Part shown: positions 1 through 64,000 of the stretch, one piece after another | Layout of the letters: each line of letters begins with the position of its first letter | Numbering within the stretch: the first letter of the stretch is position 1 | From: a virus | Strand: one strand, 5' to 3' | Length of the DNA stretch: 64,000 nt | IMG/VR virus record: IMGVR_UViG_3300044993_000765 | Span: 11,954 to 75,953 of that record | Position numbers and translations under genes: made by a program | The notes under the pieces: generated by a model | Told to the model about the DNA's origin: nothing | Database searches by the model: none | What the model saw: the letters and a program-made list of their open reading frames with translations, nothing else

Positions 1-3000
1 GGAAGTCCGGCGCCGCCGGGTCGATCAGCCGATAGTCCAGTCCTGCCTTGTTGGCCTGCCCGGTCAGGGAGAGCGCATTGACCCGGCCCTTGGTCTGCCG
101 GGTCAACTCGCGGATGCGGGCGAAGCGGCCCAGGATCGACTCCGGGTTGAGGTCGATCTTGGGAGTCAGGGCCGCTTCCACGATGCCCATCTGGGCGTCC
201 TCGCGCGTCGGATAGACCGCCAGGGCGCGCGGGTAGGCTTCGCCGGGCACCTCGATCTTGACCCGGAAGCGGCCGTCTTCGGCCTCCTCGATCGTCGCCG
301 TTTCGCCGCGCCCAGGATTGAAACCGAACACCACGCCGCCGCCCTCACTGCGCGCCAGATGCGGGACACCCATGAACTCGGCCACCTGTGGCGAGCGTTC
401 GGCCACCACGATCTGCGGGCGGCCACCCAGCAGGTTCGGAACCGGGAAGCGCCCGCCCTTGGCCGCTTCCTGGGCCTTGAGGTCGTCCAGCGTCACCACG
501 TCCGCGAACGCGCGGTAGTCGGCCATCAGTGACGGCAGGTTCTGGAACTTCGCAAAGCGGGTCGAAGCACGGAAGCCGGCGCCGGAGGGCGCGACCTCGT
601 ACACGTTCTCGATGCTGCCGTACTGCCGCGCCCAGGCATCGAAGACGTGCAAGTCCTTGCGCTTGAGCGTCGGGTATTGCATGTACCGCTGGAGGTTGAA
701 CATTTCGACCAGCGAATTGCTGACCGGCGTACCCGTGGCTGTCACCAGCGGCGCCTTGTCGCCCAGCGTCCCGAACAGCCACTGCGTCTTGACGAACAGA
801 TCGAACGCGCGATCGGAGCCGTTCGGATTGCCCATGCCGGGCACGCGCGACATCGCCGTGGTGTAAAACAGGTTCTTGAATTCATGAAGTTCATCGACGA
901 ACAGGGCATCGACGCCCAACTCGTCGAAGGTCAGCACGCCGTCGCGTTGGCCGATGTTCGCCAGCTTCTGCTTGACCTTGGCCTCCAAGCGTGCGCGGAT
1001 GCCCTCCATGTCGCGCACGATGCCGCGGTCGCCGCGCTCGCGCTTCATCTGTTCGATGAGGCTGGCGATCTCGTCGATCTGTTCGGTCAGGATGCGGGTC
1101 TCGGTCTCGGCCGGCAGCCCGATCTTCTTCAGCGAGGAATGGCCGACGATGATCGCGTCCCAATCGCCGGTCACGATGCGGGAAAACAGCTTCTTGCGGT
1201 TCTCCCGCGTGAAATCGTCCGGTTCCGCCGCCAGCACCACGGCCCCCGGATACAGCCGGGCGAATTCGGTGCGCCACTGCACGGTCAGATGATTGGGCAC
1301 GGCGAACAGCGGCTTGCGCGCGACACCGAGCCGTCGCATTTCCATCGCGATCGCGACCATCTGGAAGGTCTTGCCGGCACCGACGACATGATCGAGCAGC
1401 AGTTGACGCGATTGCAGGCCACGCCACACCCCGTTCTGCTGGTGCGCGAGCAGGGTCAGGCCGGGACTCATGCCCGGCAGGGTCAGATGACTGCCGTCGT
1501 AGCGCCGCTCGACGGTGCGGTTCATCTTGTCGTTGTAGAGCGCAAGCAGGCGCTCGGCCCGCTCGGGGTCGCGCCAAACCCAGGCCCGCCATTCGGCCCG
1601 CAGCGCGTTCTGTTTCTCGCGGGCGCGTTCGGTTTCGGCTTCCAGCACAATGCGTTCGATCTTGCCGTCGCCATGTTTGATCGTCTTGGTCACGACCACC
1701 GCGCGCCCGGCGAGGGTCGCCTGGAAAATCTCGGTCGCGCCCATCTCCTTCGTGCCCCAGGTCGAGGCATTCAGTACCCGATCCGGTTCGCCGACGACGT
1801 TCACCAGCCACAGGCCCGACCCGCGCACATAGGTCATGCGCGCGTTCGCGCCCGTCACCTCCCGATGGAAAGCTTGCAGATCCTCTGCCGGCAGGAACGG
1901 AGCGCCGAGCGCGATGGTGATCTCGCTGGGCGTCTTGTCGCGCGGAATGACCTTGGACAACGCCCCGACGTTGCGGGCGAAGCGCGGATCGCGCCGGGCC
2001 GCGTCCTTGGCTTCGACGAGCTTGGTTTTCACATCGCCCGACAGGTAGTCGTCGGCCGTGACCAGATTGCCGTCCGGCGTTTCGTACACCAGCGGGCCGA
2101 GTTCCTTGACGAGCGCGGTACTGTCCTTGCCGTAGACCTCGGTCATGTAGTCCAGGTCCAGACGGCCACGGTAGTTCAGGCTGGCGAGGTAGGCGTCGCG
2201 CGCACTGTGGACGGTCACGAAATCCGACGGCGGGAACAGCACGCGACGACGGAAGATATCGGCTTTCGTCGCCTTCGGGGCGCGCGGCTCGATGCCCTCG
2301 CGCTTGGCGACGGTCTCGCTCACGCCGGCGTCGTAGTCGAACTCCAGTGCCAGAAGCAGGCTGGCGTCCGGGTCGTCGAAGAACAGGCTACGGTTGGTCC
2401 GCGATGCGCTGAGGTGGCCGTATCGCTTGAGGAAGGCGTCATAGCGATCGTTGAGCAGACGACGGTTGGCCTCGATCTGCGCCTCGCTCGCGTCCGCGGC
2501 GCGTTCCAGGCGCATCTGCTGGCGCAGCACGTCGCGAATCTCGATCATGCCGCGCATGCGCGCCTCGGCGGTCGCACCGGGCGCCGTCCACGGCGCCGCT
2601 TGCGGCTCGCCCATCCGGTCCTCGCCCCGGATCATGATCCGCCCCTCGGCGTCGATGAAGTAGGCGCCGACCTTCACCCCCTCGGGCACCGCACTGGCGG
2701 TCATCGCCTCGGTGCGGTCGATCGGGCTGTAGATGCCCTCCGGCAACGTCCGCGCCCATGCCGTCAGTTGCGCGGCCAGATCGCCGGAAGGGGCGACGGT
2801 GTAGTCGTTGGCCCGGTACATGGTGCCGCCGGCCGTCTGCGTGCCGAGGATATGATCCGGGTGATCGACGTACCAGGGGTTGATGCGGAAGGAGAACGTC
2901 TCGCCCGTGGTCGGGTGTTCTAGCGTCTGTTCGACGGTCTGCACCCAGCGCAGGCGCGCGGCCCGCGTGTCGTCGCTCGGCGGGTCGGTGTCCGGGGCGC

Positions 3001-6000
3001 GCTTCTGGAGCACGATGATATCGGTCACGACCTCGGTGCCGGCGTTCTCGGCGAACGCGGTGTCGGGCAGGCGCGCGGCGGCGATCAGATCCGCCCGCTC
3101 CGCGATCCACTGCCGCACGCGACTGTCTTTGGCGTCCAGAAACTGACGCGACACCACCATCATCAGCACGCCGCCCGGCCGTAGCTTGTCGATCGACTTG
3201 GCGAAGAAGTAGTTGTGGATGCTGAAGCCCGAATACGGGCTGCGCTCAGAATCGACGATGGGTTCGCTACCGAAGGGCGGATTGCCGATCGCCACGTCGA
3301 AAAATTCGCTCGGGACCGCCACGTCCTGAAACCCGCTCTGGCGAATGTGCGCTTTCGGATAGAGCGCGGCGGCGATTTGCTGGGTCAGCGGATCGAGTTC
3401 GACGCCGTAGAGCGTGGAAGCGTTCCGCAGCTTCGCCGGCATCCCGCCGAAGAAATGGCCAATGCCGACCGCCGGTTCCAGAATGCGCCCGCGGGTGACG
3501 CCCAGACGCACCAGTGCGGAGTACATGCCGTCGATCACGGGCTTGCTGGTGTAGTGGGCGTTGAGCGTGGACGCGCGCGCCGCGCGCCATTCGGCATCCG
3601 TCAGCAGGCCCTGAAGCTCGGCGCGGACTTTCGCCCATTGGGCATTGGCCGGATCGAAGACGCCCTTCAGCGCACCCCAACCGACGTAGCGCGCGAGTTG
3701 GCGACGCTCTTCCGGCGACGCCGGCCGCTGTTCGGCGGCCATCGCCTTGACGATGCGGATCGCAGCGAGATTGTCCCGCGCCTTGCGCGCGAGCCCGCCT
3801 TTGCCCAGATCGTCGGCCAAGCCCTCGACGGCCTGCTCGGCTGTATCCACTTCCGTCGCGGTGGCGGCGACAACGCCGGCCTCTGGCCCCGCGGCAGGCT
3901 CGGCCTGCGGCGACGCGGTCTCGGCCACAACGGAAGAGGCCGCAGGATCGTCGATCGCTGCGGCCTCTTGGGTCAGGCGCTCTCGCTGCCCGGTTCGGGC
4001 GGAGGGGGATCGTCGTCGTCGGTCGTTGGTGGCTCCAGCGACAACTCCCACACCTGCGCCTTCTCCCAGCTCGACAGATGATTCAGGCTCGTATCGGCCT
4101 TCGCCCGTTCCTCCTCGGCGGTCTGGTTCGCCAGCGCCTCCAGGTAGTATCCCGACCGGATCAGTTTCTGCACCCGCTTGGGCCAACCCAGCATCCAGCG
4201 GTTCGCGACCTCGCGCGCGGTCGGCGACATCGCCAGCAGTTTCGCGCGCACGTCGGCGGGATAAGCGTTCGGTTTGACCAAGTCCTGCATCGGGGGTGTC
4301 CTCCGGGTTCGCGGCGTCTGCCGCCTCGTTCAGCGTCGTGTCGGTACTGGTGGCGGCGGCAGCGTCGACAGTGACAACGCGCCCTCCGTCGACGATGTCG
4401 GGTCCCATGCCTCCTGCACCCGCACCGTCTCCTGCATCAAAGCGGCCAGATACTCTCCCGAGTCGATCAGGGCGCGCGCCCGCATCGGTCTCGTTCGCAT
4501 CCAGTGGTTGGCGATCTGCGTCGCCAAGGGCGACATCGATTCCAGGGCGATCCGTGCCGCGGGCGGATACCGCTCCGGTCTCAACAGGATCGTCACTGCC
4601 CACTGCCTCCCTCGATGCCAGGTCCCTGCCATTGTCGGCCCGACGCCCCGCGTCCGTCGACAGGCTCGGCGCGATCTGGACATCTGCCCACAACTGATTG
4701 GCACTACTGGACAGGGTGATGATGCCGTCCGCGATGACATAGCGCGCCCCGTAGGCTCCGCCGGTGTTGACCGCTCCGGCCTGCTCGAACGCCCGACGAG
4801 CCGCGGCCATCGCCGAGTGGACTTCGGTGACATGGGCGAACGCCGCCGGAAACGGGACCCGCCCGGACTGACCTGAACGCACCTGCGCAACCAGCCCGTC
4901 CACGAAATCCGCCAGGATCGCAGCATTGCCTGTGGGTTGCCTTGCGCTTTCCGTCGCCGCATCTTCCACAGTCTGTGCCGAGGCGGTCGACTCGATGACA
5001 GGTGCAGCGATCTTCGTCCAGCGATCGGACCAGGGCACCTCCCGGCGTTGCTCGATCCGGCCATCGTGGCTCACCGTGATCGTCTGTCCATCGTCTAGGC
5101 GCACCCAGGGGAATCCGGACTTGGCGAACAGCGTGCCTTGGGCCGTCTGCGGCGCACCAAGCATCAGATTGCGCGATGTCGCCTGCACGCGGTCGCCGAT
5201 GGCGAGTCCCGCCGCCGCCAGGACCGAAAGCCGCCGACTCCGGTTGCCCTCGTTCATCTGGTCGGCCAGTCGTTGCAGGACCGGCAGTAGGCGACCGTAC
5301 TCCGCGGTCGCCCGATATGCCTGTTTGCCACCGAACGCGCGTGCACGCTGCGCGACCCACTGATTCGCCTCGGCGTAGCTCCCGAACCTCGGAAACGTCT
5401 CGACCGGCGCACGCGCCTCCGCCTCGCGCTGGGCTCGCCGCTCCGCCTCCCGGGATTGTTCGGTCGCGCGGTCGGTACCGGCCCAACGATAAATCGCGTC
5501 CTCAGATGCCGAACGTCCACGCGGCAGAGTGATACCCGTCGTCGCAGCGAAAAGTGCACGACTCGCCGGATTCATCTTGGCATCGCCCAGATTGCGTTTA
5601 AGCAAACCGCGCGCATCACGGCGCTCGATCAGATCGATCAGTTCGTCTGCGGCCTTCTCGTAGAAGCCGCTCTCCTCATCGGTGACGTTCGGTCGCTTCC
5701 GGCGCATCGTCTCCACGAACATCCTGCGCAGCGCCGGACGATCCAATCCAACGGAGTTTTCGAGTGGCGGCGCGTCGTTCTCGGATGCCACCGCCTGATC
5801 GACAGACACCGACACGGTTTCCCGTTCAGGCGGAAGATTTACAGGTGCACTCTGCGCATCGGTCAGCATACGGCGGTGCAGGTTGCCCCCTGGGATCGGC
5901 TGTCCTCTCGCATCGAACAGCGGCAAATAGTTGCGTTCGCCCTCCCAATCGGAACGACGCACACGTACCTTGGTATTGCCACGCTTTTCCCGAAAGCCCA

Positions 6001-7684
6001 TCAACGCTTCGCCTTCAGGCGTAGTGACGTTGAGAACGACCCCTTTCGGCGTGGCTCCGGTCGATTCCACTGCTATCGATTGGGGTGCTGGCGGTCGATA
6101 GACTGATGCCTGCGCTCCGATTCGCGACGACAGCACCGCTTCATTCGGCGCCGCCGCGGGATGACGGGCGCGCGCCGCGTTCACGTCTGGCGTAAGCCCC
6201 AAGGAATCGCGCTCAAGCGCAAGGGCTGTCGCATCCCGATCGAACGCTCCGCGCTGCGCGGCGGGGATCGCAATACCCTCGGGCGTGACCATCGTCACCG
6301 GCTCCGGAAGCGCCAGCAACCGCCGATAAGTCGCCGGTGACTGTCCCGTATTGGGAGTCGATGATGCTTGTCCGACCTGGCGGTCGCTGGCGAGGGTCTC
6401 CATCGCCTGCAGGAACGCGGCATCACCCTGCGGCTGCGGCCGCTCGCGGAGGGCACCGATACCCCCGAATACGCCGCCGCCCAAACCACCGGCTGCCGCG
6501 CTGTCGAAGTACGCCGTGAGTGCATCCGCATCAGTCAAGGACTGTTGGCCGGCGAACCGCGTCGCGCCTTCCTGTACCGCTTCGGTCGCACCCTCCCCGA
6601 CCGCATTGCGCGCGAAGCCGGCCGCGACGCGATCCTTCAGTGCTCCGCCGCGCACACCCCGCAATAGCGTATCGGCCAGCAGCGCATCGCCGAACGTCTC
6701 CGCAGCCCCATAGATTGCGCCGCCGGTCAGCACGCGCCCGAGATCCACCTCGGGGCCTCCGGTCTGCTCGGTCGCGAAGGCCGCGTTATAGGACTCGCCC
6801 ATACCGCGCGCGGTCGAGGCCGCCGCCAGAGCCCCCGTCGCACCCAGCGTACGCATCGTCTCTTTCGCCAGTTGATCGCGCATCAGGCCCAATGCCTCGC
6901 GCTTGGCAACCGCCTCGGTCGCACCCATGGCGACCTGCCTGGTGACGTAATCGGCAGCCAAGTTCGCGATCTGCGCCTGGACTTCATCGCGGACCAGTTT
7001 CTTGCCGAAGAAACCGCCGACCGCGCCGCCGATGGTGCCCGGCCCCGGTGCCGCACCGCTGCCGGCGGCGGCACCAGCCACCGAGAACATCAACGACTCC
7101 AGTACGCTCGGCAGCATCTGACCGAGGTTGAACTGCGCCCAATCCGCCAAGTTGCCGAGTGTGCCGGTGATGCCGTCGCCCGTCGCCCAAGCGCGACTCA
7201 AGCTGTCGGTCGGACGCGCATCCTGCGCCTGCCGTTCAAGGAGACCTTGCGCACGCAAGGCCCATTCTCCCGCAGTCTCGTCGGCGCCGAACAGATCCGC
7301 ACCCAGCGCACCCAGGCCGTACAGTGCTGCCTGCGTACCTGGCCAGTAGGTCTGCATGCCGCGCCCGAAATCGCCGGCATCGGTGGGCGGCGGAACATCC
7401 TGCAGGAACTGACGGGTCCACTGTGCCGCATCGCCCCCCTGCTGTTGCGCCAACCAAGGCAAGATCACATTGGCGTAATCGGCGTGAATACGCTGGCGAT
7501 CCTCGGGTGCGGCCATATTCCAGCCCCGTCGAGCCTTGACGGTCTCCCAGCGCAGGTCGGGGATTTCGGCCGGAGCAAGCGATGGCACGGCCGGTGCCGG
7601 CGACGAAGTCACCGGGTCATTCAGGCGTGCGGTCAGCGCAGGATCGACAAAAGCCGATCCGAACGGGTTGTAAGCGTCGGTCAT
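1..7684 (-). CDS. Giant DarB-like protein (N-terminal virion/injection region, N6-adenine methyltransferase, SNF2 helicase); 3' end runs off the window, >2,500 aa
   Basis: ATG at 7684 (MTDAYNPFG...) is in frame with the MTase motifs ILEPAVGIG and IGNPPF and the helicase motifs HVVGAGKT, DELHEFKN and TGTPVSN. The ORF track lists no stop in this frame; the segments I read by hand were open. Confidence 0.85.
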   Translation of the reverse strand, partial: MTDAYNPFGSAFVDPALTARLNDPVTSSPAPAVPSLAPAEIPDLRWETVKARRGWNMAAPEDRQRIHADYANVILPWLAQQQGGDAAQWTRQFLQDVPPPTDAGDFGRGMQTYWPGTQAALYGLGALGADLFGADETAGEWALRAQGLLERQAQDARPTDSLSRAWATGDGITGTLGNLADWAQFNLGQMLPSVLESLMFSVAGAAAGSGAAPGPGTIGGAVGGFFGKKLVRDEVQAQIANLAADYVTRQVAMGATEAVAKREALGLMRDQLAKETMRTLGATGALAAASTARGMGESYNAAFATEQTGGPEVDLGRVLTGGAIYGAAETFGDALLADTLLRGVRGGALKDRVAAGFARNAVGEGATEAVQEGATRFAGQQSLTDADALTAYFDSAAAGGLGGGVFGGIGALRERPQPQGDAAFLQAMETLASDRQVGQASSTPNTGQSPATYRRLLALPEPVTMVTPEGIAIPAAQRGAFDRDATALALERDSLGLTPDVNAARARHPAAAPNEAVLSSRIGAQASVYRPPAPQSIAVESTGATPKGVVLNVTTPEGEALMGFREKRGNTKVRVRRSDWEGERNYLPLFDARGQPIPGGNLHRRMLTDAQSAPVNLPPERETVSVSVDQAVASENDAPPLENSVGLDRPALRRMFVETMRRKRPNVTDEESGFYEKAADELIDLIERRDARGLLKRNLGDAKMNPASRALFAATTGITLPRGRSASEDAIYRWAGTDRATEQSREAERRAQREAEARAPVETFPRFGSYAEANQWVAQRARAFGGKQAYRATAEYGRLLPVLQRLADQMNEGNRSRRLSVLAAAGLAIGDRVQATSRNLMLGAPQTAQGTLFAKSGFPWVRLDDGQTITVSHDGRIEQRREVPWSDRWTKIAAPVIESTASAQTVEDAATESARQPTGNAAILADFVDGLVAQVRSGQSGRVPFPAAFAHVTEVHSAMAAARRAFEQAGAVNTGGAYGARYVIADGIITLSSSANQLWADVQIAPSLSTDAGRRADNGRDLASREAVGSDDPVETGAVSARGTDRPGIDVALGDADRQPLDANETDAGARPDRLGRVSGRFDAGDGAGAGGMGPDIVDGGRVVTVDAAAATSTDTTLNEAADAANPEDTPDAGLGQTERLSRRRARETAGDVADRARGREPLDAGLAQAGAETDPVGILPGGAGEPDRRGGTGEGRYEPESSVELGEGAGVGVVAGATNDRRRRSPSARTGQRERLTQEAAAIDDPAASSVVAETASPQAEPAAGPEAGVVAATATEVDTAEQAVEGLADDLGKGGLARKARDNLAAIRIVKAMAAEQRPASPEERRQLARYVGWGALKGVFDPANAQWAKVRAELQGLLTDAEWRAARASTLNAHYTSKPVIDGMYSALVRLGVTRGRILEPAVGIGHFFGGMPAKLRNASTLYGVELDPLTQQIAAALYPKAHIRQSGFQDVAVPSEFFDVAIGNPPFGSEPIVDSERSPYSGFSIHNYFFAKSIDKLRPGGVLMMVVSRQFLDAKDSRVRQWIAERADLIAAARLPDTAFAENAGTEVVTDIIVLQKRAPDTDPPSDDTRAARLRWVQTVEQTLEHPTTGETFSFRINPWYVDHPDHILGTQTAGGTMYRANDYTVAPSGDLAAQLTAWARTLPEGIYSPIDRTEAMTASAVPEGVKVGAYFIDAEGRIMIRGEDRMGEPQAAPWTAPGATAEARMRGMIEIRDVLRQQMRLERAADASEAQIEANRRLLNDRYDAFLKRYGHLSASRTNRSLFFDDPDASLLLALEFDYDAGVSETVAKREGIEPRAPKATKADIFRRRVLFPPSDFVTVHSARDAYLASLNYRGRLDLDYMTEVYGKDSTALVKELGPLVYETPDGNLVTADDYLSGDVKTKLVEAKDAARRDPRFARNVGALSKVIPRDKTPSEITIALGAPFLPAEDLQAFHREVTGANARMTYVRGSGLWLVNVVGEPDRVLNASTWGTKEMGATEIFQATLAGRAVVVTKTIKHGDGKIERIVLEAETERAREKQNALRAEWRAWVWRDPERAERLLALYNDKMNRTVERRYDGSHLTLPGMSPGLTLLAHQQNGVWRGLQSRQLLLDHVVGAGKTFQMVAIAMEMRRLGVARKPLFAVPNHLTVQWRTEFARLYPGAVVLAAEPDDFTRENRKKLFSRIVTGDWDAIIVGHSSLKKIGLPAETETRILTEQIDEIASLIEQMKRERGDRGIVRDMEGIRARLEAKVKQKLANIGQRDGVLTFDELGVDALFVDELHEFKNLFYTTAMSRVPGMGNPNGSDRAFDLFVKTQWLFGTLGDKAPLVTATGTPVSNSLVEMFNLQRYMQYPTLKRKDLHVFDAWARQYGSIENVYEVAPSGAGFRASTRFAKFQNLPSLMADYRAFADVVTLDDLKAQEAAKGGRFPVPNLLGGRPQIVVAERSPQVAEFMGVPHLARSEGGGVVFGFNPGRGETATIEEAEDGRFRVKIEVPGEAYPRALAVYPTREDAQMGIVEAALTPKIDLNPESILGRFARIRELTRQTKGRVNALSLTGQANKAGLDYRLIDPAAPDF
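3973..4290 (-). CDS. Small protein overprinted in an alternative frame inside the DarB-like gene
   Basis: GGAGG SD about 9 nt before ATG; protein-like composition; paralog of 4330..4596. Confidence 0.65.
   Translation of the reverse strand: MQDLVKPNAYPADVRAKLLAMSPTAREVANRWMLGWPKRVQKLIRSGYYLEALANQTAEEERAKADTSLNHLSSWEKAQVWELSLEPPTTDDDDPPPPEPGSESA
4330..4596 (-). CDS. Second overprinted small protein (GTG start, 88 aa), paralog of 3973..4290
   Basis: GGGAGG SD before GTG at 4596; shared motif YP..R..L..MSP.A...AN.WM...P.R...LI.SG.YL.AL. Confidence 0.55.
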   Translation of the reverse strand: MTILLRPERYPPAARIALESMSPLATQIANHWMRTRPMRARALIDSGEYLAALMQETVRVQEAWDPTSSTEGALSLSTLPPPPVPTRR

Positions 7685-7690
7685 GAGCGA

Positions 7691-8416
7691 TCAGGATTTG
7701 GGGGACGAGCGACGCAGATGCTGCAGATCGAGATCGATCGAGTACGGCGGCTCAGGGGACGGCACGAGCGACGCTGGAGTCGTCGCATCGGTTGGCGTGA
7801 AGAAGGACGGCGGAAAGATCGCCTGGGAGGATTCGGCACCAGGGGGCTGCACTGGCCACATCGGAGGCAAGACCGGCCGGTAATGCGGCTGCGCAGGTGG
7901 CGCACTCAAGGCTGCGGCCAGTGGCGCATAGGGCGGCAAGAAGGTGGGCGTAGCGGACTGGCCCAGCGCCTGTGCGATGAATGCGGGGGAGCGTTTGGGC
8001 TGCGGGTACGGCGACGACGGCAAGCTGGCCCAGGTGCGCCCATCCTTTCGGACAGCGGTGGCGTAATCCCCGCGAAGTACATCATCCAGCGATCCGCTGC
8101 GTCGCATCAATTCCAGCGCACCTAGATCCTGCGAGCGCGGCGAGAAGTCGCTCAAGCCAAGCGTCCCCGCGATATCATTCCAAGTGGAGTGCAGAAACTG
8201 GTACTTGCCCGCTGCCGTTGTCGTGTTGGCTTTACCGTCCGTCTGTCGGAACCTTCTCGCAATGCCGGGATGACGAGACAGATCGGGGATGGCACTGCCT
8301 CCGAAGGCGACGCGATAAGGATCGGCGTATCTGGCTGTCCCTTCGGCTTGCGCGATCAGGTCGAGATAACGACGGACATTCGGATGTTCCAATAGCGCGG
8401 TCAGATCGCGGCTCAT
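7691..8416 (-). CDS. Lambda-R-like (GH104) muramidase/lytic transglycosylase with Pro-rich tail, probably virion-associated
   Basis: LDLIAQAEGT and TTAAGKYQFLHSTW...FSPRSQD motifs; sits among injection genes. Confidence 0.85.
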   Translation of the reverse strand: MSRDLTALLEHPNVRRYLDLIAQAEGTARYADPYRVAFGGSAIPDLSRHPGIARRFRQTDGKANTTTAAGKYQFLHSTWNDIAGTLGLSDFSPRSQDLGALELMRRSGSLDDVLRGDYATAVRKDGRTWASLPSSPYPQPKRSPAFIAQALGQSATPTFLPPYAPLAAALSAPPAQPHYRPVLPPMWPVQPPGAESSQAIFPPSFFTPTDATTPASLVPSPEPPYSIDLDLQHLRRSSPKS

Positions 8417-9834
8417 GGACGATATGTCCGGTAGGCGTTTTCGGCTTCCATCTCTCGCGTTGCGCGCTGGAGCTGATCGGTGCTTCTGCGCAGCAGTCCC
8501 TGTTGATCTTCCAGGCGTTGATCCATCTTCGCCAATTCTTCGAGCATCCGCTGGCGTGCGTCGCGCAGGGTTCTCAGCCGTGCGGCATCAGCCGTGGGGC
8601 CTTCGCGCACCAAATCCAGATCCAGCCGCTTGAGACCGGCGTAGAGCTGGGCGCGTTCGGCGACCATGCGACGCATGTCCTGCAGGGTCTGCGCGGAAAT
8701 CTGTCGAGCCCGGTCCAGCGACTGCGCCGGTGTCGATGGCGATGCAGATGGCTTCGTCGCACCCGGCTCTGGCCTCGGTGCAAGGCCGATGCCGCTGGCT
8801 GCAGCGTAGCCGGCCAAACCTGCAGCCTGCCCCGTCCCCGCTGCCTGTGCGACTGTCGGAGGCAGGCCGCCGGTCTGCGAGGTACTGGAACCGCCCGTGT
8901 CGCCGATGTCCAGGCCATACCGCTGCGCCATCTGTTCGAGCTGCATCCTGCTCTCGGGCGTCGCCATCGGATCGGCGGCGGCCTTGAGCAGTTCCAGACG
9001 CAGTGCGTTGCGTGCCTTGACGTCTTCCCTGGCCAGTTCAGCTTGCTGCTCGAACCGCTTGAGCATCGCCGCCTGCGCCGCCTGCGTCTGCGCTGCACCA
9101 TATGCCTGCAATTGCGTTCCGGGTTGGCCCGTCCGCGACTGCAGCACGACGGCGGCCTCCCGCACGTCCAGAGGCATCGAGGCGCGTCCCTGCACATCGA
9201 TCAACACCACCTTGCCATCCGGCTGCGCCGTGATTCGCCCGAGTCCCAGCCGCGAGAATTCAGCGTCTGCCGTAGCGATCTCGCCGGTCAACAACCGGTC
9301 GATCACCTGTCCGACCTGGGTCGCAGCAGACGGCGCGGCGGCACCGGCCTGGGCCGACAAGGCAGCAGGCGATTGCCGAAGCGTGTCGCGGATGGCGGCG
9401 TCGCGCTGCAGCGGGTCGATCAGACCATAGGTCGCGGCCCCCGCGCGTAGCTGCGCGGCTGGAGATTGCAACCGGTCGTCCAGCAAGGTGCGACGCGCGG
9501 CGGTGTTGTCCGGGGAATAGGCCCACTGCGACTCCTGCAGGGCCAGGCCGTTCTGACTGGCGTTCAGCCGGTAGGCGGCGCGCTGCACGTCCTCCTGATC
9601 GGGCAGCAGCCGGGCCTGCATGTCGGCAAGCCTAGCCTGATAGACGTTGCCCGCCTGCATCCGGTCCAATTCCGACGGATACAACTGAAATACACGGTCA
9701 CGAGCGAAGCCATCCGCGTAGGCGGCATTGTTGGTCGCGGTCTGCTGGGCGATGGCGCGATCCAGCGCCGACTGCCAATTCGAGGCATGCGCGTTCGCGC
9801 GCTCCAGGATCGCGAGCGGGTCGTAGGTTTGCAT
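8413..9834 (-). CDS. Putative internal virion/DNA-injection protein
   Basis: Ala/Gln-rich helical 473-aa ORF, coupled to neighbouring late genes. Confidence 0.55.
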   Translation of the reverse strand: MQTYDPLAILERANAHASNWQSALDRAIAQQTATNNAAYADGFARDRVFQLYPSELDRMQAGNVYQARLADMQARLLPDQEDVQRAAYRLNASQNGLALQESQWAYSPDNTAARRTLLDDRLQSPAAQLRAGAATYGLIDPLQRDAAIRDTLRQSPAALSAQAGAAAPSAATQVGQVIDRLLTGEIATADAEFSRLGLGRITAQPDGKVVLIDVQGRASMPLDVREAAVVLQSRTGQPGTQLQAYGAAQTQAAQAAMLKRFEQQAELAREDVKARNALRLELLKAAADPMATPESRMQLEQMAQRYGLDIGDTGGSSTSQTGGLPPTVAQAAGTGQAAGLAGYAAASGIGLAPRPEPGATKPSASPSTPAQSLDRARQISAQTLQDMRRMVAERAQLYAGLKRLDLDLVREGPTADAARLRTLRDARQRMLEELAKMDQRLEDQQGLLRRSTDQLQRATREMEAENAYRTYRP

Positions 9835-9843
9835 GAGAGCGGC

Positions 9844-11142
9844 TTATGCGTAGGGCGCGGAGCGGTCCGCGAAACCGCGAGCATCGCGCAGAGTGAATGT
9901 CTGAGGATCGTCTTCGGCATCGAGACCGAGACCGGGCACGCCCCGGGCCAGCATCGCCGTCCCCATGCCGAAGGACTGAAGACTGTTGGCTCGGGATTGC
10001 TGGAGAAGATAGCCAGAGAAGCGCCCGAAGCTGGCTTGCAAGGCACCGTAGTAGCCGCTCATGCCGCTCATCAACGCCTCGTTCGCGCCACTGATCGCAG
10101 CCGTCGCCGCGCGCATGTCCCCTGTCGCGCTCGCTTGCAGACTGCGTCCGACGTTGAACATCTGTAGCCGGCGATTGAACTGCACATCATCGCGGCGCCA
10201 TGCCTGCAATTCCTCATAGCGCCAGGCGTGGTTCACGGCATCGACTTCGGTTCGTGCCAACTCGCTGTGAATCTCGCGCAGCAGGTTGGCGTTGGCGCCG
10301 GCGCAATACCGCGACAACCGGCGGTTCAGGCCGGTGATCGCCTTGCCGAAAGCGCGTGCAGCATCGTTCCGAGCGCGCCCCATGTGCACCTCATACTGAG
10401 GCATATAGCGCGGGTCGGCGGCGACCTGCGCCATGGTTGCGTCCTCGACCGGAGCGAAAACCGTCGTATACCGACAATACTCTTTTTCGGCGATGACAAG
10501 TTGACGATTGGCGAGCGAGGCCTGATCGTTGGCGATCGAGCGGATCAGATCCCTCTGCTTGCTGGCGATGTAGTTGTCGACCGCGATCTGGATGGCGATC
10601 TGCCCGATAGCCTTCACTCCCACGCTGTCCAATTGCTGCTTGTAGGCCAGCTCCGCGAGATAGCGGTCCCTGCCCGCGGCCGGGTTCGGGACGACGTGCA
10701 GGGTCGGCTGGGCAAGGTAGGCCATCAGCGCACCGAGACCCGCCCCGACGATTGTGCTGGTCACGCGGCTGTTGCCGTCCGGATCACTCGCGACGACTTC
10801 GACGTTTCCGGTTGCGCAGTTGAAGCGCGGCAAAGTCCGCCCAAAGCCGGCGTAGTCATCGTCTTCCAGCATCCAGCCCAGCAGTCCTCCGACGCCGGCA
10901 CCGGCAAGGATCGTTCCCCAGGAGATCGTACCCGGCTGCACGGTCGGTAGCGTCGGGTTATAGATGACCTGCCGGATCTGCTGGTTGATGTCCTGACGCT
11001 GACTGGACTCGGCATTGATCCAGGCATTGACCGCAGAGGTGTTGTCGTTCTGGACAAGATTGCGGTGCTGGAGCATCGAGAGGTAAGCAGCGTCCATGAA
11101 GGACGCCCCACCCCAATTCGTGACGAGAACTGCAGTCGCCAT
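9844..11142 (-). CDS. Putative internal virion/ejection protein
   Basis: Gly/Ala hydrophobic segments; TGATG coupling to the upstream gene. Confidence 0.55.
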   Translation of the reverse strand: MATAVLVTNWGGASFMDAAYLSMLQHRNLVQNDNTSAVNAWINAESSQRQDINQQIRQVIYNPTLPTVQPGTISWGTILAGAGVGGLLGWMLEDDDYAGFGRTLPRFNCATGNVEVVASDPDGNSRVTSTIVGAGLGALMAYLAQPTLHVVPNPAAGRDRYLAELAYKQQLDSVGVKAIGQIAIQIAVDNYIASKQRDLIRSIANDQASLANRQLVIAEKEYCRYTTVFAPVEDATMAQVAADPRYMPQYEVHMGRARNDAARAFGKAITGLNRRLSRYCAGANANLLREIHSELARTEVDAVNHAWRYEELQAWRRDDVQFNRRLQMFNVGRSLQASATGDMRAATAAISGANEALMSGMSGYYGALQASFGRFSGYLLQQSRANSLQSFGMGTAMLARGVPGLGLDAEDDPQTFTLRDARGFADRSAPYA

Positions 11143-11600
11143 CAGCCGAGCCGCTTGCTGTAGGACATCGTGGCGGGACGGAAGCCAATCAGCGCCGGCA
11201 TGCCGCAACCCGAGGCCAATTCGATCCGTAGCTGGGTTGCCTGCCGTTCTCTCGCCCAAGCTTCGAAGTCAGCGACCAGCTCGGTCGCCGTCGTCGCGGT
11301 GACACCCTCGGCACCGCCGTCGATCATCACCAGCGGCGCATGCGCCTGAATCTCGCCGTCCAGAGGTGCCAGTGCGTTGTAACCCATGAGCACCCCTACC
11401 GGCAGCCCCGCATCGTTGATCGCGGCGCCGACGTACATCGAAATACCGCCCGCGCCGGCCATGACCGGCACCAGCGAACGCACGATCCCCGCCTCATGCG
11501 GCTTGGTCTCGGGGTCGAGCGCGACGACATAGCGCCGAATTAGATCGACCAGCACCTCGGCCATGCTGAGGGGGATGTCGTTGTTGCGTTTGATCTGCAT
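11142..11600 (-). CDS. GNAT-fold-like phage protein
   Basis: C-terminal LVADFEAWARERQATQL..IGFRP pattern; typical position before injection genes. Confidence 0.5.
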   Translation of the reverse strand: MQIKRNNDIPLSMAEVLVDLIRRYVVALDPETKPHEAGIVRSLVPVMAGAGGISMYVGAAINDAGLPVGVLMGYNALAPLDGEIQAHAPLVMIDGGAEGVTATTATELVADFEAWARERQATQLRIELASGCGMPALIGFRPATMSYSKRLG

Positions 11601-11619
11601 GGAACCTCCAGAAACTGAA

Positions 11620-11639
11620 AACCCCGCCGAGGCGGGGTT
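11620..11639 (-). terminator. Rho-independent terminator
   Basis: aaccccgcc-ga-ggcggggtt hairpin followed by a T-run on the minus strand, after the moron gene. Confidence 0.75.
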
Positions 11640-11664
11640 CTTGGGCTTGCATCACGATAAAGAC

Positions 11665-12897
11665 TCAGGGAGTAAGGAATTCGATTCCGTCTTTGAGCAA
11701 CTTGCTCCTAGCCTTGAGCTGATTTACATCCCGAGGAAGACTCAGAAATTCGTGAAGCTCGGACAGAGAGCGGTAAGACAACGCATTTCCGATCAAAAAC
11801 CAAAAAAGACACTTATAGTAGCTCTGAAGCAGGAAACAATTTGTCCTAGCCTCATTGGTTTGATGCCCGGCGTGGATGCTTGAATTCCGATATTCTCGCA
11901 AGTGCATCAGCACCTGTCGATGATAGTCGGCTTCCTGAAGGATGAAGCAACATCGCTCGACCAGCGCGTCGTAGTCAGCGACCCCCGGAGTCAGCAACAT
12001 CTCAAATGCCCCCCAGAGGCGGATGAAAGCCGTATTCGGGTCTGGCTCATCTAGCGCACCAACATACCTCACCAGGGACTCAGCGATAACCTTTCCAAAC
12101 GGAGAATTCTTGATCCTTCGCATGGCATATCGAGCGTTTTTTTGGACAATTTCTGAATTCTTAAATCGATAAAGTTTTTCTTTCTTATACTCAGGAATAT
12201 ACCAAACCGCCTCTGAAGCCAGTTTTCCACCAGCATGATGAAGCGTCTGGAAACTTCCAAGCCTGATGAGATTGATAGGCTTATGGTCATTTCCACCGAA
12301 CGAGATTTCTAGCGACTTGTTCGCCTCTAGGCACAAGATTCCACGATAAACGTCGAGATAACGCAGAGCCTTGCTAGTAGCCATGTGCGCAGACTTCGCG
12401 TACACCGAGACGCCAATCACGCAATAATCTGAGGGCTCATCTTCTATGCCAAGATGCCTTCCGTTCCGTTCGATCAAATCTTGCCTCGACCCGAACTTTT
12501 TTGGCATCCGCATGCCAAAAAAGTCAATCGATGAATTCAATGCCGAAACTCGTCTCTGCCAAGTGGTCGAATCGAGAGAAATTGAAGTAATCAGTACGAA
12601 TTTTTCTTCTTTCTTGGCGAGCTGTTTATTCAAACCCTTATTGATAGCAGTGATGAAGCTATCAGGTGAAAGGTCCGGACGCGATGCAAAGAGCGCACTG
12701 AATACTAGACCCGCCTTATCCATGTCCTCCGCAACCTGCGGAAATTCGAGCATCGACGAAAGCGCGGCTGCATCCTGGTGAATTTGGAAATCAGCAAAAG
12801 ACGTTGATCCATCTTCGGCAATAGATCGAGTCTTGCCCAACCGCTCAAACACGACCTGAGGCTTAAACTTTTTAGGGTTTTTCCATTTTATCGGCAC
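11665..12897 (-). CDS. Apea-like HEPN domain protein (moron, candidate defence)
   Basis: Lower GC; AFIRLWGAFEMLL...YRNSSIHAG (RxxxxH). Confidence 0.65.
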   Translation of the reverse strand: MPIKWKNPKKFKPQVVFERLGKTRSIAEDGSTSFADFQIHQDAAALSSMLEFPQVAEDMDKAGLVFSALFASRPDLSPDSFITAINKGLNKQLAKKEEKFVLITSISLDSTTWQRRVSALNSSIDFFGMRMPKKFGSRQDLIERNGRHLGIEDEPSDYCVIGVSVYAKSAHMATSKALRYLDVYRGILCLEANKSLEISFGGNDHKPINLIRLGSFQTLHHAGGKLASEAVWYIPEYKKEKLYRFKNSEIVQKNARYAMRRIKNSPFGKVIAESLVRYVGALDEPDPNTAFIRLWGAFEMLLTPGVADYDALVERCCFILQEADYHRQVLMHLREYRNSSIHAGHQTNEARTNCFLLQSYYKCLFWFLIGNALSYRSLSELHEFLSLPRDVNQLKARSKLLKDGIEFLTP

Positions 12898-12929
12898 ATC
12901 TTCTCCTCGGCGCTAAATGAACCTCGACC

Positions 12930-13145
12930 TCAGGAGTCAGAATTACTAGCACTACGCTCAAACGGGTCAACTTGGCCTTTCCGAACAAGGCTCCTCAGCA
13001 GCATCTTTGCGACTTGATTTTCCGACATACCTCCAAGCTGCGTAAACTCACACCCTCGCTCACCGAATACGGTGACCACGTTTTCGTTGACGTGATATTC
13101 GGCTTGGTATCGCTTGTTGTCTTTTTCAATCTCTACGAAACCCAT
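12930..13145 (-). CDS. Small hypothetical protein (moron)
   Basis: GGAGG SD before ATG 13145; lower GC. Confidence 0.55.
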   Translation of the reverse strand: MGFVEIEKDNKRYQAEYHVNENVVTVFGERGCEFTQLGGMSENQVAKMLLRSLVRKGQVDPFERSASNSDS

Positions 13146-13304
13146 CCCGCCTCCGTAGCTTGAGTCCAAAAAAATTATTTTTTCGGAAAATTAAATCGGG
13201 ATTTGCCGCGCTTGCTGGTAATAAACCACCTAGCGACCTCCGAATTCGGCGGCTAATGAGCAGCGTATTATGCTGCTCATGGACGCCCATCACTAAGATA
13301 CCTA

Positions 13305-13583
13305 CTATTCGATTCGGCCCAACAATACCCGCAAATGTTCTAAAGGAGCGCGACTCAGGTCATCCGCAACATCCATCTTGCCTTGCGAAGAAGGCGTCAA
13401 CGTGATACGGGCCTCAACTTCCGCTTTCAAATCGTCAAGCGATGGCCAAGAGCCTTTTTCGAGCATCTCACCCATGATCTTTCCCAGCACCGCATCCCGG
13501 AGGAAAGGGCCTGATTTCTCGACGCTTCTACGATGCATGTCGCCAAGCCGCTTGACCTTAGCATCGACTCTTGAGTCTGTCAC
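13305..13583 (-). CDS. Small hypothetical protein (moron)
   Basis: GGAGG SD before GTG; 92 aa. Confidence 0.55.
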   Translation of the reverse strand: MTDSRVDAKVKRLGDMHRRSVEKSGPFLRDAVLGKIMGEMLEKGSWPSLDDLKAEVEARITLTPSSQGKMDVADDLSRAPLEHLRVLLGRIE

Positions 13584-13878
13584 AACACACCTCCGATGGC
13601 ACTCTCGTCATCAACTAGCCATGAACAATGCTTCACCCGTGAATTCGCGTTGCCGTTTGAGTATAGCGATAGCGCCAAATAAGTTGCAAAGATAAACGCT
13701 GCAGGTTTGCAGTCTCAAATACTGAGACTGATTGCATGGCCATGGTGTCAGCAAGGACCCCGCCTAACAACCATCCGGGCTGGGCTGCCAATGGCCACGC
13801 AACCTGACGAGGAACAGGATAACGCCGGGGCGTCGGACGGGCCATCCGCCGTTCCCTCGCGGCCGCGTCAGAGTTTCC

Positions 13879-15552
13879 TTACCGCTCCGCCAGTTCGGCT
13901 ATGCTGCTGGCGATGTGGATTTCCCGCAGCGCGCCTTTGTCAGGGGATTCCGGCCGCTCGATCTCGATCTCGAACCCCAGGTGCCGGCTCAGATGCGGCA
14001 GGCGGAACGGGTTGGAGTGACGGAGTTCGCGCTCAAACCGTAGCCTGTCGTCGGTCCATAACCGGAATGTGGTGGCGGGAGCCGCATCAGTCCAGTCACC
14101 GCGGAACGGGTGGGCGTCCCAGACCACCTTCGCCGCCGCCCAGTTCATATGCCCTGGCGTGACCGTGCAGCGCGTCCGGTAGCGCAGCGGCAGATAGGTC
14201 GGCCCGGCGTTCCACTGACCGATGCCGGTCGGCAGCGCCAGGAACAGCGCGTCGGTGCGGCTGCGGTGCAGCGCGCTTGGCCGCAGCGACAAGGCGATCA
14301 GCCCCAACTGCCGGCCGGGATAGACCGGATCGGTCAGGTCGAGCATCCAGCCGCTGTTCGCGGCGAAGCCGAACCACAGGCCATCGTGGACGGCAGCGAG
14401 CATCGTCTCAGGCTGCAAGGCTGCGAAGTCATCCTCGCTCCAGTACGCCTGACTGACACGCAGGCATTGGCGACCCGTGAGCAACACCAGCCCGTCGCGG
14501 CCGGCGTACAGCGCAGCGGCGCTGGGCGTCGTGGCCATCGACCGCCGTGATGCGCAGGGCATGGGTTCGGGCATTCGGAACACCTCACGTCTGCCCCACT
14601 CGTCCGCCTGCGGCGCGATCCAGTACGGATGCCCGTCCGTGGCCACGTACAGCCCGCTGTCGGTCCAGGCCAGCGCGACGATGGTGTCGTCGAGGTGCAG
14701 GCGGTAGGCATCCGGCCACGCATGGAACTCGTGCGGCTCGCAGAACCAGAGGTCGCGACCCGCGGCGCCCGCCAACTGCGCGCCGTTCGGCTCGGCGACC
14801 AGATGGGTCAACCCCTCCGGCGGCGGGGCGAAGCGCATTGTCGTCAGCGGCTCGCCCAGGTCGAGGTTCCGCAGCGCGTCATTGACGCCACCTATCGCCG
14901 CCGGAAACTCGCCGACCAGATGGAAATCTTCCGCGCGCGGCAGGCCGATCTGCTCGGCCCCGGCATCGCTCGCGGTCAGGCGGTACAGCCGCACCGCCTG
15001 CACGTCCCAACCGCCGACCGGCGGGCCGTCCCATTGCACCCGAACGGCGGCACCGTCGTCGATCCCGAACCGCACGCTCGGCAGTGAGGGCGGCCCCTCG
15101 TTCCCGAAACGATCCACATACGTCACCACGTAGGCCCGGTACTCGCTGCGCTGGTCATTCGGCCCGGCCCAGCCCGGCGGCGCGCTAGGGGTCGCGATCG
15201 GCGGCGTCGGCACGGGCAGACCCAACCGCCACCAGCGTCCGGCCACGGCGTCCGCCGCATCGGCCCAGACCGGGACGCGCAGATCTTCGCCGACCGCGAT
15301 CACGCGCGGGCAACCGGGCAGGCCGGCAACAAGATCATCGACTCCGGACAAGACGATCCAGCCGGCCTCCGTTCGGAAGATCGTGCGATGCGACGCCCCA
15401 CGCGGATCGACCGGCAGCGGTGTGGGATACGCCTCGATGGTGCCGTGCCAGAGGTTCACGTTCTCGGCCCAGGTCGCCTCATTGCCCTGCAACAGCGTGC
15501 GGTTGATCCGGGGACGCATGCCGGCGAAGGCGGACTTCAGGATAGAGGGCAT
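13879..15552 (-). CDS. Putative tail tube/packaged-DNA stabilisation (nozzle) protein
   Basis: 557-aa beta-rich, Trp-rich protein in the podovirus tail position. Confidence 0.6.
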   Translation of the reverse strand: MPSILKSAFAGMRPRINRTLLQGNEATWAENVNLWHGTIEAYPTPLPVDPRGASHRTIFRTEAGWIVLSGVDDLVAGLPGCPRVIAVGEDLRVPVWADAADAVAGRWWRLGLPVPTPPIATPSAPPGWAGPNDQRSEYRAYVVTYVDRFGNEGPPSLPSVRFGIDDGAAVRVQWDGPPVGGWDVQAVRLYRLTASDAGAEQIGLPRAEDFHLVGEFPAAIGGVNDALRNLDLGEPLTTMRFAPPPEGLTHLVAEPNGAQLAGAAGRDLWFCEPHEFHAWPDAYRLHLDDTIVALAWTDSGLYVATDGHPYWIAPQADEWGRREVFRMPEPMPCASRRSMATTPSAAALYAGRDGLVLLTGRQCLRVSQAYWSEDDFAALQPETMLAAVHDGLWFGFAANSGWMLDLTDPVYPGRQLGLIALSLRPSALHRSRTDALFLALPTGIGQWNAGPTYLPLRYRTRCTVTPGHMNWAAAKVVWDAHPFRGDWTDAAPATTFRLWTDDRLRFERELRHSNPFRLPHLSRHLGFEIEIERPESPDKGALREIHIASSIAELAER

Positions 15553-15605
15553 AATTCAGGCTCTACGGGGGCGGTGGCCGGTCCCCGGCCACCCATAAGG
15601 ACACC

Positions 15606-16706
15606 TTGGACATGAACACGTCCGTGCAGCCGGAGGCAGACGATGGGAAAACGATGGAACCGCCCCTGCCACCATCGACGGTCCCGACAACGACCACGTT
15701 GAATCTGCGCGCACTGGATTCGGATCACGAGTGGAACGAACGCTTCGCCGACAACCTCCGTTACCTCGTTGTCGAGTGCGGTCGATTCATGGACTTGCGT
15801 CTACTCGAAGGCGTGACGGTCGGTTTCAACTACGACGATGCGTTGAACTCCGTCGACCTCGGCTACGAGTCGTCGGTCGCGAAGGGATACACCAAAGAAG
15901 GCGGACTCGTCGGCGTCGGCAAACTGCTCCGCGTTCTTCGCGACGACGGCATCAAAGCGCACATCGTCATCGACGCCGGGGTTCTGCACCCGCTCGCGGA
16001 ATTAGAACATCCCCTGTTCCTGTCCACGGCCAACATCCTCGCGCACGAACTGGCGCATGTGAACGTGATGCTCTGGCTCGTCGAATACAACCTGGAGGTT
16101 ACGCCCGCACCACTCAGCAGCGACGGCGTTGTGCATGCGATGCGCGAGGCCGCGTACACGATCTGGGAGGAATACGCCGCCTGTCGATTGAGTGCCAGAA
16201 TTTCCGGAGACCAGGTGACGACGAACTACGCGAAGAGCGTCGAAATCTCAATGCCCGGCGCCGTTGGACGTGCCCGCGAGGGCATCAAAGGCTTTCGCAA
16301 ACATGGGAATTTCGGACAGCTTCTTACCGAAACGCTGACCGCCATCGCCACGCCCATCAAGATGCTGGCTTATTTGCTCGGCCATCTTGACGGACTGGAT
16401 CGAGAGACCGACCGCAAGACGCTTGCCCCTGCCTGCGTTGACGACGAGCTATGCCCTGCCGTTCCGATCGTGCATGACGCATTGCGACAAGCATGGGAGG
16501 CGCGGCACGACAGGCAAGGAATCTCAGCCGTAGACGGCATTGTCGACGCCTTGCAGAAGGCGCTGGAGATTGCCGGCGTCCAACTTCGCCTCAGCGAAGA
16601 AGGCGATGGCTCGATGATCCAAGCTCCGTTTACTGCGGCCACCATGCCCAATGGCGAGCTGGATATGGCAATCATCCGGCTCCAGCGCATGCTGGGGGCG
16701 GAATAA
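15606..16706 (+). CDS. Zincin-type metallopeptidase-like protein (moron)
   Basis: ILAHELAHV (HExxH) with downstream WEEYAA; opposite strand to the late genes. Confidence 0.6.
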   Translation: MDMNTSVQPEADDGKTMEPPLPPSTVPTTTTLNLRALDSDHEWNERFADNLRYLVVECGRFMDLRLLEGVTVGFNYDDALNSVDLGYESSVAKGYTKEGGLVGVGKLLRVLRDDGIKAHIVIDAGVLHPLAELEHPLFLSTANILAHELAHVNVMLWLVEYNLEVTPAPLSSDGVVHAMREAAYTIWEEYAACRLSARISGDQVTTNYAKSVEISMPGAVGRAREGIKGFRKHGNFGQLLTETLTAIATPIKMLAYLLGHLDGLDRETDRKTLAPACVDDELCPAVPIVHDALRQAWEARHDRQGISAVDGIVDALQKALEIAGVQLRLSEEGDGSMIQAPFTAATMPNGELDMAIIRLQRMLGAE

Positions 16707-16722
16707 ATCTGTAGACAACGAC

Positions 16723-17343
16723 ATGACAATGACAGGCTCTTTCGGAATTCTCCTGCGAACCTTCTTCTCACTTCATCATGCGCAAGCGGCATCATTCCAC
16801 GCGCGTCAAGCGATTGGCATAACGCTGGATGGCACGGAGGAGACTGCGATTGCCCTGGGCGCACACGTCTCGGCCGCCGTGATTTCCGCTGGCGCGTTTT
16901 TGGAAGCCACCGTCAACGAAATCAGTGAGAGCGACGAGCGAAGCGGCGCATTGGAGCGTTTGAACACATATCTCATGGCGCATAACGCCCAGTGCATTCC
17001 AAAGAGCGATCCGCGCTGGCAATCGGCCAAGACGCTGATGGAGCTGCGCAACCGCCTCGTGCATTACACGCACGACTGGCTTGACGATGGCTCCGACCAT
17101 ATGATCGGAGACAAGGCGCTCAACAAATCCACGCTTCTCTCACGCATGCAAGCAGAATTTGTGTTCCTGCCGCCACCAGGGCACTACATTCCACGATTCC
17201 TTTCGCCGGACTGCGCGGCCTGGGCCATCGGCACTGCGACGACACTTCTGGACGAGTTCTTTCAGCGACTCGGCAGACAACCGTTCCATGACCACTTGCG
17301 CGATCGGATCGAATTGGAACGACCCCGCCCTACACATCTGTGA
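16723..17343 (+). CDS. HEPN-like protein (moron)
   Basis: SAGAFLEATVNE helix and ELRNRLVHY (RxxxxH). Confidence 0.6.
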   Translation: MTMTGSFGILLRTFFSLHHAQAASFHARQAIGITLDGTEETAIALGAHVSAAVISAGAFLEATVNEISESDERSGALERLNTYLMAHNAQCIPKSDPRWQSAKTLMELRNRLVHYTHDWLDDGSDHMIGDKALNKSTLLSRMQAEFVFLPPPGHYIPRFLSPDCAAWAIGTATTLLDEFFQRLGRQPFHDHLRDRIELERPRPTHL

Positions 17344-17845
17344 CCGATGCTCGGCTCACCGCTCGCGCTGTCATCCCGCCGCACCGCACCCAGATCGTCA
17401 TGGACGCCACCTCACAGCCGGCGACGGCCACGCGCCCGAGATACCACCCTTCCGGCGCTTCGGTCAGATCATGGTCGATAACGAAGGTCGCGACTCCTCG
17501 CACGACGGATACCGCCGTGTAGGTCTTCGAGGGTGACGGCACGACAACGGGCAACGCGCCCTCGCAAGGGCGACACGACGCGAGCGTCGGCGAGCACTTG
17601 CCACAGTCGTCGCAATTCGATTCCCCGCAGCCACCACATCCGCCCCAGCGGCCTTCCGTTACGTCATGCGCGCGCGGGCACGGCGGCGTGCAGGCATCCG
17701 CGCAGTCCAGCACGGGCTGACACACGCTTTCGCCCTTGCGGGTGACGGTCAAGGTCACGTTCGTCGCATCGACGGTCGCGCAGTCGCGCATCAACACGAC
17801 TTGCAGGCGTTCGGTATTCGGCTCGACGATCAGCGGACGCGCCAT
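17330..17845 (-). CDS. Cys-rich phage structural/hypothetical protein
   Basis: Late operon; central Cys/Gly-rich segment. Confidence 0.6.
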   Translation of the reverse strand: MARPLIVEPNTERLQVVLMRDCATVDATNVTLTVTRKGESVCQPVLDCADACTPPCPRAHDVTEGRWGGCGGCGESNCDDCGKCSPTLASCRPCEGALPVVVPSPSKTYTAVSVVRGVATFVIDHDLTEAPEGWYLGRVAVAGCEVASMTIWVRCGGMTARAVSRASVTDV

Positions 17846-17854
17846 GCCGTTCTC

Positions 17855-18484
17855 CTACACCGCAAAATCGCCGCGTTCCAACACCATCATCCGCGCGCCG
17901 CCTGTGCGACCACGTAAGCGGCGCGTGCGGGCGCGCAGGATCTCGGCATCGAAACGTTGGCCGTAGATGGTCGCTAAACGCGGATCGCTGAACGACTGTC
18001 CAGGCAAGAGCAGCACGTCTGCGAGCGCCCCCTCCACAAGCGCACGCCCCCACTCCTCGGCGAGTCGCGCATCGAGTCGGCACGCATCGTGGCGCGGGGC
18101 AGCCACATAACGCACGCGCAAGGTGTCGCAGGCATCGCCGTCACGATCGGTCCAGACCGACACATCCGGCGTCTCCAACGCTTCCACCCGGAAGCCGCAG
18201 CCCGTTTCGATCACGTCGCGGCGCGGATCGAGCGGATCGCATCCGATAGACACCGCGATCACGCGGACCACACGCTCGCACTCCGCCGGCACGACAGGAT
18301 AATCGCGCACCCCGCAGGCCATCGGCAATCGCACCTCGCGCTCCAGCCAGCCGGTTGCTTCACAGAAGCGGATCGCCGTATCGCGCAGGTAGCTGTGCGC
18401 CGCCACATCCGGCAACCCCGGCGCGGCGGCCACGACTCTCGCCAGGAACGGCGTGAAGTCGGTGAACCCCGGTCCACAGCTCAC
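17855..18484 (-). CDS. Putative head-tail adaptor-like protein
   Basis: GTGA coupling; LRDTAIRFCEATGW...LVEGALADVLLLPG pattern. Confidence 0.5.
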   Translation of the reverse strand: MSCGPGFTDFTPFLARVVAAAPGLPDVAAHSYLRDTAIRFCEATGWLEREVRLPMACGVRDYPVVPAECERVVRVIAVSIGCDPLDPRRDVIETGCGFRVEALETPDVSVWTDRDGDACDTLRVRYVAAPRHDACRLDARLAEEWGRALVEGALADVLLLPGQSFSDPRLATIYGQRFDAEILRARTRRLRGRTGGARMMVLERGDFAV

Positions 18485-19191
18485 GGCTGCGCCCCTTCCG
18501 GCGCGCGCCCTGCCTGCGAGACGGCGACGAGCCGTTCCTTCACTTCGGACACGCCGAGCATCGCGTAGAAGTGCTGGCGATGGGAGTCCTGTTTGCCGAA
18601 GGACTGCGGCGACTCCATATCGACGCTGTAGGCGCGGTACAGCATCCACTCGACAAGCGCATTATGCATGCGCGCGGGCGTCACCAGTCGGCCGTTGCGC
18701 GGGTCTGCATCGTCGAGGTGCGCGACCGTAATCGGCTCGGGGGCTTGCTGGCACACCAGAACGATGGAATAGGTCCGACCATCCTCCGGCACGGGAGGAT
18801 CGACGAAGAACGCCATCGGGTCCTGCGGCGTGAAGCTGTAGCCGCGTACGCTGTAGTCGCCGCAGACACTGATCGGGGCGCATCCGGTACCTGCGAACGC
18901 CTGCAACAGTCCGTCATCGACCTTGCGCGCGCGATCGGCCTTGCCTGTCGACCCGATAATCTTCTGCAATTGGCATCCCTCAGGCAACGGTCCCTGTCGC
19001 GCGCCAGGCGACAAGGTCAGTTCCGAAGTGTTCGCGTACAACTCTGGCCGATACAGGTAAACCTGTCGCTGCGCATCGTTGAGGTACTCCAGAAGATCCT
19101 CGCGAGGCCAGCGGGTATGCGCATAACCGGGCTCTGCATCGTTGAGGAGCCGTGAGACCTCCAGGATCAGATGTCTGGCGTATCCGCTCAC
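18481..19191 (-). CDS. Putative head-tail adaptor (DUF6682-like)
   Basis: LND...RWPREDLLEYLNDAQRQV...ALVEWMLYRAYSVD pattern. Confidence 0.6.
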   Translation of the reverse strand: MSGYARHLILEVSRLLNDAEPGYAHTRWPREDLLEYLNDAQRQVYLYRPELYANTSELTLSPGARQGPLPEGCQLQKIIGSTGKADRARKVDDGLLQAFAGTGCAPISVCGDYSVRGYSFTPQDPMAFFVDPPVPEDGRTYSIVLVCQQAPEPITVAHLDDADPRNGRLVTPARMHNALVEWMLYRAYSVDMESPQSFGKQDSHRQHFYAMLGVSEVKERLVAVSQAGRAPEGAQP

Positions 19192-19649
19192 AGCAATTGC
19201 GCCCCGCTTTCCCCACCATCGATTCTCTCGTTGCGCTTGGCCACTGCACTACGTGCCGCCTGTCCCGTGCGGTTGAACACATCCTCGAATCCGCCTTCGA
19301 TGCCACTGGTCGCGATGCCAAGGGGATTGCCCATGACATCGGTCTCGATTGTGGGCACTGTGAGGATGGTCCCGACCTTTCGGATCGGATCCCCAGCCGG
19401 CTCGAAATCGACACCGTTGGTCGTGAAGCCCGGAGTCAGACCGGGAATCAACTCGAACTCGTCGTCGCGCGGGTAAAGGTGTCCGTGTTCGTCCTGGAAT
19501 ACCATCATCGGCTCCCCCGTGTGGTGGAGATTGCGATGCATGTCCAAGGACACCGGCTGTGTATCCGGAATCAGGATCTGAGGCGAACCGAAGTTCGTCA
19601 CCTGCCTATCTGCCTGCTGGGCAGGCGCCGATGGGGATTGATCGTTCAT
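19188..19649 (-). CDS. Phage hypothetical protein
   Basis: AAGGA SD; coupled to the next gene. Confidence 0.6.
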   Translation of the reverse strand: MNDQSPSAPAQQADRQVTNFGSPQILIPDTQPVSLDMHRNLHHTGEPMMVFQDEHGHLYPRDDEFELIPGLTPGFTTNGVDFEPAGDPIRKVGTILTVPTIETDVMGNPLGIATSGIEGGFEDVFNRTGQAARSAVAKRNERIDGGESGAQLL

Positions 19650-19728
19650 GAAAGATTCCTTTGGACAAAAGAAAAGCCCCGCTTACGCAGGGCCGGGTAG
19701 AATTTCGTTCACTTGGAACGCAGCATTG

Positions 19729-22227
19729 TCATCCGCCGCCATCGCCGCCGCTATCGGCAGGCGGAGCCATCGTTCGCGAACCGATCCGCATCACCGGCCC
19801 ACTCGGGCTGTCCAGACCTGCCGCCTCGGTTCGCGCCTGCTCCTGAGTCAGCGCCTCTTGGCGAGTCATCTGCACGTTTTGCGCAATCGCCGATGACTGC
19901 TCGATCGACTGCGAGAGCGCATGTTCCAGATTGATCGGAATTCTGCGGTGCGCCGGACTGTCGAGATCTCCCTGTACGATGAACAGGGTCTCAGGGCGTC
20001 CCGTCTGCGGATCGATGCGGCTGCTCGGCACGACATGATCGATGCCGGAGAAGTTCCATCCCTTGGCGGACAACGCCTCGGCGACAACGGAGGCGCCCAA
20101 TGTCGCGCGCTCGTGCTGCGTCAGCCCCATACCGGGCGCGGTCTCGATCCTCGACAATGCAGTCTGTGCCTGGAGGTAAAGCAGGTGCGCGGCGTGCCCG
20201 GGTTCGTTCAGCAGCGAAGGTTGCGGCGGGGTCCGGGTGTCTTCGCCGTGCAGCGCCTCCGACTCAGTCTCCGTCGGCTTTTTCCCGGGCGACGCCAGCG
20301 AAGGGTATTTCGCCATCAGCGCGGACTCGTATGCCTCCACCTTCGCTTCCACACTCGGTACCACCGTATCGTTGAGGTGCCGCTGGAACGACTCCATGCC
20401 GCTTCCGATGCCTTCCCTTACCACATAAGCCGTTTTGGGGGCCGCACCAGGTAGGGCATGCGCTGCGACGGCATTCTCCTTGAGCGCATAGCCCGCAACC
20501 GCAGCCGCGCCTGCTACCGGCGCATACTCGCTTACCTGCGCCAGCCTGTCACTGGCGATCTCCAGTACTTCACTCAGCGACTTGCCCGCGTAGATCGTGG
20601 CATCACCCTGCAGTCGTGCACCCTTCACCGCCACCGTGTCCAGCACATCGGCCACGGCGTCCGCGTTCTGCCGTATCGCTGCGGCGTCCTGGTTGGCGTC
20701 GCGCAGTGCCTGACCGGCTTCGGCCCGATTGCGCTGTCGCGCCTCGGTGCCGTCACGCTGCAGATCGTCCGCACGGCGGTCCGCCCAACGCTGTAGGCCG
20801 TCCGGCAGAAGGTCGATATCGCCGATGTTGCGCAGGACGCCGGCCCCGGCTGCCGCACTGCGCGCCCTCACTTCGCCCTGAAGCAGATCGATAGACGCCT
20901 CGATCGTGCCGGCGATTTCGCGGACATCCGACGAAGCCTCGCCGCTGGTGCGCACACCGGCCGCGGTCGCGCGCCCCAGGGCACGGCCTGCCTGCGCCTG
21001 AAGCTCACCCGCGAGGTTCGCGGCTGCGCGCACGCCATCGCTCTGCGCATTCAACGACGATGCATACAGCTTGCCGCCGACTTCGGCCCACTCACCGACT
21101 TCATTGCCCACACGCGCCGCCGCTGCCTCACGATGCGCGAGGTCCAGCAACGGACCAGCGAAGCTGGACACACCGGAGAAACTCGGCACGTCCGGACGCG
21201 GCACCAGCGCGCTATTGGGGTCGTCGGGGTCGCTGCGCTGCATCGGTCGCATCGGGACCACGCGCCCCGACGCCAGCGGCATGTCGCGCAGCAAGGTTTC
21301 GGTGTCGCCAGTCGCCAACTGGTCCACGAACGCACCGAACGAGACGCGCGCATGCGGCGGCATCATGTGTTCGACCCGCGCCTTCAGCTCGTCGCGCACC
21401 TCGTCGGGCACGTTCTGCAGGATGGTCGCACTGTGCCGCATCACCTCGGCCAGTTGCCGGTTGTGGAACGCATCCAGGCGATCGACGTTGTAGACCACGC
21501 CATCGCTGAGCACCTCGCCCTGGACTTGGTAGGCAAGAATGTGCGCATTCGGATCGTAGAGTCGCGCACCTGGATTGCGGTCGACAAAATCGCGGGCGGT
21601 ATCGGGATGCAGCGGCGCCGCATTGAACGTCACGGCACGTTCGCCGCTGACCGATACGGCCGCCGAGGCCAGGCCCCCTCCGAGAGAGTGGCCGGTGTAA
21701 TCGACACGCACTCCAAACTGCCTGAAATCTCTCGCCAGCTCCATTGCGCGATCGTAGTAGTCGGTACGCGAGCCTATCGTCTGCGGCCCGTTGATGCCTG
21801 CGAAGTCTTCGAGCGTCGTGTCGCGCGTGGTGCCGTCCGCGAGTTCGATCGGCCCGGAAGACCCTTTGAAGGCCACCGTGGGCTTGAAGCCCGGCCCAAG
21901 AATCTCCAGATCGGGCAGGTAGATCTCGGCGCGGAAACCTGATCGCTCTGGCTTCAGATACTTCGTGATCGCATCATTGTCAAGATGCGAAAAAGCAGTA
22001 ACTTGCTGGCGCAAAAGATCAAGATTTTCACTGCCGCGTATCCATCCCGCCGGTGGCTGACCTTCGCCTGCTGCAGAAAGGTAGACGTCCTGGCCCAGGT
22101 AGGACATTTCAGCGTCGTAGTGCAACGATTGTAGCTTCTGCAGATCGGCCAGTGCCTCTGGTGTCCCAATGGATTGCAGCCGTTCACGGAGGACGCGACG
22201 GTGTTCCAGCTCTGTGGGGGACGTCAT
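19729..22227 (-). CDS. X-T4SS effector: lipase/phospholipase (alpha/beta hydrolase) with C-terminal XVIPCD
   Basis: YTGHSLGGGLA nucleophile elbow; IDHVVPS...FIVQGDLDSPAHRR...QSIEQSS is XVIPCD-like. Confidence 0.82.
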   Translation of the reverse strand: MTSPTELEHRRVLRERLQSIGTPEALADLQKLQSLHYDAEMSYLGQDVYLSAAGEGQPPAGWIRGSENLDLLRQQVTAFSHLDNDAITKYLKPERSGFRAEIYLPDLEILGPGFKPTVAFKGSSGPIELADGTTRDTTLEDFAGINGPQTIGSRTDYYDRAMELARDFRQFGVRVDYTGHSLGGGLASAAVSVSGERAVTFNAAPLHPDTARDFVDRNPGARLYDPNAHILAYQVQGEVLSDGVVYNVDRLDAFHNRQLAEVMRHSATILQNVPDEVRDELKARVEHMMPPHARVSFGAFVDQLATGDTETLLRDMPLASGRVVPMRPMQRSDPDDPNSALVPRPDVPSFSGVSSFAGPLLDLAHREAAAARVGNEVGEWAEVGGKLYASSLNAQSDGVRAAANLAGELQAQAGRALGRATAAGVRTSGEASSDVREIAGTIEASIDLLQGEVRARSAAAGAGVLRNIGDIDLLPDGLQRWADRRADDLQRDGTEARQRNRAEAGQALRDANQDAAAIRQNADAVADVLDTVAVKGARLQGDATIYAGKSLSEVLEIASDRLAQVSEYAPVAGAAAVAGYALKENAVAAHALPGAAPKTAYVVREGIGSGMESFQRHLNDTVVPSVEAKVEAYESALMAKYPSLASPGKKPTETESEALHGEDTRTPPQPSLLNEPGHAAHLLYLQAQTALSRIETAPGMGLTQHERATLGASVVAEALSAKGWNFSGIDHVVPSSRIDPQTGRPETLFIVQGDLDSPAHRRIPINLEHALSQSIEQSSAIAQNVQMTRQEALTQEQARTEAAGLDSPSGPVMRIGSRTMAPPADSGGDGGG

Positions 22228-23147
22228 GGGTTCCCCTCATCGAGTTCTGGCAACAGGACTTTCGACTCGTCTGTTTCAAATCCGAATGCCTCCCGATCCC
22301 GCCGGTAGTGGTCCGGCAACGGGGGGCGCTTGAATCCCTTGTTCAGCACCCACTGCTGGCACTTGATCTGCCATTCCCGTCCTTCTCCCGGATCCATGGG
22401 TTTCCAGAAAATGGACTCCATTATCAGCGATCGGTGGCTCTGGCCCGGCGGCAAAAAATTTCTAGGATTTGGGTCTGCTCCCTTTTGCAGCAGCCAGTAA
22501 GCTTTCTTGAACGCACCACGGCTAGAATAATTATGAAGAATTGTCCCGATGCCAGTGATGGCGTTGACATCAGCCCCACGCTCAACCAGTAGCTGCACGT
22601 TCTGCCACTGGTCCTGCCAGATAAAGGCTTGAAAGAGCAGCGTCTCATTGTTGACATTCCGTGTATTCGGATCGCCGCCGTGATCGAGCAGATGACGCAG
22701 ATAGATGGGGTCTTCCTGCTTCGCTGCCCATACCAGAGCATTGTCATTGTTCCGCGCGGGACGATCTGGCGACACGGGATAAGGCAACGCCGCATTCGGA
22801 TCTGCGTCGTTCTCCAGCATCGCCTTCAACCCCTCCGGATTTTTGGTGAAGATCGGCCACGCCAGCAGCGGCATGCCTTCGGGCGAGAAATGCTTGTCCG
22901 GATCGACGCCCTCCTCCTTCATCAGCCGACGCACCTCGGCGGCATCGCCAAATTCCGCGGCGACCGCCAATGCCTGGGCGCCCTTGTCCGGGTACCACGT
23001 CTCCAGGCTGCGGGTGTGCGCCGATTTGGCGGCAGGAGGCAGCGGCTCCAGCAGGCAGCCGCTGATTGTCATTTGCACCAGCAATAGGACAACAACCAGC
23101 AGAGCCTTCACATGCAGTTCCTTTTTGAGTAGAGGAGGCGGTTTCAT
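22224..23147 (-). CDS. Ankyrin-repeat lipoprotein, probable cognate immunity protein
   Basis: Signal peptide with lipobox-like ISGC; LLENDADPN/GGDPN/GADVNA repeats; ATGA overlap with the effector. Confidence 0.8.
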   Translation of the reverse strand: MKPPPLLKKELHVKALLVVVLLLVQMTISGCLLEPLPPAAKSAHTRSLETWYPDKGAQALAVAAEFGDAAEVRRLMKEEGVDPDKHFSPEGMPLLAWPIFTKNPEGLKAMLENDADPNAALPYPVSPDRPARNNDNALVWAAKQEDPIYLRHLLDHGGDPNTRNVNNETLLFQAFIWQDQWQNVQLLVERGADVNAITGIGTILHNYSSRGAFKKAYWLLQKGADPNPRNFLPPGQSHRSLIMESIFWKPMDPGEGREWQIKCQQWVLNKGFKRPPLPDHYRRDREAFGFETDESKVLLPELDEGNP

Positions 23148-23257
23148 TGACGGTATCGCCCTTTTCTCATCGATACGATCCGTTTCGAGATACCCATTCC
23201 CTGTTTCAAGGCGGCATTCGGATACACATTACTGCCATAGACGGTCCTCGATTTCGT

Positions 23258-23860
23258 TCACGGGCTCCCGAAAACAACATTCGGTATATCTTCGCGCATC
23301 GCCCCTTGCCTGCCGCGCTGAATGTACATGATTTCCTGCCAGATTTCCTCGCCCATCGATCTGCTGAATGCGACACCGAGACGATAGCTCTCCTGCATTT
23401 GCTTCGGTGAATTTTCGACCAGCTTGCGGCCCAACGGAGACGAAAAGAATGCAATCAGTCCTCTGATGTCATCGCGGCTATAGTGCCGGTCGTAAAGCGC
23501 GGCCATGATCTCCATCAACTCCGGAAGTCTTCTCTCCATGACACGCTCAGAAACGGCCCTGTAATCCCGTGAGAGGGGTTTTGCAGACGCGCCGGCGTCG
23601 TCGCCCCCTTCTCCAGCGCGCATGGATTTCTCCGTTTCCTCGAACATCATTTGATACATCCGCCTGAAGCTCTCCTCCTCATTCGTAAGTTTCATCAGCC
23701 TCACAATATCCGCATGTTTTTCGCCGGCAGCGTCCTGCGCAGACGCGACCGGCATCACGCATATGAGTAGCAGCGCAGTCAGCCATCCCGCCAGCATGTA
23801 TTTGATTCTCCTGTGACTTGTAACGTCGCGGCCTTGCGTCCCGCCCATGTCTTCCCCCAT
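23258..23860 (-). CDS. DUF2059-like exported protein (start uncertain)
   Basis: LYDRHYSRDDIRGLIAFFSSPLGRKLV motif; signal peptide. Confidence 0.75.
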   Translation of the reverse strand: MGEDMGGTQGRDVTSHRRIKYMLAGWLTALLLICVMPVASAQDAAGEKHADIVRLMKLTNEEESFRRMYQMMFEETEKSMRAGEGGDDAGASAKPLSRDYRAVSERVMERRLPELMEIMAALYDRHYSRDDIRGLIAFFSSPLGRKLVENSPKQMQESYRLGVAFSRSMGEEIWQEIMYIQRGRQGAMREDIPNVVFGSP

Positions 23861-24052
23861 TAAGGTTTCTGCTTGGTTTGCAATACCAAATGATTCATGA
23901 TCGCGTGCTTGATCGGTACCGCTTGTTCAGCACAGCACCCACAGCGCCGCCGCCAGAGCGCATTTGCCCGACCATTCCAGTATCTGCGGCCATTTTTTTC
24001 GCCACGACCACCACCACTTATCCGGTCGCATACAGATTGTCTGTCGCCGCAT

Positions 24053-24499
24053 TCATGCCGCTGCGCGGGGAGAGGCCGACAGGTTCACATGCCGCATCCA
24101 TTCGCCCATCGTGATCTGCGGGGGGCATTTCCCTGCCGCGATCTGCTTCTTCAGACGGATTTCTTCGCGATCTACCGCTATCGATCGAGGCGCGACTACC
24201 CCGATGCGCACCTGCCTGTTGCGCAGTGCCGAAAAACCTAGATATGTCGGCTTGAACGAGACGCTGACATCTGCGTCTCCCACCTCAAAGCGATCCTGGC
24301 TTAGCAGGGTGAGGAGATAGAAAGAGGTCCCGTCGCCCAGAGCCGCGCCTCGCATTTTCACGCCGTTGACGATCAGCGGTACCGAAGGGGGCGCGAGCAC
24401 ACCCAGCATGACGTGGTAGCACAGCTTGTCGTAGACGGTGAGACAGATACTGTCTCCGATGTATATCGTCTCGCCCACCCTGCGCGTGAGGATTAGCAT
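24053..24499 (-). CDS. Single-chain tandem CsrA/RsmA-like protein
   Basis: Begins MLILTRRVGETIYIGD; second repeat ends QVRIGVVAPRSIAVDREEI. Confidence 0.8.
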   Translation of the reverse strand: MLILTRRVGETIYIGDSICLTVYDKLCYHVMLGVLAPPSVPLIVNGVKMRGAALGDGTSFYLLTLLSQDRFEVGDADVSVSFKPTYLGFSALRNRQVRIGVVAPRSIAVDREEIRLKKQIAAGKCPPQITMGEWMRHVNLSASPRAAA

Positions 24500-24903
24500 C
24501 GCGTGCTCTCCTGCCGTGGCATTGCCCACTGTTGTGCCATATCTGACGGATCGGCATCGCCCGTGTGCTCGTAACTGACACGAATTGCTGCGGGCGTCGC
24601 AATCCCGACATGAACACAGTCCACGCAGTCTGCAGCCAGCGATACGACATCGCCAGGCAGCCAGATCGCGATGAGGATGTCGTCGATACGAAAACGGCGG
24701 ACACGTCGAAGCGAGAAGTAGTAAGCCTGTCTGTCATTCGACATCGATAGAGGACTGATCGTCGCACCATCGAAAAGCAGTTCCGACCCAACGGGCGCGA
24801 ATACGCTGACCGCGATCCGATCCTTTTCCCGTCCGCTGACCGCGACCTGCACGTCATTGCCGACATGGACCACCCCTCCCAATTTGCAGGTCATCACCAA
24901 CAT
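24493..24903 (-). CDS. Degenerate tandem CsrA-like protein
   Basis: MLVMTCKLGGVVHVGNDVQV...; homolog of 46315..46761. Confidence 0.65.
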   Translation of the reverse strand: MLVMTCKLGGVVHVGNDVQVAVSGREKDRIAVSVFAPVGSELLFDGATISPLSMSNDRQAYYFSLRRVRRFRIDDILIAIWLPGDVVSLAADCVDCVHVGIATPAAIRVSYEHTGDADPSDMAQQWAMPRQESTRC

Positions 24904-25070
24904 GCGTCCAAGCTCCCTGTTCAGTGAGCGCGACATGGCAGGGCCACCCCGCCCGTCATAACTCAGGGACCAAAATACACCATTGGTTTATTATAATGCA
25001 ACCGTGGTCTTTACATCTCCCGGCTCACGTCGTCTAATCCCTGCCGCCCCTCCTCTCCGACCCGGCTCCC

Positions 25071-25721
25071 ATGGATTCCTTCGCCCAGGCTCTTTCCGAC
25101 GCCATCGACGACTCCGGCATGCGTGGTGACTTCATCGCCAAGCAGGTCGGCACGACTGCGAACCGCCTTTCGCAGTGGAAGAACGGTCGTCGACCAGTGC
25201 CGGCGCACTACGCGCCCACGCTCGCCGCCGTGCTCGAAGTGCCGCCGGAAAGGATCAGCAGCGCATATGCAAAAGTGATCGAAGCTGGGCTTTCGATTGA
25301 TTCTGCAAATCGATCAACACCGATACCGAGCGGCAACGTCCGTATCCCGAGGCTCGCCGATTTCGGTCGACCCGAAGCTATGGACGACTGCTATCTCCTT
25401 GAAGTCATTGCGCGTCGGAAGCTGGGGACCACACCTGTCGATGACTGCCGCTGGGCTCTGCAGCCCAATGCGGCCATGTCGCCGCTGATCGAGCGGGACT
25501 GCGTGCTGCTCATCGATACGCGCGTCACCCGCCATGCCGACATCATGGACGGGGCGGTGTATGCATTCACCCTCTGGGGACGATCTGATGTCCGCCGGAT
25601 CTTCGTCAGGCGAGATCAGTTGCTGCTGGCTGCCCATAGCTCTGAAGTCGAGCGCATCGAAGTCCATGGCGATGATTTGGCTGATCTCCATCTGCATGGC
25701 ATGGTTGTGGGCTGGCTTTGA
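25071..25721 (+). CDS. XRE HTH regulator with S24/LexA-like C-terminal domain lacking the catalytic dyad
   Basis: IAKQVGTTANRLSQWKNGRRP HTH; NAAMSPLI...VLLID...DVRRI. Confidence 0.8.
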   Translation: MDSFAQALSDAIDDSGMRGDFIAKQVGTTANRLSQWKNGRRPVPAHYAPTLAAVLEVPPERISSAYAKVIEAGLSIDSANRSTPIPSGNVRIPRLADFGRPEAMDDCYLLEVIARRKLGTTPVDDCRWALQPNAAMSPLIERDCVLLIDTRVTRHADIMDGAVYAFTLWGRSDVRRIFVRRDQLLLAAHSSEVERIEVHGDDLADLHLHGMVVGWL

Positions 25722-25824
25722 AAGCCCGCAAGCTTGCGACTTCCGGCGCAGTTTGCTTTACGATCCGTAGCAGTCCACAAATTCGGGACCGGCAAGCGGC
25801 GCCAGGACGCAGGGGAACTGAGGC

Positions 25825-27381
25825 ATGGAAGGCAACAGATGGATCATGTTCGGCAGAGGCCTGTCAGCGTCGGCGGGCTACTGCGCGGCCTATTGGCTTC
25901 TGTGGCAAGCATCCTTTGACCAGTGGTTCCTCCCGGCAGGTTTGCGGGCGACGGTCTTTCTGCTCGCCCCCTTGCGATATTGGCCCTATCTGCTGGTCGG
26001 CGACGCTGCCGCTCTACTCATCATCCGAGCCCCCATGGCCAGTGATTATGGAGCGACTTGGGCTTACCTCAGCCCGTTCTTGCTCGCGCCCTGGGTCACT
26101 TCCGCCGTATTGTCGCTAAGAAGGCTTCTGCCTACCCTAGAACGGCAGGTATCGTGGCTCCCTGCCGCGGGCATTGCCTTGGCCATCTGGGGGACGCTCG
26201 GGAACGTCGCCATCAACGCCGTCCTGTCCGGCCCGTCTTCCTTCGATACTTTCGACAAGGCTTCGAACTTTGCGGTCGGGAATTACCTCGGGATTCTGCT
26301 CCTCGCGCTCCCGGGTTACTTCTTCACGATGGGCAAGCACCGGAAGTTGAAAGGCAGCATCTTCATTCGCGACACCGGAATCGGAGTTCTGCTGGTCGTC
26401 GGAATCTACGCAGCGATCTCTCTTTACGACTTCAGCATGACATCAAGGCAAGTCCTGATGATGTTGATGTTTCTGCCGGCGGCAGGCTTGACGCTTCTGC
26501 ACGGATGGAGAGGGGCGGCAGCCGGCGTGTTCATGGTCAACCTCGCGATCGCGCAGACCATGACCTATACAGGAGAAGAAGCCACCCGAGACCTTGATGT
26601 CTTTGTCGTCCAGTGCGCATTGACCATCGCCGCGATCGTCCTTCTGGCGATTGGAACGAAGATTTCTTTACTCTACAACCGCGCGAGGCAGCTTGGCATT
26701 TCCGAAAAGCGCGCCCTGGAAATGACTCGCTCCAGCCTTTTCATCGGCGAAAACAACCTGCGTGAACAGGTGCTCTTCATGGCGCAGATGCATGTCTACA
26801 TGCACGAGCAACGGACACAACTGGTCGAACTATACAGGGCGCAGGGCAAATTCACGGAAGCGATGCTACTGAACAGCGCAACCGTAGAACACATGCAATC
26901 TTTCGAGAGTCGCGCCGCTGCGATTTACCCATTGAAGATCGAAGAAGTCGGACTCTATCGCGTCATTTTTCCGGATGCCTTCACCGATTTCTGGGCGGGA
27001 GATGCAGAGGTCATCTACTCTAACGCAGTCGGCATGCCGCGCACTCTTTCTGTCGACCTGCAACTGACCGCTTATCGCTGTATCTGCAATGCCTTTACGG
27101 TGCTCGCCCAAAGCGCACCGAAGCAATACGTCGTCAAACTGCGCACATGGAAACGGCGCGGACATCGCGGTATCGTGTTCAAGGTCATCGCAAACTACGC
27201 AGGCTCGCCTCAGATCACACGATCCGGTGCGATGGCCGAGATCGATCTCGAACGGAGAGTCAAGGCGTATGGAGGCGCCATGGCGCGCAAGCAGCTTCAC
27301 TGCGTCCATGTGATGCTATGGGAGCCGACGACTGACGAATCGGCTCCCACAGCAGACGAGGTCCTGCCGTCAGAAAGATGA
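25825..27381 (+). CDS. MASE1-domain membrane sensor with degenerate UhpB-like kinase region
   Basis: WFLPAGLR...YWPYLL and LHGWRGA MASE1 motifs; multiple TM helices. Confidence 0.8.
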   Translation: MEGNRWIMFGRGLSASAGYCAAYWLLWQASFDQWFLPAGLRATVFLLAPLRYWPYLLVGDAAALLIIRAPMASDYGATWAYLSPFLLAPWVTSAVLSLRRLLPTLERQVSWLPAAGIALAIWGTLGNVAINAVLSGPSSFDTFDKASNFAVGNYLGILLLALPGYFFTMGKHRKLKGSIFIRDTGIGVLLVVGIYAAISLYDFSMTSRQVLMMLMFLPAAGLTLLHGWRGAAAGVFMVNLAIAQTMTYTGEEATRDLDVFVVQCALTIAAIVLLAIGTKISLLYNRARQLGISEKRALEMTRSSLFIGENNLREQVLFMAQMHVYMHEQRTQLVELYRAQGKFTEAMLLNSATVEHMQSFESRAAAIYPLKIEEVGLYRVIFPDAFTDFWAGDAEVIYSNAVGMPRTLSVDLQLTAYRCICNAFTVLAQSAPKQYVVKLRTWKRRGHRGIVFKVIANYAGSPQITRSGAMAEIDLERRVKAYGGAMARKQLHCVHVMLWEPTTDESAPTADEVLPSER

Positions 27382-27819
27382 CGGTGTGCGCACCTGCCAG
27401 CGTTGGGTCGCGCCATCCTGGTACAGGATCACTTCCACGTCTTCCGAGCGGAACAGGACCTTGGGCACGCCAGCCGGCTGTGTTTCCGCCTGGATGGTCA
27501 CGCGATCGACATCGCTCCCGATTGGCATGGTCCAGAACGTGTCGCCGATACGGCCCACGGCCGCTCGGACATTGCCGTATTGGTCATTGATCTGGGTATA
27601 GCGAATGCCGTCCCTCTGGAATTCGTAGACCTGCCACGCGGCATCCGCTGCGAGATCCGGCGCAACCGGGAACTCCTGGCCGAGACCGGATTGGGCAGCC
27701 GGAGCCCCGGCCCCATCGCTGGGACACCCGCACTTTGCATGGACCACCGGGGTCGCGAGAACAGCCATCAGGCCGATGAGCGTGAGACCGCGCGTTCTTG
27801 AAGCAACCTTGAAAATCAT
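27370..27819 (-). CDS. Small secreted protein, KCGCPxDG family
   Basis: Sec signal ending VHA; clear homolog of 49239..49691. Confidence 0.8.
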   Translation of the reverse strand: MIFKVASRTRGLTLIGLMAVLATPVVHAKCGCPSDGAGAPAAQSGLGQEFPVAPDLAADAAWQVYEFQRDGIRYTQINDQYGNVRAAVGRIGDTFWTMPIGSDVDRVTIQAETQPAGVPKVLFRSEDVEVILYQDGATQRWQVRTPSSF

Positions 27820-27958
27820 GACTAACTCCTTGTATTCCGTCGAAAAACAGGGATGGCGTTACCGGCAGGAGATGCCGGCGACACCGATTTGGGATACCCG
27901 CTCCATTGGTTTGCGGGCCACTTGACGGTAACACCGGAGTCAGCACATACGCTGCCGG

Positions 27959-28594
27959 TCAATTGCCCGTGTCCGGGCGCAGAACGACCGCCGAAACGGT
28001 CAAGCGCAACCGGGTGAGGATCTCGGCCGGAAGCGTGTTGACGATCAGGACCAATGCATCGGCTCGCGAAAGCCAGTTCCCGACCGCGACCCAGCCCGAT
28101 GCGACCACACCCCCGTTGATCTCCGTGGAGGGGATGCCCTCCCGGACCGACCCGAGAGTAAAGGCCACCCCCTCCTCCGGGACTTCGACCTTCCAGTAGA
28201 CCCCGAGCAGAAAGCAGTCCGGCGGGATCACGACCGGATAGATCGTGTCGTTTTCGGCCAGCGGATGGCAGGCCAGGTACTGCTGAAGACCGACCTGAAG
28301 CCGGCCGGTGTTTTCGGTCGGAAGCAGGCAGTCCTGACGCAGGGTGTACCCGGTATCGATGAGCGCCGGATAGAAGTCCAGTGTTCGCGAAAGGCCATAG
28401 GCCACATGGATCTTGTGGCCCGCCGCTTCGGTCCGGACCGCATCGAGCAGCTCGGTGGTCATGGGGGCATTGGGATCGATCGACATTGGACAGTCGTCCG
28501 CGCAAGCATCGCCGGCCCAGCCGGCCACGTTCTGCGGGAACAACACGTCCTGCGGGGTTTGCCCGCCCCCGTGATACAGATGATGATGTGCCAT
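27959..28594 (-). CDS. Putative capsid-associated/decoration protein
   Basis: Immediately downstream of the major capsid gene; GAGGA SD. Confidence 0.55.
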   Translation of the reverse strand: MAHHHLYHGGGQTPQDVLFPQNVAGWAGDACADDCPMSIDPNAPMTTELLDAVRTEAAGHKIHVAYGLSRTLDFYPALIDTGYTLRQDCLLPTENTGRLQVGLQQYLACHPLAENDTIYPVVIPPDCFLLGVYWKVEVPEEGVAFTLGSVREGIPSTEINGGVVASGWVAVGNWLSRADALVLIVNTLPAEILTRLRLTVSAVVLRPDTGN

Positions 28595-28626
28595 GGTGGT
28601 TTCCTCTGTGGATGAGTCGCCTGCAA

Positions 28627-29577
28627 TCAATTGAACCGAACGTAGGCGACGCCCAGATGTTCGGGGAACAGCGGTTTATGGCCGAAGATCGACAGCCCGC
28701 GGAAGTACGAGCCGAAGAAGTGCTCGGACTTGATGACATCCGCGTCCTGCAACTGCTGCACGTAGCCCGTGGCCATGCGCTGGCCGAAGATCACGAAGCT
28801 GCACTGTGCGTTGGCAGTCTGATCCAGCACGGTCGGCACGAAGTTGCTGCCCATGAGCTGGAAGCCGGCCGGCGCGAGCGCGCCCATCGTGTTCCCGCGC
28901 GGGTCCACAATGAAGCTGCGCGGCAGACCGGTGATATACGCACTGGCCAGCGGCGATGTGAACAACGCGGTCTGCGCTGCGTCAGGCAGGATCATGAACA
29001 TCTGCCCGGCCTCGAAGGCATTGGCTTCGCCCATGACGGTTCGACAACGGGCCATGAACTCCAGCAGGTTGGCGCCCGTAATCTGCAGCGGGGCGCCTAC
29101 CCGACCCAGGTTGATGTTGCGGCTGATCGAGCCGGCGTTGCTGCCTTTGTTGTACGGCGCTGCATGACGGATCATCTTCGCCAGCACCGATTTTTCCTGC
29201 GCGTAACCGACGGTACGGCCGCCGCTGTCCTCCAGAGACTTGATGAGTCGATCCACATTGCGGATCTGCTTCATGTCCACGCGATCGAGCTTGTAGTTCC
29301 AGTAGAAGCCTTCGTCCACGGTGAGCGTGGTGCTTTCGACTTCCGGGGTGTTGGTCAGAAGCCTGGCATTTTTCTGGTAACGGTGGACGGTCGCGACCGG
29401 TTCACGCTGGAAGGTGATGCTGTCGCCGAACTGTTCGAGTTGTCCGGTGTAGCTGGTGGTGGTGATGTCTTTCAGGATCGTGGCCGCGTAGGACCGGATC
29501 AGAAAGCGGTTGTAGAACTGCGGTTGGATCAGGCTGCCCGAGTATTGCGGGTAGCCGGAGGCGGCGGGAATCGCCAT
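28627..29577 (-). CDS. Major capsid protein
   Basis: 316 aa after the scaffold; YTGQLEQFGDSITF and FFGSYFRGLSIFGHK patterns of P22-coat-like capsids. Confidence 0.75.
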   Translation of the reverse strand: MAIPAASGYPQYSGSLIQPQFYNRFLIRSYAATILKDITTTSYTGQLEQFGDSITFQREPVATVHRYQKNARLLTNTPEVESTTLTVDEGFYWNYKLDRVDMKQIRNVDRLIKSLEDSGGRTVGYAQEKSVLAKMIRHAAPYNKGSNAGSISRNINLGRVGAPLQITGANLLEFMARCRTVMGEANAFEAGQMFMILPDAAQTALFTSPLASAYITGLPRSFIVDPRGNTMGALAPAGFQLMGSNFVPTVLDQTANAQCSFVIFGQRMATGYVQQLQDADVIKSEHFFGSYFRGLSIFGHKPLFPEHLGVAYVRFN

Positions 29578-29658
29578 CGGAAGCGCTCCTCAGAAAATGG
29601 GGGGAAGCGCCCGGCCCGCCGCAGAGGGTCGGCGATCAGCAATGCATCGGTGATCGAC

Positions 29659-30726
29659 TCATGGATCGACGCGACCGCTCTGCTGTGCGGCGGTAAAGGC
29701 GCGCTCGAATGCCTGCAGTTCGGCGAAGGTTTTTTCGCCGCGCTGCCATTTCTTCACCATCGCGTCCAGATCGCCGGCCCGGAACCGTTGCCCCACAGCG
29801 GGGACGCCGGTCGCCTGTACGCGCGCAGGCACGGCCAATGCGTCGAACGGGTCGGGGCGAGGCCCCGGAGCCGTCGCGCCGACCTGTCGGTACGCCTTGA
29901 CGATGTTGACGATGGTGTCGATGTCGCCGGCCGCATCGGCTTCGATGAGGCTGGCGTTGTAGCTCTTGCCGGCGGTGTATGGGTTGCGCTGCTGCACGAA
30001 GTCGGCCCATTCGGGTTCGTCGAACACCGTGCGGTCCTCGCCCAGCCGTTCGACCAGTCGGCTGCGAAACGTGTCGCGTGTCCGAGTCGCGTCGCGGGCT
30101 TCGATCGAGCCGATGCGCGCATCGGTTTGTTGCTGCAGCGTCGCGACCTGTTGGCGGAGGTCGCGGATCAGGCGCGCACCGGTTTCGCCGTACTCGAACG
30201 CGAGATCATCGTCGATGTCTGTCGCCGGTGAGTCGCTCAAGGCGGTATTTGCCGGCTCAGAAGGCGTGGACGTTGCGCGCGCGCTGCGCAGCGTCTCCAG
30301 TTCGCTTGTCAGCGTCTCCACTTGCGCCTGCAGTTGCCGTAGGATGCCGGCGTCTTGTGAGGCGGTGCGCGCTTCGAGTTCGCGGATGCGGGCCTGGAGC
30401 CGCGGGACTTCCGCGTCGTACTTCCCTTTCAGGACGCGGTAGCGCGTCTCGAAGCCACCATCGGTCGGCGCGGATGACCGCGGCATTGGTTCGGCATCGT
30501 CGATGCGCCAAGCATCCAGATCGACGTAACCCTCACTGCCACCATCGGCTGCGGTCGACGCGCTGCCCGGATTCGGTGTCGCAGCGGGAGCTGCGGTCGA
30601 TCCGGGCGTCAGCGGTGTCGGTGTCGCGGAAGTCGATGCAGGTGTTGACGCGGCCGAGGATTCGCCGGTGTCTGCGGCGACCCGGGCTTGCAGGGCTTCG
30701 AGGGTGAAGACATGGGGTGTGGTCAT
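29659..30726 (-). CDS. Putative capsid scaffolding protein
   Basis: RYRVLKGKYDAEVPRL coiled coil, low-complexity linkers, position before the capsid gene. Confidence 0.65.
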   Translation of the reverse strand: MTTPHVFTLEALQARVAADTGESSAASTPASTSATPTPLTPGSTAAPAATPNPGSASTAADGGSEGYVDLDAWRIDDAEPMPRSSAPTDGGFETRYRVLKGKYDAEVPRLQARIRELEARTASQDAGILRQLQAQVETLTSELETLRSARATSTPSEPANTALSDSPATDIDDDLAFEYGETGARLIRDLRQQVATLQQQTDARIGSIEARDATRTRDTFRSRLVERLGEDRTVFDEPEWADFVQQRNPYTAGKSYNASLIEADAAGDIDTIVNIVKAYRQVGATAPGPRPDPFDALAVPARVQATGVPAVGQRFRAGDLDAMVKKWQRGEKTFAELQAFERAFTAAQQSGRVDP

Positions 30727-30945
30727 GGTTGGGCTCTTTGGGAGTCCACGCGCGCACCGCCACGCGCGACGCCAGTCCAGCCCGCGCATGACGACGCGGA
30801 TTCGGGTGTTGGCGCCGCGCATTGCGGCAGACGCATGGGTGTTCCAGAATTCCGCCGCACGTCAGTGGCGGGGCGGGCGGGGCCGATTGAGCTGAACGCA
30901 GGCTCGGCGTTGGCCTTGCACGGGTGACACGGGAGAACGGAAGGC

Positions 30946-31224
30946 TTACACCTGCGGCAGGCTCGCGGCAGTGGCGCGGTCTTCGATGCGCATCGGCGCA
31001 ATGGGCACAGTCGCCAGTACCAGCAGGGCGCGCAACTGACGCGCCGCGCCCTGGCGGCGCAGAAGCATGTCGGCGTCTTCCTCGCCAACGACGGCGTCTG
31101 CTGCGGCTCGGTCTGCATCGCGCAGAGCAGAGACGAAGGCGAGATACAGGTTGGGATGCGTGGTCGCCATCCGGCCGAAGACGGCGGACAGGGCGTCGAT
31201 CTGCGTTCGCGCGAATCCGATCAC
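30946..31224 (-). CDS. Small phage protein
   Basis: GTGA coupling; LLRRQGAARQLRALL motif. Confidence 0.55.
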   Translation of the reverse strand: MIGFARTQIDALSAVFGRMATTHPNLYLAFVSALRDADRAAADAVVGEEDADMLLRRQGAARQLRALLVLATVPIAPMRIEDRATAASLPQV

Positions 31225-31613
31225 AACGATGCCCTCCCCGCTGGCGCATCGGTCACGACGACGGTCGGCATCTGCGGGCCGAGCGCGATCCCGGTCGCGA
31301 CCAAGCGATAGCGGCCGGGCACGTCGATCACGGTGAGCGTATGCGTCGGCGTCAACAACCAACCGATGCCTTGCTGCATGGCCATGGCGTAGCGTTTCGC
31401 TTCCGCATGACCATGCACCATTTCAATGCGGATGGCGCCAACGCTGAGATCGAACGCGCGCACGATCGCACGGCCGCTGACTACCTCGAATTCGGGCGAC
31501 TCCACGGACTCGCTGGAAGGCGAAAGATAGACGGCCGGGTCGCGGGCCGGCATCGCGCCACAGGACCCCGGCCGGCCGCACACGGGCGCGGGAGGATCGA
31601 AGATCGAAGCCAT
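31221..31613 (-). CDS. Phage hypothetical protein
   Basis: TGATG coupling; beta-rich. Confidence 0.55.
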   Translation of the reverse strand: MASIFDPPAPVCGRPGSCGAMPARDPAVYLSPSSESVESPEFEVVSGRAIVRAFDLSVGAIRIEMVHGHAEAKRYAMAMQQGIGWLLTPTHTLTVIDVPGRYRLVATGIALGPQMPTVVVTDAPAGRASL

Positions 31614-32908
31614 CAGACGCACTCCGTATTGACACCCAACTGGACCACGCCAACCTGGGCAGGGCCGAACATCAGTTGCTGATCGCTGGCGCGACGGAAA
31701 TTGAGCCGGGTCATCACGAACCGACCGCCCGACACACCACCGGCGAGGGTGTAGACATACGTGAAGGTGCGCGCGACGCCAAGATTGAGCCAAACACCGA
31801 TGCCGCCGATGTCGCCCTCGTCCGAGGCGTTGCGGACCTCGATCTCGTAGTCGGCCGGATTGAAAGTGCCCTGTACCCAGCCACCGGGATAGATCTCGTC
31901 GATACCGCAGCTACTCGACTGGACGACGGCGCCGCTGGGCAGGAATTGCAATGTGTAGGAGGTACTGGCGCCGGACCCGCCCTGTGTGACGCAGCACAGG
32001 TCGCCGAGCGCACTCAAGCCCGCGCCGAAGATCGGTTCGCCATCGTTATCGCGCACGGCGATCGACGATGGCGCAGGCACGGCCGTGACGCGCGCATCCG
32101 GAAAGGCGGTCAACGTGAGCGTGCGATCCGGCCCGATCAGGGTATCCTGGACAGTGACAACGCACACCGGACCGCCGAAGGCGCCTACCGGAATCGTCAG
32201 GATCGGCGCAGGATACTGGTGCTGGCCCTGCTCGTCTCCGGAGAATGCAAGGGAGACGGTCAGCGGGCTGTCGTCGACAACGCGGTTGAGCACGATGTCC
32301 CAACACGCGGCCTGACCCTCGATGATCGTCGCCGCAGGCGGCGTCATGCTGACGATGCTGTAGCCGGCGCCTCCCTCCCCATCGTTGTCGAGCACGATGA
32401 TCGTGTCGAAGTGATTGCCCGGCGGTGTCCAGCCAGTCAGTCGTGGGCCGAACACAGGCTGCAGGATCAACTGCCGGTTCGGTTCGTCGATCGCGTCGTC
32501 CAAGGTCTCGACACATATGGTCGCGAAATTTGTTCCGATAGCGAAAGTCGCCGTCGGCGCAGGATAGCCGTGGATGCCCTGTTCATCGCCGCCCAAGCTG
32601 AAAGCGACCGAGAGCGGTGCATCCTCAACCGGGGCATCAAGCACCACCACCCAACATGCATCCTGCCCTTCGAGGATGTTCGCCAGCACCGGGGTCATGG
32701 TCAGGGTGTGGACCGAGCCGGTTGGCGGCGGAGTATCGCAGCAGGTATTGGCAATGGATAGCGTGCCGTCGCCGTTGTCGATGATTTCGATGCCTTCGCC
32801 TGCGCGAACGCGCTGCAGCAACGCCAGTACCGACGACGGCAACGTATCGTCTGCTGCGAACGGGAGGTGCTGGCCCGCCTCGTATTTGATCGGATTGCGG
32901 TCTGGCAT
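31613..32908 (-). CDS. Virion fibre/adhesin-like protein with two Calx-beta/Ig-like repeats
   Basis: Repeated unit IxEGQxACW...YPAP...CV.T..D...DND. Confidence 0.65.
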   Translation of the reverse strand: MPDRNPIKYEAGQHLPFAADDTLPSSVLALLQRVRAGEGIEIIDNGDGTLSIANTCCDTPPPTGSVHTLTMTPVLANILEGQDACWVVVLDAPVEDAPLSVAFSLGGDEQGIHGYPAPTATFAIGTNFATICVETLDDAIDEPNRQLILQPVFGPRLTGWTPPGNHFDTIIVLDNDGEGGAGYSIVSMTPPAATIIEGQAACWDIVLNRVVDDSPLTVSLAFSGDEQGQHQYPAPILTIPVGAFGGPVCVVTVQDTLIGPDRTLTLTAFPDARVTAVPAPSSIAVRDNDGEPIFGAGLSALGDLCCVTQGGSGASTSYTLQFLPSGAVVQSSSCGIDEIYPGGWVQGTFNPADYEIEVRNASDEGDIGGIGVWLNLGVARTFTYVYTLAGGVSGGRFVMTRLNFRRASDQQLMFGPAQVGVVQLGVNTECV

Positions 32909-32914
32909 GGGGCC

Positions 32915-33106
32915 TCAGAGTTGCCCTTCACTCGGGCAGCAGATGTTGATGATGGTGATCCCGCCATCGGCATCGGCAGTGATCGCGATGCCGTGCCCGG
33001 CGCGCAATCGCTGCGCGAGCGCAAGCGTGGCCGCGGGCACGGTGTCTTCGGGAGCGAACGGCGCATGTCGCGCCTCGTCGTACTTGATCGGGAGTTGATC
33101 GGCCAT
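32915..33106 (-). CDS. 63-aa stand-alone paralog of the N-terminus of 31613..32908
   Basis: PIKY...H.PFA..DT.P...LAL.QR.RAG.GI...DG...I.N.CC shared; GAGGAG SD. Confidence 0.7.
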   Translation of the reverse strand: MADQLPIKYDEARHAPFAPEDTVPAATLALAQRLRAGHGIAITADADGGITIINICCPSEGQL

Positions 33107-33116
33107 GTCCGTCTCC

Positions 33117-33773
33117 TCATGTCTCGACGTTGTTCTGCGATCCGGGCTCGCAGCGCCCGTAGTGCGGCACGCGGAATCCGCCGATGTCCAGGAAGCCGAC
33201 CGGCATACCGAGCAGCGCAGCACGGCCGCCATACAGCGTGGTCGGCAATTCCGCTGCCTCGCTCATCGGCGGCGGAAACACGCAGGGCTCGAACTGCAGC
33301 GCCTCCTCGATGGCCTCCCCCATCTCGGCGCAGGTCGGAATGGTGTTGCCCGGCTCATGCGGCGAACCGGCACAAGTCTGGAACAGGGCTGCAATCTTTT
33401 CGGGATCGCCACGCACCGGATCGTTGAGTAGTCCTGTGCCCTCGATGAGTTCGTGATCGGTATAAACGCCCGGGCCGGTCTCGGTGACGAGTGTCGTGCC
33501 ATCGCTCATCACCAGTTGTATGCGGTGATCCTGCAGGACATTGATCTGTCGGACCTCGATGACTACCGGGAATTCGGGAAACTCTGGCAATGCGTCGATG
33601 GCCGCCTGCAGATCCACACAGGTCGCGATCGCGGTACCGGCACGCAGATCGCGACCCGCGCAATCGGTTCCGATAATCGTGCCGGTCATCCGCCCGTTGA
33701 CGATCTCGGCGTTGACTAACGTGATGTTCCGGACGGTCTGACCGTCGATATTGGTTTCGTCGCAACAGCCCAT
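33117..33773 (-). CDS. Phage structural/hypothetical protein
   Basis: AAGGAGG SD, TAATG coupling; LPTTLYGGRAALLG.P motif. Confidence 0.6.
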   Translation of the reverse strand: MGCCDETNIDGQTVRNITLVNAEIVNGRMTGTIIGTDCAGRDLRAGTAIATCVDLQAAIDALPEFPEFPVVIEVRQINVLQDHRIQLVMSDGTTLVTETGPGVYTDHELIEGTGLLNDPVRGDPEKIAALFQTCAGSPHEPGNTIPTCAEMGEAIEEALQFEPCVFPPPMSEAAELPTTLYGGRAALLGMPVGFLDIGGFRVPHYGRCEPGSQNNVET

Positions 33774-34159
33774 TACGGGCCTCCTTGTGCGAGATGGGGA
33801 GAAGGCGCCGTCGCGATGGGGATATCGGTTTCCGTCCAGTAGACGACGGTATCGAGATCGCCGCGGCAGACCTGGACGCGATACGTACCGGGTTCGGCCA
33901 ACACGATCTGGTTGTGGCGGCCGCACAGAACCGACTTGCAGCCGTTGCGCCGCCACGTCGCCCACAACTCCGGCGCGCTCGGCGGCGCACAGCAGGCCTG
34001 CGCTGCGTCCTTGATGCGCGGATGGATCAGGAATTGCAGTTCCGCGCAGCCGCTCCCGGCGAAACGCAGCAGGACCCAACGGTTCGTGACCTCGACATTC
34101 GGCACCTCGTCAGCCACCGATGGCCATGCGCCGTAATAGAGAAATCCATTACGAGCCAT
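33773..34159 (-). CDS. Phage hypothetical protein
   Basis: GGAG SD; overlaps both neighbours. Confidence 0.55.
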   Translation of the reverse strand: MARNGFLYYGAWPSVADEVPNVEVTNRWVLLRFAGSGCAELQFLIHPRIKDAAQACCAPPSAPELWATWRRNGCKSVLCGRHNQIVLAEPGTYRVQVCRGDLDTVVYWTETDIPIATAPSPHLAQGGP

Positions 34160-34514
34160 GACCGGTCTCCGTCGATCCTGACGCCGCGCCTTCTGAACCG
34201 CCCGACGGCGGCTGCGCAAGCGTTTCCAGCAAGGGAGAACGCACCAGCACCGCCCACAACGCACGGAAGCTGCGCAACATCAGGGACCACACGCGAACAT
34301 CCTTCGCCGGCAGAAACACCACCGGGTCATGCCAGTACAGCGTCCGGCGGCGCGAGCGATCGTTGACGCCGCTCGGCAAATACCCGGCCGCGTACTGGCC
34401 GTAGCGGACGTAGAACACGCCCTGCACGGGGTCGATGCGATGCACGATCCCGGGCCCATACACGATGTCGAACACGGCGTCGCCCGGCACGATGTCGTCG
34501 CCGTCCATCTTCAT
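34149..34514 (-). CDS. Phage hypothetical protein
   Basis: AGGA SD; directly downstream of the portal. Confidence 0.6.
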   Translation of the reverse strand: MKMDGDDIVPGDAVFDIVYGPGIVHRIDPVQGVFYVRYGQYAAGYLPSGVNDRSRRRTLYWHDPVVFLPAKDVRVWSLMLRSFRALWAVLVRSPLLETLAQPPSGGSEGAASGSTETGHGS

Positions 34515-34530
34515 GTGTCGGTTCCTAGGG

Positions 34531-36648
34531 TCAGAGTCGGTCGTTGCGCAGCGCGTTCACGACGGGAGCTTGGCGGCCGTCGAGTCCTGGCATCGTGGTT
34601 CCGGGCTGGGTCGACACCGGAGCGGCAACCGCTCCGCCCATCGACGCCATCGGGTCGACCCCAAGCGGCATCCCCGCGGGTCCAGTCACGCCCTGCGCAG
34701 CCAGTTGTTGCAACAGGTCTTCTGGCAACTGCTTGCCGAAGATCAGATCGGGCTCGAAGCCCTGTAATTTCAGCCACTCGCGCAGCAGGTTCACGACGCC
34801 GATACGGGGAATGATCGGCATTGGTCCGGTCGCGAAGGGTTGCAGGGCCTGCAACGTCTCCACGGTGCGCGCCTGGCGCATCTCGCGGGCCATGATGCCC
34901 TTCGCGCCGCGGGCGGCCGCGGTGGCGTCGGCCTTCACGTTCTGGTCGGGGTAGAGCAGCATGTTGAGCAGGTACAGCCCTTCGATCACCGGCTCGACGA
35001 GGTACTTGTCGAGGTTGCCGATGGCCTGCTTGATGCCCTTGAGCGCGCTGTTGTAGAGCAGCGACAACCCCCCCATGGTCGAAGCCGCGCCCTGCGAAGG
35101 CGTCGCCCCGCCATAGCTGTAGGCCGGAATGCCGCAGACCTCGTCGGCGAGCCGCCAGTAAGCATTGAACACCGCCAGCAGCTCGGCTGCGACGCTCGGA
35201 ACCTTGTCGAAGTTGATCGCCTTGCCCTTGTTACTGCCGCGGGTATAGAACACACGGTAGGGCCGGATCACGTTCGGCGTGTCCTCGCTCTCGTCGAGCG
35301 CGTCCAGGTTGATCTCGCCGATGGGTCCGGAGGCATAAGCCATGTTCTGCACCAGCCGCCGCGCCGCGCTGTTGGCCTGCCGCTGCAGGTCGCGCAGCAG
35401 CATGACCACCGACTCGCCCCAGAACGATCCGGGCAGACGGTTGAAGCTGGTGACGGCATAGGGTCGTCGGCCGGTCGGCATCGGGTTGAACAGGCAGCGC
35501 AACACCAGCCCGGCGCAGTGCCAGACGTTGACCTCGTAGAACTGATCCGGGTCGACGCGCTCGGGAAACGCCTCATCGGGGTCGCGACCTTCGTAGGCGA
35601 CCCACTCCAACAGCAGTGCCCCGGGCACCCGACCCCAGAAGTCGATCATGTCGAACAGGCCATCGTCACCACCCCAGGCAGCTCCGCCCTGCGCTTCCAG
35701 TTGTCGCCGCTCGGTCTCGTTCGAGGTCTGAGCGCGGTAGCCTGTCGGATACAGGGTCAGAAGTGCGGAGATAGCCTCGGAACTGAAGTGCGGCAGCGCC
35801 TTGCAGTCGGTGATCGCCTTACCGGTCATCGGCATACGCTCGCTGACACTGCCGCCATTCTGCGGATCGGTCGAGTCGCGGGACGGGTACAGGTCGAAGG
35901 GCGAGACGCGCTCCACTCGGATCTGCGAGACCTCGCGCATCACGATCCGCTCGCCGGTCCACTTCGGATTCGAGACCCGGCGGACGATGGGCGATTTCAC
36001 GATGGCGGCGGGGAACACGGTCAGGTCGTCGATGGTGGCGTCGAACGCTTCGCGCCAACCGCCCTCCTCCAACTGGTCGTGGATCAGCTTCTCCATCCGC
36101 GTGCAGGCTTCGCGCGCGGTGTCGCTCTCCATTTCGGCGGCGACATCTTCCAACTGCTTGATCCGCTCGGCCGCGATGCCGGGCGGCAGCATCGACAGCA
36201 TCACACCCTGGCGCTGCAGATCGAGCCAGAACGCCTGTCGGGCCGCCAGCTTGCCGCTCGCAGACAATTCCGGCAGCGGTGTCGGCTCGACCGTCCACGG
36301 CTTGTCCTCGGCGTTGGCCAGCGTGTCGCGAATCCACGCGCCCGCCGCCCGCGCCTTCATGCTCGCCAGCGGCATATAGACGTCCACTCCGTCCAGCGCC
36401 CGCGCCAGCTCAGGGTCGTACTCGCCGTTGCGCATCCGCAGGCAGCGCATCAGGGTCTCATGGACGCTGACCCCACCCCGCCAGACCGCGTTCTCCTTGT
36501 GCCGCTTCGCGTCGAGGTATTGGTCTTCGACGTACTGGCCGAGGCGGGTGCGGAGGCGCTGTTCCTGAGATAACTTGTACTCATCGGCTGCACGTTCCCG
36601 CCCGAGCAGTGCATGCTGGGCTTGAGAAAAGGAATATGCCGGGAACAT
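34531..36648 (-). CDS. Portal protein
   Basis: 705 aa downstream of terL; ERVSPFDLYP, PGSFWGES, TMGGLSLL patterns. Confidence 0.8.
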   Translation of the reverse strand: MFPAYSFSQAQHALLGRERAADEYKLSQEQRLRTRLGQYVEDQYLDAKRHKENAVWRGGVSVHETLMRCLRMRNGEYDPELARALDGVDVYMPLASMKARAAGAWIRDTLANAEDKPWTVEPTPLPELSASGKLAARQAFWLDLQRQGVMLSMLPPGIAAERIKQLEDVAAEMESDTAREACTRMEKLIHDQLEEGGWREAFDATIDDLTVFPAAIVKSPIVRRVSNPKWTGERIVMREVSQIRVERVSPFDLYPSRDSTDPQNGGSVSERMPMTGKAITDCKALPHFSSEAISALLTLYPTGYRAQTSNETERRQLEAQGGAAWGGDDGLFDMIDFWGRVPGALLLEWVAYEGRDPDEAFPERVDPDQFYEVNVWHCAGLVLRCLFNPMPTGRRPYAVTSFNRLPGSFWGESVVMLLRDLQRQANSAARRLVQNMAYASGPIGEINLDALDESEDTPNVIRPYRVFYTRGSNKGKAINFDKVPSVAAELLAVFNAYWRLADEVCGIPAYSYGGATPSQGAASTMGGLSLLYNSALKGIKQAIGNLDKYLVEPVIEGLYLLNMLLYPDQNVKADATAAARGAKGIMAREMRQARTVETLQALQPFATGPMPIIPRIGVVNLLREWLKLQGFEPDLIFGKQLPEDLLQQLAAQGVTGPAGMPLGVDPMASMGGAVAAPVSTQPGTTMPGLDGRQAPVVNALRNDRL

Positions 36649-36776
36649 GCAATCGTGGAGGGCGGCTCAGGCAGAGGGCCTGGAAAATCGTCTTTTTGAC
36701 AGATCAAAGGGCGCTGGGGAATACTCAGGCATCCGGGAACTCCGGGCATCAGGAAACGAACCGACCAGGGGACGGC

Positions 36777-37337
36777 ATGCGAGACGACATCAGCGATAAA
36801 CTGGTGCACCTGACCAAGGGAATCGGGGTCGATCCACTGATGCACCGCGAGGAAGCGGCGCGAACGCTTGACAAGATTCTCAAAGACCAGGCTTTGCTAG
36901 GCGGCACGGGCTTCATCAAGGGAAAGCATCAGTGCGTCTGCTTCTCTGAAGCTCCCATCAGCAAGCTGTCGCAAATCTTGGCCGTGCGCGACAGCAACGC
37001 ATTCAAGTACCAGCCCTACGGACTCATCGTCAGCAAGAAGTGGTTGTTTGCCAGGGGCGGCCGTCCCGTCATTTACGGTCCTGCGAACGAGTACAACATG
37101 CTCCCCAATGCGATGAAGTACCGGCATGTCCGGTTTTATCTCTCAAAAAAGTATGATGTCGATCACTCTTGGGAGCGGGAGTGGAGAATCAAGACCGACA
37201 CCCTGAAGTTCACGGCCGAGGATGTCACGGTAGTGGTCCCCGACCGCGTCGCCAAGGAAGCCTTCCAAGTATCCGGACATGATGCGTGGCATTACATCGC
37301 CTTGAGTGATCTGGGCGTCAAGATTGATCGGCTCTGA
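36777..37337 (+). CDS. AbiGi/ADP-ribosyltransferase-fold-like protein (moron)
   Basis: LVHLT...VCFSEAP...YGL...GGRPVIY...WEREWR. Confidence 0.6.
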   Translation: MRDDISDKLVHLTKGIGVDPLMHREEAARTLDKILKDQALLGGTGFIKGKHQCVCFSEAPISKLSQILAVRDSNAFKYQPYGLIVSKKWLFARGGRPVIYGPANEYNMLPNAMKYRHVRFYLSKKYDVDHSWEREWRIKTDTLKFTAEDVTVVVPDRVAKEAFQVSGHDAWHYIALSDLGVKIDRL

Positions 37338-37371
37338 CACCCGCCAAAAACCAAAGACCGCAGGATCCGCC

Positions 37372-37929
37372 ATGTCCACACTCCTTCAGAAGTCATTGGA
37401 AGTGCTTAATGGGTCGTTTGACTACACACAGAACGGAATGACACAGTTTCAACTATCCGTAACAAACGAGGTCCTGCTGGCTGTCGCTGACGAAGAAATG
37501 GGCATCGACGTAAAGCAAATACCGTCTATGACTCGCGATCTGGGCTGGTCGCGTCATTGCACCAGGATGCTGATGGATCATGCTGAACTCGTGAATTCCA
37601 GCCGACATAATCCCCCGGCCCTTGGCGCTGGGACCGGATTCGCGATCGTTAGATTGAATCAGATAGATCTCATCCTGAAAGCCATGAAGGATCAGGACGA
37701 AAGCGTACTTTCATCGATCGAAAGCCTGCGGCAAGAGCTAGACGAGAAACTGAAATTGACATCCGAACAGACGATACAGCTTGAAAAATCCACGCATGAC
37801 GATGATAAAGGATTGTTGACAGCATTCATCATATTTGCACTTGCAATTCTGCTGATCTCAACATTTTTCCAAGTCTTTTCCCACGACGATCCCCCCAGCT
37901 TGACACTGCCAAGCATCGGACACGGATAG
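37372..37929 (+). CDS. Hypothetical protein with coiled coil and C-terminal TM helix (moron)
   Basis: Low GC; LLTAFIIFALAILLISTFF. Confidence 0.6.
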   Translation: MSTLLQKSLEVLNGSFDYTQNGMTQFQLSVTNEVLLAVADEEMGIDVKQIPSMTRDLGWSRHCTRMLMDHAELVNSSRHNPPALGAGTGFAIVRLNQIDLILKAMKDQDESVLSSIESLRQELDEKLKLTSEQTIQLEKSTHDDDKGLLTAFIIFALAILLISTFFQVFSHDDPPSLTLPSIGHG

Positions 37930-37968
37930 AATATCGAACTCTTTGAAACAGGACACACACAAGCCTAG

Positions 37969-39257
37969 TCACCAGTCAAAACCTCCTGAATTTCCATTTC
38001 TATTTCTGGAAATCAAAGCCTGTGGAGGCTTCGGAAACCTCGCCCCGATATCGTAAATCCGAGCCAGTGCGTCGAGCATGTCGTCGTGCAGCCCGGCCGG
38101 AAAAGTCAGGTATTCGGCATTGACGAACCGTTCCACCACATCGACCGGTGAGCCGTCCGACAACGTGCGCGGCAGCGCCTTCGGCAGCCACCAGCGCCCA
38201 TTCTCGAAATCCGGCTGTAACCGCTCTATCCGGTCCTCTTTCGCCATCTGCCCACCCAACGGCTCCAGGTCGAAGCGGTAGTTTTCCGCCTCCTGCACGC
38301 CATGGATGTGTTCGATGTCGCCGTCCTTGCCATATTTCTCGTATCCAGTCTTCAGCGGCTTCCACTTGCGGTGCAGGTAAATCAGCAGCGCAGCGCGCTC
38401 CTTGAGCGACAATCGATCGCGCACGGCTTCAAGCAGATAGTATCGGCCATCAGTGTTCAAGCCGATGACCACAAACGCGCTGTAGTCGCTGCGCTTGCCC
38501 TTGGAGCCGGCAGGGTCAACCAGCAGGTAGCGGTTCATCGGCCGCGCGATCTGGATCGGCAAGCTGTCGTAGTGGCGCAACCACTCTCGTTTGAAGAATC
38601 CACCCGTGCCAGCGACCGGCCGCTGCTGATACAACGCCTCCCAGTCCCTGCTCCCGCTGACGATTCGCTTTCGCTCCAGAGCTGCCTCGCTGAACCGTTC
38701 GGGACACAGAGCTTTCCCGGGCATACGACCCAACTGGTCGTTCTCCAGTGCCAGAGCCGGCAGCAGAATGACCTCCCAATCCTCCTGCGGGTGTTCGCGT
38801 AGCAACCAGCCGGCCAGGTCGTCCTCATGCCAACGGGTGTGCATGACGATCAGGATCGAGTCCTCCGCTAGTCTCGGATAGACGACGGAGGTGAACCAGG
38901 TCTTGGTCGACTCCCGCACCCGCTCTGACTCGGCTTCCTCGCGCGACTTGAACGGATCGTCGATGATGAAGACCTTGGACGGGAAACCGGTCGCGCCGCC
39001 GCGAATCGTCGTGCCGAGGTACAGACCGCCTTCGGTCGTCTTGAAGTAGGTCTTGGCGGTCGAGCTACCGTCCAGCCGCGACTCCGGAAACACCGCCGCA
39101 TGGACCGGCGACATCAGCGCATCTCGCACTGCTTGCCCGTTTTCCTCGGCGAGGTCGATCCCGTAGCTTGCGGCGATGATCGGCCAGTCCGGATGCTTCC
39201 CAAAAATCCACGGCGGCAACAGCTTCGACACGAGCCGGCTTTTGCCGTGCTGGGGCG
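37969..39257 (-). CDS. terL: Terminase large subunit, 3' part (interrupted gene)
   Basis: PQHGKS Walker A, IIDDP Walker B, MHTRWHEDDL, VDPA...SDYSA, HDDMLDAL. Confidence 0.93.
39251..39257. repeat. Satellite att core (left copy)
   Basis: tggggcg, identical to 55429..55435. Confidence 0.88.
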
Positions 39258-39321
39258 TCAACCACTATCTGCAAAAAAGTGATTGATTTTTTTGGTTTTT
39301 CTTATGAATCAATGGGATGCA

Positions 39322-39341
39322 TGCCCCCATTGTTGCCCCCA
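39322..39341. promoter_or_regulatory. Integrase arm-type sites (tgccccca x2, 12-bp period)
   Basis: The same pair with the same spacing occurs at 55289..55308. Confidence 0.75.
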
Positions 39342-39477
39342 GAGCCGGCCTTCTGCACCGGAATGTGGTGGGACTGCGCGGGACAAACGACGATCACGAC
39401 ACCCTGGCGGTTCATTACACACACGCCTTGCACGACAGCGCACGCGACTCAGCAACGCAACCCGCCAGCGGGTGCGC

Positions 39478-40053
39478 CTACTTCGGTTCGGCCGCGTCTC
39501 CCTGCTCGTAAAGCGACACCAAACCCTGCTCGCCGACGGCGTGCGTGCTGCACGGGAAATAGACCAGTTCGTCGATCACGTTCAACCACGCGCCGTTGAA
39601 TCGCTCGATCAGGTTGCGCTGCCAAGCATGCGGCATCGCCCAGATGTGTTTGCAGCGGGCCACGGCAACGTCATAGCTCGCATGCGGCTCGAAGTACACC
39701 AGGTACAGCGGCGTCACCTGTTCTGGTCCATAGCGGCGCTTCTGCATGCGATTGATCCAGTTCATCTCTTCATAGGCCCACACCAGACTGCTCGACACCG
39801 CCTTGCTTGCGACGTTGACGTAGTACGGCCGGGCGCGCGCAAATGCCAACATGTACACGACGGCCTCCGGTTCCGGCAGAGGTCGGCCGCGCAGGCTGTC
39901 CAGCGTCCAGGTGGTCGCCTCCGGCGCTGGGACTTCGGATCGCGCGGTCTCCGCCTCCAGCGTCGCCGGGGTGAGGCTTGCGAGATCAGCCGCCACCGCC
40001 GCCTCCACCACCTCCGCCGCCGCCACCCCCATCGCCGCCGCCATCGCCATCAC
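39478..40053 (-). CDS. Degenerate GIY-YIG (YhbQ-like) protein; start uncertain
   Basis: VYMLA...YYV and LVYFE.H....A.AR.K.I....AW...LIE..N..W. Confidence 0.5.
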   Translation of the reverse strand: MMAMAAAMGVAAAEVVEAAVAADLASLTPATLEAETARSEVPAPEATTWTLDSLRGRPLPEPEAVVYMLAFARARPYYVNVASKAVSSSLVWAYEEMNWINRMQKRRYGPEQVTPLYLVYFEPHASYDVAVARCKHIWAMPHAWQRNLIERFNGAWLNVIDELVYFPCSTHAVGEQGLVSLYEQGDAAEPK

Positions 40054-43000
40054 CCTGTGGTCCCGATGATGGTGTCAGCGTGCGCGGGCCGATCCGCATC
40101 ACCGGACCCTCGGTTTCCTGTCGCTCCTTTTTCGCCAGTTCTTCGGCCTGTATCTGCGCCAACACCTGTTCTCGCATCACCGTTGCAGCCTGCGCCATCG
40201 CTGAGGACTGCTCCAGCGAAGTGTGCAGCGCCTGCTGCGTATTGATCCCCGCACGGTGGCAGTAGTCGGTCGTCGGATCGCCCTGCACCGGAATCAGCGT
40301 GGCAGGCAAGCCGGGACCGGGCGCGCTTTGGGTGCTTACGCACAGACTGTCGATACGGGTGGCGAACTTGTCTTCGGCCAGGAACTGCGCCACCACGCCG
40401 GCCGCTAAGCGGCTTTTCTCCTCCTGCGTCAGCAGGCCCGCCGGCACCACGTCGCCGCGTTCGATCAGGCCCAACGCCTGCGTGTACATCGCATGCGCCG
40501 GGTGGCCGGGGTGCGTCATCAGCGTGGGCGCGGGCGACGCTTGTTCCGATGCTTGGGTGGGTTGCCGATCTTCTTCGCGTTCGTCGCGGGTCGCGGCGCG
40601 ATGGGCGAGCGCCGGATCGAGTGCCGTCGCGGTTTGCGGTGCGGTTTGCGCCTCGGCGCGCGCGGTATATTCGGGTTCGCGCTCGGGTGTGTCGTCGGTG
40701 CTGCGTGCCGTCGATGCGGACAGGCCCACGGTACGCGCTGCGGCGGCGGGCTCCGGTGTGTCCTGTGCTGGCGTCGAACGGTTTGGGCCGCTTGGTTCGC
40801 CACGTTCCCGCTCGCGTTGCGCCGCAAGCGCACGATCCACCGCGTCGCGCGTGTCCTGATCGGCGATGCCAGTCGCGGGGATGCCGTGCATCGTCTGGAA
40901 CTGGCGCACGGCGTGTTCGGTTTCCGGGCCGTACTGGCCGGTTTGTGGGATCTGCGTGCCGTCCGGTCCACGATAGCCTTGCCGGTCGAGGCGGTATTGC
41001 AACAGTTCGACATCATCGCTGCGGTCGCCCAGGCGTAGAACATCGGGATCGGATGTCGTGGGCGCGGGCGTCGTCGTTTCGATCTTCGCGGCGGTGCGCT
41101 CAGACTCTGGCAACGATTCGCGTTCTGGCGCGGCGGTCACGGTGGACGGTGGCGAGGGTTCGCGCGGTGTTTCGACTGCCGGCGACGCGGCGTGTCGATC
41201 GCTCGTCGCCGTTCGCACATCCGGTTCGGTGGTCGTCGTGTTCGGCTGCTGTGCGGATTCGCGTTCGCTCACAGGCGCGGTGGTGGGCGGGCTGCTGTCG
41301 TTCGCCTGCACACCGTTGGGCGGCGTTTGATCGCGCGCCGCGCGCTCAGCGTCGCGATGCTGTTCGATGTCCGCGCGTTCGCGCTCAATACGCGCGGCGT
41401 CATCGTCGCGTGCGTCGCGCGCCATCGTTGCGACGGCTGTCGCCGCCAGTGGAACATTCTGCGCCGTGGGCGTGTCCTGCACACGTTCGCGCTGCGGTGT
41501 GTTCTCCGGCGTTTCCTCGGTGGCGCGTGCTGCGTCGCCTGCCGGCGTCATCACGCGCGCCGATGCGCCCACGGCTGCCGCATCGACAGCTTGCTGCGCG
41601 TCTTCTTTCGACAACCCCTGTCGATTCGCCTCGCGCTGCGCCTGTTCGCGTGCGTCGCGTTCTTCGGGCGTCGCCTGCGTGATCGTGCGTTCCGGCACCG
41701 GCTGCGCATACGCGACGGCGTACTGCGTCGGCTGATCGGCGATGCCGGTCGCAGGCAAGTCGTGGGCCTGCTGAAATTTCGCGACCGCGTACACGGTGTC
41801 TTGGTCGTAGTGTCCATTTTGCGGAAGCGGCTGGCCGTCGATCCCACGATAGCCCTGTTGATCGAGACGGTATTGCAGCAACGCGACCTGATCGTTGCGG
41901 TCGCCGGGGTACGCGGTATCGGGATCGCGCGGGCCTGCCATCATCGCTTGGATCGCGGCGGTTTGCGCGGGGTTCTGTGTCGTGGGCACATCCTGCGCGC
42001 GCTCGCGTTGTGGTGCGTTCTCCAACGCCTGTTCGGGCGTGCGGATTGCATCCTCTGCTGGCGTGGTTCCGCGCGCCGGTGCGCCGATGGTGGCCGCATG
42101 GACGGCTTGCTGCGTGTCGTCGTTCGATAGTCCTTGCCGGTTCGCTTCGCGTTGCGCCTGCTCCGCAGCGTCGCGTTGCTCCGGCGTGGCGAACGCGATG
42201 GTCTGCTCGGGTGCTGCATGCGCGGGCGATGGCGCTTGCTGTTCATGCGATTTCAGTTCGCGCAACTCGGCCGCGATGTCGTTCGGCGTCGTGGTCGCCG
42301 CTGTCTCCACGTTCTTGCCGTCAGCGCCGCCAAAACGCGTATGACGAATCTCAATCTCGGCGATGGACTTCCCCGCCGTGTTCGGCTCAAGTTCAAGCGC
42401 ATTGACGCCCGCTATCAGCCCATGCTCGGCGCGCGTGCGTTGCACGGCAGCGTAGGCCGCCTCGAATTCCTCTGGTCGAACGTCGGGATTGCGGCCCGCA
42501 TCGACGTACAGGCGGCGCAATGCGGCGCGGTCGGCCTGTTCTGGCGTGGGCGGCGTCCAGTCGGGAATGCGCGCGAGTTCCTTCTCGTATCCCGGCATCG
42601 CCGAAAGCAAGCGTTCGCGCGTCAAGTCCAGTTCCAGCGCGCGCTGAGGGGGTGCCGGTTCGCCGCCGCGCATCCACGTCCCTTGCGCATCCCGTTCGTA
42701 AACACGTTCGTCGGAGGCTTGCAGTCGGTCGGTCGTCATGGCGCTGGTCACGGCCGCCGGCACCTCGCCGGCTTCGCCGTAGCCGTAGGCTTTGTGTCCC
42801 AACTGGTAGCGCATCGCGATGGCCGCCGGCCCCGCTTGAAGGTTCTCGTCTATCGTCTGGCGTGCTTGGGCATTCAACTGCGCGGTGCGCTCTGGACTGG
42901 CGTACTCCGGCTCCGCGTTCCACTCGGGGGCGCCTTCGCGATCCACGGTATCGGCCACTTGGCGCGACCAGCGTTCGCTTTCCACGTTGTAGGTCCAACG

Positions 43001-44308
43001 TCCTGTCTGCACATGCGCGGGGTCGCTCTCCGACACCGGCTGCACGAACGGGTTGCGCGGCGTCGGCACCTTGCCCAGCGCCTGTTCGGCCGCCTCCACC
43101 CCGGCCTGATAACTCAACTGCTGCGCTTTCTCGGGGGGCGCGCGATACCGCGCCGGTTGAAAGTCGCTGATCCCATCGTCCACTCGGTCGGCGCGCAAAT
43201 CTTCGCGAATCCAGTCCTTGCCGTTGTAGCCCCACGTCACGCCCGGTTCGTCGCGATCTTTCTGCGAATAAATCTTCTCGTTTTGCCAATGCGTGACGGC
43301 GCGATCAGCGGCTTCGGCCATGAGAAACGCATCGGCCGCCACCAACACCAGCGGACCCGTGCCCGTGGCGCCCACGGCGGCCGCCGTGAGCGTGCCGCCG
43401 CCCCAGCCCGCGACATTCCGTGCGCCGAAACGTGCCCACTGCTCGTTCGCGGCGGTCGCGTTGTCCTGCGCCCACAGTTCGCTGGTGCGTACCGTCGTTT
43501 GGTACGCATCGAGTCCCGTTGCCGCAATACCGCCCATGCGCAGGGCTTGGTTGGCGGAAAGATCGCCGACCAGAAATTCAGGCGAGATAAAACCGCGCTG
43601 GCCGCGTGGCACGCGGAACGCGCGCTCTGCCGCTTCGGCCCCTTGCTCGGTCAGCGTCAAGCGACCATTCTCCTGCGCGCTGTCCACCGCCTCCGACAAG
43701 CTCTGCAAGCCTCTCGCGGCATTGCCCTTGATGGTTTTCTTTCCGGGCTGGTCGATGGTCTCCAGGCTGGCGGTCAGATGCGATTCGGATTTCAGCACCG
43801 CCGGCCAACGCGCTTCGGGGCCGGTGAGTTTGCCGACCGCCTCGATCTCAAGCGCATGCGTGCGCTGGTATTCGGGGAGATTGCGAAAGAACGCCGCGTT
43901 CCTCGCGTTCGCGGCTTCGGGTGTCATGCCTTCCGGCGTGTTGGTCAGCAGATCGCCGTTGACCATTGCGAATTTGAGGGTGTCGCAGAGGTGGTTTACT
44001 CTTGCCGCTACCCGCTCGGCGGCGGCTCGATTTCCTGCGAGTGTGGCTTGACCATCCGGCGTTTCGGCCAGCTTTTCAAGTGCGTCTGTCAGTTTGTCAG
44101 AATACTCGCCCAGCGGTCCACCATTGTGAGGCGTGACGTCGAGTTTCAATGCTAATTGCCTGTCGGCAGGCAAGTTCAGCAGATTGCGGTCGCCATGTAA
44201 GTCAAACAGACCTCCTCGCGTGAGGTCTTGCAATAGCTTGCTTCTTTTATACGCATCTTGCTCAATGACGTGATGCCCTTGAAATACAGGCTGGTCGTGC
44301 TTAGCCAT
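39986..44308 (-). CDS. X-T4SS effector: N-terminal AHH (HNH-fold) nuclease, two peptidoglycan-binding domains, C-terminal XVIPCD-like domain
   Basis: FQGHHVI...NLLNLP...PHNGG; two V.LLQYRL..QGY...AV..FQ..H..P.TG.AD repeats; HPAHAMY...PVQGDP...TSLEQSS. Confidence 0.82.
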   Translation of the reverse strand: MAKHDQPVFQGHHVIEQDAYKRSKLLQDLTRGGLFDLHGDRNLLNLPADRQLALKLDVTPHNGGPLGEYSDKLTDALEKLAETPDGQATLAGNRAAAERVAARVNHLCDTLKFAMVNGDLLTNTPEGMTPEAANARNAAFFRNLPEYQRTHALEIEAVGKLTGPEARWPAVLKSESHLTASLETIDQPGKKTIKGNAARGLQSLSEAVDSAQENGRLTLTEQGAEAAERAFRVPRGQRGFISPEFLVGDLSANQALRMGGIAATGLDAYQTTVRTSELWAQDNATAANEQWARFGARNVAGWGGGTLTAAAVGATGTGPLVLVAADAFLMAEAADRAVTHWQNEKIYSQKDRDEPGVTWGYNGKDWIREDLRADRVDDGISDFQPARYRAPPEKAQQLSYQAGVEAAEQALGKVPTPRNPFVQPVSESDPAHVQTGRWTYNVESERWSRQVADTVDREGAPEWNAEPEYASPERTAQLNAQARQTIDENLQAGPAAIAMRYQLGHKAYGYGEAGEVPAAVTSAMTTDRLQASDERVYERDAQGTWMRGGEPAPPQRALELDLTRERLLSAMPGYEKELARIPDWTPPTPEQADRAALRRLYVDAGRNPDVRPEEFEAAYAAVQRTRAEHGLIAGVNALELEPNTAGKSIAEIEIRHTRFGGADGKNVETAATTTPNDIAAELRELKSHEQQAPSPAHAAPEQTIAFATPEQRDAAEQAQREANRQGLSNDDTQQAVHAATIGAPARGTTPAEDAIRTPEQALENAPQRERAQDVPTTQNPAQTAAIQAMMAGPRDPDTAYPGDRNDQVALLQYRLDQQGYRGIDGQPLPQNGHYDQDTVYAVAKFQQAHDLPATGIADQPTQYAVAYAQPVPERTITQATPEERDAREQAQREANRQGLSKEDAQQAVDAAAVGASARVMTPAGDAARATEETPENTPQRERVQDTPTAQNVPLAATAVATMARDARDDDAARIERERADIEQHRDAERAARDQTPPNGVQANDSSPPTTAPVSERESAQQPNTTTTEPDVRTATSDRHAASPAVETPREPSPPSTVTAAPERESLPESERTAAKIETTTPAPTTSDPDVLRLGDRSDDVELLQYRLDRQGYRGPDGTQIPQTGQYGPETEHAVRQFQTMHGIPATGIADQDTRDAVDRALAAQRERERGEPSGPNRSTPAQDTPEPAAAARTVGLSASTARSTDDTPEREPEYTARAEAQTAPQTATALDPALAHRAATRDEREEDRQPTQASEQASPAPTLMTHPGHPAHAMYTQALGLIERGDVVPAGLLTQEEKSRLAAGVVAQFLAEDKFATRIDSLCVSTQSAPGPGLPATLIPVQGDPTTDYCHRAGINTQQALHTSLEQSSAMAQAATVMREQVLAQIQAEELAKKERQETEGPVMRIGPRTLTPSSGPQGDGDGGGDGGGGGGGGGGGGGG
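41441..42190 (-). repeat. Internal ~78-aa duplication in the effector (about 41441..41674 and 41957..42190)
   Basis: ATPE.RDA.EQAQREANRQGLS..D.QQAV...PQRER.QD.PT.QN occurs twice. Confidence 0.85.
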
Positions 44309-44350
44309 GATGAAATTCTCCGATGAATAAGCAAAGGGCTATCGCAGCAA

Positions 44351-45004
44351 TCAGAAATCTGCTGCGTCTCTCCAGTGCAAGCCATCCGAGCTGGGCTTGA
44401 CCCCGATTCCTGCTTTACGGATTGCGTCGTACATGATCCGATCACAGATAACGGTGAGCGGTTTCTCTGCCATCCGAAACACATGGGCCGAACCAACGAC
44501 ATCTTTCTTAAATGCAAGCTTCGCGCCCCTCGTAAAATCTATAATTTCTACGTCTTTCCCTGTGCGAAAATCGTGTTCGATATCAACAAAAAACTCAGAG
44601 TTTTCCCTGTCCAGAGCAGATAGTTTTCGCACCACATCGCACAGGTAGAACTGTGGCCCTTGCGATCCATCAGGCAACACGTAGTCGCATGCGGCGAACT
44701 CAAACGCCTCCGGGTCAACGGATTCAAAGACGTTCTTCAATCGCTCTGACACGAGCCAGTAACCACCAAAATCCCCATCCAGATCATTCGGCGGCCTGTT
44801 CTTTCCTGGCCCAGTGCCATGAACTAGACGTGGCGTTTCCGGCAGGGGCGGAATGCCGCCTTCAGGTGGCCGAATGATGCGAGAGGGCGGCGTCAACAAT
44901 GCTTCTTCGTTTGCGAGAACGACATTGGATAGCGGCGAACTGCTGCGCGAATCTGGACGCAGCAAGTAGAACTGTCCTTTCTCGGACTTTTGCTTGGTGG
45001 TCAT
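44351..45004 (-). CDS. DUF1629/Imm11-family immunity protein
   Basis: WLVSERLKNVFESVDPEAFEF...YLCDVVRKLSALD; directly upstream of the AHH toxin. Confidence 0.78.
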   Translation of the reverse strand: MTTKQKSEKGQFYLLRPDSRSSSPLSNVVLANEEALLTPPSRIIRPPEGGIPPLPETPRLVHGTGPGKNRPPNDLDGDFGGYWLVSERLKNVFESVDPEAFEFAACDYVLPDGSQGPQFYLCDVVRKLSALDRENSEFFVDIEHDFRTGKDVEIIDFTRGAKLAFKKDVVGSAHVFRMAEKPLTVICDRIMYDAIRKAGIGVKPSSDGLHWRDAADF

Positions 45005-45519
45005 CGTGTCCTCACTGCTCATCAATGTGTCGGTGGTCATGCAGGTCAATCGTATCGATATTTACGTGAAGGCGTCAGCATCAGCAACATGCACGCGACG
45101 CTGGCACGGCTTCGCCATTGCGCATCCACGGCCCTTGCGTATCACGTTCGTAGTCGCGGTGGTCGGATGCGCGCAGTCGGTTGGTCGTGATGGCGGATCG
45201 CCTTTACGGCGCACGGCAACTGCTGGCGGATCGTGCAGCCGGTCGTTTCGATTCGGTCGCAGCCGCTGGTGCGGGGCGATGTCGTTGTTCTCCGTCATGG
45301 AGCATTCCTGTCCTGAGTCGTCCAAATTATGACAGCGGGTCCAGCCGGTGGCACACGGCCGGATTGGCGGGCGCGGTCGTCACAGCAGGTACAGCAACAG
45401 GGCGACCAGCCATTTGCAGACCCCGATCACAAGATCGTAGCGCCGCATTCTGCGTTGGTCTGCGCAATGCGCACCGTGCCTGCGCCGGGGGCGGCCAGGT
45501 GCCGACGTTGCGCGCGCAA

Positions 45520-45942
45520 TCAGGCCGCGTCCTCGATCACATACCCATGCGTATCCGCGATGCGACGTGAGTTCGCGTGGGGATCGGTACGTGCGATTTC
45601 CTCGCGTCGGATCACCAATCCAGACGGTGCGATCACTGCAATGCGGATCTGTCGCTGCCCGCCGCGCACCTTGCGCTTTGCGCTGGTCGCTTCTCCGACA
45701 ACGATCACCGCATCGCCGAGTTGCAAGGACTCGCCCGTGAGCAACCAGAGCAGGTAGAACGCGCTGCCGTTGGAAGTCGTCACCGGCCGCAGCGCGTCGC
45801 CTTCATCGGCGACCAGGACATCCAGTGGCGCGGCGACGGCGACAAGCACGCACGACCCGCGACGATCGCGCACGGTCAACCTCACGTCGTCACCGATGCG
45901 CAGGCTTTCGCCCGTCCTTCGATTCAGTACCAACCGGCCCAT
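45520..45942 (-). CDS. Single-chain tandem CsrA/RsmA-like protein
   Basis: LVLNRRTGESLRIGDDV...QIRIAVIAPSGLVIRREEI; homolog of 24053..24499. Confidence 0.8.
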   Translation of the reverse strand: MGRLVLNRRTGESLRIGDDVRLTVRDRRGSCVLVAVAAPLDVLVADEGDALRPVTTSNGSAFYLLWLLTGESLQLGDAVIVVGEATSAKRKVRGGQRQIRIAVIAPSGLVIRREEIARTDPHANSRRIADTHGYVIEDAA

Positions 45943-45943
45943 G

Positions 45944-46315
45944 TCATCCCTTCCTTTGGTAGCGCGACAGGCGCGCGCCCTGGGTACGCGCGATTTGCAT
46001 CGCTTCAGGTGCCTCTATCTCGAACTGCGCATCGCGCATCGCACGCGCGGTGCCTGCGTGTTCTCGCGCATCGCTGATGCGTACGCGCACCGGGCCAATC
46101 TCGAACGCATCACCGTCGAACAGGGCGAGGACGTGCGCGCGCCAACCGAATCCGCACGGCGCACTGGCGCGGAAGCCGTCCACGTCGCCCAGTGCGTTGT
46201 CCTGATGGGCCTCGATGTAGACGTACCAGGTGCCATCGACCCACCCGGTCAGATTCAAGCGGATGTGGTCGCCAAAACTGACGATTTCGCCGATGGCGAC
46301 GTGCAGCACGCGCAT
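45944..46315 (-). CDS. Highly degenerate tandem CsrA-like protein
   Basis: VLHVAIGEIVSFGDHIRL...FEIGPVRV...FEIEAP. Confidence 0.6.
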   Translation of the reverse strand: MRVLHVAIGEIVSFGDHIRLNLTGWVDGTWYVYIEAHQDNALGDVDGFRASAPCGFGWRAHVLALFDGDAFEIGPVRVRISDAREHAGTARAMRDAQFEIEAPEAMQIARTQGARLSRYQRKG

Positions 46316-46761
46316 CAGCGATGCCCCGAGAAAGTACCGGCCTCGCCCAGCGTCCCGCCCAAGGGGGCGCGCGGCAACGCGGAGGAGGCCGGCAGGGAAA
46401 CCGGGGCGAACCTGTCCCGGAGCGATGAGCCGATAACCCGATCCGCCACGGCGGACGCGATGCCAAGGTGAACCGCGTCATCGCAGCCGCGTGCATGTGG
46501 CACCACGTCGCCGGGCAACCAGACCTGCAAGGCCAGATGCCCCAGTCGGAAGCGGCGCACGGCCAGCAGTGAGAAGACATAGCCCCAGGTGCCGTCCGCG
46601 CGGCGTAGCGGCTCCAGGCGCGCGCCGTCCAGCCACAGGCAGATGCCGGCTGCCGCGCTCACAGACAGCGCCACACGGGGACCGATGCGAGCCTGGACGA
46701 CGATCCGGCTTCCTTCACCAACCCGGACGGGTTGGCCAACACGGCACGTCATCACCTCCAC
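46315..46761 (-). CDS. Degenerate tandem CsrA-like protein
   Basis: AGGAGG SD before GTG; VMTC.VG..V.VG and Y.FSL..VRRFR...WLPGDVV..A..C.D.VH.GIA shared with 24493..24903. Confidence 0.7.
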   Translation of the reverse strand: MEVMTCRVGQPVRVGEGSRIVVQARIGPRVALSVSAAAGICLWLDGARLEPLRRADGTWGYVFSLLAVRRFRLGHLALQVWLPGDVVPHARGCDDAVHLGIASAVADRVIGSSLRDRFAPVSLPASSALPRAPLGGTLGEAGTFSGHR

Positions 46762-46894
46762 GGGACACCTCCTGTGTGGCCGGACGAGGAGGCCGGCGGC
46801 AGGCGCATCGTTACCGGCGTTAACGCTGGTGTCAATAGGATGAATTTCTGATGTAGGCTTACACCATCCCCGTTCAGCCCGGAACCTGCCCCCC

Positions 46895-47551
46895 ATGAAC
46901 AAGTATTCCCAAGCCTTCCACGACGCCATGAAACGCACCGGCCTGCGTAACGTCGTGATCGCCGCGCACGTCGGGAAAGTCGGCAACAACTGTGTTGCGC
47001 AGTGGCGTTCGGGGCGTCGCCCCATCCCCGCCGAACACGCGCCCAAGGTCGCCGGCCTCCTCGGCATCCTTCCCGAGCAGATCAGCGAGTCCTACGATCG
47101 ACTGGTGAAGGCGGGTGCTCTGCTGCCGGATGCGGTGCCCGGCCGAAATGCGCCGCCGTACGGCCATATCGTGCTGTCGGAACTGGAGGATTTCAGCCGA
47201 GAAGCCGAACAGCCGCGCATCTGGCTCCCGGAGTCGATCACCAAGCGCAAGCTGGGCCTGACGCGGCCCGCCGACGTGCGCTGGGCGCTGCAACCGTCGC
47301 TGTCGATGGCCCCGGACATCGAGCGGCAGGCGCTGGTGCTGATCGACATCACCGCGCAGCGGCACGAGGACGTGGTGGACGGTGGCCTGTACGCCTACGC
47401 GCTATGGGGCAGGCCGGACATCCGGCGCATCCTGGTCCGCCGCGATGCCTGGACGCTGGTGGGGACCAACCCGGAAGTGGAACGGGTGACGGTGACTGAG
47501 GAAGAATTGCCGGAGCTTCGCGTGTTCGGCAGCGTGATCGGCTGGATTTGA
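46895..47551 (+). CDS. XRE HTH regulator with S24-like domain lacking the catalytic Lys
   Basis: QWRSGRRPIPAEHAP; RWALQP...LID...LWGR.D.RRI...GW shared with 25071..25721. Confidence 0.82.
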   Translation: MNKYSQAFHDAMKRTGLRNVVIAAHVGKVGNNCVAQWRSGRRPIPAEHAPKVAGLLGILPEQISESYDRLVKAGALLPDAVPGRNAPPYGHIVLSELEDFSREAEQPRIWLPESITKRKLGLTRPADVRWALQPSLSMAPDIERQALVLIDITAQRHEDVVDGGLYAYALWGRPDIRRILVRRDAWTLVGTNPEVERVTVTEEELPELRVFGSVIGWI

Positions 47552-47654
47552 CGGGCGGGATCGGGCCTAGAATGGCATGACGCCAGCGCGGCGATCGGCA
47601 CACCCTGTCGGATCAGACAGGGGCGGCGACAACACAGGGAACAGGGAGCGGAAT

Positions 47655-49202
47655 GTGGGCAAGACCTGGGGCAGGTATCTCGCGAAGGGCATCGTCATCG
47701 CCGTGGTGTACGGCGTCGCCTATCTGGCGCTGCGCTACATCTCGTTCAACCAGTGGTTCCTGCCGGCGGGGTTGCGCGCGGCATGCCTGCTGTTCCTGCC
47801 GTATCGGTATTGGCCCTTCCTCTTTCTTGGGGAAGCGGGACTCACGCTGTCCAAGAAGATCGAGATGATCGATGTCTATGGTGCAGCATGGGTCTACCTT
47901 AGTCCGTTGCTCATGCCGCCGATGGTCTCGGCGCTTCCATTTCTGGTCAGAAGGAAGCTGGGAACCGGTGATCGGTTGATGCGATGGCTGCCATTGCCCG
48001 CAGCCCTGATGGCCATTTGGTCTTCGACTTGCAATTTCGCGGTGAATCGTCTTCTTGACGGTCCAAATCATCCAGAAGACTTGAAGGCATTCTTGGGGTT
48101 TGTCATTGGCGACTACCTCGGGATTCTCACCGCGCTGATGATCGTTTTTTTGTTTCGATCCCTGCGAAGAGAGCGCCATGTCTCATTTGGCTTCATCCGT
48201 GACTCCGTGATTTCCGCTGCACTGATCGGATTCGCCTACGTCTGGATCGAGCACTTTCTAGCCGAGGACGATTTTCTCCGTCTTGCGTTGCTCATGACGA
48301 TGACGATTCCCATCGTACTACTGACCTTTTTCCACGGTTGGAGAGGAGCCGCTGTTGGCTCATTACTGGCGAGTCTTGGAGTCGCCCAGGCGATGACCTA
48401 TACCGGAATCCAGAACTCAAACAATGACTTGGTTCTCTACGCTCAGATGGGCCTTGTAGTAACGTCTGCCATGTTGCTTCTGCTGGGCGGGCAGATCACT
48501 CGACACTATGAAAGCGCCAAAGCGTCAGGTTTCGCGCAACAGGAAGCACTGAAGCTCGCACGCATGCAGTTGCTGTCCAATGAGCCTGCGGTGCGTGACC
48601 AACTCATCATCATGGCGAGCATGCAGGTGCAGATGGACGACGCCCGCGACCTGCTCGCCAAGGATCTGCACGCCAACGGCAAGGCACGCGAGGCGATGGA
48701 GTTGAACCGCCGCGGCGTCGAGCATCGGCAACTGTTCGAGGTGCAGTCGCTGGTGGTCTATCCCATCGGCATCGAGCGCGACGGCTTGTTCGGCGTGCTC
48801 GACACCGCCGCCTTCCGCGAGTCGCGCGCCAGCGGCGTGGCGGTCGAGTTCGCCTTCGGCCGCATCGACCCGCGCACGCTGTCGGAAGACTTGCAGGTGT
48901 CGGCCTACCGTTGCCTGTGCCACGCCATCGATCACCTGTCGGACTGGGAGCCGGCCCGCTACCGCCTGCGCCTGCGGGTCTGGCATGGTCGCGCCCGGCG
49001 TGGACTCTACCTGTCGGTCGCCATCGACACCGAGTACGCTCGCCACGTCACGCCGCACGGCGAGAGCGCCCTGCTGCTGCTGGAGGCACGGGTCAAGGTC
49101 CACGGCGGGCTGCTGCGCCGTACGCCGCACGGCATTCGCCTGCTTCTGTCGGAGCCGGCCGGGGAGCCTGCCGCCTTCCAGCCGCTGCCCCACACGGAGT
49201 AA
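47655..49202 (+). CDS. MASE1-domain membrane sensor with degenerate kinase-like region
   Basis: SFNQWFLPAGLR...YWPFL, FHGWRGA; homolog of 25825..27381. Confidence 0.82.
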   Translation: MGKTWGRYLAKGIVIAVVYGVAYLALRYISFNQWFLPAGLRAACLLFLPYRYWPFLFLGEAGLTLSKKIEMIDVYGAAWVYLSPLLMPPMVSALPFLVRRKLGTGDRLMRWLPLPAALMAIWSSTCNFAVNRLLDGPNHPEDLKAFLGFVIGDYLGILTALMIVFLFRSLRRERHVSFGFIRDSVISAALIGFAYVWIEHFLAEDDFLRLALLMTMTIPIVLLTFFHGWRGAAVGSLLASLGVAQAMTYTGIQNSNNDLVLYAQMGLVVTSAMLLLLGGQITRHYESAKASGFAQQEALKLARMQLLSNEPAVRDQLIIMASMQVQMDDARDLLAKDLHANGKAREAMELNRRGVEHRQLFEVQSLVVYPIGIERDGLFGVLDTAAFRESRASGVAVEFAFGRIDPRTLSEDLQVSAYRCLCHAIDHLSDWEPARYRLRLRVWHGRARRGLYLSVAIDTEYARHVTPHGESALLLLEARVKVHGGLLRRTPHGIRLLLSEPAGEPAAFQPLPHTE

Positions 49203-49238
49203 GCCCGGACGCCCTCGCGGGCTTCCGGGCCGCCGTCC

Positions 49239-49691
49239 TCACTCCGCCGCGCCCAGGGTGCGGATGAGCCAACGGGTCACGCTGCCGTCCTGGTAGCGCA
49301 CCACTTCCACGTCGGTGCCGCGATACAGCACGCTGGGCACGCCCGCCGGCACGGCATCGCCGGGCACGGCCACACGGTCGGCGTCGGTGCCGATCGGCAT
49401 GATCCAGGCGGTGCCGCCGATGCGCCCGGCTGCCGCGCGCACGGTGCCGGCGGAATCGTTGATCTGCACGTAGCGCACGCCGTCGCGCTGGAACTCGTAG
49501 ATCTGCCAGGCGGGATCGGCGGCAAGATCGACGGCGGCCGGGAAGGACTCGCCGAGTCCACTTGAGGCCGCTTGGCTCCAGTGCCCATCGGCGGGGCAAC
49601 CGCATTTCGCCCAGGCGCTCGGCGTGAAGAATAGTGCGCAGGCCAGCAGGGCGAGCGGCGCGCAGGCGGAACGGGAAAGATACATCGACAT
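49239..49691 (-). CDS. Small secreted protein, KCGCPxDG family
   Basis: Sec signal ending AWA; homolog of 27370..27819. Confidence 0.8.
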   Translation of the reverse strand: MSMYLSRSACAPLALLACALFFTPSAWAKCGCPADGHWSQAASSGLGESFPAAVDLAADPAWQIYEFQRDGVRYVQINDSAGTVRAAAGRIGGTAWIMPIGTDADRVAVPGDAVPAGVPSVLYRGTDVEVVRYQDGSVTRWLIRTLGAAE

Positions 49692-50189
49692 GATGAAACT
49701 CCTTTGGTCTTGGTCCGTGTTGAGGTGCTAACGGCGCGACGGTTCCCCCGGCCTGCCGTTAACGATGGATGGCCCGCTTGGCGTCTTCGCAGCGGGCATC
49801 TTGACGGTACCACCCCTATTCGCGTCCCGGCCCGTGCCGGCCGCACTGCGCCGCAGGCGGCATCGCCGGGGTTCGCGAGCAGCATCCGGATCGCACGCTG
49901 GCGCGCTTCGTGCGCCGTCCTGAGCGGTGGCTCCCCCCGTTCCTGCGGCCTTCTGGCCGTGTGGTGCGGGTGGTGCGGCGGCCGATGGATGCCATGCCCA
50001 CGCTGCGGAACTGCAGGGGACGACGTGGCCGCTGGGGGTGTGCGCCGCGATGCGCGTTCGCCGGAAAGGTTCTGGCCCATTCTGGCCGTTGGCTTCAGGT
50101 GGGCGTGCCGCCCCCGCGCGCGCGCGCGGAACGATTGGTTTTCCGCCCCTTCTGGGCGCGATCCTGACGCCCTCGCGCGCGCGGAACGG

Positions 50190-50717
50190 TCAGGTTGCCG
50201 CTGATCGCGGGCGTATGCGGGTGCGCTTGGGACGCGGTGCATGCGGTTTCGGGATCGCACGCCCGGCCTTGCGATGCCAGCACCACGGGCAGGCAGTAAC
50301 GGTCGCAGGCGCGTTCGGCCACAACAGGACCGGTCCGCAGCCGGCACATTCGACGACGCGCGTCCAGCCTGCGGGCACGCGCCCCGCCGCCATGTGCTGC
50401 GACCTCGCCAGCGCGCGCAGGAGCGCCGACAGCGCCTGCCGCGACAGTCCTTTGCAGGCGCGCAGATCGCGCATCGACAGCGCCGCCACGGTCGCTCCCG
50501 CCAAGCCTTCGTCGATCAGCAGATCGAACAGGGTCCGCAGCGTGTCGCCCTCGGCGGACGCCAGCAGCGCGACCAGTTCGGGCTTGTGGTCAGCGATACG
50601 CTGCTGGAACGATGACGGGATCGAGCCGCGTGTGGGTTCCAGGCGCAGTCGGTCACCGTGGGCGTACACCCGAATGCCGGCATCGTGCAGTTCGGCCATC
50701 GTGCGAACCGGCGTCAT
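50190..50717 (-). CDS. Satellite hypothetical protein with C-terminal CxxC...CxxC zinc ribbon
   Basis: GIRVYAHGDRLRL...HKPELVALL; CAGCG, CPWC. Confidence 0.6.
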   Translation of the reverse strand: MTPVRTMAELHDAGIRVYAHGDRLRLEPTRGSIPSSFQQRIADHKPELVALLASAEGDTLRTLFDLLIDEGLAGATVAALSMRDLRACKGLSRQALSALLRALARSQHMAAGRVPAGWTRVVECAGCGPVLLWPNAPATVTACPWCWHRKAGRAIPKPHAPRPKRTRIRPRSAAT

Positions 50718-50758
50718 AGGCCGCTCGCCTGTCGTCGGAACTGTTCGCCGCGACCGCC

Positions 50759-50983
50759 CGAAGGTAGCGAAGGTTGCGAAGATGGCGGCTGCACGGAGTT
50801 CGTATCTTCGGTGGTTTCGGCCCCCGAACCGCCACCTTCGGGGTGTTGCGACCCGCTCGGGGTCTGTTTCGTCATCGCCGTCATAACTCGACGACCGCTC
50901 CGGCGACCTCGCCAAGATGGCGGTCGGATGCCGAAGATTGCGAACAGGAATTTTCGCCATCTTCGCGACCTTCGCGATCTTCG
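50759..50983. repeat. Iteron-like 9-bp repeats, putative satellite replication origin
   Basis: cgaaggtag-cgaaggttg-cgaagatgg and inverted ccatcttcg-cgaccttcg-cgatcttcg at the 3' end of the helicase gene. Confidence 0.65.
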
Positions 50984-52722
50984 ACGGGCCGCCCACTGCC
51001 TTCGGCCAGTCGCCACAGCCAGCCGCCGAGCATGCCCCGCTTGACCGCGACCGCGCCGATCTTCCGCTTGGCCCGGTGCATGGCGTCCCTGGAGTAGCCC
51101 GCCGCGCTGGCTTCGGCGAACACGTCCTTTGCCGGACGCTCTCCCGCACGCAACAGATCGCGCAGGAAGCCGGCCGCGTCTTGACCCGCCCCATCGTCGC
51201 GGGATTCGGCCTCTGCCAACACCGCGCGCGCGGTACCCTCGATGACCTCGCCCCAGGCGACATAGGACGCGATCACGCCGGGATGCTCCGGCAGCGGGGC
51301 TTGTTGCAGGTCGTAGGCGAAGCCGCCACCATCCGGGCCGAGGTTGGATTTCGCGCGCAGCAGCACGTTGCGGGCGGGACGATCCTCGTCCGCCTCCTGT
51401 CGCGCCGCCACCAGGACAATGCGCGCCAGCGCGCCGAACGCCAGCGAGCCGGTGATGCGTTCCAGCGGATCACGCCCACTGGTGCCCTTGGAGAAGTGAG
51501 TGATGCCCACCACCGCGCAGCCGTGTTCGTCGGCCATATCCACCAGCGGCTGCAAACCGCGCCGGACCTCGGCGTTCTTGTGCGAGTCGCCGGCCACCGC
51601 CGACGACAGCGGATCGACCACGATCAGGCGCACGTCGGGGATGGCCTGCAAGCCATCGCGCAACAAGTCCATGTCGCGCGCGGGATCGAACGGATATGTC
51701 TCGCCCCGGTCGATCACGCGCTCGACGACGTGAATCCGGTCCATGTCCGCGCCGGCCGCGTGCAGGCGGGGACTGAGCGTGTCCTTGTGGCCATCCTCGC
51801 CCGACCAGATCACCACCGAACCGACGCGCGCGCGGCTGCCGTCCGGCCAACGGCCGCCACGGGTGACGATCGCCGCCAGCCCCGCCGCAAGCGTGGTTTT
51901 CCCCGTGCCGGGTACACCGCCGACCAGGTGCAACTTGCCAGCTGCCAGCCAGCCCGGCCACAGCCAGTCCACCGGCACCGGCTCCAGGTCGCTGCCGCGT
52001 CGCAGGATCACGCGCGGGCCGTCGTCGCGTCGTGGCGACGCCGATGTGACAGGCGTGAGCGAATTGCGCGTGGACGTGCCCTCGCGTGGTGTCGGCGGCA
52101 TGATGCGTGCGAGTGCCCACACGTCGTTGGCGTTGGCGTCGGGATGCTGCGTCAGCCAATCGACGCAATCGCCCTTCGCCGGGAGGTTCAGCGCCGCCAC
52201 GTCGATCCATTCCACCGATGCGGCGATGCCGCGCAGCTTGGCGGTGACGGTTTCGACATAGCGCCGGCCCGCCGCGTCGTTGTCGCCCCAGCAGAGGACG
52301 TGGCGCCCGCGCAGCGGCGACCAGTCGGCGGCATCGGCACTATCCGCGCTACCGCTGGTGACGGCGATCAGGTCGATCCGCGACAGCGCATCCACCTTGT
52401 TCTCGCCCTCCACCACCATCACCCAATCGCTGTCCTCCAGGGCTTGCAGATCTGCAAGCCCATACAGCAGTTTCCCGCTGGGAGGCGAGGAAGGTTCGCC
52501 GATCACGAACGCATGGCCGTTCCAGTGCATCGGCCGAATCCATTTCTCGCCGTTCGGATGCTTCGCGCGCAGTCGCCAGAACTGCACTTGGCCGCCAGCA
52601 TCGTAGTAATGGTGGAGCGCGGCCGGCACGAAGCCATCGGCGATAGCGGACGCGGCCAGTCGGCGCGCGGCCTGTGCGGGTGTTTCGTGGGCTGTGGCCG
52701 GGGGATCAGGTGCGCCGGCCAT
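50881..52722 (-). CDS. Toprim primase plus AAA_25/RepA-type helicase
   Basis: VVEGENKVDAL, WGDNDAAG, GVPGTGKT, IVVDP, GITHFSK. Confidence 0.9.
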   Translation of the reverse strand: MAGAPDPPATAHETPAQAARRLAASAIADGFVPAALHHYYDAGGQVQFWRLRAKHPNGEKWIRPMHWNGHAFVIGEPSSPPSGKLLYGLADLQALEDSDWVMVVEGENKVDALSRIDLIAVTSGSADSADAADWSPLRGRHVLCWGDNDAAGRRYVETVTAKLRGIAASVEWIDVAALNLPAKGDCVDWLTQHPDANANDVWALARIMPPTPREGTSTRNSLTPVTSASPRRDDGPRVILRRGSDLEPVPVDWLWPGWLAAGKLHLVGGVPGTGKTTLAAGLAAIVTRGGRWPDGSRARVGSVVIWSGEDGHKDTLSPRLHAAGADMDRIHVVERVIDRGETYPFDPARDMDLLRDGLQAIPDVRLIVVDPLSSAVAGDSHKNAEVRRGLQPLVDMADEHGCAVVGITHFSKGTSGRDPLERITGSLAFGALARIVLVAARQEADEDRPARNVLLRAKSNLGPDGGGFAYDLQQAPLPEHPGVIASYVAWGEVIEGTARAVLAEAESRDDGAGQDAAGFLRDLLRAGERPAKDVFAEASAAGYSRDAMHRAKRKIGAVAVKRGMLGGWLWRLAEGSGRPVEDREGREDGENSCSQSSASDRHLGEVAGAVVEL

Positions 52723-53122
52723 ACGCGCCTCCTACCAGGTCGCGCACGGCCTCAATGAACGGCCGGTCGATCAGACGCATGTGGAACGACACCAGATCGC
52801 CGTGGCCGCAGCCCGTGAAACAGCGCCAGTGCCCGCGCTCGCCGTCCAGACGCACCGACAGCGACGCATTGCGATCCTCGTGGAAGGGGCAACGCCCCTG
52901 CGCCCAGCCGTTGCCGTGGCGCGCGCCGAGCTTCGCCACGCGGGCGCGGTAGTAGGTCTCGGGGTCGGGGAGGCGGGTGCGCCAGTTCCGAGGGAGGCGC
53001 GGCGCTTGCACCGCACGGCGCGCGACGGTAGCGTGACGCCTGCGGTCGCTCTCTCCAAGCGCCTCCGTGTCCTCTGAACCCCCGCGCCCGCCAGCGCGGG
53101 GGTTCTTCATTGTGGCGGTCAT
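52706..53122 (-). CDS. Stand-alone CHC2 zinc-finger (primase ZBD) protein
   Basis: CPFHEDRNASL...WRCFTGCGHGD. Confidence 0.85.
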   Translation of the reverse strand: MTATMKNPRAGGRGGSEDTEALGESDRRRHATVARRAVQAPRLPRNWRTRLPDPETYYRARVAKLGARHGNGWAQGRCPFHEDRNASLSVRLDGERGHWRCFTGCGHGDLVSFHMRLIDRPFIEAVRDLVGGAYGRRT

Positions 53123-53349
53123 GCGCGCGCGCCTTGGTCGCGGACGGCGATGCGCTGGGTAATCCATGCGTCGATTTCGGCCGTGGACCACGCGCTGGTG
53201 CGCGAGCCGAGTTTCACGGGCGCGGGGAAAACGCCCAGGGCGATGCGGCGGTAAATCTCCGAACCCGACAGGCCGGTGCGGGCTTTGACGGATGGCAGGC
53301 GTTCGAGGGTGAGCGCGCCCGTTGCGGGCGTGGTGGGTGTGCGGGTCAT
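53119..53349 (-). CDS. alpA: AlpA-family regulator/excisionase
   Basis: RLPSVKARTGLSGSEIYRRI..G.FPAPVKLG...AW...EIDAWI. Confidence 0.9.
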   Translation of the reverse strand: MTRTPTTPATGALTLERLPSVKARTGLSGSEIYRRIALGVFPAPVKLGSRTSAWSTAEIDAWITQRIAVRDQGARA

Positions 53350-53550
53350 GGTCGGTCTCTGCAATGGGCCTGCGCCGGTCGGAACAGGTGGGGAACGTGT
53401 CGGGGAAACACCGCTGTCCGGCGCACAGGCACGCGGACGGCCGAACGCGCGACACGGACGCGCCTCGGATCAGGAAAAAACGGGGCAGTCGGCCAGCAGG
53501 CCAGAAGGCGCGTCAGGCGCGTCAGGCGCGCGGAGCATCGGGCAGACAAC

Positions 53551-53578
53551 AAAACGGGCCGCCTTTCGGCCGCCCGTT
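53551..53578 (-). terminator. Putative intrinsic terminator
   Basis: Imperfect aacgggccgcc-tttc-ggccgcccgtt hairpin with a T-run on the minus strand. Confidence 0.5.
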
Positions 53579-53655
53579 AGATCGAACACCGCCTCAGTCG
53601 CGCCACCGAACAAGCAACCGCGCCACGCTCAAAACGTGGCGCGAATGGCATGCGG

Positions 53656-53940
53656 TCAGCAGGGCATCACGCACCACCCGCAGCCGGTGGCCTCACGCAA
53701 GGCGCGCGCCGTCTCCAATGCGAACTCGCACAGGTAGGCCGTGCTGCCCTCGGTGCCGGTGTCGATCGCGCTGGCAAGAACGCGACGCACCGCATCCTCC
53801 AGGTCGGCCGCCTCACGGCGGGCGGTCGTCACCTCCACCCCGGCCAGCACCGCCAGCAGCGGGCGGCCCTCGTTCGGAATCTCCCGAAATTCGGTGCCGG
53901 TGGTGGTCGTGCGGGCCTCTGTTACGCTGGTTGTAGCCAT
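53656..53940 (-). CDS. DUF3077-like small protein
   Basis: LLAVLAGV....A...A..L pattern; GAGGA SD. Confidence 0.5.
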   Translation of the reverse strand: MATTSVTEARTTTTGTEFREIPNEGRPLLAVLAGVEVTTARREAADLEDAVRRVLASAIDTGTEGSTAYLCEFALETARALREATGCGWCVMPC

Positions 53941-54009
53941 GATCGTTCCTCTCTTGAACGGTGGTGGTCAGGGCGGCCGGGGTGTGACAGCACCCCGGTC
54001 ACCCGCTTG

Positions 54010-55257
54010 TTACCGGCTTGCGCCGGATGCGATGCGCCGGAACGGCACCACTTTCTGGCCCGTGTCCGCGCGTAATTCGTCGAGATAGTCCGCCCACGCC
54101 TGCATCATCTTCCGGCGTTCGGCGAGGTGGGCCGTGCGGTTGTAGGCGCGACCGTTGGGATCGCGTACCGCGTGCGCCAACTGGTGTTCGATGTAATCGG
54201 GGCGGAAGCCCAGCGACTCATCCAGCACCGTGCGCGCCATCGCCCGGAAGCCGTGCATCGTCATCACGTCCTTGTCGTAGCCCATCTGCCGCAGCGCCAC
54301 CACCAGCGTATTCGGGCCAATCGGGCGGTCGCGCCTCGGCCCGCGCATGGTCTGGAATACATGCGGACAACGCGCGGTCAGTGGGTACAGTTCGCGCAGG
54401 ATCGCCAACGCCTGCTGCGACAACGGCACCAGATGGGCATGCCGCATCTTCATCCGCTCGGCCGGGATCGTCCACTCTGCCTTGTCCAGATCAAATTCCG
54501 ACCACTGCGCAAAGCGCAGCTCGCCGGGGCGCACGAACACCAGCGGCGCCAGCCGCAGCGCGCAGCGCACCACGAAATGCCCCTTGTATACGTCGATGGA
54601 CCGCAGCAGTTCCCCAATCGCCTGCGGCTCCATGATTGCAGCAAAGTGCTTGTTCTTCGGCGACAGCGGCAGCGCGCCCACCAAGTCCGCCGCCGGGTTG
54701 CGCTCCGCGCGCGCGGTGACGATGGCGTAACGGAAAATCGCGTTGCAGTTCTGGAGCGTGCGCCGCGCGGTTTCAATCGCGCCGCGATCCACCATGCGAT
54801 TGAGCGTCACCAGCAACTCGCGGGCCGTGATCGCCGACACCGGACGCCGGCCCAGCCATGGGAACAATTCGCGCTCCAGGCGCAGCAACGTGCGCTCCGA
54901 GTGCGTCTGTACCCAATTGGGCGAGAACTTCGCATGCCACTCCCGCCCCACCACCTCGAAGCTGTTGGCGTACTTGTCGGTCTCCGCCGCGCGTCGCGCC
55001 TGCCGATGCAGACTCGGGTCGATGCCGGACGCCAGCAGCCGCCGCGCTTCGTCGCGCAGCGCGCGGGCAGCGGCGAGCGTCACATCGGGATACGTCCCCA
55101 GCGACAGCCGCTTTTCCTTGCCGAGAAAACGGTACTTCCATCGCCACCACTTCCCGCCTGCGGGCGAGAGTTCCAGATACATCCCGCCGCCATCGTGCAG
55201 GCGCTGGGTTTTCGTCATGGGCTTGGCGTTGCGGATCGCGGTGTCGGTCAGCGGCAT
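54010..55257 (-). CDS. P4-type tyrosine integrase of the satellite
   Basis: MPLTDTAIRNAKP...DGGGMYL arm-binding domain; VRPGE, HGFR, LAH, RAYNR catalytic motifs. Confidence 0.95.
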   Translation of the reverse strand: MPLTDTAIRNAKPMTKTQRLHDGGGMYLELSPAGGKWWRWKYRFLGKEKRLSLGTYPDVTLAAARALRDEARRLLASGIDPSLHRQARRAAETDKYANSFEVVGREWHAKFSPNWVQTHSERTLLRLERELFPWLGRRPVSAITARELLVTLNRMVDRGAIETARRTLQNCNAIFRYAIVTARAERNPAADLVGALPLSPKNKHFAAIMEPQAIGELLRSIDVYKGHFVVRCALRLAPLVFVRPGELRFAQWSEFDLDKAEWTIPAERMKMRHAHLVPLSQQALAILRELYPLTARCPHVFQTMRGPRRDRPIGPNTLVVALRQMGYDKDVMTMHGFRAMARTVLDESLGFRPDYIEHQLAHAVRDPNGRAYNRTAHLAERRKMMQAWADYLDELRADTGQKVVPFRRIASGASR

Positions 55258-55288
55258 TGGGGGCAACTCTCCTGCGAATCGGTGCGCT

Positions 55289-55308
55289 TGCCCCCAGACT
55301 TGCCCCCA
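55289..55308. promoter_or_regulatory. Integrase arm-type sites (tgccccca x2)
   Basis: Matches the pair at 39322..39341. Confidence 0.75.
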
Positions 55309-55428
55309 CACACACCCGGATGACCTGCGACGGTCGGAGAGGATGCGGGACGAGGGAGGGCAGGTTTTCTCGGGTCTTTTCGGGGGTCCGGGTCTTCCCG
55401 GGACGACCTGAGTATTCAATGTGATTGA

Positions 55429-55435
55429 TGGGGCG
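55429..55435. repeat. Satellite att core (right copy)
   Basis: tggggcg. Confidence 0.88.
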
Positions 55436-55610
55436 GCGCGAAGAACATCAGCCGTCCGCGTCCCCGGTGCACCGCAGCCTCCAGCCGTCGCGCGGCGTAG
55501 CGATGCCAGCGATACGGAACGTACTTGGGGTCGCCGAGGATCGAGTAGGCCAGCAGGTTGTCCCTCCCTTCGGACAAGAACGCCTGCACCGCCGGATCAG
55601 GCCGGTGCAT
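55429..55610 (-). CDS. terL: Terminase large subunit, 5' part (first 60 codons, ...RLMFFAPP)
   Basis: Overlaps the terS end; joins QHGKS in frame across the att core. Confidence 0.88.
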
Positions 55611-56196
55611 CGCGCTGCAGAATCTCCTCGGCCAACTTGCGACGCTGTTCCTGGGTCAGGTGTTCGCTCGGGTCGAACACACCTACGGCGCCAGTGTGCT
55701 TGTGCTGCTGGGCGAACATCCCGAGTTGCAGACCGAGCAGGTGAACCGGCTTGATGCGATCGACCATACGGATACGTTTCGTGTGTCCGATGACCTCACG
55801 CTCGCCGTTCACCACCGCCTCAATCTCCTGGATCTCGATGGACTGGATCAGTGCGGCCTGTTGCGCCGTCAGTTCGGTGATCTCGCGCACGCTGCCATCC
55901 GCATTGAACAGCCCGCGCACGTCGCCCATCCCCATCCAGACCAGTTGCCGCATGATCGCAGCTTGATCGACCTCGGCCATCGCCTGCAGCGCGCTCTGTC
56001 GGCCCACGAGATAGCGACCGACTGCCCCGTTCGCCAGCAGGCGCGAAGCGGCGTCCTGCGCTAGCTTGCGCGTGCCGGCCTTGTAACCCGCGCGCAGATA
56101 GGCCGCACCCGCGTCGAAGTCCATCAGATATTCGTCGCAGAACCGGCGCTGCATCGGGTTGAGTCCGGTCGTCGGATCGAGTCTTACGCGCGGCAT
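55597..56196 (-). CDS. terS: Terminase small subunit
   Basis: LNPMQRRFCDEYLMDFDAGAAYLRAGYK...ASRLL. Confidence 0.92.
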   Translation of the reverse strand: MPRVRLDPTTGLNPMQRRFCDEYLMDFDAGAAYLRAGYKAGTRKLAQDAASRLLANGAVGRYLVGRQSALQAMAEVDQAAIMRQLVWMGMGDVRGLFNADGSVREITELTAQQAALIQSIEIQEIEAVVNGEREVIGHTKRIRMVDRIKPVHLLGLQLGMFAQQHKHTGAVGVFDPSEHLTQEQRRKLAEEILQRDAPA

Positions 56197-56200
56197 GGGA

Positions 56201-56365
56201 TCAGACCTTTGCGATCACCAGGAGCGCCAGCGCGAGCGCACAGGCGATACCGAAGCCCACCACTGCACCACGCCAGAACAGGCAAACCGCGCAGTCGATG
56301 AACAGACGCTCCGGCAGCCACGCCAGGATGCGCCACCACAGCGGATCGTGGTCGTGCACGGTCAT
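56201..56365 (-). CDS. 54-aa membrane protein (holin candidate)
   Basis: Read by hand: MTVHDHDPLWWRILAW...GAVVGFGIACALALALLVIAKV; AAGGAG SD. Confidence 0.5.
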   Translation of the reverse strand: MTVHDHDPLWWRILAWLPERLFIDCAVCLFWRGAVVGFGIACALALALLVIAKV

Positions 56366-56577
56366 CGGACAGGCTCCTTGCGCGCAGTTGAGGGCGGTTC
56401 CGGAACGGGCTCAGGCGCGCGCGAGGGCGCGTCCAATGGCGTTTCCGGGGCGACAGGTGGCGGCATGGCGGGCCTCGGCGAAGGCGCAGTACGCGACTCA
56501 CCGGGCCGCGCCAATGGGCGGCAGCGACAGGGCATGAGATGTCCTTCGAGGGGGCTGGATTCGTGCGGCAGAACCGC

Positions 56578-56859
56578 TCAGGCGGGATATTCGTCGCGCA
56601 TCGCGGACAATTGCAGACGACTCCGCGCATACTCCACCATCGCCAGACCCTCGAAGGGATCAGCGCCGTTGCACCACATCCGCAGCGCACCCGAACGATC
56701 GTAGGTCACGATCAGAACGCGCTGAGGTGTGATTCCGGCGGCCTCGACGAGCATGCGCTCGCACGAAGCCAGGGAATGAGTATCCGCTGGCCGACGCCTT
56801 GCACGCTGCGTGCGCGCTGTTCGGGTCGATCCGGCGGCGGTCTTGCGTGGGGACGTCAT
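56578..56859 (-). CDS. Phage hypothetical protein
   Basis: AAGGA SD; 93 aa. Confidence 0.55.
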   Translation of the reverse strand: MTSPRKTAAGSTRTARTQRARRRPADTHSLASCERMLVEAAGITPQRVLIVTYDRSGALRMWCNGADPFEGLAMVEYARSRLQLSAMRDEYPA

Positions 56860-57057
56860 GTTCCTTCTACCTTCGATGCTTTCGTACTTGCGCAGCCAGC
56901 CTTCGCGGAGTGTCCCGCACTGCTGCGGAACGTTCTCGCGATGCTTCCCTGCGCACCATGCCGGCGAGAGCCTTCCCTCGCCGACGATCCTCTGGCGCTT
57001 TCTGGCCTTTGCGTTCAGGTTCCCCTGAACGTCGACGACCGGTCGCGCCTTGCAGGG

Positions 57058-57630
57058 TCAGCCCTGCATCAAGCGGGCCAAGGCGGCCCGCATTCGCTGC
57101 GGATAGCGGTTTTCAGCGTATTTCGGTCCGTTGTAGCCCAAAGCAAACGCATCGAAGTCGCTCCGCACCAACGTCTCGGCGAGTCCTTCACTGCGGATGA
57201 AGCGCACGAAGGCGTCGAGGTGACGCTGTTCTTTTTCTTGCATCGCGAACGCCAGATGGTGCGCGTTCGCGAATCCTGCCTTCTTGGCGTTGAAGCCCAT
57301 GATCTGGAAGGCGCCCCACGATGCAGACTGCAGCGCAGCCTCGGGATCGAGTTGCAGCGCCAATTCCAGGCGCGGGTATTCCGCCTCGCCGCCGCGATAG
57401 AGCTTCCGGTTCCAGACCGCCGAGGAGATCGACGGATGGCTCTTGTCGAAGCGATGCCGGGTCAAGCGCGAGAAGATGTGCGCCTCGAACAGGATCGCAA
57501 CGCGGTTGGAAGCCAGAAAGCCGCTGCCGGTTGCTTCAACCTCGGCCACCGCCTGGATCACTTCACGACGACAACCGAGCGCTTCGGCCGCGGACTGGAA
57601 ATCGGCGACAGTGAGTCGATTCAGCGGCAT
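57058..57630 (-). CDS. Endolysin, N-acetylmuramidase (DUF3380)
   Basis: AVAEVEATG, ILFEAHIF, SASWGAFQIMGFN, YNGP.Y..N.Y. Confidence 0.92.
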   Translation of the reverse strand: MPLNRLTVADFQSAAEALGCRREVIQAVAEVEATGSGFLASNRVAILFEAHIFSRLTRHRFDKSHPSISSAVWNRKLYRGGEAEYPRLELALQLDPEAALQSASWGAFQIMGFNAKKAGFANAHHLAFAMQEKEQRHLDAFVRFIRSEGLAETLVRSDFDAFALGYNGPKYAENRYPQRMRAALARLMQG

Positions 57631-58215
57631 GGCGACCTCTAAAAGGGGGTCCATGCCGGCGTTCGGCGTGCGCAGGAATCCGAACAGGACTGCGGTCGAC
57701 CCCAGGGGAAAAGTCGAACTCGCAGGGCTGCGCACTGGCGCGGCGACGCCTCACGACGAACCAGGTGGCGCATTGACCGCCCGGCATGGACCAAAAAATG
57801 GACCCGTCGACTTCGCTCTGTCGAGGGGATCTCTGTCGTGGCTGGCCTGACTTACGTCAGTCGCAACAATCCACGATGGCCCTTTGTACCGAACGGGGCT
57901 GCTCCGGTCAAATTATTTATACCTCAATCCCTAAAAATTACACATTTCACGCAAGATCGTTTGTTTCGTGGGCACAGCCAGTAACTCCTCGCATCGCGTA
58001 AGCATGTGGCCGCGAGGTCAAGCCGACGTGAAATCGCACGGCCACGGCTCAGTCGCCCAACCCTCCGCAACAGCAGCAGCGGTCGCGTAGGTTGATGTAA
58101 CAGACCCTGCGAATTTGCGATTTACGAAATTTTTACATTTCTCCGGGCACTTGCCAAGATGGCGCTGGGAAGGGTCAAGCCCCGCGTCCACTTGCTGGAC
58201 GCATCACACGCCACT

Positions 58216-59085
58216 TCATCGCCCAAGTCGCGCGGAGAACCGCTGCAGCGCATGCCGCTCCAACTCTCGCAACAGCGACAGTTCGCGCTCATGCATCGCA
58301 TTGACCCACAGCCGATAGAATTCCGCCCGCACGCCGACCGCTTTCGCACGGCGTTTGTAGGACCACGCTGCCGTCCCCCCGCCGTGACACCCCTCGCAAG
58401 CGCAAAGGTCTGCGCAGACCTTGCCCCTCGATTCGGGATCGGCCTTCAGGCGCAGTAACTGCCCACGCCCTTTGCAGATCTGACAGGGGTTCGGTTGCGC
58501 GTATTCGGCCAGGATCGCCCGCGCCACGGCCTCCCAGAACTCCGTTTGCGCACTGCGGGCCCCGAGCGCCGCCGCAGCTTCCGGAGAAGCCGCCATGCAC
58601 GCCAGTGCCTGTCTGCGGGCGCGGGCGGCCACCAGCGCCACCAACCGGCGCTTGCGGTCGTGCTCGATCGGCTGCACACCCTGTCGGCAAGCCTCCACCC
58701 GTCTTGCAGCCGATGATTCGTGCGGCGGTCGCTTCCTGCTGACCCTCTCGCGAGCCGTGGCCGTCGTCGGGCTGCCCGTCATCGGTGTGCTATCCGCTGC
58801 GACCTTGCGCGCCTGCGGGCCCTCGAACGTCTCCGGCCAGTGACGCAGGCACAGGACTTCCACCGCAAGCCGATCGTGGACACTGCCACGCGCCGCGAAG
58901 CCCAGCGCCGCTGCGATGTCCTGTGGCGTAAGCGCGGGGATGCCACCCTGCCCTGGCAAGCGCGGCATCGACTTCGGCGCCAGACGCGCCAACAGTCTCG
59001 CAGCACTTCCCAGGCGTCCTTCCTCCGTATCCCTCGATCCAATACTCACGCGACAGCTCCATCGTTCGGATCTGCGTCCGAGCAA
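58216..59085 (-). CDS. Q-like late antiterminator
   Basis: LTPQDIAAALG; CQICKGRG and CEGCHGGG zinc finger; upstream of the lysis genes. Confidence 0.7.
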   Translation of the reverse strand: MLGRRSERWSCRVSIGSRDTEEGRLGSAARLLARLAPKSMPRLPGQGGIPALTPQDIAAALGFAARGSVHDRLAVEVLCLRHWPETFEGPQARKVAADSTPMTGSPTTATARERVSRKRPPHESSAARRVEACRQGVQPIEHDRKRRLVALVAARARRQALACMAASPEAAAALGARSAQTEFWEAVARAILAEYAQPNPCQICKGRGQLLRLKADPESRGKVCADLCACEGCHGGGTAAWSYKRRAKAVGVRAEFYRLWVNAMHERELSLLRELERHALQRFSARLGR

Positions 59086-59672
59086 TCGCTCATCGGAGTC
59101 GATGTCCGCTCCGCGTTCGGAAGGTAGCGCTCGATCAAGTCGGAGATGTCTGTCATGGCTTGTTTCCGTCCGTCTCCGGCGCCTGCGGACGCAGAAACTA
59201 CGGCGGCAGATCGAACGGGGGCGGGCGCGCGCGCAGGCGCGCGAAAGCTTTTCTTATCCATATTTATAACCCTTTCCGTGTCCCGTTCCAGGGACACTTG
59301 CGGCATATTTTCGGGACGCTTATCGTCGTTTTTCGGGCGTCTTTTCTTCGCTTGCGAATAGCCCTGTGGAAGACGTGTGGATATCTTCGCGCGCATGTGC
59401 AATCTGTACACAATCACCTGTCGCGTCACACCCATGCGCCGACCGGTGTCGGATAACAGCCCCCATCGTTCAAGTTTGTCCAGATTGGCGATGATCGTCT
59501 TGCGGTTCTGCCCAGTGACGGCAGCCAGATAGCCGACCGACGGGAAGCATTCGAGCTTCTGGGTCTTCGTCAGTCGCGACATGAACGACAGCACGATCAA
59601 CAATGCCTTGGCCGATGAAGTGCGCGGAGGAAGGGGTAGCGACATTGCCCAAGCGACGGCGGTTGTACTCAT
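59046..59672 (-). CDS. HTH replication-initiator-like protein
   Basis: MSTTAVAWA...CFPSVGYLAAVTGQNRKTI. Confidence 0.75.
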   Translation of the reverse strand: MSTTAVAWAMSLPLPPRTSSAKALLIVLSFMSRLTKTQKLECFPSVGYLAAVTGQNRKTIIANLDKLERWGLLSDTGRRMGVTRQVIVYRLHMRAKISTRLPQGYSQAKKRRPKNDDKRPENMPQVSLERDTERVINMDKKSFRAPARAPAPVRSAAVVSASAGAGDGRKQAMTDISDLIERYLPNAERTSTPMSDCSDADPNDGAVA

Positions 59673-59771
59673 GGGGAAAGGCTCGAATTGAACAGAATTG
59701 AAAACGCGGGCATGCGTCGAGCCGCTGCAGCGGCAAGGCGCCACAGGCAGGACAACGAACGAAGGGCGAAA

Positions 59772-60041
59772 TCAGTCCGACTCGGGAGGCGCGCGCGCAG
59801 AGAGCCGCGAGCGCATTTCGATCAACGTCATTCCTGTGTCGGGGTCGACGATGTATTCACGCGCGATCGGCATTCGGTCAATCAGCCGTCGCGCGTACAA
59901 CTCCGGCACGAACTCGCCCCAGGTTCTCGGCAGGAAGCGCGAGACATGGAAGGCACGCGCGAGTGCGGCATGATTGATTCGCCCCCTCTGGGTAGTAGCG
60001 CCGACCAGGCGGGCGGCATCGCAAAGACGAATTCTCAACAT
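59772..60041 (-). CDS. Cro-like protein
   Basis: AALARAFHVS....TWGEFVPELYARRL; divergent from the repressor. Confidence 0.65.
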   Translation of the reverse strand: MLRIRLCDAARLVGATTQRGRINHAALARAFHVSRFLPRTWGEFVPELYARRLIDRMPIAREYIVDPDTGMTLIEMRSRLSARAPPESD

Positions 60042-60127
60042 GCAACATGTATAACTTTTTACACTAAACCTATGCAATAGGGTCGAAAAATGGTATTTTC
60101 CGCACTCTTCCGCTGGGGTGCTGAACA

Positions 60128-60534
60128 TGAATCATCTGAGCGAACGGATGAAGCATGCGCGTGTGTCGGCCGGGTTGACGCAGGGAGAACTGGCCGAGTT
60201 GATTTCAAAGATCACTGGTAAACCGGTCCTCAAAGGCACGGTATCGGCGTGGGAGAATGGACGAGTCGCCAGCCCGTCGGCTGCGGCGTTGATTGCGGTG
60301 CAGTCGGCGACCGGGTTTCGAGCCGACTGGATACAGAACGGCACACTCCCGCAGAAGGTCGAGCAACCCAGGTCGAAACGCGCGCAGACCGCGTCAACGC
60401 CGCTCGACAAGCAGGCGCTGCTCAGCGCCATCACGGATGTCCTGTCAGTCGAGCAAAGGCCCGAGAAGGCGGCGTCACGCATCCTGCGTCTGTATATGTC
60501 TCGTACTGGAAAGATCACAAAACCGCCCCACTGA
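60128..60534 (+). CDS. XRE-family (CI-like) repressor
   Basis: LSERMKHAR...LTQGELA...TVSAWENG. Confidence 0.85.
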
Positions 60535-60649
60535 TCGCACGAGGCGTCATATCCGGCTCAAACAAGCCCGATGGCAAATACCATGCGGCGGACGCTTGCG
60601 CGCTCGCGCGGAAAGTGGTATCAAATCACTGGTCTAATTATTTATACCT

Positions 60650-61033
60650 GTGAAAATACATATGCCGAAACTTCCCAACCTCCATCTTCATCGTCTGCTG
60701 ATTGACGATACGGCCTTACCGCTCGTGGTGAAGGCCCGCTCACTCACAGCGGCCCGCGACCACTTCATCGAGCATCATCTGAAAGTCGAACGCCTGACTC
60801 CAGAAGAAGCGTTCAATGCAGGCGTCGTCGGCGCGGCCTACGAAACGGCCGGCGCCACAGCAGACGCTACTGATGCTGCGACTCCCGATCGCTCATCCGA
60901 ACCGGGGCTGTTCGATTCGCCTTCAAACGGCGCCCCACCGTCAACGACAGGCGAATCGGACGCAGATTCCCGTCCGATCGACGGCAACGGCCCAGGCTAC
61001 GCTGCGGCATTGTCGGAAGCAGCGACGCTATGA
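60650..61033 (+). CDS. Phage hypothetical protein
   Basis: ORF in the early operon. Confidence 0.55.
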   Translation: MKIHMPKLPNLHLHRLLIDDTALPLVVKARSLTAARDHFIEHHLKVERLTPEEAFNAGVVGAAYETAGATADATDAATPDRSSEPGLFDSPSNGAPPSTTGESDADSRPIDGNGPGYAAALSEAATL

Positions 61034-61251
61034 GTCCGCCTCGCTGCGCTCAAGTCTTGTGCGGAGTATCAATCCTGCGTTCGGCGATCTTCATTCCCAT
61101 CGAGATCGCAACCGGCGCTTACGCCTACGCGGCTATCCAGACAGGACTGCTCGCAGCGGGCATCGTGCTATATACGATCTTCGCGTGTTCCATCACGAGG
61201 GCACAGGGATTGCTACCGCCACCGGTCGCAGATTCAACTCGCGTACCCTGA
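61030..61251 (+). CDS. Small membrane protein
   Basis: ATGA coupling; hydrophobic. Confidence 0.45.
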   Translation: MSPPRCAQVLCGVSILRSAIFIPIEIATGAYAYAAIQTGLLAAGIVLYTIFACSITRAQGLLPPPVADSTRVP

Positions 61252-61308
61252 AATTCTCACGCCTTCGAATTCTCTATGTTGACTTCGTTCGACACGGCAT
61301 AGCACATC

Positions 61309-61518
61309 ATGCAAGAAGAATTGTTCCAGGAGCGATGCCTCACGCTCGAAGATGTCGAGAAGCGCGTCGCCCGCAAGAAAAGCTGGATCTACCAGCAGAT
61401 CAAAAGGAAACGGTTTCCTGAACCCGACAGCGGGCGATGGTACGAATCCGAAATCAACGCCTACCTGCATGCACGGCGCAGCGGCAGACTCAGCGGCAGA
61501 AAGTCCTATATGCCATGA
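61309..61518 (+). CDS. AlpA-like DNA-binding protein
   Basis: KKSWIYQQIKRKRFPEP...RWYESEINAYL. Confidence 0.75.
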   Translation: MQEELFQERCLTLEDVEKRVARKKSWIYQQIKRKRFPEPDSGRWYESEINAYLHARRSGRLSGRKSYMP

Positions 61519-61811
61519 CAGGCACACTTGCTCACCCCGGCAGCATGACCGAGTCGCGCACACTTTTTTTCCTCATGGCAGAGTTTGGCACTGGCCATAT
61601 TCCTCTCGCCAAATGCGCACATCACTTCGGGATGTCTGTCGACGAAGCGAAGAAGGCCGCGACCAGGCAATCGCTGCCGGTCCCCGCCTTCAGGCTTGGC
61701 TCACAGAAGTCGCCCTGGCTGATCTCGGCAGAACACTTGGCCAACTATATCGACGAGAAGCGAAAGATCGCGGAGAGCGAATGGGAGCGAATCAACGCCG
61801 CGGCTTCTTGA
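61515..61811 (+). CDS. Pyocin activator PrtN-family protein (likely recombination directionality factor)
   Basis: TLFFLMAEFG...LPVPAFRLGSQKSPWLI...LANYID. Confidence 0.85.
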   Translation: MTGTLAHPGSMTESRTLFFLMAEFGTGHIPLAKCAHHFGMSVDEAKKAATRQSLPVPAFRLGSQKSPWLISAEHLANYIDEKRKIAESEWERINAAAS

Positions 61812-62880
61812 CCCTCTTCTCGTTCACGGTGAAATCTGGAACATCGTGCGGCTTCAAGTGCGTATACCGCTTCAGCGTCTGCCATGACTCGTGCAGCGTG
61901 AAATGCACGACCTGCGGAATGTCGTAACCAGCCTCGAAGAACCTCGATGTCGCTTCATGCCGCAAGTCGTGGAAATGTAGATCTTCGATTCCAAGGATCG
62001 GCATTGCGCGCGTAAATGCCGCACCGATCGATTTCGGGTTATAGGGAAAGACTCTCGGCTCGCCTGGCTTTTTCGGCTGGGCATCTATGATCGCCCAAGC
62101 TGTTGCTAGCAGGCGGAATTCCCTGTCGTTTCCGATTTTCTCCGTGGGATGCTTCACGTTGCGCAGCAGCGCGGTTCCCTTCTTTCGGTCAAGATCGCTC
62201 CAGAGTAAGCGCGTGATCTCTTCTTCGCGCCGTGAAGTAGCCAGCGCGAAGAGAACGATATCGCGCATCGGGATCCTGGCGCTTCTACCCCTTGTGGCGA
62301 AATGCTTGAGAATTCTCGCCTCCTCCCCGTCGCGCAAACGGCGGTCCCGCTTTTTGGGTTTCGCGATGATTCTTGACTGACGGAGATACTCGGCCGCGCG
62401 GTTCAACGCATCCGTTGGTACCGGACATCCCAGGACGGCATCTGCGGCACGAAATACCTGCCGGAACCAAATCAAGTCATTGGAGGCTGTCGCCGGACCG
62501 GCTCCTTCATTGCGCCGCCATTCGGTGTACCCGATGAAGTCGGCGCGCGTGAGTTGATCGGCCCTTTTGCCCGCGAGAGGGCCGGCCTTCATCCGCGCCA
62601 GATCGGCGCGCTTGGTCCTTCCCCAGGGTTTGTCCGGTCGCTCGCGGCTTTGGTACCACTCAATCATCTGTTCAATCGTCATCCGACGACCTACCACCTC
62701 GCCGCGGGAACGCTGCGCCTGCAATTCGGATTCTCGCCGTGTCATCCACTCGCGTGCTAACGCTTTCGTACCGAACGTCTCGGCTTCCGTATGCACGAGT
62801 CTGCCGTCCCGCTTGAGCCGAATCTGGGCGGTGTATCCTGTTGTCCCATTGCTCCGACGACGTGCTGTGATGGTTCCCAT
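61792..62880 (-). CDS. dusA-associated tyrosine integrase
   Basis: MGTITARRR...YTAQIR; HFHDLRHEATSRFFE, LKRYTHL; divergent from dusA. Confidence 0.92.
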   Translation of the reverse strand: MGTITARRRSNGTTGYTAQIRLKRDGRLVHTEAETFGTKALAREWMTRRESELQAQRSRGEVVGRRMTIEQMIEWYQSRERPDKPWGRTKRADLARMKAGPLAGKRADQLTRADFIGYTEWRRNEGAGPATASNDLIWFRQVFRAADAVLGCPVPTDALNRAAEYLRQSRIIAKPKKRDRRLRDGEEARILKHFATRGRSARIPMRDIVLFALATSRREEEITRLLWSDLDRKKGTALLRNVKHPTEKIGNDREFRLLATAWAIIDAQPKKPGEPRVFPYNPKSIGAAFTRAMPILGIEDLHFHDLRHEATSRFFEAGYDIPQVVHFTLHESWQTLKRYTHLKPHDVPDFTVNEKRVKKPRR

Positions 62881-62920
62881 GGTGCTACATGGCTATTTCG
62901 GTAGCACGGATTGTAGCACC
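62881..62920. promoter_or_regulatory. Inverted/direct repeats between int and dusA, probable integrase arm sites
   Basis: ggtgctaca...tgtagcacc palindrome with an internal gtagcac. Confidence 0.55.
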
Positions 62921-62962
62921 AAAAGCCCCGAAACGCCGAAGAACTCGCGAAAATCCCCTCGA

Positions 62963-64000
62963 ATGCCAGACCCGCATAGCAGCATGAAAAACGCGAAGAA
63001 CAGCGGAAATCTCTTCAATCCCGATGAGATTCGTCTGTCCGTCGCCCCGATGATGGACTGGACCGACACCCACTGCCGCAGCTTCCATCGCGTGCTCGCG
63101 CCGCATGCGCGGCTCTACACCGAGATGGTGCATGCGAACGCGGTGATCCACGGCGACCGATCGAAACTGCTGGCGATGGATCCGTCCGAACATCCGGTCG
63201 CGCTGCAGCTCGGCGGCAGCGATCCGGCCCTGCTGGCGCAGGCGGCGCGGATCGGCGCCGAGCAGGGTTTCGACGAGATCAATCTCAACTGCGGCTGTCC
63301 CTCCGACCGGGTCCAGGCCGGACGTTTCGGCGCCTGTCTGATGCGCGAGCCGGCGCTGGTCGCCGATTGCGTCGCGGCGATGATCGAAGCGGTGCCGGCG
63401 ACGCCGGTCACGGTGAAATGCCGGCTCGGCGTCGACGACGATCACGAATGGGAGCGCTTTCTCGACTTCATCGATACGATCGCCGCCACCGGCTGCGGCA
63501 TGTTCGTGATCCACGCGCGCAACGCCTGGCTGCAGGGCCTGTCGCCGAAGGAGAATCGCGAAGTGCCGCCGCTGCGCTATGACTGGGCCTACCGGCTCAA
63601 GCGCGAGCGTCCGCAGCTGCAGGTGATCGTCAACGGCGGCATCGCCGACTTCGCCGAAGCCGGTGCGCATCTGCAGCACACCGACGGCGCGATGCTCGGC
63701 CGCGCGGCCTATCACGACCCGTATCTGCTGCACCGGCTCGACGCCGCGTGGTGGAGCGGCGCGGTGCGCGACCGCGCCGAGCTGCTGCGCGCATGGCGGC
63801 CGTATGTCGAAGCGCAGCTCGCGCGCGGCACCCAGCTCAAGCACATGACCCGGCACATCCTCGGCTTGTTCCAGGGCCAGCGCGGCGGACGCGCGTTCCG
63901 GCAGATCCTCAGCGAAGGCGCGCATCGCGCCGGCGCCGACTGGTCGCTGATCGAACGCGCCCTCGCCGCCACCGGCCCGGCGCACGAGCGTGCCGCCTGA
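62963..64000 (+). CDS. dusA: tRNA-dihydrouridine(20/20a) synthase; 5' end probably supplied by the prophage
   Basis: SVAPMMDWTD, NLNCGCPSDRVQ.G.FGACLM, HARNAWLQGLSPKENR. Confidence 0.96.
   Translation: MPDPHSSMKNAKNSGNLFNPDEIRLSVAPMMDWTDTHCRSFHRVLAPHARLYTEMVHANAVIHGDRSKLLAMDPSEHPVALQLGGSDPALLAQAARIGAEQGFDEINLNCGCPSDRVQAGRFGACLMREPALVADCVAAMIEAVPATPVTVKCRLGVDDDHEWERFLDFIDTIAATGCGMFVIHARNAWLQGLSPKENREVPPLRYDWAYRLKRERPQLQVIVNGGIADFAEAGAHLQHTDGAMLGRAAYHDPYLLHRLDAAWWSGAVRDRAELLRAWRPYVEAQLARGTQLKHMTRHILGLFQGQRGGRAFRQILSEGAHRAGADWSLIERALAATGPAHERAA

Follow-up and report, generated by a model that had tools for sequence, protein, structure and literature searches.

Do the two small open reading frames that lie inside the giant gene of this provirus represent genes in their own right, and if so, how does one stretch of DNA serve both them and the protein that surrounds them? 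The window, i.e., the whole 64,000-nucleotide stretch analyzed here, corresponds to positions 11954–75953 of the 75.9-kb IMG/VR provirus record IMGVR_UViG_3300044993_000765. We consider ORF A, and probably ORF B, to be genuine, independently translated genes located wholly within, and in the +1 frame of, a polyvalent DarB-like gene of 4759 codons that is part of the internal-virion-protein module of a prophage, and we assign this reading a probability of roughly 0.72 on the comparative sequence evidence presented below.

The giant ORF lies on the minus strand (2..7684 in the ORF map of the window, which covers 2561 of its 4759 codons); it starts at 7684, continues past the left end of the window, and ends at record position 5358. 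Its N-terminal module (4600..7684, minus strand, ~1028 aa) has no Pfam match and is, according to tblastn, kept in relatives almost to the start of ORF B or ORF A, with the matches stopping at query residues 1009–1028 in loci L003–L007 and L042–L047. The DarB-like module (2..3817, minus strand), which was recognized by Pfam and by collinearity with P1 DarB, has a conserved start (“GKGGL.RK.RDN.AAI”) at ~3817, ~155 bases past the stop codon of ORF A, and contains an N6-adenine methyltransferase (MTase) motif region (3089–3331, minus strand) and a helicase ATP-binding region (1109–1432, minus strand). Pfam searches with the giant protein returned Eco57I-type MTase, ResIII/SNF2, Helicase_C, and LPD39, the last in the C-terminal part of the protein (E 1.4e-30). 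In BLASTP, the MTase is 28% identical to that of P1 DarB (E 1e-22), the helicase also matches (E 8e-10), and the order of MTase and helicase is collinear. Carrying both LPD39 and DarB-like domains, the giant protein is thus one of the polyvalent proteins described by Iyer et al. (2017; PMC5512222). The genes upstream of it match the internal virion protein family phrog_511 and a lysozyme/tail family, and its homolog in phage 8P is labeled “structural protein” in GenBank. Judged by this gene context, the giant polyvalent protein is probably a virion protein, for which an injected anti-restriction role is predicted.

The likeness to P1 DarB comprises the methylase-helicase core as well as the LPD39 and internal virion protein neighbors seen with polyvalent proteins (PMC5512222). 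However, the giant protein is twice the size of DarB and has an extra N-terminal module of ~1030 aa, and the small P1 partner Ulx is unrelated to A. Ulx was rejected as a candidate relative, as the hhalign probability was 0.6% over 13 columns, and its gene lies downstream of darB, not upstream.

Between the N-terminal and DarB-like modules is a host-frame spacer of ~260 codons (3818..4599, minus strand). A preliminary description of this DNA had called the host frame open and linker-like just before the MTase module, and this is what we found: the host-frame translation is R/G/A/D-rich, stop-free, without Pfam match, and not conserved in protein sequence. The N-terminal module, the spacer, the DarB-like MTase/helicase module, and the C-terminal LPD39 part would together form one translation unit.

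The two small ORFs lie in this spacer, on the same strand as the giant gene and in its +1 frame. ORF A (3973..4290, minus strand) runs from an ATG start to a TGA stop and encodes 105 aa, and ORF B (4330..4596, minus strand) runs from a GTG start to a TGA stop and encodes 88 aa. Each has its own GGAGG Shine-Dalgarno (SD)-like motif nine bases before the start codon, at 4300..4304 for ORF A and at 4606..4610 for ORF B (both minus strand). The two are paralogous, with 43% identity over 60 residues (BLASTP, E 1e-14). In all these respects (strand, frame, position, length, SD motifs, and mutual homology), the preliminary description proved accurate. The base composition also changes over these ORFs. 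For most of the giant gene, GC content by codon position tracks the host frame, and GC3 is 0.8–0.95 in the MTase/helicase part; from ~4610 to 3950, the GC3-type peak (0.84–0.90) sits at host position 1, equivalent to nested-frame position 3, and GC at host codon position 3 drops to 0.44–0.58, the poorest of the three.

ORF A belongs to a genuine gene family of small helical proteins. Twenty-two close homologs of ~105 aa are called as stand-alone genes, and a profile search of 1.84 billion representatives found 131 clusters of the family at 50% identity, all 38–264 aa long apart from two weak, spurious long matches. Two motifs, ANRWMLGWP..V..L and HLS.WE, hardly vary across the family, and the AlphaFold2 model of the ORF A product consists of five helices (mean pLDDT 74). 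The third codon positions of A are G-rich and T-poor even in free-standing copies.

To place the two ORFs in a wider context, we mapped 63 related loci from genomes and IMG/VR by tblastn and ORF maps. The nesting recurs, a point that the preliminary description had proposed to check: in ~38 of the 63 loci, A is wholly inside a giant ORF (the host frame being A+2) and directly before the DarB-like module. The single exception among the DarB-adjacent loci is L038, which has stops between A and the DarB-like module. Nested loci span a GC content of 0.39–0.70, and those at the lower end, where the layout cannot be put down to chance, include L046 (GC 0.53), L026 (GC 0.39), and L064 (GC 0.41), the last with a giant ORF of at least 3271 codons. 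In the isolated Pseudomonas phage 8P, a 90-aa copy of A (31545–31817) lies in the +1 frame inside the 5145-aa “structural protein” CDS. The GenBank record of the phage contains no CDS for this nested copy, in keeping with the earlier expectation that standard annotators would miss such genes. Further, L034 provides a second kind of host with the same layout: there, A (with AGGAGG and ATG) is inside a 379-aa ORF, whose KfrB domain begins at the end of the conserved core of A. The nesting of A is conserved in many phages and mobile elements. We found no record of nested A, or of nested genes in polyvalent or DarB-like genes, in the annotations and literature that we could reach; in the text of Iyer et al. 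(2017; PMC5512222), the words “overlapping” and “frameshift” are absent, and the lone occurrences of “embedded” and “reading frame” refer not to nested genes but to peptidase domains and neighboring ORFs.

On some plasmids and conjugative elements, the family occurs as a gene of its own beside polyvalent-protein modules. Free-standing copies of A are present in ~20 other loci, next to genes encoding relaxase/LPD7, a TraI-like helicase, an Rv2179c/RNase T-type exonuclease, or an Eco57I-type methylase. In ~18 free-standing loci, no DarB-like module is found within 6 kb, and relaxase, exonuclease, or other genes adjoin A. On plasmid pACP4.3 of Acidovorax carolinensis, A is a separate gene called by PGAP between a C5-MTase gene and a gene encoding a 2410-aa N-6 methylase. 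Apart from one T5orf172 protein, the neighbors of free-standing A in high-GC loci have no Pfam match.

Which of the two frames is under selection in the overlap was assessed in 29 nested loci. The pN/pS in the A frame was 0.12 in close pairs, rising to 0.65 with site saturation, compared with 1.3–3.0 in the host frame over A; standard pN/pS is biased where frames overlap, so that these ratios tell which frame is dominant and not how strong selection is in absolute terms. The frame-specific comparison proposed in the preliminary description therefore comes out in favor of the A frame. Consistent with this, the GC1 > GC2 pattern follows the A frame in 19 nested loci with a GC content of 0.39–0.70, and the one apparent host-frame “motif” in the spacer, LDAGLA, is a shifted reading of ANRWMLGW in A. 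These patterns show that the nested frame, and not the host frame, carries the protein-level constraint in the overlap, with almost none on the host.

The same data bear on the alternative that survives best, namely that A and/or B are relics: formerly free-standing genes that were overrun when the flanking genes fused, that are no longer expressed, and that are kept by the need of the host for an in-frame spacer. Selection on the host frame bars frameshifting indels and would slow the decay of a nested frame, the free and nested states do interchange, and ORF B is near-neutral between distant lineages and has a diverged C-terminus. For ORF A, however, this scenario is hard to reconcile with a pN/pS of 0.12–0.28 between close nested pairs, in which substitutions pile up at the third positions of A. 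The ORF, its start codon, and a purine-rich SD-like motif (from an unscored hand count of the 20 upstream bases) are intact in 29/29 nested loci, down to 33–45% identity, and the motifs ANRWMLGWP and HLS.WE survive. A relic frame should also gain stops as the third frame (A+1) does, which has 2–14 stops across nested A. We therefore regard the relic explanation as improbable for the locus as a whole.

A second alternative, to which we give still less credence, is that the “giant gene” is a high-GC artefact. What looks like one gene would then be several (encoding an N-terminal protein, B, A, and a DarB-like protein), and the host frame would be open because T is rare at the position that matches the GC-rich third base of A. 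We estimated the chance of an open host frame by synonymous shuffling, with the A protein and its codon usage fixed. The chance per locus ranged from 0.002 to 1.0 and was 0.07 for the window locus across A alone, at 66% GC. Likewise, 7/20 free-standing copies of A are stop-free in that frame (the other 13 contain stops), the host-frame protein sequence is not conserved, and the codon-position GC shift in the window, if taken alone, suggested a plain artefact. Against this, 29/29 nested loci lack a host-frame stop inside A, and the joint chance over 13 lineages, using the largest value per lineage, is 10^-8.3. The frame is open across A also at a GC content of 0.39–0.57, inside ORFs of 2100–3900 codons, and no locus has a stop that ends the upstream module, so ribosomes must continue. 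The gap between the stop of A and the module varies from ~5 to 314 bases, yet the frame is always kept where the module directly follows A, except in L038. L023 and L065 contain no start codon whatsoever from a point upstream of A to the conserved module, and in L026 the sole start codon in this stretch is a TTG inside A; the host ORF must therefore begin upstream of A, or, in L026, within A at the latest. Finally, GenBank gives phage 8P a single 5145-aa CDS. The stop-free host frame in all lineages, together with the frame kept despite length changes, indicates that the host frame is held open by selection and is hence probably translated. The host-frame spacer, then, would be translated and kept open and in frame only, with its sequence free to vary. 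One further candidate mark of host selection, extra T-avoidance at the third positions of A in low-GC nested copies, was rejected, as free-standing copies are equally T-poor.

The least probable alternative is that A and B belong to the giant protein as a domain entered through a programmed or artefactual shift, +1 into the A frame and then back, which the position of A's conserved core, ending almost exactly at the start of the next host domain, would suit as a domain boundary, but the A frame is closed a few codons before its start in most loci (by stops 3–50 bases upstream) and at its end in all, the ATG and SD-like motif are conserved, free-standing homologs of 88–105 aa are annotated as separate genes, 0/131 family clusters are fused in frame to a large protein, and two compensating shifts would be required in every lineage.

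In favor of the reading of A and B as nested genes, several of the features that define an embedded gene are found here: a location wholly inside a longer ORF on the same strand but in another frame, an SD-like motif and a start codon of its own, purifying selection on the nested frame (for A, and more weakly for B), and, on evolutionary evidence, a host ORF that is open through the overlap. We suggest that ribosomes read the spacer as part of the giant protein, for which it need only stay open and in frame, while the information in the overlapping DNA would belong to the nested frame. Most likely, ribosomes would initiate internally on the late mRNA of the giant gene, using the SD motif and start codon that A and B each possess, and the products of A and B would be free helical proteins of ~90–105 aa beside the giant protein in the producer cell.

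As for how this arrangement came about, the preliminary description had called the two genes “overprinted.” The nesting itself is borne out by frame-specific selection, composition, and recurrence, but birth inside the host gene is not: the family also has free-standing members and the two states interchange, so that such an origin is not implied. The family tree requires at least six switches between nested and free-standing states, indicating that fusion across the small gene, or fission at the spacer, occurred repeatedly. Lineages have gone back and forth between a “separate” and an “embedded” layout. Given that the nested frame is the conserved one and has free-standing relatives, birth in place is no more likely for A than capture by gene fusion.

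The preliminary description had taken both ORFs for real genes, which holds well for ORF A and less strongly for ORF B. Intact copies of B, 88–90 aa long and with an SD-like motif and a start codon, are found at four loci in three lineages (the window and L042; L043/L044; L006), and they form one clade (support 99/97). The SD motif GGAGG is identical in L042 and is AGGAGG in L043. B is conserved only in its N-terminal ~57 residues, its C-terminus having diverged, and its pN/pS is 0.38–1.0, near-neutral between distant lineages. In the PHROGs search, B matched phrog_25161 (E 0.008), the sole match there for either ORF. We think that B is probably functional, with less assurance than for A. That it is a relic instead, a slowly decaying copy sheltered by the need of the host for an in-frame spacer, is unlikely in our estimate, though a good deal less so than for the locus as a whole, as host-frame selection against frameshifts would also preserve a dead copy of B.

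The search for a function of these proteins gave no usable lead. Searches of A and B against Pfam, PADLOC, and the sequences of solved structures returned nothing usable. Foldseek of the A model against PDB and BFVD had a best E of 2.9, and a wide VIA-align search with the model reached a best Z of 4.9, which is within expectation for any small helical bundle. The ESM Atlas returned only unnamed clusters of the A family itself. A weak resemblance to TnpV had been suggested at the outset and has to be dropped, since 0/43 family members match PF14198 even at E 1; the only trace of TnpV was an Atlas feature match at rank 24 (score 0.75), to a cluster in which 11% of the members carry TnpV. When A was co-folded with residues 1–450 of the DarB-like module, the score was 0.00, which we count neither way.

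The preliminary description had proposed chaperones, inhibitors, or packaging partners of the MTase/helicase, which is speculative. Two roles for A seem to us possible to the same degree, and we put forward both only tentatively. As a free protein, A may be an accessory to the polyvalent module beside it, which is most often the DarB-like methylase/helicase, and act in the assembly, packaging, or activity control of that module in the producer cell, and this role is favored by the tight and frequent position of A before the DarB-like module. Alternatively, A may act on its own as a small effector or regulator belonging to the same mobile-element toolkit, as favored by the free-standing copies beside unrelated modules. 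The absence of a DarB-like module near ~18 free copies likewise weakens the idea of a dedicated partner. Some role other than these two accounts for the remainder of our expectation.

A bolder version of the nested-gene reading, which we consider unlikely although less so than any of the three alternatives dismissed above, is that the nesting itself is functional and selected. As a chaperone, packaging adaptor, or brake, A would then be a free but obligate partner of the DarB-like anti-restriction module, and ribosome traffic on the giant ORF would set the synthesis of A, so that the embedded layout would fix both the ratio of partner to giant protein and its timing. If this were true, the A-bearing spacer would be a portable junction cassette for assembling polyvalent proteins from modules, an idea prompted by the recurrence of A before both the DarB-like module and the KfrB domain, and by third positions that are G-rich and T-poor even in free copies.

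In their architecture, A and B would be out-of-frame embedded genes of the kind known from Rz1/Rz and comS/srfAB. Rz1 is a small gene with its own start that lies wholly inside the larger lambda spanin gene Rz, on the same strand and in the +1 frame, and embedded, overlapped, and separated variants of this pair occur across phages. A is likewise nested in the +1 frame on the same strand, and both embedded and separate layouts occur. However, both frames of Rz/Rz1 encode constrained proteins that interact with each other, whereas the host frame of A is the unconstrained spacer of a giant multidomain protein, and A belongs to an unrelated helical family.

A further parallel is comS, an out-of-frame gene within srfAB of Bacillus subtilis (D'Souza 1994 and Hamoen 1995, as cited in bioRxiv 10.1101/520783; PMC12915044). 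In both cases, a very large gene with many modules holds a small gene in another frame, and the expression of the small gene is tied to the host operon. But comS, confined to a single Bacillus group, encodes a 46-aa regulator and shares its DNA with a functional NRPS domain, whereas the A family is present in many mobile elements of Pseudomonadota, also occurs free-standing, and overlaps an inter-module spacer only. The preprint just cited names rpmH in rnpA and comS as the only two bacterial cases known before Ribo-RET/ribosome profiling (bioRxiv 10.1101/520783).

With classical viral overprinting, such as phiX174 E in D, where the novel frame is usually young and less constrained (reviewed in PMC8227390), A shares the encoding of two proteins by one stretch of DNA and an overlap located where one frame is tolerant. 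It differs in that the nested frame of A is the conserved one and has free-standing relatives, the reverse of the usual picture. Unusual features of the A case are the constrained nested frame, a giant polyvalent host that is probably a virion protein, and the recurrence across many lineages and in two kinds of host.

Few genes nested on the same strand have been confirmed in bacteria and phages, and the comparative evidence for A is unusually broad. As phage 8P is isolated and culturable, the nesting of A is directly testable there. The locus also poses a dilemma for annotation, in that pipelines either leave out the small gene or could call it only by splitting the giant one. If the nested-gene reading is correct, it would add a hidden conserved gene to the DarB-type and other polyvalent anti-restriction proteins, for which little is understood about assembly, packaging, and control. 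The nested-gene reading would also point to an alternative route to overlapping genes, in which flanking modules fuse across a small gene whose DNA then doubles as an inter-domain linker, and which in the A family appears to have happened, or to have been reversed, several times.

One A-family gene (the family of the 105-aa nested ORF, A) partly overlaps a recognizable domain of its host ORF. In the MAG contig DAIDAS010000021.1 (locus L034), it is contained in a 379-aa ORF (L034:5271-6410) that ends with a KfrB domain. The nested gene starts with an ATG at position 5998, with an AGGAGG 8 bases before it, and its final ~33 codons overlap the KfrB domain; its end region is therefore dual-coding with a real domain. 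Within 8P_023, the 5145-aa "structural protein" of the isolated Pseudomonas phage 8P, we found a 90-aa nested gene (MT152150.1, 31545-31817; L067:12001-12273) that has no CDS in the GenBank record.

We also looked at codon composition in both nested (L023, L026, and L064) and free-standing (L021, L022, L025, L031, L032, and L035) members of the A family. Their third codon positions are rich in G (0.32-0.59) and poor in T (0.03-0.21), even in free-standing copies residing in genomes of 40-50% GC. This bias looks like the first-position signature of a second frame, and may hint that the free-standing copies were derived from nested ones. In the family tree, copies of B (the 88-aa paralogue of A) cluster weakly with Variovorax/L054-lineage A genes, and not with the A copies found at the same loci as they are. 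Gain from another lineage, instead of duplication in place, may be how B arose, an uncertain reading given the long branches.

The giant gene itself, which encodes the 4759-aa polyvalent protein, may be of mixed ancestry. Its N-terminal module has a GC3 signal of 0.54-0.78 (the weak stretch being at 5850-7534 of the window), far below that of the DarB-like part (0.8-0.96), and had no match in Pfam; this module may have a different origin than the remainder of the gene. Immediately downstream of the giant gene, to the left of the window, is a gene encoding a 1746-aa RHS-repeat protein (provirus record G000:C1:1-5241, locus L066; RHS_repeat E 2e-47, DUF6531). The polyvalent protein gene adjoins a predicted polymorphic-toxin-type gene.

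In the Rubrivivax-type lineage (L008 and L048, the same contig range in two collections and hence one observation), the giant ORF is interrupted by a single in-frame stop within the DarB-like module, ~748 bases downstream of the A start. A gene split, decay into a pseudogene, or an error in sequencing could each account for the stop. In L023 (5820-5870), L037 (5937-5990 and about 6400), and L039 (5940-5990), "short" DarB-like ORFs start upstream of the nested gene, and their starting peptides carry QLDLF-like sequences ("FQLDLFG", "QANLFG", and "QNGLFD"). L037 and L039 have a second motif, "KPQLDLF", downstream of the nested gene. These motifs are similar to QL[SD]LF, the beta sliding-clamp binding consensus. 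A clamp-binding motif, if real, would account for the N-terminal peptide needing fusion across the nested gene.

Follow-up and report, generated by a model that had tools for sequence, protein, structure and literature searches.

Two diverged cassette copies in one prophage

The window, a stretch of 64,000 nucleotides belonging to one prophage, carries two diverged copies (A and B) of a cassette of four to six genes, which encode a secreted protein (SEC), an apparently kinase-dead MASE1 sensor, a phage-type XRE repressor and fused Csr-like proteins, with a bacterial-killing toxin adjoining each copy. No publication describing this cassette was found. Copy A and its cargo are laid out as follows:

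19547..28184, minus strand: cassette A with cargo, an 8.6-kb insertion among the phage structural genes (DNA comparison with related phages)
27370..27819, minus strand: SEC-A, secreted/periplasmic beta-rich protein (signal peptide, K-C-G-C-P, variable linker, conserved domain)
25825..27381, plus strand: MASE1-A, with MASE1 domain (residues 10-278), DHp-like hairpin and CA-like domain (Pfam MASE1, E 4.5e-23)
25071..25721, plus strand: XRE-A, CI-like repressor with N-terminal HTH and C-terminal S24-like domain (weak Pfam, PHROG)
24904..25070, no strand: divergent control region A, separating XRE from the first Csr-like gene (AT-rich, promoter-like at ~24970-25001)
24493..24903, minus strand: Csr-like type 1, 136 aa (sub-threshold Pfam CsrA match; family alignment)
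24053..24499, minus strand: Csr-like type 2, 148 aa (Pfam CsrA in two stretches; PHROG CsrA-like regulator)
23927..24052, minus strand: small ORF, 41 aa, coupled to the Csr-like stop codon (TGAATG)
23258..23860, minus strand: DUF2059 protein, cargo (Pfam, E 1.5e-13)
22224..23147, minus strand: ankyrin-repeat protein, cargo (Pfam Ank_2, E 2.4e-17)
19729..22227, minus strand: X-T4SS-type effector, cargo (Pfam X-Tfes_XVIPCD, E 5.7e-15)
19675..19694, minus strand: intrinsic-terminator-like hairpin, end of the Csr-like/toxin transcription unit

DNA homology to related phages breaks off at 28185 and picks up again at 19546, and in 12 relatives the gene run head, nextA, g19188 and adaptor has no intervening genes. 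The major-head region lies on one side of copy A and the head-tail adaptor on the other, as the initial annotation had correctly stated in placing the insertion among the capsid genes. The effector combines a C-terminal XVIPCD with an N-terminal lipase-like toxin domain, its residues 24-242 resembling the T6SS lipase effector 7ubz (E 2.5e-20), and the ankyrin-repeat protein is probably its immunity partner; such a pair likewise lies downstream of the cassette in loci L023 and L029. The hairpin, 3' of the toxin gene, is the sole minus-strand one from the Csr-like genes to the end of the insertion.

Copy B is carried by a second insertion:

~39258..55425, minus strand: element B, 16.2-kb integrase/primase-helicase element carrying cassette B (closest relative phage)
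54010-55419: element B integrase
50881-53455: element B AAA_25 and CHC2 primase genes
49239..49691, minus strand: SEC-B (64% identical to SEC-A)
47577..49202, plus strand: MASE1-B pseudokinase, putative (Pfam MASE1; 37% identity to copy A over 518 aa)
46895..47551, plus strand: XRE-B, CI-like repressor (Ser position retained, Lys position Arg)
46756..46894, no strand: divergent control region B (TTGACA at 46835-46830 on the minus strand, then a GTTAACG..GGTAAC inverted repeat)
45520..46755, minus strand: three Csr-like genes (46315-46755, type 1; 45944-46315, divergent; 45520-45942, type 2)
45380..45448, minus strand: small ORF, 22 aa, with hydrophobic tail, past the last Csr-like gene
44351-45049, minus strand: Imm11 immunity protein, cargo B (Pfam Imm11, E 6.8e-62)
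39986-44308, minus strand: 1440-aa AHH/PG_binding/XVIPCD effector, cargo B (PG_binding_1, XVIPCD, weak AHH match)

Element B is inserted between g55416 and terL, with short direct repeats (GTGATTGAT) at both ends, and in the closest relative phage (L104), which does not have it, terS, g55416 and terL are contiguous. What had been called a satellite is indeed a separate element, now better described as a 16.2-kb integrase/primase element. The gene content, order and orientation claimed for both copies were all found at the positions and on the strands listed above. Between the copies SEC is the best-conserved part (64% identity), followed by XRE (43%), the Csr-like proteins (37-42%) and MASE1 (37%), and the Csr-like genes number two in copy A and three in copy B. 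The small ORF of copy A encodes a hydrophobic C-terminal tail with Cys as the last residue; that of copy B is weaker, with no terminal Cys. At least 10 other loci, most of them with a toxin, have a similar small ORF ending in ..LFC after their last Csr-like gene.

Recurrence, mobility and cargo

The cassette was found in well over a hundred places among Lysobacter-type bacteria. Among 79 genome loci, 64 were informative, having room to see XRE and the Csr-like genes, and in 50 of these Lysobacterales loci the SEC, MASE1, XRE and Csr-like core keeps the same order, which also occurs in other proviruses (20 proviral loci carry the cassette). MASE1 is convergent to SEC in 78/79 loci, XRE is present in 54 of the 64 with room to see it, and Csr-like genes accompany it in 50 of those 54. 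Since these four families are the only ones broadly common around the cassette across the 79 loci, the linkage is far beyond chance. This synteny, together with the insertion relative to the 12 related phages, also upholds the proposal of a conserved mobile unit on unrelated elements. In at least 19 assemblies the cassette is present 2-5 times, and copies A and B, which fall into separate clades of the MASE1 tree, were thus acquired separately. Carriers can be prophages, integrative elements or the chromosome.

The initial annotation had also counted the toxin and the DUF2059 gene as parts of the unit, and here it did not hold. Toxins (XVIPCD, Rhs, SpvB/Rhs) accompany ~40% of the copies, the DUF2059 gene is not conserved among other cassettes, and whole clades keep the cassette across several species in stable settings, between purH/purD and trpD or beside cysNC/ABC-transporter genes, with no phage genes near. 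The core is therefore SEC, MASE1, XRE and the Csr-like genes, with toxins as optional cargo and DUF2059 likewise outside the core, and as ~60% of the cassettes are toxin-free, their general function must be something other than toxin control. In Xanthomonas and Dyella the linkage is limited to SEC and MASE1, with a link to the X-T4SS locus in Xanthomonas. The Dyella MASE1 proteins look like intact kinases and no repressor is linked to them, meaning that the SEC/MASE1 input pair can work without it.

Components of a predicted envelope-cued switch

After its signal peptide the mature SEC-A starts with K-C-G-C-P, and in the family alignment C30, C32 and P33 are invariant while the stretch following the CxC varies. 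SEC, ~120 aa long, is of the periplasmic type and contains a folded domain of ~105 residues (pLDDT >90 at residues 45-149 of the SEC-A model). No known fold was matched in structure comparison, and the weak resemblances, which include immunity proteins such as the Xanthomonas T4SS-related 4qtq (Z 4.2), are at noise level. The adjacency of the genes suggests that SEC acts with MASE1 as an input pair.

The MASE1-A model (pLDDT 86.5) has a DHp hairpin and an alpha/beta domain whose best Foldseek matches are the cytoplasmic domains of DesK (E 2e-5). An alignment of 31 MASE1 sequences has no conserved His, Asn/N-box or DxGxG column, for which reason the protein is read as a pseudokinase built on a DesK/UhpB-type module, and no response regulator is linked to the cassette. 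The neighbouring repressor, initially labelled XRE, is a repressor in the more precise sense of a CI-like HTH plus S24-like protein, with weak Pfam matches to HTH families and Peptidase_S24 and PHROG matches to transcriptional and CI-like repressors. All 25 aligned members have Arg in place of the catalytic Lys, and the catalytic Ser is either kept or, often, exchanged for Ala (as in copy A), so that RecA-stimulated self-cleavage is not expected.

A complex predicted between MASE1 residues 285-505, taken as a monomeric fragment of a module that normally dimerises, and XRE residues 85-216 scored 0.61 (best of 3 controls, 0.00); this mark is reached by 58/80 solved complexes and 2/110 mismatched pairs, a calibration that is only rough here because our own alignments were used. 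The prediction runs agreed in at least 91% of contacts with partner pLDDT of at least 84, and the predicted interface takes in the family-conserved L168, R171 and P172 of XRE and lies beside the invariant G376 of MASE1. Phage variants with a different HTH retain the same XRE C-terminal domain beside MASE1. These models support binding of the repressor C-terminal domain by the MASE1 pseudokinase. The relay from sensor to repressor that the initial annotation had envisaged has thus gained in silico, now as a kinase-dead scaffold with predicted binding to that domain.

The divergent control region of 48/56 cassettes contains TTGACA, at a median distance of 53 nt from the start of XRE and as part of a promoter directed towards the Csr-like operon; the spacer from -35 to -10 is filled by palindromes that differ from clade to clade. 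Copy A has TTGCAT instead, and no palindrome was found in its control region. The suggested control of the divergent csrA-like operon by the repressor fits this conserved promoter/palindrome geometry.

The genes described as tandem CsrA are CsrA-like, and each of their products consists of a tandem repeat within one chain. Against solved CsrA, the family profile aligns as two separated pieces (profile 1-23 and 94-126, CsrA residues 1-23 and 27-59). Two subtypes exist, the degenerate paralog always lying beside the competent one: type 1 has a tandem CsrA-like fold with degenerate RNA-binding residues (TCK for TRR; no REE), and type 2 has MLILTRR, the CsrA beta1 motif, in its first repeat and RIGV.AP...REEI in its second, its Atlas model reaching TM 0.88 to a CsrA cluster. 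Judging from these motifs, type 2 is a single-chain pseudo-dimer keeping one CsrA RNA-binding site. The X-T4SS virB operon of X. citri is under CsrA repression, and Xanthomonas has no known CsrA-sponge sRNAs (PMC7777525).

Taken together, at roughly even odds (about 0.5), the cassette is a self-contained envelope-cued, SOS-independent switch of Lysobacterales with a post-transcriptional output. Gene content, conservation, the insertions, the dead kinase and repressor dyad, the two-piece CsrA match and the promoter/palindrome geometry are observed, whereas we infer each binding and regulatory step, what the cue is and which way control runs. Periplasmic SEC would work with the MASE1 membrane protein, whose kinase module would no longer phosphorylate and would instead bind the S24-like C-terminal domain of the co-transcribed CI-type repressor. 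Because the repressor, with Arg for the catalytic Lys, would not cleave itself and would be held by the pseudokinase, it would be a cue from the envelope or periplasm, and not RecA/SOS, that sets the amount of free repressor. The repressor would sit on the palindromes overlapping the TTGACA promoter of the divergent operon, which would encode the degenerate and the RNA-competent single-chain CsrA-like proteins, often a small tail-anchored peptide and, in ~40% of the copies, a contact-dependent toxin/immunity pair, before the terminator. The RNA-competent protein, with its one intact site, would probably act after transcription, for instance as a competitor of host CsrA.

Alternative readings and known systems

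A distinctly less probable reading takes CI, MASE1 and SEC as the immunity region of temperate phages, with the pseudokinase replacing RecA as the repressor-inactivating trigger, Csr-like genes replacing Cro and the early genes, and chromosomal or moron copies being domesticated or decaying. It overlaps the envelope-cued switch in mechanism and differs in what is controlled. The CI-like PHROG matches and the resemblance of the divergent overlapping promoters to PRM/PR agree with it, as do three loci (L043, L056 and L067) in which the trio lies between tail genes (tape measure) and a Toprim primase with a small divergent ORF at the expected place of cro; 4 proviral loci have the same form without Csr-like genes. 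However, with copy A amid the late structural genes and copy B on an element of its own, neither serves as this phage's immunity region, and the several copies per genome and the whole clades lodged between housekeeping genes also speak against such a role.

Improbable is the density or kin sensing put forward initially, whereby released SEC, or a peptide of it, would accumulate, be sensed by the MASE1 of neighbours and tune toxin expression. SEC does carry a signal peptide, the residues following its invariant CxC do vary, it is always paired with the sensor, and multiple diverged copies per genome could serve as separate channels. Yet it is a confidently folded domain and the most conserved component, the opposite of a specificity-determining pheromone; a Gram-negative signal peptide delivers to the periplasm only, none of the linked genes is for export, processing or uptake, and the toxin is absent from most copies, which leaves an extracellular signal unsupported. 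Slightly less probable still is a lysogen protection module like lambda cI-rexAB, in which MASE1 and the periplasmic protein would exclude superinfecting phages or protect against incoming toxins beside unrelated Csr-like neighbours: the co-transcription of a membrane protein with a CI-like repressor, the noise-level immunity-protein resemblances of SEC and the links to interbacterial toxins and, in Xanthomonas, to the X-T4SS locus favour it, but the Csr-like genes are conserved as tightly as the rest, and the kinase-like scaffold and predicted repressor contact point to signalling.

Several known systems share parts of the envelope-cued switch. In the Legionella lvrRABC locus, lvrR is paired with lvrC. 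The lvrRABC/csrT class likewise joins a phage-type XRE repressor to a CsrA paralog on mobile elements beside type IV secretion genes, the Legionella csrA-like genes being located in ICEs (PMC4471563). However, it has no MASE1 sensor and no SEC, and its paralogs are single-domain CsrA instead of fused tandems, whereas the cargo of the cassette is interbacterial toxins or nothing.

In the UhpABC system UhpC is the sensory partner of UhpB. The MASE1 histidine kinase UhpB of E. coli (PMC3130047) has the same order of MASE1, HisKA_3-type DHp and CA-like domain, in agreement with the fold matches to the HisKA_3 kinase DesK, and there too the sensor needs a second protein, its partner, to receive its signal. 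In the cassette, by contrast, the kinase is without His and ATP motifs and has no linked response regulator; its partner is soluble and periplasmic, and it is predicted to act by binding a repressor directly.

Analogous pairs of a periplasmic accessory protein and a membrane sensor are CpxP-CpxA, YfiR-YfiN and LuxP-LuxQ, in which the gene for a small periplasmic protein likewise lies beside that of its sensor, although SEC has no sequence or fold similarity to CpxP, YfiR or LuxP and MASE1 is almost without a periplasmic domain. Lambda CI/Cro and the S24 proteins LexA/CI share the HTH plus S24-like fold, divergent overlapping promoters and palindromic operators, and in lambda too a downstream gene is co-transcribed with the repressor; the cassette differs in its Arg for Lys (all 25 aligned members), its frequent Ala for Ser and its CsrA-like proteins at the Cro position. 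As to CsrA/RsmA, of which the plasmid-borne RsmQ is a mobile-element homologue that reprograms its host (PMC9928087), the beta1 and beta5 RNA-binding motifs of the cassette proteins are nearly identical to those of solved CsrA. The cassette proteins are, however, two-repeat single chains of ~136-148 aa, and where the canonical CsrA homodimer has two sites, the Csr-like chain would keep one composite site intact.

Two diverged cassettes in a provirus

ORF listing and Pfam scans recovered, at the places and on the strands assigned to them in the initial annotation, all the genes that it had named in two similar groups, here called copies A and B. Each is built from a signal-peptide protein whose mature form starts with K-C-G-C-P (SEC), a MASE1 membrane protein, a CI-like repressor (XRE) and CsrA-related proteins of types 1 and 2 (Csr-like). 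The genes of copy A are as follows:

24493-24903, minus: Csr-like type 1, first in transcription order
24053-24499, minus: Csr-like type 2, second
23258-23860, minus: DUF2059 protein, third
22224-23147, minus: ankyrin-repeat protein, fourth
19729-22227, minus: XVIPCD effector, last
25071-25721, plus: XRE, divergent from the Csr-like and toxin genes
25825-27381, plus: MASE1, likewise divergent from them
27370-27819, minus: SEC, convergent with MASE1, with a 12-nt overlap

Copy B has the same layout, except that its Csr-like genes number three, and behind them lie the genes for an Imm11 protein and for an AHH/PG_binding/XVIPCD effector of 1440 aa. With identities of 64% for SEC, 43% for XRE, 37% for MASE1 and 37-42% for the Csr-like proteins, the two copies are clearly homologous, and their divergence is old. 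The resemblance of the two effectors is confined to the XVIPCD region, the C-terminal domain of X-T4SS effectors, which Pfam matched at the C-terminus of both (E 5.7e-15 in copy A, 1.2e-10 in copy B); a T4SS for their delivery is absent from the window. A small ORF coding for a hydrophobic tail, often with a ..LFC end, comes after the final Csr-like gene of copy A; the same is seen in at least 10 further loci, most of which are toxin-bearing, and a weaker version occurs in copy B. The search of PADLOC-DB 2.0 gave a weak HTH match for XRE and an ankyrin match for the cargo, that is, the genes behind the Csr-like ones. No defence model of that database matched SEC, MASE1 or the Csr-like proteins.

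The record is a 76-kb provirus, in which genes for an SU10-type portal, a head-tail adaptor, the major head protein, terL, terS and a muramidase were identified. Megablast of 14000-38000 against annotated phages returned no match, and no tRNAs were found in the window. One sequencing run of uncertain type contains 5% of the sampled words, and no RNA run was among the matches listed. With the major head protein as query, 14 related proviral loci were retrieved, 12 of which (61-79% head identity) present the order head, short ORF, phage gene g19188, adaptor. These 12 relatives have only about 0.3 kb where the phage of the window has 8.6 kb, which indicates that cassette A and its toxin form an insertion, at 19547-28184. 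The insertion ends in a terminator-like hairpin, the only one on the minus strand downstream of its Csr-like genes, and no repeats were found at its ends. The phage ORF upstream of SEC-A (27822-28184) continues into the insertion, where its end lies 3 nt ahead of the start codon of SEC, so SEC-A may be transcribed together with the late capsid genes; a similar stretch lies upstream of SEC in another locus, L005.

The closest relative, L104, shares about 93-97% DNA identity over most of the common stretches (88% at terL) and also carries cassette A. Since terS, the phage gene g55416 and terL are contiguous in L104, the stretch 39258-55425 is a second insertion. This 16.2-kb element encodes an integrase, a small ORF, a CHC2 primase, an AAA_25 helicase and cassette B, is placed exactly between g55416 and terL, thereby splitting terS from terL, and is bounded on either side by the short direct repeats GTGATTGAT. 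The element could be a satellite or island that targets phages.

A giant frame of more than 2560 aa (2-7684, minus), running off the left end of the window downstream of the tail-region genes, possibly encodes a virion-internal or injection protein. At 11665-13600 the GC content falls to 47-53%, compared with about 65%; this patch, with an ORF of 410 aa plus two small ones devoid of Pfam matches, is probably a further moron or host-range gene. Two lower-GC plus-strand ORFs between portal and terL (36609-37929) belong to a stretch without alignment to the closest relative phage, a third variable insert. A dihydrouridine synthase (dus) gene occupies the right edge of the provirus (62567-64000, plus), and in L005 (8698-9774) the closest relative of cassette A, which comes with an Rhs toxin, lies directly against the 5' end of a dus gene of 78% identity; these placements suggest dusA-targeting islands.

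Spread, synteny and cargo

Relatives of SEC fall into at least 76 clusters at 90% identity. In a scan of one genome per prokaryotic species, 136 encoding places were detected, the best 80 of which gave 79 distinct loci; nearly all of the best 80 belong to Lysobacteraceae, a small number coming from Xanthomonas and Dyella, and at least 19 assemblies give 2-5 loci each. Culturable strains with a cassette include L. brunescens CCUG 55585 (L055) and Lysobacter sp. CA199 (L043). Synteny was assessed by tblastn and clustering of all flanking ORFs, and MASE1 was found convergent to SEC in 78 of the 79 loci. Where the flanking DNA was long enough to judge (64 loci), 54 loci have XRE, and 50 have XRE together with one to three Csr-like genes beside SEC-MASE1, bearing out the recurrent linkage of the core genes that had been proposed from the two copies in the window. 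SEC, MASE1, XRE and Csr-like are the only widely shared families, the next commonest occurring in 11 loci, and no receiver-domain gene was found among the conserved neighbours. SEC relatives also occur on 20 proviral contigs, and nine of these contigs carry the complete set.

The flanks may be housekeeping genes; the cassette then lies between purH and purD on one side and trpD opposite, or next to cysNC, genes for an ABC transporter or aconitase, or a glutamate-synthase-like gene. A conjugative-element context was considered and rejected, the flanks being housekeeping genes, toxins or phage genes. The toxin-related genes found downstream of the Csr-like genes, in the same orientation, encode Rhs proteins (11 loci), XVIPCD effectors and SpvB/TcdB/Rhs proteins. 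In L038:14247-20424, the Csr-like genes are directly followed by virD4, coding for the T4SS coupling protein, and then by an XVIPCD protein, the cassette thus heading a T4SS-related gene set. In Xanthomonas, only SEC and MASE1 are linked, and their neighbours, from the X-T4SS locus, are virB6 and an XVIPCD effector of the lipase type. In the loci of several species of this genus (L074-L081), virB6 and the effector are located about 3-6 kb upstream of SEC, and a large superfamily-1 helicase comes next. In four loci (L062:14296-17348, L072, L008 and L071) the cassette is accompanied by a 715-aa protein and then by between one and three paralogues, each of about 300 aa, all without Pfam matches, a layout that looks like a toxin with an immunity array.

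In a quick IQ-TREE maximum-likelihood tree of MASE1, some clades are fixed at one chromosomal position across several species and have no toxins; others are toxin-linked, with copies A and B belonging to different clades of the latter kind. The toxin-free, position-tied clades indicate that the toxin is optional cargo and that the four-gene core is kept without it.

Predicted functions and wiring of the core proteins

SEC is composed of a signal peptide, a linker of variable sequence and a beta domain that was modelled with confidence, its mature N-terminus bearing an invariant CxC or CC followed by Pro. It was rejected as a lipoprotein, as the Lys or Gly preceding the Cys is unfit for a lipobox and the cleavage site is of the AxA type. 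Foldseek and VIA-align recognised no fold relatives of SEC (best Z 4.4, at noise level), and searches of PDB sequences with the SEC and MASE1 profiles gave nothing significant.

The MASE1 membrane domain (PF05231) was matched with E 4.5e-23 in copy A and 1.5e-16 in copy B. In the structural model (pLDDT 86.5) it is followed by a long helical hairpin and an alpha/beta domain, for which the top Foldseek matches were cytoplasmic domains of the HisKA_3 kinase DesK (E 2e-5 to 1e-3, about 225-235 columns). The model therefore has the HisKA_3-type fold of the UhpB/DesK/NarX class, a DHp hairpin plus a CA alpha/beta domain. The Pfam HATPase_c model did not match the protein. Furthermore, in the search for the phospho-acceptor of DHp helix 1, no column from 296 to 340 had His in more than 5 of 31 sequences, and the ATP-binding N, G1 and G2 boxes were sought across the same 31 members without finding a conserved Asn or DxGxG, which argues that MASE1 is a pseudokinase. 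In Dyella (L073, L082 and L083), the SEC-linked MASE1 proteins show a G2-like GxGL segment, an ATP-lid-like insertion and a His near the expected H-box, and have neither XRE nor Csr-like genes linked to them. From their sequences, these homologues may be real kinases and represent the active-kinase ancestors of the Lysobacter pseudokinases.

XRE matched the PHROG families of transcriptional repressors (E 4.7e-10) and CI-like repressors (E 2e-8), with sub-threshold Pfam matches to Peptidase_S24 and HTH families, and presents the LexA/CI architecture of an N-terminal HTH and a C-terminal S24 fold. In the columns that we take, from LexA motifs, to be those of the Ser-Lys dyad, the catalytic Lys is replaced by Arg in 25 of 25 aligned members (R175/R176), and the Ser position holds Ala in most members, copy A among them, and Ser in copy B; with no complete dyad, self-cleavage would not be expected. 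Three aligned members, two of them at phage-immunity loci, combine a different, classical HTH with the same C-terminal domain, which points to this domain as the part of XRE tied to MASE1.

Prediction of a complex between MASE1 285-505 and the XRE C-terminal domain (85-216) scored 0.61; the highest score among three controls was 0.00. Of 80 solved complexes, 58 attained this mark of 0.61, as did 2 of 110 mismatched pairs, counts that are only rough guides here because custom alignments were used. The runs share at least 91% of contacts, with partner pLDDT of at least 84. The interface involves the DHp-CA junction and first CA strand of MASE1 (378-406) and XRE residues 133-135, 168-172 and 194-205, including the family-conserved L168, R171 and P172. 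We know of no solved complex between a MASE1 kinase module and a repressor, so recall of a known structure is unlikely, and the model supports a putative binding of the kinase-like module to the XRE C-terminal domain.

Comparison of 56 intergenic regions revealed a conserved promoter, with TTGACA facing the Csr-like genes at a median of 53 nt from the XRE start codon in 48 of the 56 cassettes. Clade-dependent palindromes (for example TAGCA-A-TGCTA, TTGACA-N4-TGTCAA and GTTAAC-type repeats) lie between -35 and -10. Such sequence geometry is that expected of a repressor that would control the divergent operon and its own gene. When a generic scan for promoters was applied, copy A gave no site and copy B a single weak one.

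CsrA/RsmA is a homodimer of subunits of about 60-70 aa with two identical RNA-binding surfaces, each made of beta1 of one subunit and beta5 of the other. The Csr-like proteins depart from this canonical form in having 136-148 aa and two repeats within one chain. The CsrA/RsmA family (PF02599) was matched by type 2 of copy A in two stretches (E 3.7e-17, 62.5 bits, cut-off 27) and by copy B (E 3.1e-12), with type 1 remaining below the cut-off of 27 at 22 bits; PHROG likewise gives two stretches. When aligned with the solved E. coli CsrA, the family profile divides in two, its positions 1-23 corresponding to CsrA 1-23 and 94-126 to CsrA 27-59, and the Atlas model superposes on a CsrA cluster. As the inner halves of the tandem repeats are degenerate and a CsrA site joins beta1 and beta5 of different subunits, one intact RNA site per chain would be expected. 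The type-1 paralog is devoid of the arginines and the REE motif, and the two types are usually found together. In X. citri, the X-T4SS virB operon is repressed by host CsrA, and no CsrA-sponge RNAs are known in Xanthomonas (PMC7777525), which makes competition with host CsrA an attractive putative role for the Csr-like proteins.

A proposed envelope-cued switch and its nearest known systems

The most economical reading of the cassette is an envelope-cued switch that operates without phosphotransfer. SEC and MASE1 would constitute its input, the pseudokinase would hold or release the CI-type repressor, and the Csr-like operon, with any cargo behind it, would be the output, the single-site CsrA then acting on RNA. 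In its most far-reaching form, as a signalling route not recognised before, this reading has a kinase-dead MASE1, cued via a dedicated periplasmic protein, directly sequester or release a non-cleavable CI-type repressor, and a single-chain, single-site CsrA rewire host CsrA control, allowing phages and islands to time contact-dependent toxins and providing some temperate phages with an SOS-independent induction switch. We give this far-reaching form a probability of about one in three (0.35). There is a fair chance that the MASE1-repressor relay itself is a new mechanism.

The main rival concerns the purpose of the module: the XRE-MASE1-SEC trio at the immunity region may be the induction switch of some phages, as favoured by three loci (L043, L056 and L067) in which the trio has the tape measure gene on one side and a Toprim primase gene on the other. 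The density- or kin-sensing circuit put forward in the initial annotation finds no support: SEC is a folded periplasmic-type protein and the most conserved part of the cassette, export or processing genes are not linked, and most copies are toxin-free.

If the envelope-cued switch is true, membrane sensors could reach transcription control without phosphotransfer, through a pseudokinase acting on a CI-type repressor, and a repressor incapable of self-cleavage could still respond to a signal. The fused, one-site CsrA would offer a natural experiment for the two-site bridging model of how CsrA acts, and would be a candidate antagonist of host CsrA in a lineage without known CsrA-sponge RNAs. Moreover, the recurrent company that the cassette keeps with XVIPCD, Rhs and SpvB/Rhs toxins, with virD4 and with the Xanthomonas X-T4SS locus suggests how mobile elements regulate interbacterial weapons, and the cassette flags numerous toxin loci that lack annotation in biocontrol strains of Lysobacter and in relatives of these strains.

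Full-text literature searches brought up no account of the cassette. Among the nearest known systems is LvrRABC of Legionella, in which an XRE repressor is paired with a CsrA paralog and LvrA and LvrB stand between the two. Conjugative elements of Legionella are reported to carry csrA-like genes (PMC4471563). The sensor architecture is similar to that of UhpB (PMC3130047) with UhpC, and the domain order of the MASE1 protein is that of UhpB; the lambda-type CI/Cro switches and the plasmid-encoded RsmQ (PMC9928087) are the other nearest known systems. In none of these do a MASE1 pseudokinase, a periplasmic protein of its own, a CI with a dead dyad and fused CsrA proteins occur together; we regard the cassette as a variant of mobile-element XRE/CsrA modules and of accessory-protein-dependent sensors.

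Follow-up and report, generated by a model that had tools for sequence, protein, structure and literature searches.

A small exported-type protein encoded convergently with a MASE1 membrane protein in Xanthomonadales, a candidate periplasmic partner of its neighbor

What is the role of a small gene that meets the gene of a membrane sensor end to end, twice in the same provirus record? The window analyzed here, a stretch of 64,000 nucleotides, contains two such genes. Copy 1 (27370..27819, minus strand, stop codon included) encodes 149 amino acids (P0001), comes immediately behind phage head genes and shares their orientation. Copy 2 (49239..49691, minus strand) encodes 150 amino acids (P0002) and lies in an integrase/primase island. 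The two proteins are paralogs with 79 identities in 123 positions (64%) and no gaps (BLASTP, E value of 3e-60), and they belong to two diverged cassettes whose small genes fall in different subclades. The coding frame is credible because AAGGAG is found 12-13 nt 5' of the ATG in both copies, GC3 (G+C content of the third codon position) is 0.72 in copy 1 and 0.85 in copy 2, and the frame has the best tblastx score, 204 bits versus 151 for the antisense frame. An open reading frame at 27822-28739 (minus strand) was considered as a gene coupled to copy 1 and rejected, as the GC3-based call favors 27959-28630 (minus strand), which leaves a gap of 139 bp; neither form gave a family match.

Both translations, read directly, show an n-region with basic residues, then about 12-15 hydrophobic residues and an A-x-A at -3/-1 (VHA before K in copy 1, AWA before K in copy 2). 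In copy 1 the predicted signal peptide, of the Sec/SPase I type, covers residues 1-28 (MIFKVASRTRGLTLIGLMAVLATPVVHA; 27736..27819, minus strand), with V-H-A at -3 to -1. At the predicted cleavage site the translation of copy 1 passes from TPVVHA to KCGCPSDGAGAPAAQSGLGQEFP and that of copy 2 from TPSAWA to KCGCPADGHWSQAASSGLGESFP; both mature N-termini begin with KCGCP after an A-x-A-type site, as had been described previously. The same layout, with A-x-A ahead of the Cys motif, recurs in alignments across the family. These features point to Sec export across the inner membrane, whose endpoint in Gram-negative cells is the periplasm. In both copies K occupies -1 (VHAK-C and AWAK-C), so neither fits the lipobox [LVI][ASTVI][GAS]C, in which Cys is at +1. 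The predicted mature protein starts with a tail (residues 29-44, KCGCPSDGAGAPAAQS; 27688..27735, minus strand), composed of the Cys pair and a Pro/Gly/Ala-rich linker and modeled with a pLDDT below 50. It is followed by an all-beta domain of eight strands (residues 45-149; 27373..27687, minus strand; AlphaFold2 model m9721d01024fd, block pLDDT 80-97), a confidently folded unit of about 105 residues (pLDDT >90).

The family of this protein lacks any annotation or convincing structural relative. NCBIfam and PHROGs returned no families for either copy and Pfam none for copy 1, and among 34 diverse members, both copies included, Pfam gave stray sub-threshold matches in three only. No Pfam match places it in the YfiR, NlpE or CpxP families. 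Structure searches with the beta domain found no convincing relative, all matches being below a meaningful level by the tool's own notes, and the ESM Atlas gave unnamed clusters only. Homologs form 76 clusters at 90% identity and 223 representatives at 50% identity; the family was found only in Xanthomonadales/Lysobacterales, in 68 of 401 genomes with one to six matches each.

The preliminary description divided the mature protein into an invariant CxC, a variable stretch and a well-conserved domain, a division that the family alignment modifies at each point. The CxC is identical in the two window copies, but relatives show CGC, CSC or CC, no Cys at all, or a C-terminal C-x(4-5)-C pair instead. 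The Cys-free members form a nested, well-supported clade reading AQ[VAM]S[DG]G.., in which the whole cassette is kept. The stretch after the CxC has the family consensus P-S-D-G-x-G-A-P-x-A (for the tail, C(G)CPSDGxGAPxA) and a mean pairwise identity of 37%, so its variability does not set it apart from the C-terminal half of the domain (32%). High conservation holds for the first half of the domain, residues 45-107 (64%), with invariant columns at GLG, P51, D55, W62, Y65, F67, G71, Y74, Q76, N78, D79, R85, P99, G101 and D103, but not for the C-terminal half.

The most constant feature of the small gene is its neighbor. The convergence with the sensor noted earlier in both copies holds: the MASE1 gene at 25825-27381 (plus strand) overlaps copy 1 by 12 bp, and that at 47577-49202 (plus strand) ends 36 bp from copy 2. 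A profile search (HMM) found a convergent MASE1 gene at the 3' end of 97 of 112 family genes, and in a tblastn search of 185,579 species genomes it adjoins the small gene in 78 of 79 loci. In the reverse test, starting from the MASE1 protein in 151 genomes, the small gene was the convergent 3' neighbor in 24 of 27 neighborhoods. Unpaired exceptions include three MASE1 genes of the paired type with no nearby small gene and one small gene (locus L062) with no MASE1 gene; a distant orphan clade of the small protein also exists without the pairing. The pair is found among prophage head genes, in integrase/primase islands, in satellites and between chromosomal housekeeping genes, with or without the repressor and CsrA genes described below (Xanthomonas, Dyella). 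Stand-alone MASE1 proteins of 315-321 aa, which lack a kinase-like domain, are paired as well, so that the membrane domain is the constant partner. We found no description of the MASE1-small-protein pair in the literature.

The divergence of the two proteins is correlated (r of about 0.74, a value inflated by shared ancestry and linkage). The tail (residues 29-44) covaries with the MASE1 membrane domain more than with the physically nearer kinase-like domain (partial r 0.38 versus 0.065 with the kinase-like domain controlled, in pairs that are phylogenetically non-independent). The earlier proposal that specificity resides in the variable stretch gains a weak hint from this difference, but the C-terminal half is equally variable. 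A conserved periplasmic Cys in MASE1 was considered as a disulfide partner of the tail and rejected, since the only Cys column that tracks the Cys state of the small protein is inside TM1 and the link is confounded by phylogeny. A search for fused MASE1-small-protein forms found none at 379 aa or more, which by the tool's own account is weak evidence.

The partner of copy 1 (25825..27381, plus strand; 518 aa, P0226) has a Pfam MASE1 match of 82 bits over residues 10-278, the domain for which UhpB is the reference case (PMC3130047). Its AlphaFold2 model (pLDDT 86) places a DHp-like hairpin and an alpha/beta domain in the cytoplasmic part, and a Foldseek search matched DesK (3ehj_A, E value of 2.6e-5, probability 1.0), with AgrC cytoplasmic domains also among the matches. 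The Pfam kinase models HisKA_3 and HATPase give no match to this part, and an alignment of 30 sequences has no invariant or near-invariant His in the DHp-like helices. The best reading of the modeled fold is a DesK-like MASE1 (pseudo)kinase. The partner of copy 2 (47577..49202, plus strand; 541 aa, P0227) is a paralog, with about 38% identity by tblastx. From the AlphaFold2 helices and the positive-inside rule, we read the periplasmic loops of MASE1 as about 12 residues or shorter, and the predicted docking surface is therefore small.

Only four gene families are conserved around the pair: the CsrA-like genes, a repressor, the MASE1 gene and the small gene itself. No protease, modification enzyme, exporter or response-regulator gene is among the conserved neighbors. 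Beside copy 1, the repressor is a CI/LexA-like HTH-S24 protein (25071..25721, plus strand; weak Pfam HTH/S24 matches, PHROGs "transcriptional repressor / CI-like repressor"), encoded ahead of the MASE1 gene in the same direction, and it is kept beside the pair in most Lysobacteraceae loci. Divergent from it are two CsrA-like genes, a conserved cassette component (24493-24936 and 24053-24529, together 24053..24936, minus strand). Their products are of an unusual tandem-repeat type: Pfam CsrA (PF02599) matches the product of 24053-24529 in two stretches with 62.5 bits and that of 24493-24936 with 22 bits, below the cut-off. Interbacterial (contact-dependent) toxin genes adjoin the cassette. A cassette-private operator found no support as a general rule: the exact k-mers shared by the repressor/CsrA intergenic region and the sequence ahead of the small gene have about the same length within one locus as between loci (8.59 versus 8.28), and shared inverted repeats were not enriched. 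In copy 2, a 4+4 palindrome, CGTTAACG, is present in both of these regions.

The small gene has a conserved upstream region of its own. In copy 1, a box, TGTTACCGTCAAG (27921..27933, minus strand), lies 114 nt 5' of the ATG. Such a box precedes the small gene in 55 of 80 loci, 108-136 nt from the estimated start where the full leader is present; its TG, TA and T are invariant, and conservation ends abruptly upstream of it. The pattern may represent an extended -10 promoter (TGnTAnnnT), which would place the transcript start about 100 nt 5' of the gene, right behind the box. A two-hexamer sigma-70 scan and a terminator scan called no promoter or terminator around either copy. The window has only two matches to the box, one upstream of each small gene, and a role as a cassette terminal repeat was rejected for this reason. 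Between box and gene, the putative 5' leader of copy 1 (27820..27918, minus strand) is predicted to contain hairpin 1 (27896-27918), hairpin 2 (27855-27885) and a single-stranded tail with a GGA (27836-27838) and the Shine-Dalgarno AAGGAG (27826-27831). The upstream region of copy 2 (49692..49812, minus strand) repeats this order, with box TGGTACCGTCAAG (49800-49812), hairpin 1 (49772-49797), hairpin 2 (49727-49763), GGA (49714-49716) and Shine-Dalgarno (49699-49704).

The predicted fold of the copy 1 leader has a z score of -3.2. Folded one by one, 41 of 42 distinct leaders give the two-hairpin layout, compared with 80 of 420 shuffles; these per-sequence folds are more informative than RNAalifold on a MAFFT alignment, which recovered only the base of hairpin 1. 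No Rfam family matches in the window. At least two GGA within 50 nt are present in 46 of 68 leaders and in 19% of background genes, and at least one CAnGGA in 58 of 68 and in 7%, respectively, a contrast that is overstated by the crude gene starts of the background. The known site consensus of CsrA/RsmA is A/UCANGGANGU/A. The predicted leader resembles targets of this type in having at least two GGA, one of them overlapping the Shine-Dalgarno, and a tail that is unpaired in the folds. Because the leader carries CsrA-type GGA sites, translation of the small gene is probably gated by the CsrA-like proteins of the cassette or by host CsrA.

Combining this information, we consider it somewhat probable that the small protein is a periplasmic partner, or co-sensor, of the DesK-like MASE1 (pseudo)kinase, consisting of a tail with a Cys pair and a beta domain and expressed from its own CsrA-gated leader. 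The protein would be made from its own upstream region, with the GGA sites of the leader bound by CsrA-like proteins or host CsrA. It would then dock, in the same cell, on the periplasmic side of the MASE1 bundle and thereby hold the DesK-like cytoplasmic part in one signaling state, with regulation running from the small protein to the sensor. The predicted periplasmic loops of the MASE1 protein are short, so an extracytoplasmic input module would come in trans, from the small protein. The terminal Cys pair may make the contact sensitive to the periplasmic redox or metal state. There are established precedents: UhpB, a MASE1 kinase, senses through a separate protein, UhpC; YfiR, NlpE, CpxP and ExoR are exported and determine which state a membrane sensor adopts; and the Cys pairs of YfiR and NlpE report the periplasmic redox or copper state. 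Counting against the partner model are the Cys-free clade, where the Cys pair is dispensable while the cassette is kept, the solos in both directions, the small docking surface and the lack of fused forms. The preliminary description proposed a ligand, a pheromone precursor or a periplasmic modulator of the sensor; the linkage strongly supports work with the adjacent sensor and a periplasmic modulator fits best, but a pheromone precursor finds no support, as the folded domain is conserved and no processing or export gene is linked.

Alternatively, the protein could have an independent periplasmic function, such as metal or redox buffering by the Cys pair, or act as an inhibitor, immunity or exclusion factor, its linkage to MASE1 being that of co-regulated mobile cargo with no contact between the two. 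We regard this as rather unlikely. The pair persists where toxin, repressor and CsrA genes are missing and where the MASE1 architecture differs, and retention of the MASE1 gene alone would be hard to explain. The Cys-free clade keeps the pairing as well, and the fold matches are below a meaningful level by the tool's own notes.

It is quite unlikely that the protein, or a peptide from its tail, is a diffusible signal or pro-signal that leaves the cell by lysis or secretion and is sensed by the MASE1 proteins of neighboring lysogens in cassette-specific variants. An exported-type protein with its own upstream region would suit such a role, as would the presence of two diverged cassettes of different subclades in one provirus record and a tail and C-terminal half that diverge as fast as the sensor. 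The position of copy 1 behind the head genes makes late read-through transcription conceivable; in 23 of 70 loci, however, the gene upstream of the small gene has the opposite orientation. The best-conserved part is a folded domain and not a short peptide, the cassette has no conserved protease, modification enzyme or exporter, and no cleavage motif is conserved except GLG, which the model places within the fold. Compared with peptide-pheromone precursors of the AimP/Phr/AgrD type, a product of 149 aa with a folded conserved domain and no linked processing gene does not qualify. In addition, Sec export stops at the periplasm, an incoming 12-kDa protein would not readily cross the outer membrane, and many cassettes are chromosomal, between housekeeping genes, rather than phage-borne.

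A broader version holds the cassette to be a protein-based communication or danger-sensing circuit of Xanthomonadales phages, satellites and islands. A folded protein from lysing or damaged kin would be sensed cassette-specifically by the MASE1 pseudo-kinase of neighbors, which would switch the non-cleavable CI-like repressor and the tandem-CsrA proteins over lysogeny and the adjacent contact-dependent toxins. We consider it very unlikely; if true, Gram-negative bacteria would possess an arbitrium-like logic in which the signal is a protein. Finally, it is highly improbable that the protein is a membrane-anchored lipoprotein, or a subunit that needs MASE1 for insertion or stability (MASE1 then serving the small protein): some members of the CC subclass have their first Cys right after A-x-A (ASAC, AAAC, AFAC), a loose fit to a relaxed lipobox, but neither the window copies nor any of the CGC class has a lipobox, as A-x-A and Cys are separated there by K, Q, A, R, I or G and position -3 is H or W, and Cys-free members exist.

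Among the membrane input domains of bacterial kinases and cyclic-di-GMP enzymes, MASE1 ranks with the commonest. To our knowledge, few of its signals have been identified, and it offers almost no periplasmic surface. A mutant of the MASE1 sensor XAC1778, a candidate for the Xanthomonas ortholog of the paired MASE1 gene, is reduced in biofilm formation (PMC3130047). A dedicated exported partner, sampled here in about 100 loci, would if true give one MASE1 lineage an input that is concrete and testable. The compact mobile cassette of the pair also holds a CI-like repressor and CsrA-like proteins and lies beside interbacterial toxins in prophages and satellites, and understanding the pair may reveal how phage and satellite elements time the expression of their cargo.

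Among known systems, arbitrium (AimP-AimR), Phr-Rap and AgrD-AgrC resemble the cassette in a mobile-element secreted product beside its receptor and a lysogeny-type repressor, with element-specific variants, and AgrC cytoplasmic domains match the MASE1 partner in Foldseek. Their signals, however, are peptides 5-10 residues long, released from short precursors, and rely on dedicated processing or import; here the conserved part is a folded domain of about 105 residues, and the cassette has no processing gene. YfiR-YfiN (TpbB), NlpE-CpxA, CpxP-CpxA and ExoR-ExoS share a small signal-peptide protein encoded next to a sensor, and by analogy the mechanism proposed here. Sensors of the YfiN, CpxA and ExoS type have sizeable periplasmic docking domains, whereas MASE1 has almost none; Pfam links the small protein to none of YfiR, NlpE and CpxP, and the orientation is convergent, not operonic. 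UhpC-UhpB, the sugar-phosphate sensing system of E. coli (UhpB being MASE1 + HisKA_3 + HATPase), also has a MASE1 kinase-type protein with input from a separately encoded partner, and the modeled cytoplasmic part suggests the same HisKA_3-type (DesK) fold. It differs in that UhpC is a 12-TM transporter homolog in the membrane, while the protein described here is a small beta protein, predicted to be soluble and exported, that is unrelated to UhpC in sequence or fold; in addition, the cytoplasmic part of its partner has no match among the Pfam kinase models, and the cassette lacks a conserved response-regulator gene. The upstream region resembles CsrA/RsmA-controlled leaders, for example hcnA-RsmE, in a (C/U)A(C/U)GGA(U/A) site 9-14 nt before a CAAGGAG Shine-Dalgarno, and differs from them in that the candidate binders are tandem-repeat CsrA-like proteins encoded in the same cassette.

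The small gene at 27370-27819(-) (copy 1; 149 aa by translation) and its paralog at 49239-49691(-) (copy 2; 150 aa) each converge on a gene for a MASE1 membrane protein, 25825-27381(+) with a 12-bp overlap and 47577-49202(+) with a 36-bp gap, as the preliminary description had stated for both copies. The duplicated block (24260-27822 versus 45697-49694) has four parts, namely CsrA-like genes, a CI/LexA-like HTH-S24 repressor, the MASE1 gene and the small gene, the last being the most conserved (~63% versus 38-46% elsewhere). At 75,953 bases, the full record is classed in IMG/VR as a provirus, and its DNA derives from hot-spring or microbial-mat metagenomes; copy 1 adjoins phage head genes (major head, portal, terminase) and copy 2 adjoins a primase and an integrase. 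A long ORF at 27822-28739(-) that seems translationally coupled to copy 1 is likely a shadow frame; gene calling by GC3 favours 27959-28630(-), the last of the head-gene block, with a 139-bp gap to the small gene. The two copies fall into different supported subclades of a quick maximum-likelihood tree and are therefore not a recent local duplication. Eleven loci (L007 12048-16376 and 10 others) encode proteins of ~1440 aa downstream of their CsrA-like genes; the L007 representative is an RHS-repeat protein, and the window ORF 39986-44308(-) was placed with this group, the RHS repeat being read from L007 only.

In a forward tblastn test of 79 loci, one genome per species, a convergent adjacent MASE1 gene stood beside the small gene in 78, the exception being locus L062. 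With HMMs over all loci, and counting as paired a family match with a convergent MASE1 gene <=1.5 kb from its 3' end, 97 of 112 matches were paired; 13 of the 15 unpaired ones are the most distant matches, deliberately chosen for the sample, and the eight unpaired distant members long enough for the tree form together one separate clade. The reverse test, with a MASE1 protein alignment against 151 genomes, found the small gene as convergent 3' neighbour in 24 of 27 MASE1 neighbourhoods and solos in the other three; in three genomes the pair is joined by a second, tandem MASE1 gene. These counts strongly support the earlier view of the small protein as a partner of the sensor. Around the small gene, conservation is limited to four gene families, and the flanks vary (phage genes, PrmA, PurH, TrpG/TrpD, PgsA, RHS toxins); the cargo beside the cassette is interchangeable and the four-gene core constant. 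The pair is kept in Xanthomonas and Dyella without any detected repressor or CsrA-like gene, and also, in three genomes, where MASE1 is a bare membrane domain (315-321 aa) preceded by ECF sigma factor and NrsF genes; thus the constant partner is the MASE1 membrane domain. The small protein belongs to an unannotated family that forms a two-gene module with MASE1, a pair for which our literature search found no published description. An independent periplasmic function, tied to MASE1 by co-mobility only, is unlikely, because the pair stays together while all other cargo changes.

Loci L088, L106 and L107 (~2400-5500) have the order ECF sigma factor, NrsF anti-sigma, stand-alone MASE1 (315-321 aa) and a convergent family member, the latter with a C-terminal Cx4-5C. 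This cassette adjoins DUF692-like genes, a call resting on N-terminal sequences only, and in L106 a Cys-rich bufferin-type precursor, again by reading of the N-terminal sequence only. A link to metal or oxidative-stress sensing is possible from this context. A single small gene is flanked or preceded by two MASE1 paralogs in genomes G039, G133 and G093 (L113/L135, L115/L133 and L118/L134, respectively), which raises the possibility of one exported protein shared by two sensors. The small gene also occurs in two or three tandem copies (L004 7211-8423; L023 7139-8384; L027 7323-9128; L102 5001-5744), and a MASE1 remnant (7666-7794) between those of L004 suggests that cassettes recombine or decay where the two genes converge. 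A distant orphan clade has neither the Cys pair nor MASE1 (L097 and L100, 4854-8148; L094, L095 and L105, ~5001-5400); its gene converges on that of a 4HB_MCP-HAMP chemoreceptor in two high-GC genomes and has a fixed housekeeping neighbourhood in Xanthomonas.

The AF2 model of the MASE1 partner (pLDDT 86) comprises a helical membrane bundle up to about residue 280, followed by a long helix into a helical hairpin and then an alpha/beta domain. In Foldseek, the cytoplasmic part matched histidine kinases, DesK among them (3ehj_A, E 2.6e-5, prob 1.0). Despite the DesK-like fold (residues ~286-505), Pfam gave MASE1 alone, with no HisKA_3/HATPase, and an alignment of 30 sequences has DHp-like helices without any invariant or near-invariant His; a conserved AYRC[IL]CNA segment stands at the expected N-box position in the partner of copy 1. 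Judging from the helices and the positive-inside rule, the periplasmic loops would all be <= ~12 residues. In the Xanthomonas loci L066-L077, the paired MASE1 gene may be orthologous to Xanthomonas citri XAC1778, a MASE1 "sensor kinase" whose transposon mutant had reduced biofilm (PMC3130047). Mean pairwise identity of MASE1 is 39% in the membrane part and 37% in the cytoplasmic part. The more alike two small proteins are, the more alike are their MASE1 partners (pairwise identities, r ~0.74), a correlation that linkage alone would produce. With the kinase-like domain controlled, the tail of the small protein (residues 29-44) correlates with the MASE1 membrane domain (partial r 0.38), and the converse partial correlation is near zero (0.065), though the kinase-like domain is nearer on the DNA. 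Because the pairs are not independent, specific tracking of the membrane domain by the tail is suggestive only; it gives a hint of the specificity that the preliminary description had placed in this stretch.

An ungapped alignment of the two small proteins spans 123 residues at 64% identity (E 3e-60). Both genes have the GC3 bias of a real gene and AAGGAG 12-13 nt 5' of the ATG, and theirs is the top-scoring tblastx frame. Each protein has at its N-terminus a signal peptide of typical Sec layout (basic residues, hydrophobic core, VHA or AWA), and translation of both copies returned the predicted mature N-termini read earlier, KCGCPSDGAGAPAAQ and KCGCPADGHWSQAAS. No family match was obtained for either copy in NCBIfam and PHROGs or for copy 1 in Pfam; 34 diverse relatives, including both copies, gave just three stray Pfam matches, all sub-threshold. 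An AlphaFold2 model built from 30 homologs has eight beta strands and is confident over residues 45-149 (block pLDDT 80-97), with the signal peptide and tail disordered. Mean pairwise identity is 64% in residues 45-107, where many positions are invariant, 32% in residues 108-149 and 37% in the tail, which has its own family consensus, CPSDGxGAPxA; the supposed variable stretch thus varies no more than the second half of the domain does.

Homologs of the small protein comprise 76 clusters at 90% identity, every one unnamed or "hypothetical" and from Lysobacter-like sources, and 223 representatives at 50% identity. In the order of Lysobacter brunescens (G001), 68 of 401 sampled genomes were positive, with 1-6 matches each; a phylum-wide sample of 401 genomes had matches only in four, all belonging to this order. 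Lysobacteraceae-type cassettes under other phylum or class labels, in L002, L011 (record named Chitinophaga pinensis MAG) and L056 (Bosea MAG), are more likely due to binning contamination than to transfer. The CxC once called invariant is not kept across the family. The most frequent forms in the alignments are A-x-A-x-CGC-P and A-x-A-(x)-CC-P, with CSC, CGCA and CCA/CCV rarer; Rhodanobacteraceae-type members have, instead of the N-terminal Cys pair, a C-terminal C-x(4-5)-C (e.g. CSDPVEC), and a nested, well-supported clade without Cys (AQ[VAM]S[DG]G..) retains the full cassette. A diffusible signal or pro-signal is quite improbable, since the conserved part is a folded domain, the conserved cassette has no processing or export gene, Sec export ends in the periplasm and chromosomal copies are numerous; the first three points also tell against the pheromone precursor proposed before. 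The protein can hardly be a lipoprotein or dependent subunit, as neither window copy fits the lipobox.

The gene upstream of the small gene varies by locus (same orientation in 47 loci, opposite in 23), mostly across a gap of 140-700 bp. Conservation sets in abruptly at a box, TGnTACCGTCGAA, detected in 55 of 80 loci and lying 108-136 nt 5' of the estimated start in loci with a full leader; the window has just two occurrences, 27921-27933(-) and 49800-49812(-). The TG, TA and T that never vary in the box would fit an extended -10 element; a two-hexamer sigma-70 scan returned no promoter. The box, a two-hairpin leader and paired GGA sites (27820-27939(-) and 49692-49818(-)) are likewise found upstream of the small gene in L001-L068. 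The same two hairpins follow the box in 41 of 42 distinct leaders versus 19% of shuffles, the stem of hairpin 2 has paired substitutions between clades (GUUAGC/GCUAAC, GUUGGC/GCCAAC, AUUAGC/GCUAAU), and Rfam gave no match to this leader. The unpaired leader tail carries (C/U)A(C/U)GGA(U/A) 9-14 nt 5' of a CAAGGAG Shine-Dalgarno sequence; at least one CAnGGA is present in 58 of 68 leaders versus 7% of other genes in the loci, a contrast overstated because the background gene starts are crude. These GGA motifs fit the CsrA/RsmA consensus, and the divergent genes of the cassette encode CsrA proteins, each having two CsrA stretches (PF02599, 62.5 and 46.7 bits), which together suggest that the small protein is probably under CsrA-type translational control. 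The leader may represent a new cis-regulatory RNA linked to these CsrA-like proteins.

On balance, we lean towards an exported small protein that binds its cognate MASE1 protein as the extracytoplasmic module of the sensor, with its production gated via the leader. It would be sent to the periplasm, dock on the outer face of the cognate MASE1 protein of the same cell and supply the extracytoplasmic module missing from this sensor; the terminal Cys pair may signal redox or metal state, and the leader would gate how the protein is produced. By profile search the small protein is not a member of the UhpC-UhpB, YfiR-YfiN or NlpE-CpxA families, and these three systems are the nearest working analogies to the small protein and MASE1.

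Follow-up and report, generated by a model that had tools for sequence, protein, structure and literature searches.

The large terminase gene (terL) of a prophage is interrupted by a 16,171-bp insert between the strand preceding the P-loop (..LMFFAPP) and QHGKS. The prophage belongs to a Lysobacteraceae-type bacterium and comes from a hot-spring mat metagenome. On balance, we read the insert as a dedicated helper-embedded, satellite-type integrative island whose 7-bp overlap, CGCCCCA, recombines with the Pro-Pro-Gln codons of the terL Walker A motif. Coordinates refer to the window, the whole 64,000-nucleotide stretch of DNA that was analysed.

An island splits terL at the Walker A motif

The insert is bounded by a direct repeat of CGCCCCA on the minus strand, the strand of terL. 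Junction alignment and joining of the gene halves place the attL core at 55429–55435, in codons P-P-Q of the Walker A motif, and the attR core at 39251–39257. The island spans 39258–55428 (minus strand). Upstream of it, the N-terminal terL fragment (55436–55610, minus strand) comprises 58 codons and ends ..RLMFFA-P. Its present reading frame (55416–55610, minus strand) encodes 64 residues and ends ..RLMFFAPPHQSH (..PPHQSH), the final residues and the stop being supplied by island DNA. The C-terminal fragment (37969–39250, minus strand) runs from Q-H-G-K-S to the stop and contains the ATPase from the P-loop on, together with the nuclease domain. Its reading frame (37969–39261, minus strand; 430 residues) begins ..PQHGKS and matches Pfam Terminase_6N, from profile position 6, and Terminase_6C.

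A preliminary description of this DNA had given the fragments, cores included, as 55429–55610 and 37969–39257, which is correct to the base. Its distance of 16,178 bp between the cores also holds when one core copy is counted. It further proposed that recombination of the cores would restore an in-frame protein of about 487 residues; the joined halves indeed form a gene of 1464 nt and 487 codons with one stop, at the terminus. As that description stated, both halves are still open, as is the island integrase.

The uninterrupted state is represented by L063, a 96–98% identical, island-free phage whose identity in the flanks is 96–100% and which has the site TTCTTCGCGC-CGCCCCA-GCACGGCAAG. When aligned to this intact gene, the two junctions of the window overlap by exactly CGCCCCA, and alignment of L063–L066 finds no island at the exact insertion point. 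The C-terminal fragment shares 93% amino acid identity with L063. A 7-bp identity at the break of the protein alignment is not attributable to chance, since in a single register it would occur with a probability of 1 in 16,384. The C-terminal fragment was also considered as a stand-alone terminase starting from TTG at 39261. This was rejected by inference because the pre-P-loop strand lies in the N-terminal fragment and a search upstream of that codon revealed nothing promoter-like.

As the source is a metagenome, island and phage might have been misjoined during assembly, which we regard as highly improbable. The JGI record and a Logan contig, independent assemblies, have identical junctions. 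The Logan contig (28,054 bp, even depth of 106) spans 37400–57300 with zero differences and crosses both junctions, so these are no assembly artefact, and attR is also bridged by a contig of another run. The 7-bp repeat and the in-frame restoration are themselves signatures of recombination.

The helper prophage

Directly upstream of terL lies the small terminase gene terS of the helper (55597–56196, minus strand; Pfam Terminase_2, 4e-21; PHROG, 2e-24), whose product shares 99% amino acid identity with that of L063. The helper integrase (61792–62880, minus strand; Phage_integrase, 5e-17, and PHROG) is found at the right prophage end, beside the host gene dus (Dus, 4e-80). The helper phage is at most 35% identical to any GenBank phage. 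The composite of prophage and island measures approximately 76 kb, compared with approximately 59 kb for an island-free relative, and is probably too long for one headful.

Gene content of the island

The island integrase gene (54010–55257, minus strand; 415 residues, MPLTDTAIRNAK..) adjoins the upstream terL fragment and starts 172 bp inside the attL core, a start that agrees with the database proteins P0004 and P0126. Its product is of the P4 type, with matches to Arm-DNA-bind_3 (1e-28), Phage_int_M (5e-33) and Phage_integrase (1e-9). It is followed by a 94-codon reading frame with a GC3 of 0.84 and no family found (53656–53940, minus strand), and by a gene for an AlpA-family excisionase/regulator (53119–53364, minus strand; Phage_AlpA, 6e-14). 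The replication genes (50881–53095, minus strand; Pfam and PHROG) encode a CHC2 zinc-ribbon primase piece (52706–53095; Zn_ribbon_DnaG, 2e-10) and a 613-residue primase/helicase (50881–52722; AAA_25, 6e-39; PHROG DNA primase/helicase, 1e-32). All of these are co-oriented with the terS/terL late genes.

The central part of the island holds a three-gene module (46895–49691, mixed strands). It consists of an HTH/S24-like CI-type protein (46895–47551, plus strand), a MASE1 membrane protein (47577–49202, plus strand) and a secreted protein of 150 residues (49239–49691, minus strand), and has a paralogous counterpart in the helper. The helper's own copy (25071–27819, mixed strands) encodes a CI/S24-like protein, a MASE1 protein and a secreted protein of 149 residues, with amino acid identities to the island copy of 43%, 37% and 63%, respectively. 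The module also occurs in related phages and is otherwise a feature of the helper phage family. The S24 match of the island CI-type protein scores 21.7 bits against a Pfam threshold of 23.3; a Ser-Met motif is present and a catalytic Lys is not evident by eye, and an SOS-cleavable island repressor is not claimed.

The remaining genes, all on the minus strand, include a small gene with an N-terminus that resembles CsrA on visual inspection only (45944–46315) and an adjoining CsrA-like gene (45520–45942; Pfam CsrA, 3e-12; PHROG CsrA-like). They also include genes for an Imm11 immunity protein (44351–45049; Imm11, 7e-62) and a 1440-residue antibacterial T4SS effector of the X-Tfe type (39986–44308; PG_binding_1, 2e-29; X-Tfes_XVIPCD, 1e-10). 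The effector has two PG_binding_1 stretches, a C-terminal XVIPCD and a weak AHH match below threshold. The last island gene is a 191-codon reading frame (39478–40053) with a GC3 of 0.83 and no family found.

Searches with Pfam and PHROGs recognised no capsid, packaging, small-terminase, redirection or Bro-type (Bro-N) gene in the island. Among P4-like satellite genes in the sense of SatelliteFinder, int, alpA and the primase/helicase were recognised, and none of psu, delta, sid or epsilon. The island is therefore only a putative satellite. The same result, together with cargo that benefits the cell (X-Tfe/Imm11, MASE1 and CsrA-like), would also fit a terL-specific cargo island that is no satellite. 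The prophage would then be a landing pad, or the host would retain an island that inactivates the prophage and at the same time supplies regulators and a toxin-immunity pair, and transfer would be independent of the phage. We consider this improbable. An integrase, AlpA and primase/helicase set that has neither relaxase nor T4SS genes is a satellite-type backbone, the co-orientation with late genes and the place beside terS match the published helper-embedded layout, and the three-gene module is common to the island and the phage family.

Architecture of the attachment site

The reconstructed attP reads GTGGTTGA-CGCCCCA-TCAATCAC, with inverted arms that match at 7 of 8 positions around the 7-bp overlap, as the preliminary description had it, and with an extra TCAATCAC copy at -32. 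The arm sites that it had noticed inside both ends are TGGGGGCA repeats, doubled with a 12-bp period at -86/-74 and +125/+137 (approximately -80 and +131) of the attP centre. In the P arm they read TGGGGGCAAC-AA-TGGGGGCATG (39322–39340, minus strand) and in the P' arm TGGGGGCAAG-TC-TGGGGGCAAG (55289–55307, minus strand). An inverted copy lies at +167 (55259–55265). Alignment to intact relatives found no replacement sequence in attP for the disrupted terL, and attL and attR share only the 7 bp.

The target 7-mer falls in strongly conserved codons and is exact in 8 of 14 terL relatives of the APPQHGKS type. By eye, the attB flanks match the attP core arms at 2 of 8 positions on each side, as at a secondary site. 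A search of 401 host-family genomes for the attP 23-mer, allowing up to 3 mismatches, gave two matches. Both have 3 mismatches, and two is about the number expected by chance; in these genomes attP thus has no chromosomal counterpart above the chance level. Compared with the tmRNA 3' ends of the closest integrase relatives, the attP core shows no match, and a partial resemblance to a tmRNA T-arm (GGTT.GA..C.CCCCA) was unconvincing.

Integrase lineage and the possibility of an accidental insertion

The closest relatives of the integrase by identity are P0004 (97%), P0005 (86%) and P0006 (84%); the window's own copy, P0004 and P0127 represent three alleles at 97% identity. In a tree, these five integrases form their own clade (support 100, stem 0.52), nested among tmRNA-targeting integrases of Lysobacteraceae and Rhodanobacteraceae, none of which exceeds 65% identity. 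Membership in the Enterobacteriaceae clade related to 11capE is unlikely from the sequence comparison, as the nearest relatives are these Xanthomonadales tmRNA-type integrases. All relatives recovered from IMG/VR, GTDB genomes and JGI metagenomes are at most 66% identical, which leaves these scans silent on other terL insertions.

Within this range of identity, the relatives examined point to the chromosome. A tRNA or tmRNA gene directly precedes the island integrase gene in 72 of the 80 GTDB relatives and, among JGI relatives, in 50 of the 52 for which over 400 bases of sequence precede int; none of the relatives lies beside terL. The normal home of the element could accordingly be a chromosomal site, with a one-time recombination at a 7-bp look-alike in terL that killed the prophage. 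A second split allele, described below, would then be the same dead composite, vertically inherited in a related strain. That attB and attP have only the 7-bp overlap in common would agree with this, as would the off-target insertion known for HE-PICI integrases and lambda (PMC10111431) and the intact terL genes of other close relatives.

Several observations speak against such an accident. IMG/VR, GTDB and JGI contigs yielded no on-target copy of the integrase subclade, the attP core is unlike the tmRNA ends, and the integrase frame is open, as are the two halves of terL. The preliminary description had also named a one-off insertion as the alternative. It is now weakened on five counts: the second allele with the same junction, the three integrase alleles, a long stem branch that fits a change of specificity, the lack of an attP look-alike, and the shared module, which would be unexpected for a chance visitor. 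We regard it as rather unlikely, though still the most serious competitor of a dedicated island.

A second split allele

A second 64-residue N-terminal fragment, P0125, differs from that of the window (P0002) at 4 residues and has the same island-derived tail, ..APPHQSH. These are the two split alleles known; they share one junction and could descend from a single insertion. Among proteins of 35–112 residues, the look-alikes of the fragment are P0125 and P0124, a contig-end fragment, and none fits an island of the P0005/P0006 type. Interleaving of split and intact alleles is hinted at by one shared residue only, His2 in P0002 and P0251. terL is intact in 13 of the 15 members listed for the 90% cluster, with no other split gene among the 15. 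All loci examined in IMG/VR (80) and among 400 family genomes (8 matches) are likewise intact, with no further split terL.

A branch test assigned 44 synonymous and 2 non-synonymous changes to the window terL branch. Most of these changes stem from a mosaic patch that runs from +300 to +2630 of the junction, where identity is 80–86% compared with 96–100% on either side. This makes the test uninformative on the time since insertion, and a claim of purifying selection on the split gene was dropped. The argument that the island alleles are younger than their phages was likewise dropped because of the patch and because the N-terminal fragment has only 64 residues.

Discussion

The preliminary description treated a satellite that splits terL as a new idea. 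Helper-embedded PICIs (HE-PICIs), including some in terminase genes, were published in 2023: 491 elements distributed over 14 sites within 9 lambda-type late genes of Enterobacteriaceae, with Eco567.11capE of E. coli NRG857c as founder, A:Terminase_1:245/246 among the targets, and induction experiments (Tommasini, Mageeney & Williams 2023, PMC10111431). Of the proposal itself, a site-specific integrase-AlpA-primase element at the P-loop is borne out, and its satellite character and its gating of packaging are presumed.

The island resembles HE-PICIs in several respects. An integrase, AlpA and primase island lies within, and is co-oriented with, a prophage late gene, which is disrupted; the identity block is short and attP has no replacement sequence. 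In both cases the large terminase gene can be the target, with restoration of the late gene by excision only as the expected result. In HE-PICIs, the motif tgTGTATTGCa is doubled on each side of the attP centre, at -81 and at +132 (PMC10111431), close to the positions of the doubled repeats found here (approximately -80/+131), and the 12-bp period is common to both. This geometry is not specific to embedded elements because tmRNA-type relatives show similar repeats inside attL. The arm motif, in contrast, is TGGGGGCA and not TGTATTGC. The host is a Lysobacteraceae-type bacterium of a hot-spring mat rather than an enterobacterium, and the helper is not lambdoid, having a Terminase_6-type terL and a Terminase_2 terS. 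The integrase is nearest to Xanthomonadales tmRNA-targeting integrases, and the Walker A codons are targeted. From the four-zone layout of gram-negative PICIs (integration, Bro, replication, and a late zone with capsid or packaging genes), the integration and replication zones are present, whereas no Bro zone and no captured capsid or late genes were recognised and a T4SS toxin-immunity cargo is carried. Unlike the experimentally induced HE-PICIs, the element is known from sequence alone.

With t(m)RNA islands that use P4-type integrases (Islander catalogue; Williams 2002, NAR 30:866), the island shares the Arm-DNA-bind_3, Phage_int_M and catalytic domains and the placement of int, which starts approximately 170 bp from attL, with doubled GGGGG(C/T)A repeats in front of it. 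The stretch of island DNA next to attL can also be aligned by eye with its counterpart in tmRNA islands. It differs from them in that the window holds no tRNA or tmRNA gene, attL sits in terL, the attP core lacks a tmRNA 3' end, and the target gene is broken rather than restored.

Regulated gene integrity and phage regulatory switches are exemplified by the skin element in sigK and phi10403S in Listeria comK. Here too, a gene is held split by an integrative element and precise excision at a defined moment would rebuild it. However, the interrupted gene is owned by another mobile element, the prophage, and the beneficiary of any regulation would therefore be the island and not the cell.

Integration sets the island, in the direction of the late operon, between the pre-P-loop strand and the P-loop. 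Given how the ASCE ATPase fold is built, an ATPase would not form from either terL fragment alone, and the prophage would thus be without a terminase while the island is integrated. By analogy with HE-PICIs, helper late transcription from terS would run into int and alpA after induction, and no terminator-like site was found on the minus strand from terS to the end of int. Int and AlpA would then excise the island precisely and rebuild the 487-residue terminase on some genome copies, and DNA packaging would be possible only after this excision. The island would be replicated passively with the composite and also by its own primase/helicase. Whether it is itself packaged in helper capsids is a matter of guesswork. 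The pac sites of headful phages usually lie just downstream of terS, as does the island target. A similarity comparison of the island with the rest of the window found no pac or cos mimic and nothing like the helper terS region, the only similarities being the three-gene module and one 39-bp match.

Assembled contigs from four source-habitat runs, covering 37400–57300, show the integrated form, with neither a 39257/55429 joint nor an attP junction among them; as contigs drop rare variants, this absence says nothing about excision. Joints listed in the contig comparison were spurious, with sides of 20–29 nt.

Our analysis adds a non-enteric host and an integrase subclade that, from sequence comparison, appears distinct and lies within a group of tmRNA-targeting integrases. 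It also adds the use of Walker A codons as a target in a terL of the Terminase_6 type, another split allele, diverged from the first but joined at an identical point, and a three-gene module common to the island and the helper phage family. It is quite possible, and we propose it tentatively, that helper embedding had a separate second origin, outside the HE-PICI clade of enterobacteria. A tmRNA-type P4 integrase lineage in Lysobacteraceae may have been retargeted to the P-loop, the most conserved codons of helper terL, and the allelic CI-like/MASE1/secreted-protein module exchanged with the phage family.

To our knowledge, helper-embedded satellites have so far been documented for one integrase clade, in Enterobacteriaceae. 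If our interpretation is true, late-gene targeting would be a recurrent satellite solution across Proteobacteria and not the peculiarity of one clade. A thermophilic Lysobacteraceae case, with an integrase derived from a tmRNA targeter and a helper of an uncultured family, would show that the embedding strategy is convergent and widespread: to sit inside a late gene, use helper replication and late transcription in cis, and hold packaging hostage. Such islands can carry interbacterial weapons, here an X-T4SS effector with its immunity gene. For virus catalogues, the case is a warning that a "provirus" rated complete by CheckV can combine two elements, and that a split terL is not always a sign of decay.

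The terL insertion site

The helper prophage's late genes run on the minus strand from the small terminase gene terS (55597-56196) through terL, which lies in two pieces, to a portal-type gene (34531-36648). The 5′ piece of terL (55416-55610, minus strand) ends in ..RLMFFAPP, followed by four codons of foreign DNA to a stop, while the 3′ piece (37969-39261, minus strand) starts at ..PQHGKS and retains the complete Pfam ATPase domain, matched from profile position 6 onward, together with the nuclease domain. CGCCCCA is present at both breaks (55429-55435 and 39251-39257), and deleting the minus-strand island between them (39258-55428) yields an in-frame terL of 1464 nt and 487 aa. The split at a 7-bp core and the in-frame restoration by recombining the cores, both claimed in the preliminary description, are thereby confirmed.

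Related IMG/VR phage contigs carry an uninterrupted terL. In L063, an island-free near-twin phage contig, the intact site reads TTCTTCGCGC-CGCCCCA-GCACGGCAAG, and the window's two junctions overlap on exactly these seven bases. Flanks of the window and L063 share 96-100% DNA identity, so that an insert-bearing phage is compared with an almost identical one lacking the insert. An assembly artefact at the junctions is ruled out by a single Logan contig (28,054 bp, depth 106), assembled independently from a hot-spring/microbial-mat run, that spans 37400-57300 with zero differences, and by a contig of a further run that bridges attR.

A mosaic patch at about 36,600-38,950 covers the 3′ kilobase of terL and extends as far as the portal gene. 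It is 80-86% identical to L063 or unalignable, against 96-100% in both flanks, with a low G+C content (0.50-0.61) and GC to AT changes in 38 of 46 polarised substitutions. Since it begins about 300 nt past the island junction, the patch is probably a recombination event separate from the island insertion. A selection test on the split terL was withdrawn because this patch confounded it.

Island gene content and attP

In the late-gene direction, the first gene of the island is that of a P4-type tyrosine integrase (int; 54010-55257, minus strand) with Arm-DNA-bind_3, Phage_int_M and catalytic domains, followed by a 94-aa ORF without assigned function. AlpA (53119-53364, minus strand; Pfam 6e-14) is followed by a CHC2 zinc-ribbon primase piece, and a 613-aa primase/helicase matches AAA_25 (6e-39) and the PHROG primase/helicase family (1e-32). 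A three-gene module (46895-49691) encoding a secreted 150-aa protein, a MASE1 membrane protein and an HTH/S24-like CI-type protein precedes CsrA-like genes, and a 191-aa ORF without assigned function is the last gene. With Pfam and PHROGs, the island showed no recognisable gene for a relaxase, T4SS, capsid or terminase, nor one of Bro type.

The reconstructed attP has a 7-bp overlap between 8-bp inverted arms (GTGGTTGA / TCAATCAC) that match at 7/8 positions. Arm repeats, each a doubled, co-oriented TGGGGGCA with a 12-bp period, lie within both island ends at -86/-74 and +125/+137, and an inverted copy directly precedes the int start. This build is standard for tyrosine recombinases; the inverted arms and matching arm sites described earlier were both reproduced.

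At 45520-47067 (minus strand) lie consecutive small genes whose products have CsrA-like N-termini. Pfam/PHROGs confirm the resemblance for 45520-45942; for 45944-46315 and, in its C-terminal part, for 46315-47067 it was seen by eye. Regulators of the CsrA type are uncommon cargo for mobile islands. An Imm11 immunity gene (Pfam 7e-62) and then a 1440-aa effector, with two PG_binding_1 peptidoglycan-binding repeats and the C-terminal XVIPCD signal of Xanthomonadales T4SS effectors, occupy 39986-45049 (minus strand). This cargo suggests a host equipped with a bacteria-killing T4SS of the Xanthomonadales type, and a role of the island in spreading effector-immunity pairs of this kind.

Host and helper phage

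The helper's own integrase gene (61792-62880) lies at the right prophage end and adjoins the host dus (dihydrouridine synthase) gene, whose product is 83-88% identical to counterparts in the family of Vulcaniibacterium, Lysobacter and relatives. In enterobacteria, dusB-fis, a neighbouring locus, is a major PICI site. Across 400 genomes of that host family, the closest terL relative shows 76% identity, and no GenBank phage has a terL more than 35% identical to the helper's, which places the helper in an uncultured family known through prophages and metagenome contigs. The record of the island-free relative measures 59 kb (CheckV 94% complete), that of the window 76 kb. The 401 host-family genomes searched include five flagged unpublished (G198, G249, G263, G389, G085), on which no claim is based.

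The helper has its own module at 25071-27819, of which the island's copy is a diverged allele (37-63% amino acid identity); equally diverged alleles occur in the related phages L311, L312 and L313. In each, the gene for the HTH/S24-like CI-type protein is accompanied by one for a MASE1 membrane protein (about 520-540 aa) and a convergent one for a secreted protein (about 150 aa). Identity between alleles is only 35-65%, against 89-97% between the window and L063, and the module looks like a putative allele-specific immunity or signalling module.

Accidental or dedicated insertion

Integrases of this family mainly target tRNA or tmRNA genes (72/80 GTDB relatives, and 50/52 JGI relatives whose int is preceded by more than 400 bases), as expected of P4-type integrases, and the nearest relatives, in Lysobacteraceae and Rhodanobacteraceae, are located at tmRNA. 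None of about 220 relatives adjoins terL, and attB and attP share only the 7-bp overlap. These observations would fit an off-target insertion into terL, at a secondary site, which we nevertheless consider less likely than a dedicated target. The relatives surveyed are all at most 66% identical to the window's integrase, which groups with four database proteins only (97%, 97%, 86% and 84% identical; clade support 100, stem 0.52 changes per site). Such a long-stemmed, separate clade fits a specificity change, not a stray event of an ordinary tmRNA integrase. The attP core is unlike the relatives' tmRNA 3′ ends, and the attP 23-mer finds only two 3-mismatch matches in the 401 host-family genomes, about the number expected by chance.

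The target itself also argues against an accident. The 7-mer falls in the Pro-Pro-Gln codons of the terL Walker A motif and is exact in 8 of 14 terL relatives, most others deviating at one wobble base only; by this conservation, it is a stable target. A second split allele, the 64-aa terL N-fragment P0125 from another assembly, differs from the window's N-fragment at 4 residues and has the same island-encoded ..APPHQSH end, and three integrase alleles occur at 97% identity. A derived His2 is common to the window's N-fragment and the intact terL protein P0251, whereas P0125 looks closer to the intact P0252 and P0255; these one or two characters give a slight hint of an interleaving of split with intact alleles, on which no conclusion is based. 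Sharing of a module specific to the phage family would likewise be unexpected for a chance visitor.

In the hot-spring/microbial-mat run X1, contig 'record 6' (14,839 bp, depth 108.5) matches window 54078-55265 in short patches. This second integrase-like stretch, about 90% similar and at the prophage contig's depth, may belong to a paralogous island of the same genome, whose site could reveal the lineage's other target. At L151:9800-10020 in Vulcaniibacterium gelatinicum, a 64% identical integrase relative with the usual doubled arm repeats, upstream of which ARAGORN calls no tmRNA or tRNA, may mark a tandem array or a decayed target.

Relation to helper-embedded elements

The interpretation of the insert as a satellite within terL is partly supported, and the arrangement has a published precedent. 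Helper-embedded PICIs (HE-PICIs), 491 elements in all, occupy 14 sites within nine late genes of lambda type, one of which is the large terminase gene; they occur in Enterobacteriaceae only and have a single integrase clade, and their induction, excision and late-gene course were measured (Tommasini, Mageeney and Williams, PMC10111431). The island has the same layout, and in the literature searched no paper that uses the term "helper-embedded" describes a non-enteric case.

The island occupies a defined site in terL, is co-oriented with the late operon, and carries a recombination apparatus, and its removal from the sequence restores the gene precisely in frame. Judged by the ASCE ATPase fold, the break would part the P-loop from the strand preceding it; neither fragment would bind ATP, and the prophage would lack a terminase for as long as it carries the island. 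By analogy with HE-PICIs, the composite would excise and replicate upon induction, and late transcription from terS would continue into int; no terminator-like site was found on the minus strand up to the end of int. Int and AlpA would then excise the island, terL would be rebuilt on the island-excised copies, and packaging could begin. Headful phages usually have their pac sites near terS. Because the island adjoins this region, our guess is that unexcised copies would be in the first headful and that the island may itself be packaged. The island is filed as an element that would function like an HE-PICI but is probably no member of that clade.
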